From: Asterionella formosa
Lineage: Eukaryota
DNA length: 34,942 bases
Assembly (NCBI GenBank): GCA_002256025.1
Contig: NKIB01000141.1
Span: forward strand, 1 to 34,942
Direction of reading: 5' to 3'
Shown here piece after piece: positions 1 through 34,942 of the stretch (positions are counted from its first letter, which is position 1; each line of letters starts with the position of its first letter). The notes below the pieces were generated by a model. That model had not been told where the DNA came from and did no database searches. It saw only the letters and a list, made by a program, of their open reading frames with translations. Position numbers and translations under genes: made by a program.

Positions 1-1220
1 GCTGATGCCCCGTAATTTTCATACCGGGTATTGCATACCGGTATACTATGCAGTTGGGGTTATTCTACTATCATAGAGGATGATACGCCCGAATATTTCT
101 GCAGTCTGTGCGTTGCTACCGAGCATGCTGCTTGTTGCCACGTTGTCCGTATCCCTGGTACCTGTACCATGTACTGTACCGGTATACCGGTATACCGACA
201 TACTTACTCTGCTAACAAGAAGCAAGGCAGGTAGGAGCCAGAGATCCTGATATTACGCACAGACAGTTTCTTCGCGCGGGATCCTTTGATTATTAAGTTC
301 AATCAAACAGAAAGACGTACAGAACCTAAATGCCTCCTGTAGGTTCTACGTGTTTCTAATATTAACTGGTTTGATTTCGCCAAGTTGGTGGCGGAACTTT
401 GGCAAAACGACTCATTATTTTTCAGCCTCAAGGTGTGTATTAAGAAATGCCCTTTAGGAGCTCAGAACATGAGCATGTTATTGAGTTTATGACCATTTTA
501 ATGCCCCGAGGCTTCCGTAGATGAATGTGCTTGTCGTGGGAGGTTGAGAAAAGATGGAAGGAGAGTGTTGCACTTGTAAAACGACAGAATGCTGGCACAG
601 GAATGCAAATTCTGACGCCGATCGCCTCATCATTTGGGGGAATCACAGGCTGGTCTAGATTTGTATGGAGGAGCAACTTGAGGTTCAATGTCTTCTTTGA
701 ACCAAGTTGCTTCCATCCGTTTACTTATCAAGATCAGGTAGGACTCACTGGTGCAAGGGGTGCCGAAGCAAAGCGTTTACAATACCAAAAGAACAATGCT
801 GAATGTCGAGGTCGCATTTTCTTAATTGGAACGCAGGTTTCAATGCAATGCTAACCGTGAGGAATTCCATTCTTCTCAATGGCAGATCCAAACTCCCTGG
901 ACCAGAAGTGACCATATCTGAACCAAATTCTGACGAGCAAAGCGTTTTGGTCAGGCATCTGTTCACTCTCCTACCTTCTCTGTTTACTCCCCGTTCTCCA
1001 CTGATGACGTCACATCTAATTGAATCGGATACATTAGTAAATTTTTGACAACCTTGGAAAACATATTCGTACCTGGTATCAGATCTTCAACCGATTATAT
1101 TATATGAGAGTTATTCAAAATCGATTTCTCCTTTTTTAGGCACTCTGCCCCTTTTCACCATTTTCTCACGTTTGTGATCTTCTCCTCGAAACATGACAGT
1201 ATTTCCAAGAAGATTATTAT

Positions 1221-2546
1221 ATGAAGTTCGGACAGACACTGCGCGAAGATACACTCAAGGAATGGCGCTTTTATGCCGTAGACTACAAGGACTTGAAGAA
1301 GGCCCTAAAGCTCTCGTCCCTTGCAGATGACGACGACGGTTTCTTCCCAACAGATTCCTCCGACAATGACGAATCGCACAATCCTGCTGTGAATTTCGCC
1401 GAGTTTTTCAAAATCTTGGATAAATCGAAAGCCAAACTTGGTAAGTTTTACAACGAAAGGGAAAAGTGGGCATTGGATTACATTAAAGTTCTTGAGACCC
1501 GCGTGGAAGACCTTCGCAATGAAGCTGTCCCATCCTCACCTATTGATCCGAAGAGCATGTGCTCGTCTCAACCTGGGTCGTCTTTGTCAAACTCTTGTTG
1601 CTCCCTGGATAGCACCAACTCCCAAAACATCTTGTCCACTGGCTCGCCCACGGGTGTTATCGAGAACCTTGAGGCAGCAGCGGGGAAGGTGAGTTCTGGA
1701 AAAGAAGCTGTAGTCGTTGACTATGCGTGGCTCAAGGAAGAATACCGTCGAGTCGAAAGATCCAAGCACTTCCACGCTTTCATCTACGCCAAAAAGTCTC
1801 TCAAAACATTCGAACGTGAGCTTGGACTTTTGGTCGAATTTTTGGCCCTCAATGCAACAGCATTTACCAAGATTCTGAAAAAATTTGATAAGCAAACTAA
1901 GATGTCTATCAAAGAGGTGCAGCTAGCTGAACTCGAACGAACTCATGGATTCATGAAAGGCAAGGTTCTCTTGGAACTCAAGAAATATGTTTGTGAGCTG
2001 GTTGACGTCGTGAACTCCCTCAAGCCCAAACTTCCCGAAGGGTGGGAAAACCGCAAGGTTTACACTATTGGTTGCTTTGATCTTTTTCATAGAGGCCACG
2101 AGAACGTTCTTGTCTCGCTTCGTGAATTCGGCTATTATATTGTAGCTGGTATCCACGATGATGCGAGCTACTTCCAACTCAAGAATAAACACACAATCGA
2201 GAACCTCGAAACTCGCATGAAGAATGTTAAGCCATATGTTGATCAGCTCTATGTCATTCCATCCACAGACCCACTTCTGTACATCCAGAGTGTCGTCTCA
2301 GAGAAGGACATCGAGACTGGATCATGCTGCTATGCTCGTGGTGACGACATGTTGGACTTTCCCAGTCGTGACTGGGTTGAGAGTGTCATGCCAGTCCACT
2401 TTGTTCCTCGGACTGAGGCATGCAGCTCGACCTTGATTCGGACGATTTATCACTCAGCAGATAAGGAGCTGGGAGCCAAGGCTGCATTCGCCAAGACTCG
2501 CTATGACGGCAAGCCTGTCGATGAGGATGGAAACTTGCTTCCTTGA
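1221..2546 (+). CDS. SPX domain-cytidylyltransferase (HxGH nucleotidyltransferase, TagD/CCT/ECT-like) fusion protein, 441 aa, intronless
   Basis: N-terminus MKFGQTL..EWRFYAVDYKDLKK and LNATAFTKILKKFDK are hallmark SPX motifs. The C-terminal KVYTIGCFDLFHRGH, IVAGIHDD, RGDD and PRTEACSSTLIR match the CTP_transf_like family (HxGH and RTxGxS(S/T)T-like motifs). Confidence 0.92.
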   Translation: MKFGQTLREDTLKEWRFYAVDYKDLKKALKLSSLADDDDGFFPTDSSDNDESHNPAVNFAEFFKILDKSKAKLGKFYNEREKWALDYIKVLETRVEDLRNEAVPSSPIDPKSMCSSQPGSSLSNSCCSLDSTNSQNILSTGSPTGVIENLEAAAGKVSSGKEAVVVDYAWLKEEYRRVERSKHFHAFIYAKKSLKTFERELGLLVEFLALNATAFTKILKKFDKQTKMSIKEVQLAELERTHGFMKGKVLLELKKYVCELVDVVNSLKPKLPEGWENRKVYTIGCFDLFHRGHENVLVSLREFGYYIVAGIHDDASYFQLKNKHTIENLETRMKNVKPYVDQLYVIPSTDPLLYIQSVVSEKDIETGSCCYARGDDMLDFPSRDWVESVMPVHFVPRTEACSSTLIRTIYHSADKELGAKAAFAKTRYDGKPVDEDGNLLP

Positions 2547-2717
2547 ATGGAACAAGATTCGCCCGCTCTGAGGGGTTTTCTGCCAACCTACTTATTTCTC
2601 GTATCTTACATGATTAGGTGTATACATCGTTTTAAGGGTGCTAAATATTATTGTTAATATTGACAACTTGAATGTTCATCTACGACCTGGTTACCCAACA
2701 TTTCGCATGTGACTTGA

Positions 2718-3809
2718 CTAACTTTTGTGCGCCATGTAGTGCAGGTTAAAGCCGTCGTCAGGAATAGGGAGTGAGCGAATAGTGTGGAAACCTGCTTGTG
2801 CAAGCATTTCTGTTGCCTTTTGGTGGCCCCACATCATCCCTAGACCCCTACCTCCATGCACCATTCCAACTTGCATGCAATGCATTAATGATACTGTGTA
2901 AAGTAGGGGGCCTAATGGATGTGATGCATTGGATGCCAAGTCACTATCGGCTTTGACATCGATCATGGAAAACAGCCCGCCCGGTTTCAGGGCATCATAA
3001 ACACCCGACAAAACTGTCTCGGGCTCGCACTGGTCGTGAATGGCATCAAATGCGAGGACATAATCAAAGGAACCAGCATACTCTTCATGATTTACAATTT
3101 CGGCAGCGTCCATGGCAACAAAAGAAAGGTTGCTTATGTCCATGGCCGCTTCCGAGGCCTTGGCAATTGCATCTTCGTCCAAGTCCAGACCAACAAAAGT
3201 GGATTCCGGAAACTCCTTTGCCATCAACGCGATGGCAAGACCTTCACCACAGCCAAGATCCATGACGCGCATCCCACCTTCCTTGAGACGCGTAACTATT
3301 TGGCCATCATCGATGGAAGGTAGAAACGTCTGGATCAAGGTGTTCCTGTGCTTCTGTTCTGCCGCTTTCCCCATGAATGCCTGGAATGCGGGGTACTTCG
3401 AATATGGAATTCCTGCGCCAGTGTAAAAAGTCCTTTCAACGTCCGCATAGACACAACTAGTCAAAAGTGGTATTTCTTGACAATAGACTCCTAGATTATC
3501 GGACCCCGCTCGTTGACACAGAACGTCTCCTCGATGTTTGGGTAAAAAGTATTTGCCGTCCTCGACGACATCGACTATGTTTCCACTCACAACGATTCCG
3601 AGCCACTCCTGACATACCCTAGAATTCAGATTGGCTCGTGACGCCAGCTCACTACAAGTGAGTGGTTCGTCTGCTTGATCGAGAACTTCAAACAGACCAA
3701 CATTATAGCCAAGGCCAATGGCAACATTTAATGCCCCATAATTCAAGATTTGTATCATTCGCGACGAAAAATCCTCTGTATCAGTGGGATCACCCTTTAT
3801 TTCAGCCAT
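2718..3809 (-). CDS. Class I SAM-dependent methyltransferase with N-terminal winged-helix region (Rv2258c-like), at least 363 aa
   Basis: Motif I VMDLGCGEG, motif II FVGLDLD, FDYVLAFDAIHD and LKPGG, C-terminal LYTVSLMHCM...GLGMMWG, and N-terminal GLFEVL..PLTCSELASRANLNSRVCQEWL. The frame stays open from 3830 into the N gap, so the true start could lie further upstream. Confidence 0.9.
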   Translation of the reverse strand: MAEIKGDPTDTEDFSSRMIQILNYGALNVAIGLGYNVGLFEVLDQADEPLTCSELASRANLNSRVCQEWLGIVVSGNIVDVVEDGKYFLPKHRGDVLCQRAGSDNLGVYCQEIPLLTSCVYADVERTFYTGAGIPYSKYPAFQAFMGKAAEQKHRNTLIQTFLPSIDDGQIVTRLKEGGMRVMDLGCGEGLAIALMAKEFPESTFVGLDLDEDAIAKASEAAMDISNLSFVAMDAAEIVNHEEYAGSFDYVLAFDAIHDQCEPETVLSGVYDALKPGGLFSMIDVKADSDLASNASHPLGPLLYTVSLMHCMQVGMVHGGRGLGMMWGHQKATEMLAQAGFHTIRSLPIPDDGFNLHYMAHKS

Positions 3810-3830
3810 TTTCCCTGGTGAACTTTCAAT

Positions 3831-4291
3831 NNNNNNNNNNNNNNNNNNNNNNNNNNNNNNNNNNNNNNNNNNNNNNNNNNNNNNNNNNNNNNNNNNNNNN
3901 NNNNNNNNNNNNNNNNNNNNNNNNNNNNNNNNNNNNNNNNNNNNNNNNNNNNNNNNNNNNNNNNNNNNNNNNNNNNNNNNNNNNNNNNNNNNNNNNNNNN
4001 NNNNNNNNNNNNNNNNNNNNNNNNNNNNNNNNNNNNNNNNNNNNNNNNNNNNNNNNNNNNNNNNNNNNNNNNNNNNNNNNNNNNNNNNNNNNNNNNNNNN
4101 NNNNNNNNNNNNNNNNNNNNNNNNNNNNNNNNNNNNNNNNNNNNNNNNNNNNNNNNNNNNNNNNNNNNNNNNNNNNNNNNNNNNNNNNNNNNNNNNNNNN
4201 NNNNNNNNNNNNNNNNNNNNNNNNNNNNNNNNNNNNNNNNNNNNNNNNNNNNNNNNNNNNNNNNNNNNNNNNNNNNNNNNNNNNNNNNNNN
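3831..4291. other. Assembly gap (461 N)
   Basis: Run of n characters; ORFs crossing it are artefacts. Confidence 1.
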
Positions 4292-4648
4292 AACCAAAAA
4301 AAAAGGAATCATGTAGTTTAATTCATACATGAATATATTTATGTATTTCTCTTCACTGCTTGACTTTCGACTGGGTGCAAGCCAATAAATACCGGTACAT
4401 CGATGACATTCGCCTCATCGTACATTTCTAGCATAATATCAAATCTTGGAATTTCTTCCTTTTTCGTGGTGAGTGTCAACTTGGGAATCGATTTACAAAG
4501 CTAAACTGGTGTGCCATACAAGAACAGATAAATAATCATTACAGTTCATAGTACATTTATGACTCTTCTTGTCATCGCGAAATATTCAAGCAGCTGCCAA
4601 TTCAGTCCTCCAATTATTCATTTCATTTCAGGCTCTAGCAGTTGAGTT

Positions 4649-5605
4649 TTAATTTCCGAAAACGACACATTTGTTCTCATACACAACAATCCTATCTTCT
4701 AAATGTGCCTTTACAGCCTGCACCAGAACATGACGTTCCAAGACGCGTCCCTTTGCCAACAAGTCATCAACGGTATGACGGTGGGAGATTCGGTCGACAT
4801 CTTGTTCAATAATGGGACCTTCATCTAAATCCGCTGTGGCGTAATGAGCGGTAGCACCCACCAACTTGACTCCACGAGCATGGGCTCGATGATAGGGTTT
4901 TGACCCAATAAATGCAGGCAAAAAGCTGTGATGAATATTGATCACCGCATATTGAAAGGCATTGCAAAACTCGTCAGTAATGATCTGCATATACCGGGCC
5001 AGAACGACAAGTTCAACACCAAGTTCCTTCATGAGCGCCAATTCAGCGTCTTCTTGGGCACGCTTACTGCTGCTGGTAATGGCAAATACTTCGAACCGGA
5101 TGTTGAATTGGTCCGCAATATGGCGCAAATCGTCGTGGTTGGAGATAATAAGCGCAACCTCACATGGAAGTTCCCCCGCTTGGTGACGAAGGAGTAATTC
5201 CCAAAGGGCATGGTCATATTTGGACACCATAATACTGCATCCATAGAAAACGAGGGAAGTCTGATGAGTATGTGGAAAGGAAATGATTAAACGAACAGAA
5301 ACAATAGTCCACTCAGCTTACCAAATCTTCTTTTTGGAATCTCCCCAACTTAATTGGCTCTTCATCTGGAATCTCGCACACACTTCACTTATCCCCTTTT
5401 CCAGAGAGATACGATCGGTGTGCATTGTACCGTACTCAAAGACGATGCGCTGAAAGAATCGATTGGCTCCAATATCCGTGTGCTGCTCGGCATCTATAAT
5501 ACCACATCCGTGACCATAAAGGAGCTGGGCAAAAGCGGCTACGATACCCTTTGTATCTGGGCCTTCAATGCGGAGGATGGCTTTTTTGATTGATTTGTTT
5601 TCCAT
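4649..5605 (-). CDS. purU: Formyltetrahydrofolate deformylase, 289 aa; exons 5605-5322 and 5234-4649
   Basis: ACT-like N-terminus (GPDTKGIVA) and formyltransferase domain with VVLARYMQI, INIHHSFLPAF.G.KPYHRAHARGVKLVGATAHY...LDEGPIIEQD. An 87-nt intron (5321-5235, GTAAGC...TGCAG) restores KKKI-C-IMVSKYDH. Confidence 0.96.
5235..5321 (-). other. Spliceosomal intron of purU (87 nt, phase 2)
   Basis: GTAAG donor, pyrimidine-rich body and CAG acceptor; joins the two ORF halves in frame. Confidence 0.9.
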
Positions 5606-7159
5606 GTTTTCTGTTGGGATTGATGTTTTGATTGGTAGATATAGGTGCGGTGATTGTAGTCGATGATGGTCGATAAAATGTGTGCGTTAATACAGTGGTC
5701 GTACTTCAAATTCAATCGATCAGAACCCCATCCCCAGCAATCTTTAGTTCTTGTTCGAGTTCAATGGTGCTTCCCTGAAATTCGAGTTTGTTCTTTCCTA
5801 TTCTACCGTTGTCCCAGGTATGTCACAGGTAAGTAGTCATACGTATTCGTACGGTCTAGCATAGCATTGAGCGGCGGTACAGGTATGCATACAAAGGAAT
5901 CCATGTGATCTGCCTTCGAGAAAATATACCGTATCTTGCTTGCTGCAGAGTGTTGGCTTTCCACGCGTAATGTGTTCGTCGCCCATAAATAGAATTACTG
6001 AATGTATGATGTACAGTATGTGTGACAAGAAGCATAGCTCAACACATCATGACGTTCCACCACTGACAGCTATAGGTTGAGAACTGAATGAGAATCCCTA
6101 ATACAATCCACCCTTCACATTTATTTCTCAGATTGACATTTGGATATGATACAAATGGGAAAGGGAATGAGATGGAAGGTACTACTAGCTACTACTACAC
6201 CAGAATTTTTGTCAAAATCCTATGTATTTTGACAAAACTGCAATGAAATATTTTTTTATCTTGAGTAGAAATGATGAACATGATTGGCAAGCTGTGAACC
6301 ATGGAGTATGTTGCTTCTTGCTGGTATGTGCGTTTTTAGGGTATACTTATTACATTTGGCTCATTGTTGTTTATTGCTTTGTCATGATCCTTGTGATCAG
6401 TCCTCTGCTGCTGTAGTTCGACAATTGTCCTTTCACATAGACTGAACAATGTTGGGAGACACCAAGGTGAATGTTACATTTGGGAATTATTAATCCGCTG
6501 GATACTGATGAGACCTTCGACACAGGCAGGCAAGGCGATCTTTCATCAAAAGTCCGATCAACTCCTTGCTTGGAGTAGGTTGATTGTTTGGTTTGCTGTG
6601 TTGCCATTCAAACTTCAACTAACTCCCTCTCCATTAGTCGGCGGTGTTCGTGATTCAATGGAAAGCGACTGCACGGGAGAGGGCTTCTGACAAATGGAAC
6701 AGGAAGAGGATGATGCGGCTATACTTTTATTGCACCCACAAAACCAAGGAACCAGCACGTGTTGGGCAATTTCCAGGTGGCCATATTTTGGAGTTGCTGC
6801 TGGAGAGTAGTGTTACATCCGAAGAATTTTCTTGTTCTTGGTACCTTCTGTTGGATCAAAAATGGATTTTACATCCAACAATCTGTCAATCGACCTATCC
6901 ATCAGCCTTACAAACTGACTGGAATGGGGAATGATACATGGATACTCTATAATGGTACCATGGTACCTGGTACCCGAGGTAGCACTCGTAAGCGTTTGTA
7001 TATAATAGTTAAGCTTGGATTATTCGATTCTTTACTGTAGATAATTAATCTACCAGTACACCGGTAGCACCTAGGACGTCACTAAGTGGTGATCACCATG
7101 TGAATTGATGACGTTTTCTATCTCAACAAAGGCCTGTCCTGCGTCACTACATCAATTTC

Positions 7160-7202
7160 AGCAAAATGACCGCAACTTGCAGCAAGTTGCGGTCATTTTG
7201 CT
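7160..7202. repeat. Perfect inverted repeat with 21-bp arms and a 1-nt spacer; diverged arm copies at ~7247-7273 and ~7324-7339
   Basis: AGCAAAATGACCGCAACTTGC-A-GCAAGTTGCGGTCATTTTGCT read directly from the sequence. Confidence 0.95.
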
Positions 7203-7573
7203 TCAACTAACAATTTAATATGGGATAAAGATAGCTAAACTTTTAGTTTCAGCAAAAATACCGCAACTTGCAGGTACCGGTACCAGGTTCCACTTTAGCT
7301 CCCTTGCTTTATCATTTGTTAACAACCGCAGCTTGCTGCTACCAGGTACCAGATACACTATTTTAGGGTACCAGGTACCGTAGACAAATACGCACATAAT
7401 ATATAATACCGGTATAATGATACCGGTAAGTTGATAACAATATTCATCAGTGAGGATAGAATCTTGCTTCCTCAGGGCTCAGAATCACCATTATATACCG
7501 GTAGTACATTCACTTATTAGCAACATAAACGCTCACTTCTCCCATCATCGCTCACACTCATAGCCTTTCAAGC

Positions 7574-9235
7574 ATGTCAGCGTCCACATCTCAGCAAGTC
7601 ACGCTGGTGGTGGCCACTGCCACTGCCACTGTGTTCACCATGATGGGAGTGGGCATCGCCCTCCTCCAATCCGACATGGTGGGTCGGAAGATTCTTTCTG
7701 TGCCGCATCTAATCAAGAAGCGGCAGGCGGAATACCGCTACAAATGGTCCAAGCAGTTGGAAAAACAAATGTACATTGCCATGGACATTCTAGGCGGAGA
7801 AATGGCCCTTTCGCTCCTAACGTCGGACGAGGAAATGGACGACTTTTTGACTCAATGTATCGAACAAAGCAGTGACGCGCGGGTGTTGGGAGTGGGCCTG
7901 GACGAGCGAGACTCGCGAGCTGTTCCAGAACATTATGTTTATATTTCCTTTCAGAGTCTCCTGTATCAGCTGCCCTTGCGATCTTTTGGTTTCAAACTGG
8001 CGGACAAGATGGAGCATCAGCTGACAGCGACAGCGCTGTGCTTTGTAGCGGATGCATCGAGTGGACTGGGATTGAACCTTGTGGGAGACTTGTTGACCAA
8101 AAGTGGAGCCAATGTGGTGAGTTCAAGAATCTCATCTCGATGAAATCAGTACACACTAGTTTCATTTATTGAATCCTAGTTTTACTTTGGTGAAACTTTT
8201 GTTTCTGTTCCTCATTTCCTCACATATTTCATGTCTTAGCCTGTCATTCGTGAGCCACTGTGGATGGCCCAGTTTGCGCAAATGGTTGAGCAAGATATTA
8301 TGGCAACAGAAACACTGGAGCGCCTTTTGTTTGGACTGGTACGATTGGAAGCCCACCGGGTCAGAGACCAGGTGGGTCCACTTCGCACTGTAGCGATGAC
8401 TGTGGCCCAATCGACTGTGCCATCCTTGCTTCCTTTGTTACAAAAAGTATTTGCCGAGGAGCGACACGTTTTTTGTTATGACGGATGTCGATCCAGCGTT
8501 GGACGAGCTATGATAGGGAGAAAGAACGAAAAGGACGTACATCAGGGAAGAATTTATCGATTGAATTCAACTCTACTCCAAACTACCCCACTCTCGTTGG
8601 ATTTGACCAAAGCTGTCCCAACCTTGGCACCAGCTCTTGCGAACCTTCCAATTTATCTAGCTGACACGACTGAAACATGGATGGCCAGTGTGGACACTTT
8701 TTTAAAGTTAAAGGAGGAGGAGAAAACAAACAATTACCTTCCATTCGTTTGCAAAATGGGCTTTTTGATGAATGATTCCACTATTGAAGAAGGGACAGAA
8801 CGATATTTCGCCCTATCCAACCTCTTGCAATTCATAACTGGATCTAGAACCCGTCCACTTGATGATGTGGTGATAGGAATGGCGTGTTCCATTGTAAAGA
8901 ATTATGCGTACGAGAAGCCACCACCTTTTCCTCCTATAGTTGTGAAGGACATTGAAGATTGCGTTTTTCGTCATAAATCGATCTTGATTGGAGAAAAAAC
9001 TCTGAAAGATACTGTCTTGCCGACCAAGCATTGGACACTCAAGGCAGCGCTCAAATCTGGATGTTCTTGTTGTGCCCCCGAAGAAGTGGATGAAGAAGAA
9101 TTGAACTACTTCAAGGCGAAGAGGCTGGCGGATGCCAATGATACTGATTTTGAGCCTTCATCATCCATGAAGACAAAACCAAAGTATGTGGATGGAAAAA
9201 CAACCTTTGCGTTCGACCCTTCGAAATTTGGTTAA
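7574..9235 (+). CDS. Hypothetical protein, 512 aa, N-terminal transmembrane anchor, possibly a degenerate sulfotransferase-like fold; exons 7574-8116 and 8240-9235
   Basis: Two same-frame ORFs joined by a 123-nt intron (8117 GTGAGT...CTTAG 8239), giving ...SGANV|PVIREPLWMAQF. Hydrophobic stretch at about residues 9-31. The fold assignment is a weak inference. Confidence 0.8.
8117..8239 (+). other. Spliceosomal intron (123 nt, phase 0)
   Basis: GTGAGT donor, T-rich body, TTAG acceptor; contains an in-frame TGA at 8141-8143. Confidence 0.85.
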
Positions 9236-9612
9236 AACCTTACATGTTTCTTGAGAAAGTTGCACGTATGTAGCAAATATTGGGTAGAATTTGTAGAAAC
9301 ATGCAGTGATATGAAACGCAGTTAAAATTTCTCACGTTGTACAAAAGAAAAAGTGGCGTCACCTGTGGACGAGTTTGTCACGTTGTCATCATCATGGTGT
9401 AAGCTCATTTCATCAATACCTTAATGGAACACCATGAAAAAAAATCCCACCTGCAACATATAAAATAGTCATTGGTTTGCAATTTGTTGAGACTAATAAT
9501 ATATTTGTTCGAGGCTTAAGTGAAGCATGGTACCAGGTATCATACAAAGTCTGATATTCCAAGATAGAACTTCAAATAGGACAAAAAGTTCAAAATACTT
9601 GCTCACATCATG

Positions 9613-10893
9613 TCAGTTCGGCCATTGTTGTAATCCTTCTCCGATTGTCCTAATAACAAACTTGCCAAGATGATCGATAGGTGCCAGGGTCACAAACATG
9701 CACTCCCCATTTGGCTTATCAAAATCTACGGGGACGCACTTTCCACGTAGATTAAAATGTTCATTTAGAATGCGGCGCAATATATCTCGTCGTCGTCCCA
9801 GTTTCTTTGGCTGTAACATGATTTTAACATCTTGAAGCGTGGGTAACCTTTGCAGTTGTAAGTCGGCATTGATTCGAAACAGAGCTTCCTTAGGAGACAC
9901 GAAGCGCGGAACAAACGATCTTGTGTTAATTTTAGGGACAATGGAAAAGGAGCCTTGATTTTCTAATCTTTTTTGGTATGCTGCTTTGGCACGTTCTGAC
10001 CGTAATCGTTGTTTATCCTTCATCGCTGCCTCGTCAAGACAAAATAACGCATCTCGAGGTAGCTTTTCGTCTGTTCTTGCTTCAACGTAATAGCTCGTTC
10101 TATTTTTCATCGACTTGCCCCTCCTCCGATTGGATATGACATATATTACAACAGCGTCGTAAATCTCCTCTTCCGTCATGGCAGCCAGTTCCTTACTGTC
10201 AACAATCTCGGATGGCACTGCGAGCAATTTTTCATCAAGCCGTCGATTTTTCTTGAATTCCTCTGTCATTATTGTCTTGCCGGCCCAACGCTTTTCGTAC
10301 CATTTCTTTCGAAACTCCGCGTCTTGCCATTGCGCTGATTTCGCGTTCGAGCGTCGAATGCGTTCTTCAGACGGCCCAGATGGATGTGTTGTAAAGACCC
10401 CGCCACCACTATAAATTGACGTATCACCGTCATCATAATTTTCAAAGACCACTTGATCTGCATGCGGTTGTAGCAGGAAATCCTGCTGTTCTTCCGAGAT
10501 CAAGTCGCCGTAACTAGGCCGGTCACCGTCAGGGGAGTTGTTGTTTGTGTACAACAATTCTGATGGATCCTCCCAAAAGTATCCCACCGAATCTTTCGAA
10601 AAGCTCGGAAACAACGCGGAGGACTGCTGCTGTGCCTGTTTCCGTCGTTCAAACTGCTTCCATCCGAGTTTGTTTCGTCGTTGGAGATAGGCGCGGCAGG
10701 CAAGGAGGGTTTCTGCATCTGATACCTCGGAAAAGTCGACGAGGATGTCTTCGTCATTGTCTCTTTCCTGACTCATTTGTATTCTTGAATTAGGTCTGGA
10801 GGCAGGTTTGGGCAGTGCGAACGACAGCACGCAGGTAGTCACTGCCATGAGCGACAGGAGGGACTTTGGCAGGATCAGCTGTTGTTTCTTCAT
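9613..10893 (-). CDS. Hypothetical protein, 426 aa, predicted bipartite plastid-targeting presequence
   Basis: Long uninterrupted ORF. Signal-peptide-like MKKQQLILPKSLLSLMAVTTCVLS followed by Phe at +1 (FALP) and an S/R/P-rich, acid-free transit-like segment. No domain recognised. Confidence 0.8.
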   Translation of the reverse strand: MKKQQLILPKSLLSLMAVTTCVLSFALPKPASRPNSRIQMSQERDNDEDILVDFSEVSDAETLLACRAYLQRRNKLGWKQFERRKQAQQQSSALFPSFSKDSVGYFWEDPSELLYTNNNSPDGDRPSYGDLISEEQQDFLLQPHADQVVFENYDDGDTSIYSGGGVFTTHPSGPSEERIRRSNAKSAQWQDAEFRKKWYEKRWAGKTIMTEEFKKNRRLDEKLLAVPSEIVDSKELAAMTEEEIYDAVVIYVISNRRRGKSMKNRTSYYVEARTDEKLPRDALFCLDEAAMKDKQRLRSERAKAAYQKRLENQGSFSIVPKINTRSFVPRFVSPKEALFRINADLQLQRLPTLQDVKIMLQPKKLGRRRDILRRILNEHFNLRGKCVPVDFDKPNGECMFVTLAPIDHLGKFVIRTIGEGLQQWPN

Positions 10894-11975
10894 TCTGAAC
10901 TCGGCATGCAGAGAGATATCAATTCAACCTACTGATATACTATGATATGTACTCCTGGAATACTATACTGTTTCTTAATCTGTGGCATCCCAACCTGCAT
11001 ATGTATGGAAATAGGTGCTGACACTTGTTTCCAATCGCCGCCATTGTCACTGTGAACAAAGCAGGAGGTTACCGGTAGCTGATGTCAAGAATATTAGCCC
11101 GAGTCACAAGGATTGTGGACTCGATTGTAATCCAACGAGTCGAATATTGCATTGCCATGTCAATCAGCTAGCTAACGAGATCAAAGATTGAAGATTTCTA
11201 TGGAAATATTAAGTGGAAACTCGAAGAGAGTCTTAGAATGACTTTGCGGGAAACAAAGATGCATGGAAAGGAAACATTTAGTTTATCTTTTAATTTAATT
11301 TGAGTTTAGATTATCAATTGAGGAAGAAACAGTGTGTTAATTGACAGGAAGGTCAATTAGTTCAGCTACCGGTAGCAGCAAGGCTATGAGAAGCAGAGAA
11401 GAGAGGAACTAAGTAGTATTACGGTAGGTAGTACTACGAGCACGTAAGAGTCTACGTGAAGAGAGACCCAGCCCGCGGGAAGGAGTACGGACCTTTTCAA
11501 CAAATGATAATTACCTACCGGTATACCTGTACTGGTATGCTGATGAAACATGTTGGCTGCTGTGTATCATCACAACCAAATACCGGTACGTAGGATATAG
11601 GTGAAACACAGAAAGAGTTAAGATTCCTGATTCTCAACAAGGTTACGGTATCATAAGTCGGTGAAATTTTATTTTCAAAATATACCGGTTGGCCGAAAAA
11701 AATGTTGTTGAATCATTGTTAAGGAAATCGATTGAGATAAATGCATCCTGCTGTATGAATGATTTACATATGGTGGTAAATAGCGAAAAGGATGAAGAAC
11801 ACTTTAAAGAACACTATTATTTATTCCAATTTATTCATGAGAATAACAAATCACCCTCCTACATGTAAACAATACTTTTTGAACCCATTAAAAGTATAGA
11901 GGTACCTGTCTAATGGTCAAATATTCTTCAATATATTAGGAACTCCTACAAAAATACCTCTTTCTTCGACAAAAG

Positions 11976-14900
11976 TTATTTCAGAAATGGAGCCATTTTA
12001 CTGCGAAGTTGGCTCTCATGGGGCACAAACAATGTTTTGCAGCACAGTACAGCAAGGCCAAAGCCAATGTCATTCGTCATGATATTGCCAATTCGTTCGA
12101 GCAAGTCCTCTCGATTACCAGTTGAGTGAGCCGTGTCGGTCAAATGCCAAATCTTCAGCATGTCCAATGTTGGATTGACGCATTCCTGCACTTCCACATG
12201 AACAACATTCGAAAAGGTAACTTCCCAGAGCACTTCGCAAAAATTAACACCCCGATCGCCGCTGACCACAAGAATCCGTTCGATCGAAACCATAAGGATA
12301 AAAGTTCTCGAATGACCAGGTGAAAGTGTCTCAGTAGCATCAGGCGATTCTTTGCCAAGCATAGCATCCACGGTATGGTAAACATATCCTTCTCCAAGAT
12401 GCTGACCTCGACGGACACGAGATAGGAGAGCCTTTCCAGCACTGGCACCTTCAACGTACTCAACCAGAAGGTCTTGCCCGTTGATGTGAGCAAAGAGTCG
12501 TGGGTTACGACGACGGATTGCAAGCTGGTCTCCAGCATTTCGGATTCCAGCATAGCGATGCTTCGACGCCCTAGTGGAGAAGATGGTCATCCAAAAGTGG
12601 AAGAATTTGGATAATCCTAGAGATATCCTTCCCACAGTGATCATGTACGGCCACGATGCACCCAATATGCACTCCGTTGACAGTTTCGACACAAACGATG
12701 GCAGCAATTCTCGGGGTGTTAGCCGCAGGCAATCGAAAGCCCGGGAGTTGTTCCATTCCGCTAAGCTGTCGAGAAATTCTGCATAGAATTGATTCGAAGT
12801 ATAGATAATCGCTTTCACAACGGACACGGGAGCTCGAAATGGAAGGGCTGCAAGCATCCCCAATATTGCCCCTGGTCGCAGATAGCTTTTGTAATAGTTT
12901 TTCAAAGAATCGGCAATGTCATCAGAGTAAGTATGGTCACTAGAAAACGCACCAATTGAAACAGGAACGGACTCAAATGTGAGAACTGAGCGAACTGACG
13001 AAAGCAGAGAACGACTCAAGTTACTGAGATTCTGTGGCAGCGGCAGAGGTCCAGCCCAACTGATTTCTGCCTTCAATGCAGATACATCAGTCTTATTGAT
13101 GTACGCCCTCCGTCGAGCCTTCGAAGTTACTTGAGGGGCTGCTAGCTTCCTTTCAGGTGCGTCCGTGACGCGATAGTGCACTGACGAACCTAGTCGAACC
13201 TTTCCTGTACATTTGGCGGCCCAAGCTCGCGACTCAACGAAGTTTTCAGAGAGAACAGATGCATAAGGCTTTAACTCCTTAACTTCTTTTTGAGGCTCGC
13301 GAAGAGCAAGCAAACTCCTAATTTCCTCCTCCAGTGATGGAATCGGATGAGCCTCGTTGAGCTCAACTTTGAGAATTGTTTGAGTAGCAGTACGGTAAGC
13401 GTTTTCAAGCAATGCAACCAAGTATCCATCCACTTGAAGACTTATTGGTTCGACTGCTATCTCAAGCTTATCGATCATGGCAAGTCCACCTTGATCCTTT
13501 AGAGCCCGTCGAGTAGATACCAAAACAGCATGATGCAAGCGCCGTCCAGTTCGCTTATCGATGTGTAACAAGACAGGATAGGGAGTTACCCACAACTGGT
13601 TGTCGATTGAAACTCGTCCCACAGAGAACGAGATTGACTCGTGAGTGAAACTAATGGATCGATCAAACCTGATGTCATCAAATCGAATGTACACCAACTC
13701 CTGTGGTGTCCAGTCAACGATGCTGATGCCAATACCATGATTCATTTGCACGTTAATCCAACATGGTAATGAGGTGGCCTTGTCTAGATGTAGTACAGCG
13801 CCAAGCTCTAGTTCAGGAGCGTTCACGGCGTCATCTCCTTCCATCAATGGTAGGCTAGTATTGATTATGTGGAGAACTTTCGTTGGACCGTCAGCAACAA
13901 CTGTTCCTGCCACTTCTGGCAAGTGAGAAAATCGAGAGAAATGTATGTTGGTGCCCGGCGCAATGCTGTCTAATTCCAAGCGCCCGAGAACCCTGCTGTA
14001 CCCTTGAGCTTCTTCAGCGGAAAACTGGAGGTCCACAACTTCAAGAGTGAACAAGAGTGAAGACTCAGCAGTTTCACATCTTGACGAGTCGGCATCAGGT
14101 TCGTCCCATGCAAAGTCTACACTCTGGAAGGCAAGAAGCGTACTCTCATGCGACGAAATACCTATATCAGCACTATAGCCTTGGAAGTAGCGAAGTGCAT
14201 GCATGGTATGATTTTCGATGCGGAATGGAGGATGGCTTGCAGCACGGAAGATCACTCGATCACCAACAGACTTCCTGCCGATGAAGAAATCTACGGTGAC
14301 TAGAACGACTTGGCCCCTTAGCTTGTGGACTAGTCGAAGCGTCACATCCTTTCTGTCTTCTCGAAGTTCTAGGGCACCAGACCACTTCCAACCGAATTCT
14401 GTGGGCCTGAATCTTATCTTTCCTTCCTTGTTACAGTGGAATGGTGTCGGTTGCCCATCTCCAGGCACCAGCGTCGGCCATTCTTTTCCACGACACATCA
14501 CTATCTCAATATCCCTCGCCAATTCATTGACAATCTCAATCTTACTGAAGATATGAATGATTTTTGTACCGTTTTTTTCGCCGAAACGGGTTGGTGCTGA
14601 AATCGTTTGACTCCGTAGAGTCAATGTTGTCAAGTTAATGTCTGAATATGCGCTTCCCAATTCAATACTTTTTGACCATGGAATTTCATCACCGTTATCG
14701 TCGTCAAGATTATGCGTAGGTTTTCTTCGAATCTTCAATTTCGGTTTTCCTCTGTCACCAATCATCAGCACCACGAACGACGATGCAGGAGTCGAGTTTG
14801 TCACATCGCCCTTTCCAATAAGCTCTGCAAGTCCTAGAGACGCCGGAACGAAAGCTCTTGTCGTGCCGGTACCACCTTTTGAATCCAATGGTCCTCGTTG

Positions 14901-17900
14901 TCCAGCAACGAAATGAGTTGACATCAAACTTGTATTTATGGCATACTCCAACTCCAATCCGCTGCTATCAACAATCCAATATGGAACAGAGATGCTTACT
15001 TCTCTGGGCGATCGGGTCAACTTGGACACAAAACTAGTGAAGTCACGAGCAGTCGACGCATTTACGTCAAAATTATTTGAGACTTTGACTGTAGTGGTTA
15101 AAGATAACGTTGTCTTGAAAGAATCAGCGATCCGTAATCTTGTTGTAGCTATTGAAGATCCTGACACAAGTATTTCGGATGTTGCAATAATCGTAGCTAT
15201 TGAGCTGACGCAAGGAAATTGACGGCACTCCTCTCCATCATTCTCTACGATCTGCACTTTTAATTCAATTTGCGCATCAGAGGGAGCACCTGACCATGAA
15301 ATGCTCCCGCCACTTTGAACAATCCCCACATTGAACCACCCATATTTGTCATCATTAACATCATCCTTTTCGTACAAAATCTTTTCTCTTTTTGCGAAAG
15401 CCGCAAGCAAGTTGGTCGACCTGGTTCGTGGTATCGACTGGTCCACACGTTTTGGCCTTATCCACATAACGACCGTGGTGGGTAGCTGGTTGTGAATCAC
15501 CACAGCGGGTCGGAAGAGGATCATTCTTTGCTGTGGGTCTGTGTCAAGCTTAATGGTGTTGGCTTTCGCATCTGAGGAGAAGTCAGAGTTCAAGTCGACA
15601 GAGCCGATTCGAAGACCGCACACATTGAGACAAGCATGAATACAGTCGTTCGACAGGCCCGCTAAACATACTTCTTCTTCTGTGATTTTGCCCTTCGACA
15701 ACGACTTTTCCGAAAATGCTGGAGGTGTCGTGACTAAAGACGGAATAGCGTCGTCCAAGGCAGATGAAACCTTCAGGGCTGCTGCGCGAGTATCTAAAAG
15801 TGGAAGTATGTCTGCTGGAATTGGAATTACCGACGTAGTGCGCTCTCGTCCTATTTGTTGGCTTGCAGGAACAGGCCCTGAAGACCATAGAAGCGACGAT
15901 CCATTTATTTCGAAAGTCAGGCCTACCTCCGATGTATTTTTAACCAGTAAAGGCGATTCCAAAGAGACAACTTTGTTGTCTCCTTTCAGCGAAACCCGAG
16001 CAATAATGTATAATTTGCTGCAGTATGCAGACGCCATTTCTGAGAATATGACGCTTGCATTTGGGAGAAGTGGGACCTTCTTCACTCCCACTGTGTCCAC
16101 AGCTATTGTGGTCCGGTAACAGTAGGTGTTTGGATTTGTGCTACCCATGTCATCGTGGATTATTCCAGTGACTCGGCCGTGAGTTTCGTCGTACTTTCCA
16201 AGTTCTATGCGTATAGTCGCCCGGTGTGGATCACAAGACTGAGAAAGTGTCCTCTTTAAGGATAGCGGAATCTCACGGCCACTTGCAAGGATTGTTTTGG
16301 TCGCGCGTTCTCCTATTCGTTGGCGGTCCAAGGCCAGCATTTCTTGGAAACGAATGGTCTATGCAAAAAAAATGTCAGCTTTGAGGGTATCTATCCTTTC
16401 TGAACATGATTCTTGGCAACTTACCAATCCAGTTTCATTTCGTATCCAGTGGGGAACTGTTGACCTCACCCTTTCAGTTCCAGTAAGCCCAAGATATGTA
16501 GAAAGGTTCTCGATCAATGCACCCGTTACGTTTATGTTAAGGGGTTTAGTATCAGACATGCTGCAAAGAATTTGAGATGTGTTGTCTGTTTCCGGTGGTG
16601 AGGGTAGCCCAAACAACTCCAGCCACTCCCTTGGATTATCACTAGGTGGCAGCATTCGTTTCGGCGACTCATGACCTACTGGAAAAGAAACGTAGAGGGC
16701 TTTTTCGATAATGTCCCACCCTAAGGAAGTAAGAAGAATATATGGCATGTCTAACATATGATTCCCAGTTGAGCTTGCACTTCTGTTGTTGGGACTCTGG
16801 TTTTTTGGGTCAGGAGAAAATTTAGAAACCCATCGTAACCCAATGTCCCGAAGGCGTTCGGTTGATGTCAAAGGTTTTTTCTCAATCCGCCATATAGACC
16901 GGGCAATGGGCTGACCAAAAAGGCGGTTGAGATCGGCGCCGAATTGAACATGAACGGTCCATGGCTCTACTACTGGTTCCCACGCAACCAGTCGTCTATT
17001 ATGGTAGTGAGCAGAGAGCTCGCCAGATGTGCAACCAGAAGCAGTAAAGGAACCGGGAGCCAAGTCTTCTGATCCTCTGATAATGCCAAACGTGGACGAT
17101 CCATTCGTTATCTCATCAACTTGTCTCGGTACAAAGAGGAGCGCGAGACTAAGGCGAAGATTTGAGAGTGCCGCTTTAATGATTGGTGATTCTGTCAAAC
17201 GCGTTGCTCCTCCTGGAACACAGGTAACTTGAAAGCCTTCCAGTTTAGTCGAAAAGACAGTGGTTGCTTTGCGCAATAGGTCTGCAAAAGCCGACTCTTT
17301 TCGCTCACTTGATACACTCACTCCATCGTGTTTGCTCGTCTTTAATAATGCTTGAATTGGTTGTATAGTTTCTCGGTAGGCGTCGTTCAAACCCCCAGCA
17401 CTTTGTCGTATGTACACCAAAACATCTACGAATCCGGCGTCAAAATGAACTGCTTGAGCTATGCTCGTCAGCGATCGATGTGATTGCGCACTGGTGGCAT
17501 CGGTCCTTTGTGATCCAAACCCTGTTCCTGAAAGTCTGTACCTGGTTCGAAAATTAATCTGATTCGTTATGCGTTGTTCGCCATAAATCGGTGGCTGGAC
17601 AATTAATTTGTGAGGCGTACCTCGTTCGGTATTTTTGAATGCTTCTTGAGCTTGTTGAATTGTTGTCCTCAACGCCTGGAAGCCTGTTACTGCTAAATTC
17701 ACCCGAATGGTAAATGCCTGCCACTCACATGAACTATAAAGGGCATTCGCGGAACCTAAAACTAAGGATGGAATGGTGAATCGGTTTAGGCAGCGCTCGC
17801 CAAAATCGCCAAGAGTTTTGAAGTCATTCGTTGCCTTAGTAAGCAAGTCATCAATGTCTACCAGTGAGCTGGCAGGAATAGCAGGGCGCACTTCAGGCAA

Positions 17901-20900
17901 CGCTTGTTTAAGGAGCAGAAAACCCTTCGTAGATGATGCCCACCTAAATGAAACAACGTTGATGGGGTTTTTTGACTTGTCTCTCAAATACGCAAGGATC
18001 GACCGAGAACTGAGGACCAATTCAAAATTTCGAATCTCCAACGAAAACACGATGAAAATATCTTGAGACAAAAAGGAGGCGCCAGCCCGACTTTTGCTTG
18101 TGTCCGAAATCGAGTTGAAACCAAGAAATTCATCGAGCTCTGTTTTGAACTGTAATAATGACTTGATAAACGATGGAATTGGAATAATCTGTACATCGCC
18201 CCACCTTACATTCACTTGAAGCATTGCCGGACCAGAAACTGGATTAGATACACCGATGCTAATACGAAGGAAGTCAATTTCGCCTTCGTCTCCCAGGGGT
18301 GAGCTCCCCACAATGCGTACTCCAGGCAATGATGAAAGATCACAAACTGTGGTTTGACTGACGTCGAAGTGGGCTATTGCTTCGTCGTCTCGCACATTGG
18401 CCAAAAAAGAACATTTCTTCAATTGAATGGACGAAATGCGGTCGGCAAGCGAGATATTGCTGTTGTTTTGGCTCTGCTTCATAAGTCTCGCCTCAACCAA
18501 ATCAAAGACTATTCTCCCCTCAAATTCAGAAATCATAGGCTTGGTCCTACGGGGGTTTCGACTGCTGCCTGTTCCTCTGTTATTATTCAGCCCTTCATAA
18601 CTCAAAATAAGCAAGCTGCAGATTTGTGAAGATATATTCATCCGTAGAGGCATGAAACAAATTACGCCTTGTGCACGAGCCTCATCATTGACTATAGCTG
18701 AATTGAGTAGGGTGCTGCATTTTTCCTGTACCCACGAAGAATCGTCGGGGAACATCAGCTGATAAGGAGCAATAGCATCTCCGCGCAAGATGTTTGGAAC
18801 ATACAAGGATGCATATAACGTAGTCTTTTCTATGATGGGCCAGTCATCGGCAGTCCTTGTCACACTTACATCAGTTGTGAAATGTATGTCCACTCCTTTG
18901 GAGTAAGTTGAATCTCGCTGTGCACAAGCTTGGACCGACAAACTTAGAAGTACATTGCCGTCGATAGAACCTGGAAAAACAAGTTGATTGTATGACTTCC
19001 CAGGTACAACAATGGCGACACTTGCAGCAGAAAAGTCTGACCTCCATCGCAAGCTCGGTGATACAAATGGAGGTGTTGCTCCTGTGTATTCTTTTGCGTT
19101 TCTTGCCAGATTAGACCTCATTGGGGTAGCACCTTCATGCATGCAACTATGATCAACCAAGGTGTCCTTCATTGCTGCGAATGCAGCGAGGGATGCAACA
19201 ACCTGGAGTGCGTTGCAACGAATACCAACGTGACAGTTTATGCAGCTTTTCGAAACAGGCATCATATCCTCTTCCCTTCCTCCTACGACCCATCCACTCA
19301 CTACCTCTGATGAAACAGTCTGCATTCTAATTCTTGTGAAGAGAAGGTGTCCAAAGGGATCACGGCGACCAAGAATCTCGACCGCGTTGGACGAATCGGT
19401 CTACTCCGAGACAACGAAGGTCAGTGACAGAGCTACGCATGGATGCGGAAGCCAAGAAATCAAACTTACCGACTTCACCTCAAGTACCTGCATATTTGTG
19501 CATCGCAAATCAACCTGGCATTTGGAACTGAGAGAAACATGCTTCATAGACCGTGCAACGCGCACTCCAACTTCCGATGCAGAAAAAGCACCAATTGTAT
19601 GACCACCTTGCACAAATCTACATCGCACAGAAGAAAATCGCATGATGAAGTCCATTCCGTGAGTCTGCATTCCTACAGGGTGTTTTCCCAACAATTTCAA
19701 GCAAAATCCTTGCAGTTCAGAATCCAGATCGATTCCAGTATTTTCTTCTCTTGGGCCAGAAACGATTGATTTTAAGATAAGAAGAGCAGAGGTAACCTCT
19801 GCTCTTGGGACAATTTCAACACCCCCGATGAGCAGTCTCACCTTGCTGATCTTGCCGCCGGAATTCTTCCCTTTTGCATGAAGCGCAAATCGCATAAACT
19901 TTTCATCGCTAGTTGACGACGATATTAGCTGCGGAAACTCAGCAGGCAGCATTGTGTGTGCCAGTGTGTAATCGTCTCCCCCAGTGAACACAACGTTTCT
20001 CTCTGCAAAGGAATCTATCCAAGACCGGACTTGAATACCGTCAATACTGGCAAAAACTTTGGTATCATTTGATTGGTGAGTTGTAGCAATTGAAAGTTTT
20101 GACATTGTGGTGTCAAGCGTAACACTTTGGTCCAGAATACTGGATAACCGAGATAATTGAAAGCTGAATCTTTTAACTTGAAATGATCCACGGAATATCT
20201 CTCTGTTCAGCATGTTTGTAAGGCTATGCACCAATCCATCACTCTCCATTATAGACACACGTTTTCGTCGTGATCGCAGCACTAAATTGGCCCTTTCAAT
20301 GACTCTATCCTTTCGTTGTTGCCGAAAGGGCACTGAAGGCGCCATTGTTGTGCTGTCCTGTCTTGATACCGAATCACTGTAATCCGGCAATGAGTTTAGT
20401 AGATCTAGCCTTGTGGCATGCAAAGCCTTAAGCTCCGCCTCGGCCCTGCTCATGTCGAGTTTGATGGACTTCCGCAGAAGGCGCCTTTTTGATGACTCTG
20501 TCGACGTTGAAACGTAGTCCAGTTCAGCATCCGGACTTATGTTGCATTCAACAAGCTTTCTATTTAATTTCCATATCTGGTCAGTCACACGGTCGATATC
20601 GTGCTTGATGGCATCCAGAAGTTCTTGGTGATCCTGCAATGAAACGACCGCAGAATGATATGACCCCTCGCTTTCTGTGTCGGAATGATCTTCTCGGCCA
20701 TTCTCGTCAAGCTTTGCCAAGTTTTCGGCACTGAGGTAAGCGCCGTCATTTCTTTGCATTTTCCGCTGAGGCTGAACAACACTTAATTCAGAAATCGATG
20801 AAGTATCCGACATTGATCGCGGGCGTCGTAGTCGTCGAGCGCTCAGTGGTATGGATTGTGATTCACTGGCTACAGTACTTTCAGTGTCAACAACAAAGTT

Positions 20901-23900
20901 CTCATCAAACCAGTCATTGTTTCCTTCACTGTCGCCACCATCCATAGCATCAATGAATTCCGCTTCGTCAAGAACGCTTGACGAGTCCGAGAAATTCTCG
21001 GGTGTTTCCGCAGTGGAAGTTGAATTTAAGAAAGGCGACAGTCGGGTTCTAATATCGTCCTTCACTTTATTTTCAGCAGAAAGTGTTGAAAGGGATTCCT
21101 GTCTAAATGAAGATAGTGCAAGTTGCCAGGAGCGGAAAATAAAAAGCATGTTTTCAACGTCTGATGCTGAGCACGAAACACCGATTTCCTCGATCACACA
21201 ATTCGCAATTAATCGGCATAAAGTGTGATCACTTGGTAAAACAGAGATTTCGAAAATTATCTTGATCTCAAATTGTGTCAGAAAGTCGCTCACTTCACTC
21301 TCCCCATAATGCTTCATCGAAATCCTGGGCTTTGACAACCGGACAATAAAAATATCATAAAAGGGAGACTGAACGCTATTCACTGCTGACTCGTACGTCA
21401 TATCATCAGTTTGATCAATTGTAGAAACGAACATGTTTTCAGTGATCGACAAACTTCTGCTCCGACCAAATTGGCGCTTGTCATCCAATACCGAACTAGA
21501 GGATCGACCAAGAACGATCGCATCGAGACCCCTTGATATGGGACTAGAGCTGCCTCTCAAATTTAGTGCGTCCATGCGAGGCACGAGTCGAGGTGATAGT
21601 GGTTCAGTAAGTGAGCCACTTCTGTCATCTTCAACTGGTGTACTGGCACGATTTCCATTTTCGTCCCGGATGCGATGTCCATTCTGGTCAAGACTGGATT
21701 TTCTCCGGATTTCATGAAGTGACGAGAAGTTCAACTTCCCAGTTGACATACCAGCAAGCCGGTCAGTAGCAATAGATGCATCACCTAGATAAATTGAGAA
21801 AAATCTATCATCGCTGTCATTGATTGCAATTGTAGGCATCTTTATTTGGATGTCCAAATCGAGATTCTTGTGTTTTTTCAAGGCAGCATCGATCATTGTT
21901 AGAAATTCAGCTCTTCGTGAATCGGACGAGCTGCTTTGAGCCATACGCAACCCTTCCCAGAACATTTTTTTACTTGTGTCTGACATTGAAATATTGAAAA
22001 GTCCTCTGACATGATGGATCCACTCACACGAAGGCGACAAGGAAATCAGGAGAGAATCAATTTGAGCGTGAACTCCGATGTCATACTCCGGGTGATCCGG
22101 CGGGTCACTGATTAGCTGAACAAAGACAAGATGCCTCTTGTCGTTATCAGGAGATTGTATAGCTTCTGCCTGCGCCAAATCACATAAACGCGAGATGACT
22201 GTATATTCTCTCTTATCTGATCGTACTTCCTTAACGGATAGAGTATCCAAAGAGGATTGAAGCTCAAAAGCTTCAAAGTTCGCAAGGAGAGAGTACCCAA
22301 CATAAAGATGCGAAATACTCAGATCAAGGAAACGTTCATGAATTCTTCTGTGTTGGTTGAGGTCTGCAGTTGATGGAAGCGGTGAAAATAAAGAAATGCA
22401 GCCATGTTCGAGATTGGCTTGTATGGAAATAGCAACCAAAGATCGAAGATTCAAGTCCTCGCACTGCGAATCTAATTCCTTGTTTGCATTTTCTAGATAC
22501 GCTAGTAAATGTTCATATTCCTCTTCTGATTCAATATCGTCATTTATGACGGAACTCACAAGGCGTCGTAATCTTGACTTCCGTTTCAATTTTTGCCTCC
22601 CATGTTCGGATGCGGCAAAAGTGGCAAGGCGGGCCTTGATCAATGCTCGGAACAACACAATATCATACACAGCAAGGTCACCACGTAAACCATCTTCGAT
22701 TTCGGCAAGCTCATTGATTTCGTTCGGACTGAGTGGCATGCGATTCAATGAGTCTGTACTACTGGATCTCATTGGGGAGTCACAAACAGTGTCACCTTCT
22801 GTCGTGTCGGGCATTATTGCCTCGTGGGTGACATTGAAAATCGTTCCATTCTCGTTTTCATCCTCTTGTACGGCTGTTATTAACACCTTGTGAGGGGATA
22901 TATTCGTTCCATTTGCGGCCACTTGTTGCCTCCGACTTCGTTGCTGGCGTTCGAACAGCTCGCAATATCGTCGACGCTGTTCATACCGTTGATGAAATCT
23001 ACTCCAACTCCATCTCATCCGTGAATTCCTAAGTTCCATTCGAATAATATGAACAGCATACTCCCACCAGGCTTTTGGATCAACCAGCGCAGACAATTTC
23101 GGTCTAAAATAAGGTCGATACTGTTGAACAAAGAAATGTTCTTGAAGTGAGCTCTTCAACGCCATAATGTGCGATAATTGAAAATCTCGAATTTGTACTG
23201 AGACGTCATCAATTTGCAAAGTAAGAACAACGGCGGGCCGCATGGACAAATCATTGGGTGTCCTTGACAACGTTACATGAGCCGTAGCGTCAACAGGAAG
23301 CAAGAGGTAGACATGTTTCGGCGACGCGCTCTGTGAGGACGATGCCAGGGGAGACGCACGTCGGGCAATGCATTGATCGAGTGCTTTTGCAATTTGTTGT
23401 GATTGCTCCATCCAAACCAGCATTGACAATTCTACAGGAATCATACCCTTCGTGTGCCGGCTATCAGCAACCGCATTCCAATAGATTGCCAAATGATTCA
23501 GTTGCGCCACCTTCCGAACTACGGTTTTGCTGTAGTTAAAGTTGTCATCTTCTGGATCATCTGTGTTGCTTGCAGTAGAATTGTCGTGATGGATATGTAA
23601 ACTCTCCAAGGTTAGTCCAATAGCAAATGGAGAGGGAGTGTCCACATCTTCCACTCTGACATGGACATTCCGGATATGAATGTGTAGCTTGTCCAATATA
23701 TCTTTTATTATCCCTTCCGTCGCTTTCTTTTTGAACATCTCCGTATACGACGACTCAGCCACTTCTTTTCCAAACAATTCACTTTCAGCTAATGCTTGTT
23801 TTCGTTGTTGTATCATATGATTCCGCACGGCACGATCGTCGTGTCTGTGAAGATGTGCCCGCATCAGTAGATGAACACCATCCAAAACCACAACTACAAC

Positions 23901-24200
23901 TTCATTTGGATCATGCAACTTTGCCCAAGGGACTGTGATTTCCACTCGCTTGATGGTACATGATAGAACATCGACTGGAATGCCTCTGGCTCGGAAATAC
24001 TCGTTCAGCAGCTCTTTCTTAAATTCCAATTGTTCCAAGGAAACATAGCCTGACCAAACTCCCAAGTTGGTCCATGAATTTTGGTTGATGTTGCTACCGG
24101 CACTAGGCGCGGAGGTAGATGTGGACGACGTGGAGTCATCGGAGATGAAATACTTGGACAAGAGGCGAGAAAGAACCTTTCCCGCAAGGCGTTCAAACAT
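11976..24200 (-). CDS. VPS13: VPS13-family (chorein) bridge-like lipid transfer protein, ~4029 aa; exons 24200-19470, 19400-16425, 16358-11976
   Basis: Chorein_N start (MFERLAGKVLSRLLSKYF..LGVWSGYVSLEQL..VEITVPW..IHIRNVHVRVED), WWEYA, YHNRRLVAWEPVVEPW, VAB/SHR-BD motifs (IRNETGL, PFRIENHT, FAWDEP), GIGISIVD..PQELVY..IDNQL..TPYPVLL, and RNPRLF plus a PH-like C-terminus. Two GTAAGT...TAG introns join the three ORFs in frame. Confidence 0.93.
16359..16424 (-). other. VPS13 intron 2 (66 nt, phase 0)
   Basis: GGA TTG|GTAAGTTGC ... TTTTTTTGCATAG|ACC ATT; restores the VPS13-like IRNETGL-TIRF. Confidence 0.87.
19401..19469 (-). other. VPS13 intron 1 (69 nt, phase 0)
   Basis: AAG TCG|GTAAGTTTG ... 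GAGTAG|ACC GAT; joins EVKS to TDSSNAVEILG. Confidence 0.82.
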
Positions 24201-24804
24201 GGCGGCAGCCTCCTAGATTGTGATCGCACTAATATGTTGGCGCTAATGTTTGCTTTTGCTATGGATCTGTGACTGATGTGTACATATACTGCCGGTTATA
24301 CCGGTAGTTAATAGAGTCTTCATGAAGCAACCCTTCGGTTTCGTGAAGACTACGAAAACGTGCGGCCGTACATACCGGTGGTACCAGGTACCTGGTCCTC
24401 TATCTTTTGAGTTGCTTGTTGTATTTTGTGGCCTTCTATTTTAGTGATGATGGTGTCCGTTAAGATACTGTGTCTGTTACCTTGTACCTGATGGTACACT
24501 GGTACTCCTACCACATAGCAAGTAAATAACAATACTCCGGAGTATTTGGTATGCTAGGAATACTGCTCCCTCGTACATAAAGCGTATGTAGCCTCTGTTG
24601 TTTAACGGTAGTTAGCACGAGTGAGTAAAATGATGACGAGGAATTTAGTACCGATAATGTGTAAGTAGTAGTATTGTGATATGAATACCGGTATGTATTA
24701 TTTACACAAGCAATACGTCATACATAGAGCCACAAAAGACCCGAAAAGTAATTAATTTGGAGCCATTTTGGGGGGGAAGATTTCGAGTGTTTTCTTTTTT
24801 CTGT

Positions 24805-25045
24805 CCGAAATCCAAATTGGGATATTTGCCAAATAGGTATTTTTGATACCAATTTGGCAAAAAATTAGTCAGATATGTTTAACCTTAATCTAGATTTTTA
24901 TTTAGCCTAATAAAAATGCCAATTTGGATCCAAATTAGTATCAATTTTATATTTATTACCAATCGGTTTCCAAATTGGTATCTATTGTTAGTATTGTGAT
25001 ATGGTTTGAAACATTGCTTCCAATTTGGATCCAAATTGGTATATT
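24805..25045. repeat. Cluster of CCAAATTGG/CCAATTTGG motifs including a 20-bp palindrome; probable subterminal region of a DNA transposon or MITE
   Basis: CCAATTTGGATCCAAATTGG at 25020-25039 (perfect palindrome) and a near copy at 24919-24938. Single motifs at about 24812, 24829, 24849 and 24970. Confidence 0.7.
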
Positions 25046-25283
25046 AGCTATGTTATGGGTTATTAATATATTAATATATATTAAGAAAATTAGAATAGTA
25101 AATGTTATATTATTATTATGTTATTGTATTATGAATTGTCATTCAGGTGATAGTATGTTCCGCCAGAGATTTGTGGAAGGGTTAATATTCACTTATTATC
25201 CTGGTTTTCCAATAAATTCCATTCTGAATCAATCATGGTGCATACTCCTTGTACATTAATGGTTGCTGGAATTGGGATACCAT

Positions 25284-25702
25284 TTATATTCCGTTTTGGT
25301 AGTAGCATACAAAAATTAGTAAATTCAATGTTTGCTTGCTGGAAGGTCACATAGCTCATTTGACTATGTCCAGTAGAAATATTTGCTGATACTAGTATTC
25401 ATGATGCCACCATGATGATCCTTGTGTCCAACAGGGATTATTTCTGGTATAATCCTTGTTATATTCAGTTTTGGTAGTAGCATACAAAAATTAGTAAATT
25501 CAGTGTTTGAGCTCATTTGACTATGTCCAGTAGAAGTATTTGCTGATACTAGTATTCATGATGCCACCATGATGATCCTTGTGTCCAACAGGGATTATTT
25601 CTGGTATAATCCTTGTTATATTCAGTTTTGGCAGTAGCATACAAAAATTAGTAAATTCAGTGTTTGCTGGAAGGTCACATAGCTCATTTAACAATGTCCA
25701 GT
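25284..25702. repeat. Tandem duplication, about 2.5 copies of a ~175-bp unit (second unit internally deleted)
   Basis: GTTTTGGYAGTAGCATACAAAAATTAGTAAATTCA recurs at 25293, 25468 and 25625 (spacings 175 and 157). Confidence 0.92.
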
Positions 25703-25704
25703 AT

Positions 25705-26106
25705 AATGCCATGACCTTGTAGTAGTGTGTACCCCAAATGGCGACCACTTGGTGGATTCGATGTTGATTATTTCCATCCAGAAAGTCCCTTAATAAAGTC
25801 TGATTCCCTGATCTCGGTGTCTATTTGTTGAAGATGCTTGAGAGCTGGTGGTGCCGTCATTTCTGTTATGAATTCTTTGACTCCTGAAAAGCACTCTTCA
25901 TCGATGTTTTCAAATGGGGTGCCTTCAAGTACATGGTCCGCGGCCTCTGAGATCCTGTTGAATCCCAGTAGATCGCGCATAGTTCCATGGCCAAATTGAG
26001 AGGTAGACGCTTCTTGATCATATTGGTATGAGCCGTGTTCGCGAAGAGCAGTCTTGAGAGATGAGGATTCAAATTTTGTTGCCCAGCCATGTGATTTCCT
26101 AATCAT
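25705..26106 (-). mobile_element. Degraded fragment of a non-LTR retrotransposon ORF (Ambal-like, region upstream of the RT domain)
   Basis: Translation FGHGTMRDLLGFNRISEAADHVLEG...DFIKGLSGWK*STSNPPSGRHLG/HYYK resembles the W.E.TSTSPSGRHLGHYK motif I recall from diatom LINE-like elements. It has an internal TAA (25768-25770) and a frameshift. Confidence 0.7.
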
Positions 26107-26770
26107 CTTCTACAAATAAAAACTATCATGTTTCCATGATGCATCATAGGATTGTGACTTTTTTCGTTATATCATCTATTAATTTTGATAAATGCCCTTG
26201 TAATTTAAATAGTAACCCTTTTGACTACATATATTTAATTATATATATTGTTTCTATTAGATTCCTGTATTCGAATTTCTTGGTAGGATAATGTACCACC
26301 TGAAGTAATGTAATTTGGCTTGTCATTTCCATCCGTCATCACTCTGATTTTTGCAACAACAACGAAATACTAGCAATGACAAGTGGAATGATTGTTTGCG
26401 ATGACAATGTCTTCAATTGTTGGTCAAGTGATCATTATATCTTTGAGTAATTGTCATGTGCATTTAACCTTTGTTCATAATCATTCAATTAAGAGTTTAC
26501 AGAGAAGAAATCATTCGAACTCGTAATGGTTCCGCACACAGCGCACATTGTAAATCCGTTTCATCAACCACCAGCATTACAATCTCGCCAATCAACCCGT
26601 AAACAAACACATTCTACTTGTTCTCGTTGACATTTTCAATTCTCACATGATAATACATCTACTATTGAGATTCAGCATAGAAGGAGATAAGAAAATGTAA
26701 CAGACTAGCTACTGTCCACATAGCTATAGTTATAGAATGATTCTGATTACAATTTCGTTTTCATGTGTGT
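26104..26770. repeat. Diverged dispersed repeat, copy 1 of ~650-700 bp (paralogous to 30880-31575)
   Basis: Shared collinear blocks: TTTCCATGATGCATCATAGGATT, TAATTTAAATAGTA..ACCCTTTTGACTA, ATTTCTTGGTAGGA.AATGTACCA, CACTCTGATT.TTGCAACAAC, ATACATCTAC.ATTGA. Confidence 0.85.
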
Positions 26771-27314
26771 AAGTGCACTGTCGACTTGTGTACATTACAG
26801 GAGTGACTTAGCAACTAAAGTGTGTGTTATAATATCATGCTCCATAGTACGATGCAGAATACTACAGTTCCCAATCATCTCATCATGATTGATAAGATGA
26901 TAATGTGATATCACTATAGTGTTACATCGATGCATACATCACCAAAGTATGATACATAATATTGAATAAAGTATATCACATAGCTATGATGCATTGATCA
27001 TAGAACTATGATGATTTCTTAAAATGTTTATGATATAATTTTGATCAAAATATGATCATGTTAAAATAATACAATAACAATAAAATACGATAAAATATGT
27101 ACGCAAGTGTTATTGATACATCATAGAAAATAAATAAATCATAGAGTATGTTACTTAATATATAAACTCGACTTTTAATGTATACAGTAAAAGCCAACAG
27201 TTAATATGATAGTATTATACGGTGTATAGGATCTAAGTATATGGATGCGTTGACATGTACATGACTATAATATGATTTGTGATATGGATTGATGCATATC
27301 ACATACCGGTATCC

Positions 27315-29270
27315 TCAACAACCAGCCATCACGTTCATTGTCATGTCGTTTTTCCTTGTTATAGCTATATTTATGCCGGCATGTGTATTGTGTAAATACA
27401 ACGCTGGCGGAACATGCATATGTCCTTTTTGGTTTGCCCGTTTCTTCGGTTGCTCTTGATGAAGAAAAGCAGTGTCTGTTGTTTCAGTGATATGTTTATG
27501 ATCAGAATTGTTCTCTGGAATATCTTTGTGATTTTCTTTCTTTAAAAAAACATGTCCATTCTTCAGGGATAGTCCGATAATTGTACATTGAATCCAATGA
27601 AGAACCTCAAATGGAGTTGCACCAAATAATCCTTCTAAGTCACCACCAAAAAAATGATTTATTAGTGCAGGCATTATAGGATTATGCGATATAACATGGC
27701 ACCACTCGTTTGCTGTTGCGTATTTCCATTAGATTGGGAGACACAATACTCAGGTGGGATACATGGTAATTTTCCATCGGGATATGCATTTTTGTCAAGA
27801 AATTTGTTTAAAAAATTTTTAACATCTGACACTTTACAACATTCACATCCAATATCGGGATTTTCAGCATCTTCAGTTGAAACCAGGCAATCACGACAAA
27901 CATATCGTCGATATAATCCATTACCACCCCTGAAACCACAAATTTTGTTGTGCTCGTCTGTATGCATCACTAATTGTTTGGATCGCTCTTCGAAAGGCGA
28001 CAATATAAATCCTGTAACAGAATGGTATAATTTGAACCGACATAAGGACAAGTCGACACCAGATAACTTATTATTCATTTGGTTCTCCAGATCACTGACT
28101 TCAATGTCTGGCAAAAGAGATACCAATTGCCATCCATCAACTTTTTTCATTCCTTCCTTCTAACGTTAAGTTTAACATTGTCAACAAAAACGGATGCTCG
28201 GAACGTTTCATTTGTTTATCAATAGGTGAACCCTCACCATCACTGAAAACTGCTAGGGCAACAAATAAACACCCTGTCTTCAACACTCCATTTTCTGATG
28301 CAGGAGAATTGTTGAATCCATTTTCAAAGCAAGTCGCGGAAGTGACTTTGTCATATATGCGTTCTCAACAAGTTGTAAGTTTCACTTGTGGGTGACATAC
28401 ATAATGTTGCATGATATCGGAATCACGTAACAATCATCCTGCCATGAACTGTACTGGTTCGAAATAATGGATTGTGCGTGGGATGATCATGTTTGAATTG
28501 TTTGTTATCAATCTGTATTTGTTTGGTTAACAGTTGACCACCAGCTAATGTTGGTGGAAATGAAATATCCATGCTTTTTTTCAAAGTCTGGTAGGATGGC
28601 TGGAGCTTGATACCTTCCATCAAAATATTTCATTGCTTTTGCCTTGAACAGCCATTTCATTAGATGATCAAAGTAAACTGGTGGAAGGTAGGTAATTCTT
28701 GTTAAGGAATAACATGAGTTCTAATTCGATTGGATGCGCGCATGTTTAGGGAATGTTTACTTGGAAGTTGAAATTGAGGAGGAAGGGGCATTTCCATTGC
28801 ATTTTCAGGGGGAAAGCCAGTGTGATCTTGGAAATCTGAATATTGCATGGTCTCTGAATTCAACCCTTGGAGAGTTTTTAGTCTCAATTGTTCGTCTTGT
28901 TGTGACTGAATATTGTGCGTTATAAACTGAATCGTCGCTGTCGTCATTAAATGAATGATTGTGGCCCCCACTTGATTCAAGGAAAGGACACATTATCTCT
29001 TCTTGTTGTCTACTCTCCCTATTATATGCTGCAGCAGTTACACTGCCATTAACTTCTTTCCTTGAATGATTCGATGCACTACCGCAATACATAGTTCCAT
29101 TATGTATTCCAGGAACTCGATGTTCTTGCATGCAATGTCAACAGTGACCATATGCATAGAATACACGGTTGCTACAATTTCGATTATGAGACTCAGATGG
29201 GGATTTGTTCTTCCGAAATTTGTAGTTACACAGATAACACCATTGCAATGTCCGCAAAGACATTGCAAAT
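27315..29270 (-). mobile_element. Plavaka-type (CMC/CACTA-related) transposase pseudogene with N-terminal Zn-finger-like remnants
   Basis: Frameshift-joined motifs: MQCLCGHC..HLSHNRNC; ELELMLFLNK..YFDHLMKWL; LFVALAVFSDG..IDK..RSEHPFLLTMLNLTLEGRN / GWQLVSLLP; LYHSVTGFILSP; HNKICG..YVCRDCLVSTEDAENPDIGC; FGGDLEGLFGATPFEVLHWIQ. Multiple stops and frameshifts; appears 3' truncated. Confidence 0.8.
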
Positions 29271-29538
29271 TTCAAATGATGACAAAGTCAGGATATGAAA
29301 AGGATAGAATGAAAATGAATTATTAATAATAAATTTAGCATCACTCCGATCATGCTATGCTGGACAATACAGAGTCGTGAAATTATCACTCCACCATAGT
29401 AGTAAAACTAGAGGTATACCGCTACATACAGTACAGGCGCCACTACTAGTAGTATAGAGCAACATCAATGTTTTCCTAACATCTATGATATGGTTTGTGC
29501 ATTGTAGAAGTCTCACACTAACTATATTTATTATGTAA

Positions 29539-30265
29539 CTACAAAGCATGCATTTGATTCTCTTTGATCCATTCAAAATCAACGTCGTCACCAATGTCCT
29601 GTTGATTAATGCATTCATTGTAATCAATATTCTTCTCAGGAACATTTGGTTGAAGTGGTTCAACATATTGATGCATATCCTCTTCACTTACATTGGGAAA
29701 TGAGAAGTATGAGTGTGGGTAGATGATATTTGTTGTGCTGGAAGTAGCAATTCCACTAGGATTCCTTCTATATTCAGATCGATTCTTTTGTGAAAGTCCA
29801 GTGTAGATTTCCTTATAATAACCGAGTAAATCAACATCATCAGTCCATTTATCAGTGAGACCATTTGAAACTGAACTTTCTTCCCTCACACTTTTTTGAT
29901 AAGTGGTTTCCCACCAATGTCGACAAAATCAGTAGAATGACGAATAACGTTGCTTCTCTGAAATTTCATGCATATCTGGATTGAAACCCAAATATTTTTG
30001 TTGCAATCGAAATTTTCCTTTCAGCACCAAGAAGCAAAAGGCTTCTGTACTGGCATTGATCAGCGAACCAACAAAACGTGATTGCAATTAACATTGTGCC
30101 CGAAGACTTAGTTGAAATTTGGTCACACCAGGCACAAAGAAGTTCTTTGTTCCATACCGGCAGTATTTGCCACATGTCGCTTGTTTCCATGAACCTCATT
30201 ATGGTAGATAACTGTTGTCGTTCTCTTCCTTAAAGTTCGATCAACTTAAAATCAGGTGTTGCAAG
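29539..30265 (-). pseudogene. Decayed accessory gene co-oriented with and upstream of the Plavaka transposase
   Basis: One frame with a few stops reads ...FFVPGVTKF...SLINASTEAFCFLVLKG...DKWTDDVDLLGYYKEIY...R. The EAF(x)LV(L) and KWT pattern resembles accessory ORFs I recall beside such transposases. Possible acceptor (TTGTAG) near 30266. Confidence 0.5.
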
Positions 30266-30414
30266 CTACAATGAAATGAATTATCAGCCACTACATATAA
30301 TATTTTACGCTGTTTAGATATGATACCATAAAACCAACAGTGCTATTTACATTATCATTTACAAAATCAGAACCGAGTTTGAGTAATAGCATATCTTGTT
30401 TTCAATTATACGAT

Positions 30415-30883
30415 TATACAATCATAAAAATGTGATGATTTACTGTTCCGCTACAGTAGCAGCAGTCATGAACATATGGTGTTCTGTTGCTTGTTTACTA
30501 CTCCGACTACTCTCTTTCAATTTTACAATCGTACAATCCTAAAACTATGATGATTTACTGTCCCGCTGCAGTAGCAACAGTCATGAACATATGGTGTTCT
30601 ATTGCTCGCTTACTAATCCGACTATTCTTTTTCAATTTTATGATCATACGATCCTAAAACTATGATGATTTACTGTCCCGCTGCAGTAGCAGCGGTCATG
30701 AACATATGGTGTTCTGTTGCTCGCTTACTACTCCGACTACTCTCTTTCAATTTTACGATCGTACAATCCTAAAACTATGATGATTTACTGTCCCGCTGCA
30801 GTAGCAACAGTCATGAACATATGGTGTTCTATTGCTCACTTACTACTCCGACTATTCTTTTTCAATTTTATGATCATACGATC
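30415..30883. repeat. Tandem array, 4 x 115 bp, with A-B-A-B higher-order (230-bp) structure
   Basis: GATGATTTACTG at 30434, 30549, 30664 and 30779. Diagnostic variants alternate (CTGTTG/CTATTG, ACTACTCTC/ACTATTCTT, GCAGC/GCAAC). Confidence 0.95.
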
Positions 30884-31575
30884 GTCTGCAAATAAAAACC
30901 ATCATATTTCCATGATGCATCATAGGATTATGATCATCTGATCATAATTTTTCGTTAAATCATCTAATAATTGTAATAAATGCCCTCGTAATTTAAATAG
31001 TAGTAACCCTTTTGACTATGGAAATTTAATTATTATATGTATTGTTTTTTTTAGGTTCCTTTATTTAAATTTCTTGGTAGGAGAATGTACCAGTGAAAGT
31101 AATGTGGTTTGGCTCATCATCCTCTCCAGTCCTCACTCTGATTCTTGCAACAACGACAAAGCAGCCATGTCGAGAGGAACAAGATTTTGTGATAAAATCT
31201 TCATTTGTCGTTCAAGTCTTCATATGTCTTCGATGAATCATCATGTACATTGCACAGTATGTTCGTACTATGCAATCCGTTAAGAGCTTAAAAAGAAATC
31301 CAATGAAAACGAAATGGCTCATCACACAAGACGAACATTTCCGGTCGGTCTGTCACCAGAGCATCAATCAGTGTTACAACCTCAATCATAGCTAGTAAAC
31401 AACATCCATTATAGAACAGCACAATCTAATTCTCCGTAACATCGTCTCTCTAACAAGAACGTCATACATCTACAATTGAAACGCAGCATAGCAGGCGATA
31501 TGCACAAAGAAGCATGAGACTGTGCCGTCTATTTATAGTAACAGAGTGATTCTGGTTTCGTAATTTTCATGTCTC
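30880..31575. repeat. Diverged dispersed repeat, copy 2 (paralogous to 26104-26770)
   Basis: Same collinear blocks as copy 1, direct orientation, about 4.8 kb apart. Confidence 0.85.
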
Positions 31576-32470
31576 ATTAGATTTTCTTTGTCATCGTACT
31601 AGTTCCTTACCTTTGAAGACAGGAGCGTAGCTATTCTTTGATGTATCTGGAATATTTCAATGGATGGCAGCAGTTGGATTTAGACACAAACCTCGACAAA
31701 AGCACTAGTACCTTGTACATGTTCATGAAAAGCGAGACACTTTGCTTGGCCTATCGCCCACCAGCCAGTCTATACTGCAAAAATGCAAGAAGCACAAGTT
31801 GAATGCCCATTTATGGATTCAAGTTTCAGTAGTGCAACAATGTAAAATATTAGAAAACGGAAGTCACATTTCATCTAATTATGGTTTTCATTAGCTATAC
31901 TAGTATTGATTGAGAGGAAGCAATGGTAGAATGGCTGCCAAACGGGCGGAGGCAAACACAGAGAATCCTACTAATTTTTCTTCCCAATGATCCCAGTCCC
32001 TTCTTGAATGTCACTTGCTACAGAAAATGTAGAACAGCCGCCATGATCTGTTGATTGTTGCTTTATGGTGCCACTGACCGAGACCTCCAGAAATCTCAAT
32101 GAGTTGCTTGTTTCTTGACTTGAATGCAAAAGGGACGGTCATCGAAACCAGTGGAAAAATCAAAAGGGAACTAAAAATGGTGCTCTGCAAACATCATCAG
32201 GACAATTGTGAAAGAGAAATGAAGGTTCTTGGGAGGAGAAGTAAAGGGATAATTGCTTCTGCTGGTCTTGCGGGAACAAGAATAGATTGACCCAAACAAT
32301 GTTGACAAATAGTTACCTACGGGAAAAGGACGCAATGCTTTCGGCATCATCAATCTATACACAAGCCTGCGCCATCTGTCGTCGTCAATATAGCTACCTC
32401 GACTTCATCAATGAAGAAGGCGATGGGTGGAGCATGTGAGGAAAATCGGGGTTGAGGTTTTCTTGACGCC

Positions 32471-32534
32471 AACGTGGACCTGCTTTGCTGAACTCCTTGC
32501 AAAACGTGGACCTGCTTTACTGAACTCCTTGCAA
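32471..32534. repeat. 32-bp tandem duplication (one mismatch)
   Basis: AACGTGGACCTGCTTTRCTGAACTCCTTGCAA twice. Confidence 0.95.
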
Positions 32535-34942
32535 ATGAAGGCATTGAGTGACCTGATGGTCCTGTGAAGCCAAAGGGTAAAGAAAAATCTATGACAAGGT
32601 TAGTGAGATAGTATTTAGGAGGGGGGAGCAAAAGTTATCATAGTAGCTGAACGCATTCAAAACTTGTATAGACAATAAATGGTGGCATGCCATGGCTGCT
32701 CTTGGCTGACAGCTGCCAAGTCAAGTACAAACAAAACGAGCAAGGGTGCACAAAAGACAGTCCAATTTTAATCGACTGCTGGCTGATACTTAGCTGTGAG
32801 ACTCACCATTCTGTAATGGGGTGGACATTATTCATTGCTTCGCTCAAAGCACAATCAATTCGAATGCTGTCCAGTGAAACAGCCAATGAAAACAATTGTG
32901 GCGAAAAAGCGCAGAACAGATCAAGAGCGAGATTTCATAGCAATTAAAATAACAGGGCATATACTATGATGCACTGCTCCTTGTGTAGACTAGCTATATT
33001 TGATCATTTCCATATTTCATACTATACAGGTGCATGGATGACTCCTCCCGCCCTTTCATTATGCAGCCATGTTGCGATAATTCTGCAGGAACTATAGGAT
33101 TGGTAGTCTGGTGGTCATCATTTCCGCATTGTATATACCAGTAGGAGTCATGTTTGCATGCATGCTGCGCTAGTTCTTACAAGACATAAAAATTTGGTAG
33201 CTTGGTGGTTATCACTTCCCTACTGTATACAGGGGGAGAGGGAAGGGGTTGCATGCATGAGCAACTTCCTCTCCCGTATAAACTATGATCTTTAATCAAT
33301 GAATTTAGATTTGTTTATCCTATAACTTTGATCATAACATATTGATCATATGATGAACAATGTCGTTGATGAGAAAATGAACGACCAACATTTATTTTCA
33401 AGAATCAGGATCAATCGATCTTAAAAATATGATCAAATGATCCTAAACACATGAGCATATTCAGTTTCCGCTGCACTATTGTGGTATTTCCATGATGGAA
33501 GTAATTACCAGCAATTATACAGGACTACCGGTAGGCCATATGAATTTTGGTCAATATGTCTATATACATAAATGTATGATTTCGACCATTTGAAAAATTG
33601 GTGATGACTCCCGTTTATTAAGGGGCTTAATTAAATCAGCCACTGACTTGTAGGTACAAGAATTGACACAAAAAAATTGAAAAAACTCATCAGGTCATGG
33701 AAAACTATGAACTCATCATGCATTGTATATGTTTGAATTACGTATAATCAAAATTGATGAAAGTATACACAGGATGTGCCGTATCATGAGGGTGTTTCAA
33801 ACTATGAGAATGTTCAACTATATATACATTTAAACTTCTTACAAATCTTTATATATATGTATTCATGGCTGAAACATTTGAAATCATGTTTTCATGTGGT
33901 TCCTTGTCATGCATACATTTTGCTTCTGAATTGAAGGATTAACACAGATGATGACGCGGAAAACGAAAGTGATAATAAAGCACAATGAGCGATACTTGCG
34001 GCTTAGAAGAGAAGGGCGGAATCAATTGATGGTAAGTCAAGAGCGAATGCCTGTCATGTTTCTTGTCATGCTGCATCCACTTCCTGAAATGAAGGATCTC
34101 AAGCAACGAAAAACTGAAGTAACAATACACCATGCGGCTAAGAAGGAGTGAATATGATCGGCGGAGAAGGGCGGAATCAACAAGCTGTGTATAGTATCAC
34201 AGCATGTCAAGAGCATATGCCAGGATGATCAATTGTTGAGATTACAATTACGGAATGACTCGTCCCCTTTCAGTGATTCAATAGCTCCTTTTCGATTTGG
34301 TGACTGGCCAACCATCAATGGCTGTGGACAAAAGAAATCGGTAAGTGCTGCCTATCAGCCATCTTGCTTTGGATCAATCTACAAATGTTAGAAAAACTGA
34401 CACATATGTGTTGCTTCTTTCAGGATAATGGTAGACAAACAGTAATTGTAAGTTACAAACAGCAGTGTTGGAGCCCATTTATTGATCGATACTTTGCTTC
34501 TCATTCAATCTTCGACTGACACATTCTTCTACAGAAATATGCATCAGTTACTTCCTCAATTTGTGGTAAGTGAAGCAAGATAGAAGCGAAATGAATGTTG
34601 TTGTGTAACCAAAACATGAACAGCTAACAATGAATTGCTTCTCTTTGTTAGTATGATTGGGAAAACGAAATGGATTAAATAGTAATAGGAAAATGCGTGA
34701 ATGCAAACTCACATCCGTCAGGAGTAAATGGAACAAAGCAAGCAGGGGAACAACGGCAAGGCAACCAGTGCAACAACCTTCAGAATTGGATTGGGGGAGG
34801 GGGAAGTGAAAGTGAAAGTGAAAGCGGCACCAACAATCATTGCGATGAGAGCATTGTAGAACATTCTGTAGCCACTTAAGATATGATAGAATCATAGAAC
34901 CATTCTTAGCTAAATATAGTTCTAAATATCGATCAATTTCAT

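Follow-up and report, generated by a model that had tools for sequence, protein, structure and literature searches.

What generates a short palindrome that recurs in the non-coding DNA of a freshwater diatom, and does it need to be a signal? In the window, as we call the whole stretch of 34,942 nt analysed here, the word TACCGGTA is the top over-represented 8-mer. Our recount gave 16 exact copies (starting at 36, 177, 185, 4390, 7275, 7407, 7421, 7496, 11070, 11367, 11516, 11581, 24299, 24686, 27304 and 33526), the number given in a preliminary description of this DNA, and the enrichment claimed there holds within the window, since 100 dinucleotide-preserving shuffles yielded a mean of 0.09 copies (maximum 2) and an order-3 Markov model predicts 0.45. 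That description had placed the word, correctly, in a eukaryote, had likened it to the cyanobacterial element HIP1 and had named an insertion process, an excision footprint or a dimeric DNA-binding protein among the candidate explanations.

The word belongs to a small set of related forms with a common anatomy, TA + CC(W)GG + TA. With one mismatch allowed, TACCGGTA has 32 matches in the window (5.06 expected), and the 9-letter form TACCNGGTA occurs seven times (0.09 expected) at the positions reported before, namely 22, 1070, 6964, 7340, 7369, 9531 and 24382. The spacing is sharply defined: TACC-Nx-GGTA occurs 16 times with N0, seven times with N1 and once with N2, and each of N3 to N6 occurs 0 to 2 times. 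Indeed, all enriched words fit TA + CC + 0–2 letters + GG + TA, and centres longer than two letters between CC and GG stay at background level in the window. The 8-letter copies, mostly isolated, dominate here (16 versus 6 W-forms); five of the 16 read ATACCGGTAT, with A...T flanks, and only one is flanked by G...C, as a fragment of an array should be. One-sided scars (TACCWTA/TAWGGTA) were not enriched in the window, with three observed versus 7.7 simulated. The second most enriched TA-framed palindrome is TACTAGTA (four copies versus 0.32 expected), two copies of which sit within a single 157-nt duplication. The tandem at 177–196, the nested palindromes at 6954–6967 and 24383–24396 and the apparently CpG-decayed forms TACCAGTA/TACTGGTA at 7051, 11530 and 33136 are all present as previously described.

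Placement of the copies is strongly skewed. None of the 16 lies in the ~18,942 coding bases and all 16 lie in the ~16,000 non-coding ones, in line with the earlier count of none in about 18 kb of coding sequence; the coding intervals are approximate, being derived from open frames, Pfam hits and RNA contigs, and include a run of N at 3831–4291 whose letters are unseen. Of the 25 non-coding CCGG, 16 fall within TACCGGTA. The copies are not an assembly artefact, a possibility raised at the outset: independent sequencing runs carry them, those at 36–192, 4390, 7407–7503 and 11516 being covered, with few differences, by contigs of X2, X7 and X14, DNA runs from three other studies. The copies do not share one simple transposable element consensus either, and their flanks, said to be unrelated, mostly are, the exceptions being 7275, which adjoins a high-copy MITE, and the pair 11070 and 11516, between which a high-copy repeat lies.

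Apart from one terminal repeat on the plus strand, the features of the window are given here without strand. At the left edge, a cluster (22..196) comprises TACCGGGTA at 22–30, TACCGGTA at 36–43 and two abutting TACCGGTA at 177–192 followed by TACC; it lies within X2 record 9 (1–3829, 0 gaps) and RNA record 25 (1–258), and is therefore transcribed as part of a neighbour's UTR. TACCTGGTA at 1070..1078 is broken in other strains by an A at 1076 (G>A in X2, X7, X14 and X9). A single TACCGGTA at 4390..4397, covered by X2 record 10 and X7 record 20, lies between a methyltransferase gene and a formyl-transferase gene, and RNA record 27 reaches 4383. The stretch 6954..6972 reads GGTACC-ATGGTACC-TGGTACC and joins the 2-letter centre TACCATGGTA to the 1-letter centre TACCTGGTA. 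Three single TACCGGTA (7407, 7421 and 7496; 7407..7503) lie upstream of a gene starting near 7527, where RNA record 28 begins, 24 nt past the copy at 7496, although contig ends cannot fix a transcript start. The same record contains TACCAGGTA at 9531..9539, between two convergent genes, and ends at 11035, 35 nt before the TACCGGTA at 11070..11077. This copy stands 5 nt before a high-copy repeat of ~420 nt (11083..11502) that begins with TG and finishes with CA, end letters that would suit a solo LTR, and whose depths of 74,503 and 64,506 versus ~165 are summed over all contigs and are not a copy number. The repeat has loose ends at 11083 and 11502, and joints skip 11326–11455; the TACCGGTA that it contains at 11367 is missing from many of its other copies. 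Beyond it, TACCGGTA at 11516..11523 precedes TACCTGTA and TACTGGTA, each with one mismatch. A further cluster (24299..24693) upstream of a VPS13 gene, called from a VPS13_N Pfam match, holds TACCGGTA at 24299 and 24686, TACCGGT-GGTACCAGGTACCTGG at 24373–24396 and many GGTA/TACC half-words. At 24811–25045 there is a second family of CC...GG palindromes flanked by TA. Finally, a single ATACCGGTAT (27304..27311) occurs towards the right of the window, where the DNA is AT-rich and genes are few, and a single CTACCGGTAG at 33526..33533.

Whether the copies arise by insertion or by substitution can be read from strain comparisons, as had been proposed. The TACCGGTA at 11581..11588 is polymorphic: six letters are left out, leaving a plain TA, in X2 (167.8 of 167.8 depth) and X7 (5.3 of 9.2), and in 0 of 6.86 in X14. 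Conversely, 5862..5863 is an empty TA site in the window, and seven letters (TACCAGG) are added behind 5861 in X2 (145.1 of 145.1) and X7 (2.5 of 2.5), with 0 of 8.46 in X14, giving TACCAGGTA. There are thus at least two within-species unit indels at TA among the 12 indels listed of 49. Four further unit events separate three versions (L014, L046 and L027) of the rDNA spacer of a related diatom, in which the start of the SSU rRNA was confirmed. One spacer site holds a full TACCGGTA in L027 and reads plain TA in L014 and L046, and a 13-letter double unit (6 + 7) at a TA inside a MITE occurs in L027 only, the emptied 28–32-mers of this site being found in both other versions. Two versions carry a 6-letter unit at different TAs 4 nt apart and are identical after removal of the units; these are independent events. 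Between L014 and L027, five of seven indels are whole 6- or 7-letter units. Copies therefore come and go as whole units at plain TA; presence and absence also fit precise deletion between two TAs, and the direction of change is therefore unproven.

A candidate source of such units lies in the window itself. MITE-1 (7182..7273) is a 92-nt high-copy hairpin element with the core GCAAGTTGCGGT and 36-nt terminal inverted repeats that are 83% complementary (fold z-score −5.86). The bin containing it (7090–7506) has an X2 depth of 55,698 versus ~165, summed over all contigs and not a copy number, and loose contig ends occur at 7180/7182 and 7278. Head to head with this element stands a solo terminal repeat of MITE-1 (7156..7182, plus strand; 21-nt arms, 100% complementary, 1 nt apart). 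On the other side, the minus-strand end is preceded by TA and abutted by one in-phase unit, the stretch 7273..7290 reading TA + CCGG + TA + CCAGG and including the TACCGGTA at 7275. The region 7316..7380 holds a degenerate MITE-1 terminal repeat (to ~7336) and then TACCAGGTA at 7340 and 7369; X2 record 14 (137 nt) aligns to 7322–7465 with seven gaps, a 7-letter length difference somewhere in this span.

The ends of MITE-1 read CCW...WGG. Among 29 distinct MITE ends, taken from the window and from 15 diatom-like loci, 21 have CCN at the outer edge (CCA, CCT, rarely CCG), 13 of these 21 are directly preceded by TA, and seven of the 13 adjoin one or more in-phase TACC(N)GG units, one of them three. 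Since eight of the 29 ends are without CCN and eight of the 21 CCN-bearing ends without a preceding TA, TA duplication is a majority rule and not a clean one. The flank consensus of other MITE-1 copies in three DNA runs likewise ends in TA-CC[AT]. Beside MITE ends, in-phase units build (GGTACCW)n arrays, and 9-letter forms dominate near MITE-1: the 15 MITE-bearing loci (22,716 b) hold 16 TACCGGTA, 50 TACCWGGTA and 72 GGTACC, the corresponding numbers for 26 chance-match loci (245,798 b) being 3, 1 and 24. The window has only one MITE-1 site versus 23 scars, no MITE-1 allele was paired with a scar allele at the same TA among the strains compared, and no transposase was found in 15 frames of the window or the 29 of 52 frames scanned in related loci.

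Of the candidates named at the outset, an insertion process or excision footprint is favoured by three observations: how the word is built, that whole units are gained or lost at TA, and that a high-copy MITE has ends to match, flanked by TA and frequently abutted by in-phase units. We consider it probable that Tc1/mariner-type cut-and-paste transposons that target TA, mostly non-autonomous MITEs, left TACCGGTA, TACCWGGTA and TACCATGGTA behind as footprints when they excised. An element would insert at TA and duplicate it, so that it sits as TA-[CCW...WGG]-TA; staggered cuts at excision would leave either flank with two or three letters of the element's ends, and end joining would seal the site as TA-CC-GG-TA, TA-CCW-GG-TA or TA-CCA-TGG-TA. 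Scars would be tolerated only outside coding sequence and would accumulate near genes as the preferred landing zones of the elements. As each scar would present a fresh TA in GGTACC context, repeated landing and leaving would build abutting units and the (GGTACCW)n arrays beside the element. We infer that the units were made by excision of the MITE-1 family, or of relatives with CC...GG ends, and that the arrays grow through repeated cycles and not by slippage, although 7-letter changes inside arrays are compatible with slippage as well. Precedents exist: Stowaway and Osmar5 footprints consist of 1–4 terminal-repeat letters within a duplicated TA, and at one footprint the TA was later used by an element that inserted anew (PMC1925063); in C. 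elegans, taCATGta is a Tc1 footprint (Eide and Anderson 1988, as cited in PMC3520976); and Mos1 targets TA and cuts three bases inside its own repeat (PMC4344528). TACTAGTA matches the 2+2 scar that Stowaway-type elements with CT...AG ends should leave. Such scars need no function, and some may since have been adopted as protein-binding sites. If this is true, a regulatory-looking word in diatom non-coding DNA probably records past movements of transposons.

The main rival is a cis-regulatory site, in which an abundant dimeric protein (e.g. Myb-related or bZIP, shared among stramenopiles) binds TACC|GGTA half-sites at 0–1 spacing and selection maintains many promoter copies. We regard this as possible but unlikely. 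It draws on the oomycetes, where TACCGGTA is the 'high-confidence' predicted site M94 of Phytophthora infestans (PMC3597505) and motif-9 upstream of 1,284 Phytophthora genes (PMC3520976), where ATACCGGTAT, the form of five of the 16 window copies, precedes 206 Plasmopara halstedii genes (PMC10031896), and where the sister palindrome TACATGTA is a target of PsMyb37, as yeast one-hybrid and gel-shift experiments showed (PMC11134190); in the window, four genes have clusters upstream, and the ends of two RNA contigs fall 24 and 35 nt from a copy. A binding site alone, however, leaves unexplained the exact 6- and 7-letter changes at TA, two of which arose independently 4 nt apart, as well as series of up to four adjoining units, arrays that keep phase with a MITE end, and copies inside a MITE, in the rDNA spacer and in transcribed 3' or UTR stretches (22–196, 4390, 9531). 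Moreover, the available parts of the literature surveyed name no binding protein for TACCGGTA, the main text of the P. infestans binding-array paper contains none of CCGG, GGTA and TACC, and TACCGGTA was not found as a motif in the diatom literature searched. The dimeric protein of the preliminary description may still play a secondary or later role.

The remaining rivals concern how the word is made. A different TA-directed small-insertion process, such as scars of an unseen CC...GG element family or aborted transposition, could make the units, with MITE-1 merely sharing their landing spots: the unit indels at TA are observed, the link to MITE-1 consists of matching ends and neighbourhood, the lead of 8-letter forms in the window (16 versus 6) and of 9-letter forms beside MITE-1 (50 versus 16) hints at more than one source, and the palindrome family at 24811–25045 could be another one. 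We nevertheless hold this to be improbable, as the MITE-1 ends give exactly the letters needed, the arrays are in phase with them and no other candidate element was found within the window. Replication slippage of a GGTACC(W) microsatellite, with the 8- and 9-letter words as remnants of decaying short tandem arrays, would account for the arrays of (GGTACCT)n and (GGTACCA)n in related loci, the longest with four or five units, and for 7-letter changes within arrays; it is more doubtful still, because the copies in the window mostly stand alone between unrelated flanks, G...C flanks occur in just one of 16, units arise at plain TA without a prior repeat, and one insertion mixes 6- and 7-letter units. 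A HIP1-like spread of the palindrome by methyltransferase- or repair-linked bias would suit its octameric form, central CG, strong over-representation and CpG-decayed forms. We find it scarcely credible, and the initial analogy unsupported: cyanobacterial HIP1, a bacterial element, also abounds within genes and is linked with a methyltransferase, whereas here no copy is coding, no such link was seen and copies arise by unit insertion, not biased substitution.

Among known systems, HIP1 is alike as an octameric palindrome iterated well above chance, and unlike in that the diatom word has no coding copies, arises by insertion at TA and is accompanied by a MITE with matching ends. Close in kind are the Stowaway/Osmar5 scars of the Triticeae beta-amylase intron study (PMC1925063), which share the TA target and its duplication, a hairpin-forming MITE, 1–4 letters per terminal repeat between TAs, several distinct scars per site and a new element at the TA of an earlier scar. 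Those scars occur at one intron site across species and have CT...AG letters, whereas the diatom scar is the top word in the non-coding DNA of a 35-kb window, reads CC...GG, forms in-phase arrays beside the element and has no autonomous partner among the frames scanned. The Tc1 footprint taCATGta is also an 8-letter palindrome of TA, two letters per transposon end and TA, but it is described as rare and its end letters are CA...TG (PMC3520976). Oomycetes, stramenopiles like the diatom, carry the identical word as the core of M94, motif-9 and streme-5 (PMC3597505, PMC3520976, PMC10031896), next to TACATGTA as M93, motif-1 and AM-20, with PsMyb37 as binder (PMC11134190). There too it is very abundant upstream of genes and, in Plasmopara, has A...T flanks. 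Seidl et al. weighed a footprint origin and set it aside for abundance and conservation, and the oomycete word is read as a transcription-factor site, whereas the comparisons of diatom strains and spacer versions show unit-wise insertion at TA.

Within the 34,942 bases of the window, the palindrome TACCGGTA has 16 copies and ranks first among the 8-mers for over-representation. An order-3 Markov model predicts 0.45 copies, and in 100 shuffles that preserved dinucleotides the count averaged 0.09 and never exceeded 2; with at most one mismatch allowed, 32 matches were found where 5.06 were expected. The related form with a one-letter centre, TACCNGGTA, was found seven times. Across the spacing spectrum of the window, centres of zero, one and two letters yielded 16, 7 and 1 copies; anything longer stayed at background level. 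All 16 copies listed in the preliminary description were recovered, and its claim that the word is confined to non-coding DNA held as well: none lies in the ~18,942 bases taken as coding (approximate intervals, with the letters of an N run at 3831-4291 unseen), and all 16 fall within the ~16,000 bases of non-coding sequence; of the 25 CCGG sites there, 16 belong to TACCGGTA. Thirteen of the 16 copies are intergenic and lie in the left 24.7 kb, where genes are dense. An A precedes the word in 10 of the 16 cases and a T follows it in 7.

The genes of this left part are an SPX-cytidylyltransferase gene (1221-2546, plus strand), a methyltransferase gene (2718-4322, minus strand), a formyl-transferase gene (4649-5614, minus strand), in which an RNA contig reveals one intron, two genes of unknown family (7527-9235, plus strand; 9613-10923, minus strand) and a 12-kb VPS13 gene (11976-24212, minus strand). 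From 24.7 kb onward the window is AT-rich and holds few genes. The methyltransferase gene, whose matches are to small-molecule/SAM methyltransferase families, is the only one of its kind in the window; the 461 N at 3831-4291 lie within its region, and the DNA contigs of other sequencing runs end at 3829 and restart at 4323-4388. The SPX protein joins its SPX domain to a cytidylyltransferase-like domain, a fusion kept at ~60% identity in Coscinodiscus, Attheya, Minutocellus, Seminavis and Pseudo-nitzschia; its named relatives, at ~60% identity, are diatoms without exception. DNA of this stretch is also present in sequencing runs labelled algae, freshwater or lake-water metagenome, and together these results identify a freshwater diatom as host. 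Neither Rfam, at its gathering score, nor a tRNA search returned a match in the window.

For window positions 1-12500, we compared contigs from one poly-A RNA run (X9) and from three DNA runs that belong to other studies (X2, X7 and X14). The RNA contigs leave 259-501, ~2920-4170 and 5839-6672 uncovered, and these gaps are uninformative. The TACCGGTA-bearing stretches at 36-192, 4390, 7407-7503 and 11516 were covered by DNA contigs of X2, X7 and X14 with few differences, and because copies are present in contigs from three other studies, the assembly artefact against which the preliminary description had proposed a check was rejected. Among the 12 indel rows listed, with a further 37 beyond the listing, two are whole motif units. 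At 11581, the window and X14 carry TACCGGTA, while X2 and X7 are six letters shorter and read plain TA; at 5861, X2 and X7 are seven letters longer and read TACCAGGTA, where the window and X14 have plain TA. Among the substitutions listed, with 267 more rows beyond the listing, 1076 G>A destroys TACCTGGTA in all four runs, and X2 record 14 is shorter than window 7322-7465 by 7 letters somewhere within that stretch.

A candidate source of such units is MITE-1, a hairpin element at 7182-7273 that is putatively a Stowaway-like MITE of the Tc1/mariner type. It is 92 nt long, with inverted ends of 36 nt whose arms are 83% complementary and a core reading GCAAGTTGCGGT, and its DNA fold has an energy of -22.8 kcal/mol (z -5.86). 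The window holds a single MITE-1 site; high copy number elsewhere is indicated by many contigs diverging at 7180/7182 and 7278 and by excess depth in bin 7090-7506 (55,698 against ~165 in X2, 1,305 against ~4 in X7 and 2,177 against ~9 in X14), depth being distinct from copy number. In all three DNA runs, the consensus flanks of other MITE-1 copies end in TA-CC[AT] just ahead of the core, and MITE-1 ends read CCA, CCT or CCG ... GG. We checked 29 distinct ends, 21 of which carry CCN at the outer edge and 8 of which do not; TA stands ahead of the CCN in 13 of the 21 and is absent in 8, so that TA duplication at MITE-1 ends is the rule of the majority only. Seven of the 13 TA-preceded CCN ends abut one or more TACC(N)GG units in phase with them, and one abuts three.

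Around the element, a solo MITE-1 end at 7156-7182 stands head to head with MITE-1, and a degenerate end lies near 7336. The two head-to-head ends (7156-7202), with one letter between them, include a perfect 21-nt palindrome and look like an aberrant or nested transposition product. A Pfam search for a transposase domain found none in 15 window frames or in 29 of the 52 locus frames, those of duplicate loci being left out. A likeness of the ends to an animal mariner-derived MITE ancestral to a miRNA family was considered and dropped: an E-value Rfam scan of 7120-7320 listed 62 weak hairpin matches, led by mir-450 (28.5 bits; gathering score 60), and that family was missing from them. A scan of the window for TA-flanked inverted ends gave six pairs, two of them with TACCGGTA copies (11070/11374 and 24686/27311). 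We treated these two as chance rather than as element ends, since outside the 8-mer only 6 of 8 letters agree and since other copies of a repeat at 11083-11502 are without those letters.

Scanning public metagenome contigs with the MITE-1 end gave 49 loci. Of these, 26 were matched by chance, in contigs that were mostly GC-rich or long, and 23 were diatom-like; after eight duplicates (L010, L012, L021, L026, L029, L027, L046 and L043) were left out, 15 distinct diatom-like loci remained. These 15 loci (22,716 bases) contain 16 TACCGGTA, 50 TACCWGGTA and 72 GGTACC; the 26 others (245,798 bases) contain 3, 1 and 24, respectively. As the loci were selected by MITE-1, these counts speak for an association and not for a genome-wide frequency. 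In several loci, (GGTACCT)n or (GGTACCA)n arrays adjoin MITE-1.

Three of the loci, L014, L046 and L027, are versions of one rDNA spacer, with eukaryotic SSU rRNA positions (the first 47-69) recognized at their ends by Rfam. Over 1,290 aligned columns, L014 and L027 differ by 37 mismatches and 7 indels, and five of the seven indels are GGTACC/TACCGG units of 6, 6, 7, 7 and 13 letters. Three of the differences among these versions are clear-cut. One TACCGGTA is complete in L027, where L014 and L046 read plain TA. L027 further has, at a TA within the MITE, a double unit of 13 letters (6 + 7), with the emptied 28-32-mers present in L014 and L046. The allele lacking the unit is a single TA both at 11581 and 5861 of the window, compared with X2/X7, and at three places where L027 is compared with L014/L046. 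In the third case, a 6-letter unit occupies two separate TAs, 4 nt apart, in L014 and L027, and removal of the units renders the sequences identical; two events are needed for this arrangement, which neither slippage nor substitution can yield. In a second group of loci, most indels were ordinary tandem duplications, and two were 7-letter array changes. L029, a contig of diatom-like sequence that shares an overlap with the rDNA-spacer loci, encodes a reverse-transcriptase domain on its minus strand (RVT_1, 4296-5057, E 3.2e-09).

We conclude with high confidence that the TACCGGTA units arose by insertion at TA. The specific mechanism is probably, rather than assuredly, an excision footprint. 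The anatomy of the word, the unit indels at TA and a high-copy MITE with matching ends are direct observations: the duplicated TA encloses letters that agree with the MITE-1 ends, in the form TA+CC(0-2 letters)GG+TA. We infer that excision within the MITE-1 family makes the units. A CCW...WGG-ended element would enter a TA and duplicate it, giving TA-[CCW...WGG]-TA, and an excision leaving two to three end letters per flank, followed by repair, would produce TACCGGTA, TACCWGGTA or TACCATGGTA. Arrays would presumably grow as elements land again and again in the TA that an earlier scar provides. Such a model accounts for the unrelated flanks of the copies, their lack in coding sequence, the A...T flank bias of TACCGGTA and the in-phase arrays next to MITE ends; GGTATACC, with 4 copies in the window against 0.48 expected, would represent two scars at adjacent TAs. 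Counting against a footprint, one-sided scars show no enrichment (3 against 7.7 expected), the frames scanned yielded no transposase, TA flanks just 13 of the 21 CCN ends, and the window has a single MITE-1 site. In addition, each presence or absence of a unit could reflect an exact deletion between two TAs, and no pair of alleles with MITE-1 and a scar at the same TA was seen in the strain contigs (1-12500) or among the loci.

The main rival to the footprint, which we consider unlikely, is that TACCGGTA is a candidate transcription-factor site. In oomycetes, which likewise belong to the stramenopiles, the word has been predicted as a promoter motif: in the portions of these studies available to us, M94 of P. 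infestans is TACCGGTA by prediction (PMC3597505), motif-9 is TACCGGTA upstream of 1,284 Phytophthora genes (PMC3520976), ATACCGGTAT is found upstream of 206 P. halstedii genes (PMC10031896), and PsMyb37 binds the sister palindrome TACATGTA (PMC11134190). No binder for TACCGGTA itself is named in the excerpts of the oomycete motif literature examined. Four genes of the window have motif clusters upstream of them, and the ends of two RNA contigs fall 24 and 35 nt from a copy, a weak hint, since RNA contigs cannot fix a transcript start. However, a binding site alone accounts neither for unit indels and arrays nor for the copies found in the MITE, in transcribed 3' sequence and within the rDNA spacer. 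The footprint and binding-site readings can be compatible if scars were later adopted as sites.

Far less probable is slippage of a GGTACC(W) microsatellite, which accounts for changes inside arrays but fails for single units at plain TA. The preliminary description had likened the word to cyanobacterial HIP1, which is iterated genome-wide, coding sequence included. The likeness extends to iteration above chance but not to coding sequence, and on this usual definition we regard a HIP1-like process as extremely improbable.

The window also contains other repeats. A ~420-nt repeat at 11083-11502, with TG...CA ends and an RNA contig on 11183-11361, may be a solo LTR; its segment 11326-11455, which carries TACCGGTA at 11367, is missing from many other copies. 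Depth in X2 reached 74,503 (10843-11259) and 64,506 (11260-11676) against ~165, values that are not a copy number, and in X7 and X14 the excess depth was similar in bins 7090-7506, 10843-11259 and 11260-11676. At 24811-25045, a 9-letter near-palindrome (CCAAATTGG / CCAATTTGG) is iterated, with four double-form copies of 20-23 nt, of which several have TA flanks; this stretch may represent a second CC...GG-ended micro-element or the longer scars of one. TACTAGTA has 4 copies against 0.32 expected (25390, 25547, 29444 and 31898), three of which read ATACTAGTAT and two of which fall in a 157-nt tandem duplication; it has the form expected from scars of Stowaway-type elements with CT...AG ends, as these are described in excerpts of PMC1925063. 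The AT-rich right part further holds tandem repeats with periods of 115 nt (30399-30973, about five copies, 64-93% alike) and 157 nt (25353-25666, two copies, 99% alike), and a ~260-nt dispersed repeat is found at 26105-26366 and 30881-31160, 4.8 kb apart and 80-91% alike.

Excision footprints and Stowaway-like MITEs are already known. What is new here, on the evidence of a single window and of short contigs selected by the MITE, is the scale, with scars as the top word of non-coding DNA at ~1 per kilobase, as well as the in-phase arrays adjoining the element, the diatom host with a CC...GG-ended family and the tie to oomycete motifs. In the diatom literature we found no report of TACCGGTA as a motif or of abundant scars. 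Motif-discovery pipelines read over-represented upstream palindromes as transcription-factor sites; if a cut-and-paste transposon indeed writes an 8-letter word once per intergenic kilobase, such calls need a strain-level indel check. The DNA transposons of diatoms have received little study, and scars would also provide a cheap log of how active these were in the past and where they prefer to land, as well as a route to short tandem arrays and new palindromic sites beside genes.

More tentatively, one may suppose that TA-framed palindromes of stramenopile non-coding DNA, that is TACCGGTA here and the oomycete 'promoter motifs' TACCGGTA and TACATGTA, originate as transposon scars and not by binding-site selection. 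Elements re-landing in the TA of their own scars would leave 'trails' of in-phase units, and thousands of identical palindromes would be seeded near genes, some to be adopted later by factors like PsMyb37. Effector genes sit in transposon-rich regions, and on this view the enrichment of TACCGGTA/TACATGTA at such genes would follow incidentally from transposon traffic. Whether the oomycete words are footprints, an old and dismissed question, can now be tested directly.

As far as the excerpted text of PMC3520976 goes, Seidl et al. weighed a footprint origin of TACATGTA and dismissed it because of the abundance and conservation of the word; the diatom data remove abundance as an argument against scars. 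The known systems offer close parallels in the parts of the sources consulted: Mos1 targets TA and is cut three bases within its repeat (PMC4344528), Stowaway/Osmar5 scars retain 1-4 repeat letters between duplicated TAs, a Stowaway element has landed again in the TA left by an older scar (both PMC1925063), and PMC3520976 cites taCATGta as a scar of Tc1. Insertion at TA with a few end letters left on excision, as is known for the Tc1/mariner superfamily, would give the frame of the window words; the 8-letter word of oomycete M94, motif-9 and streme-5 is identical to TACCGGTA, and oomycete TACATGTA has the exact form of a Tc1 scar.
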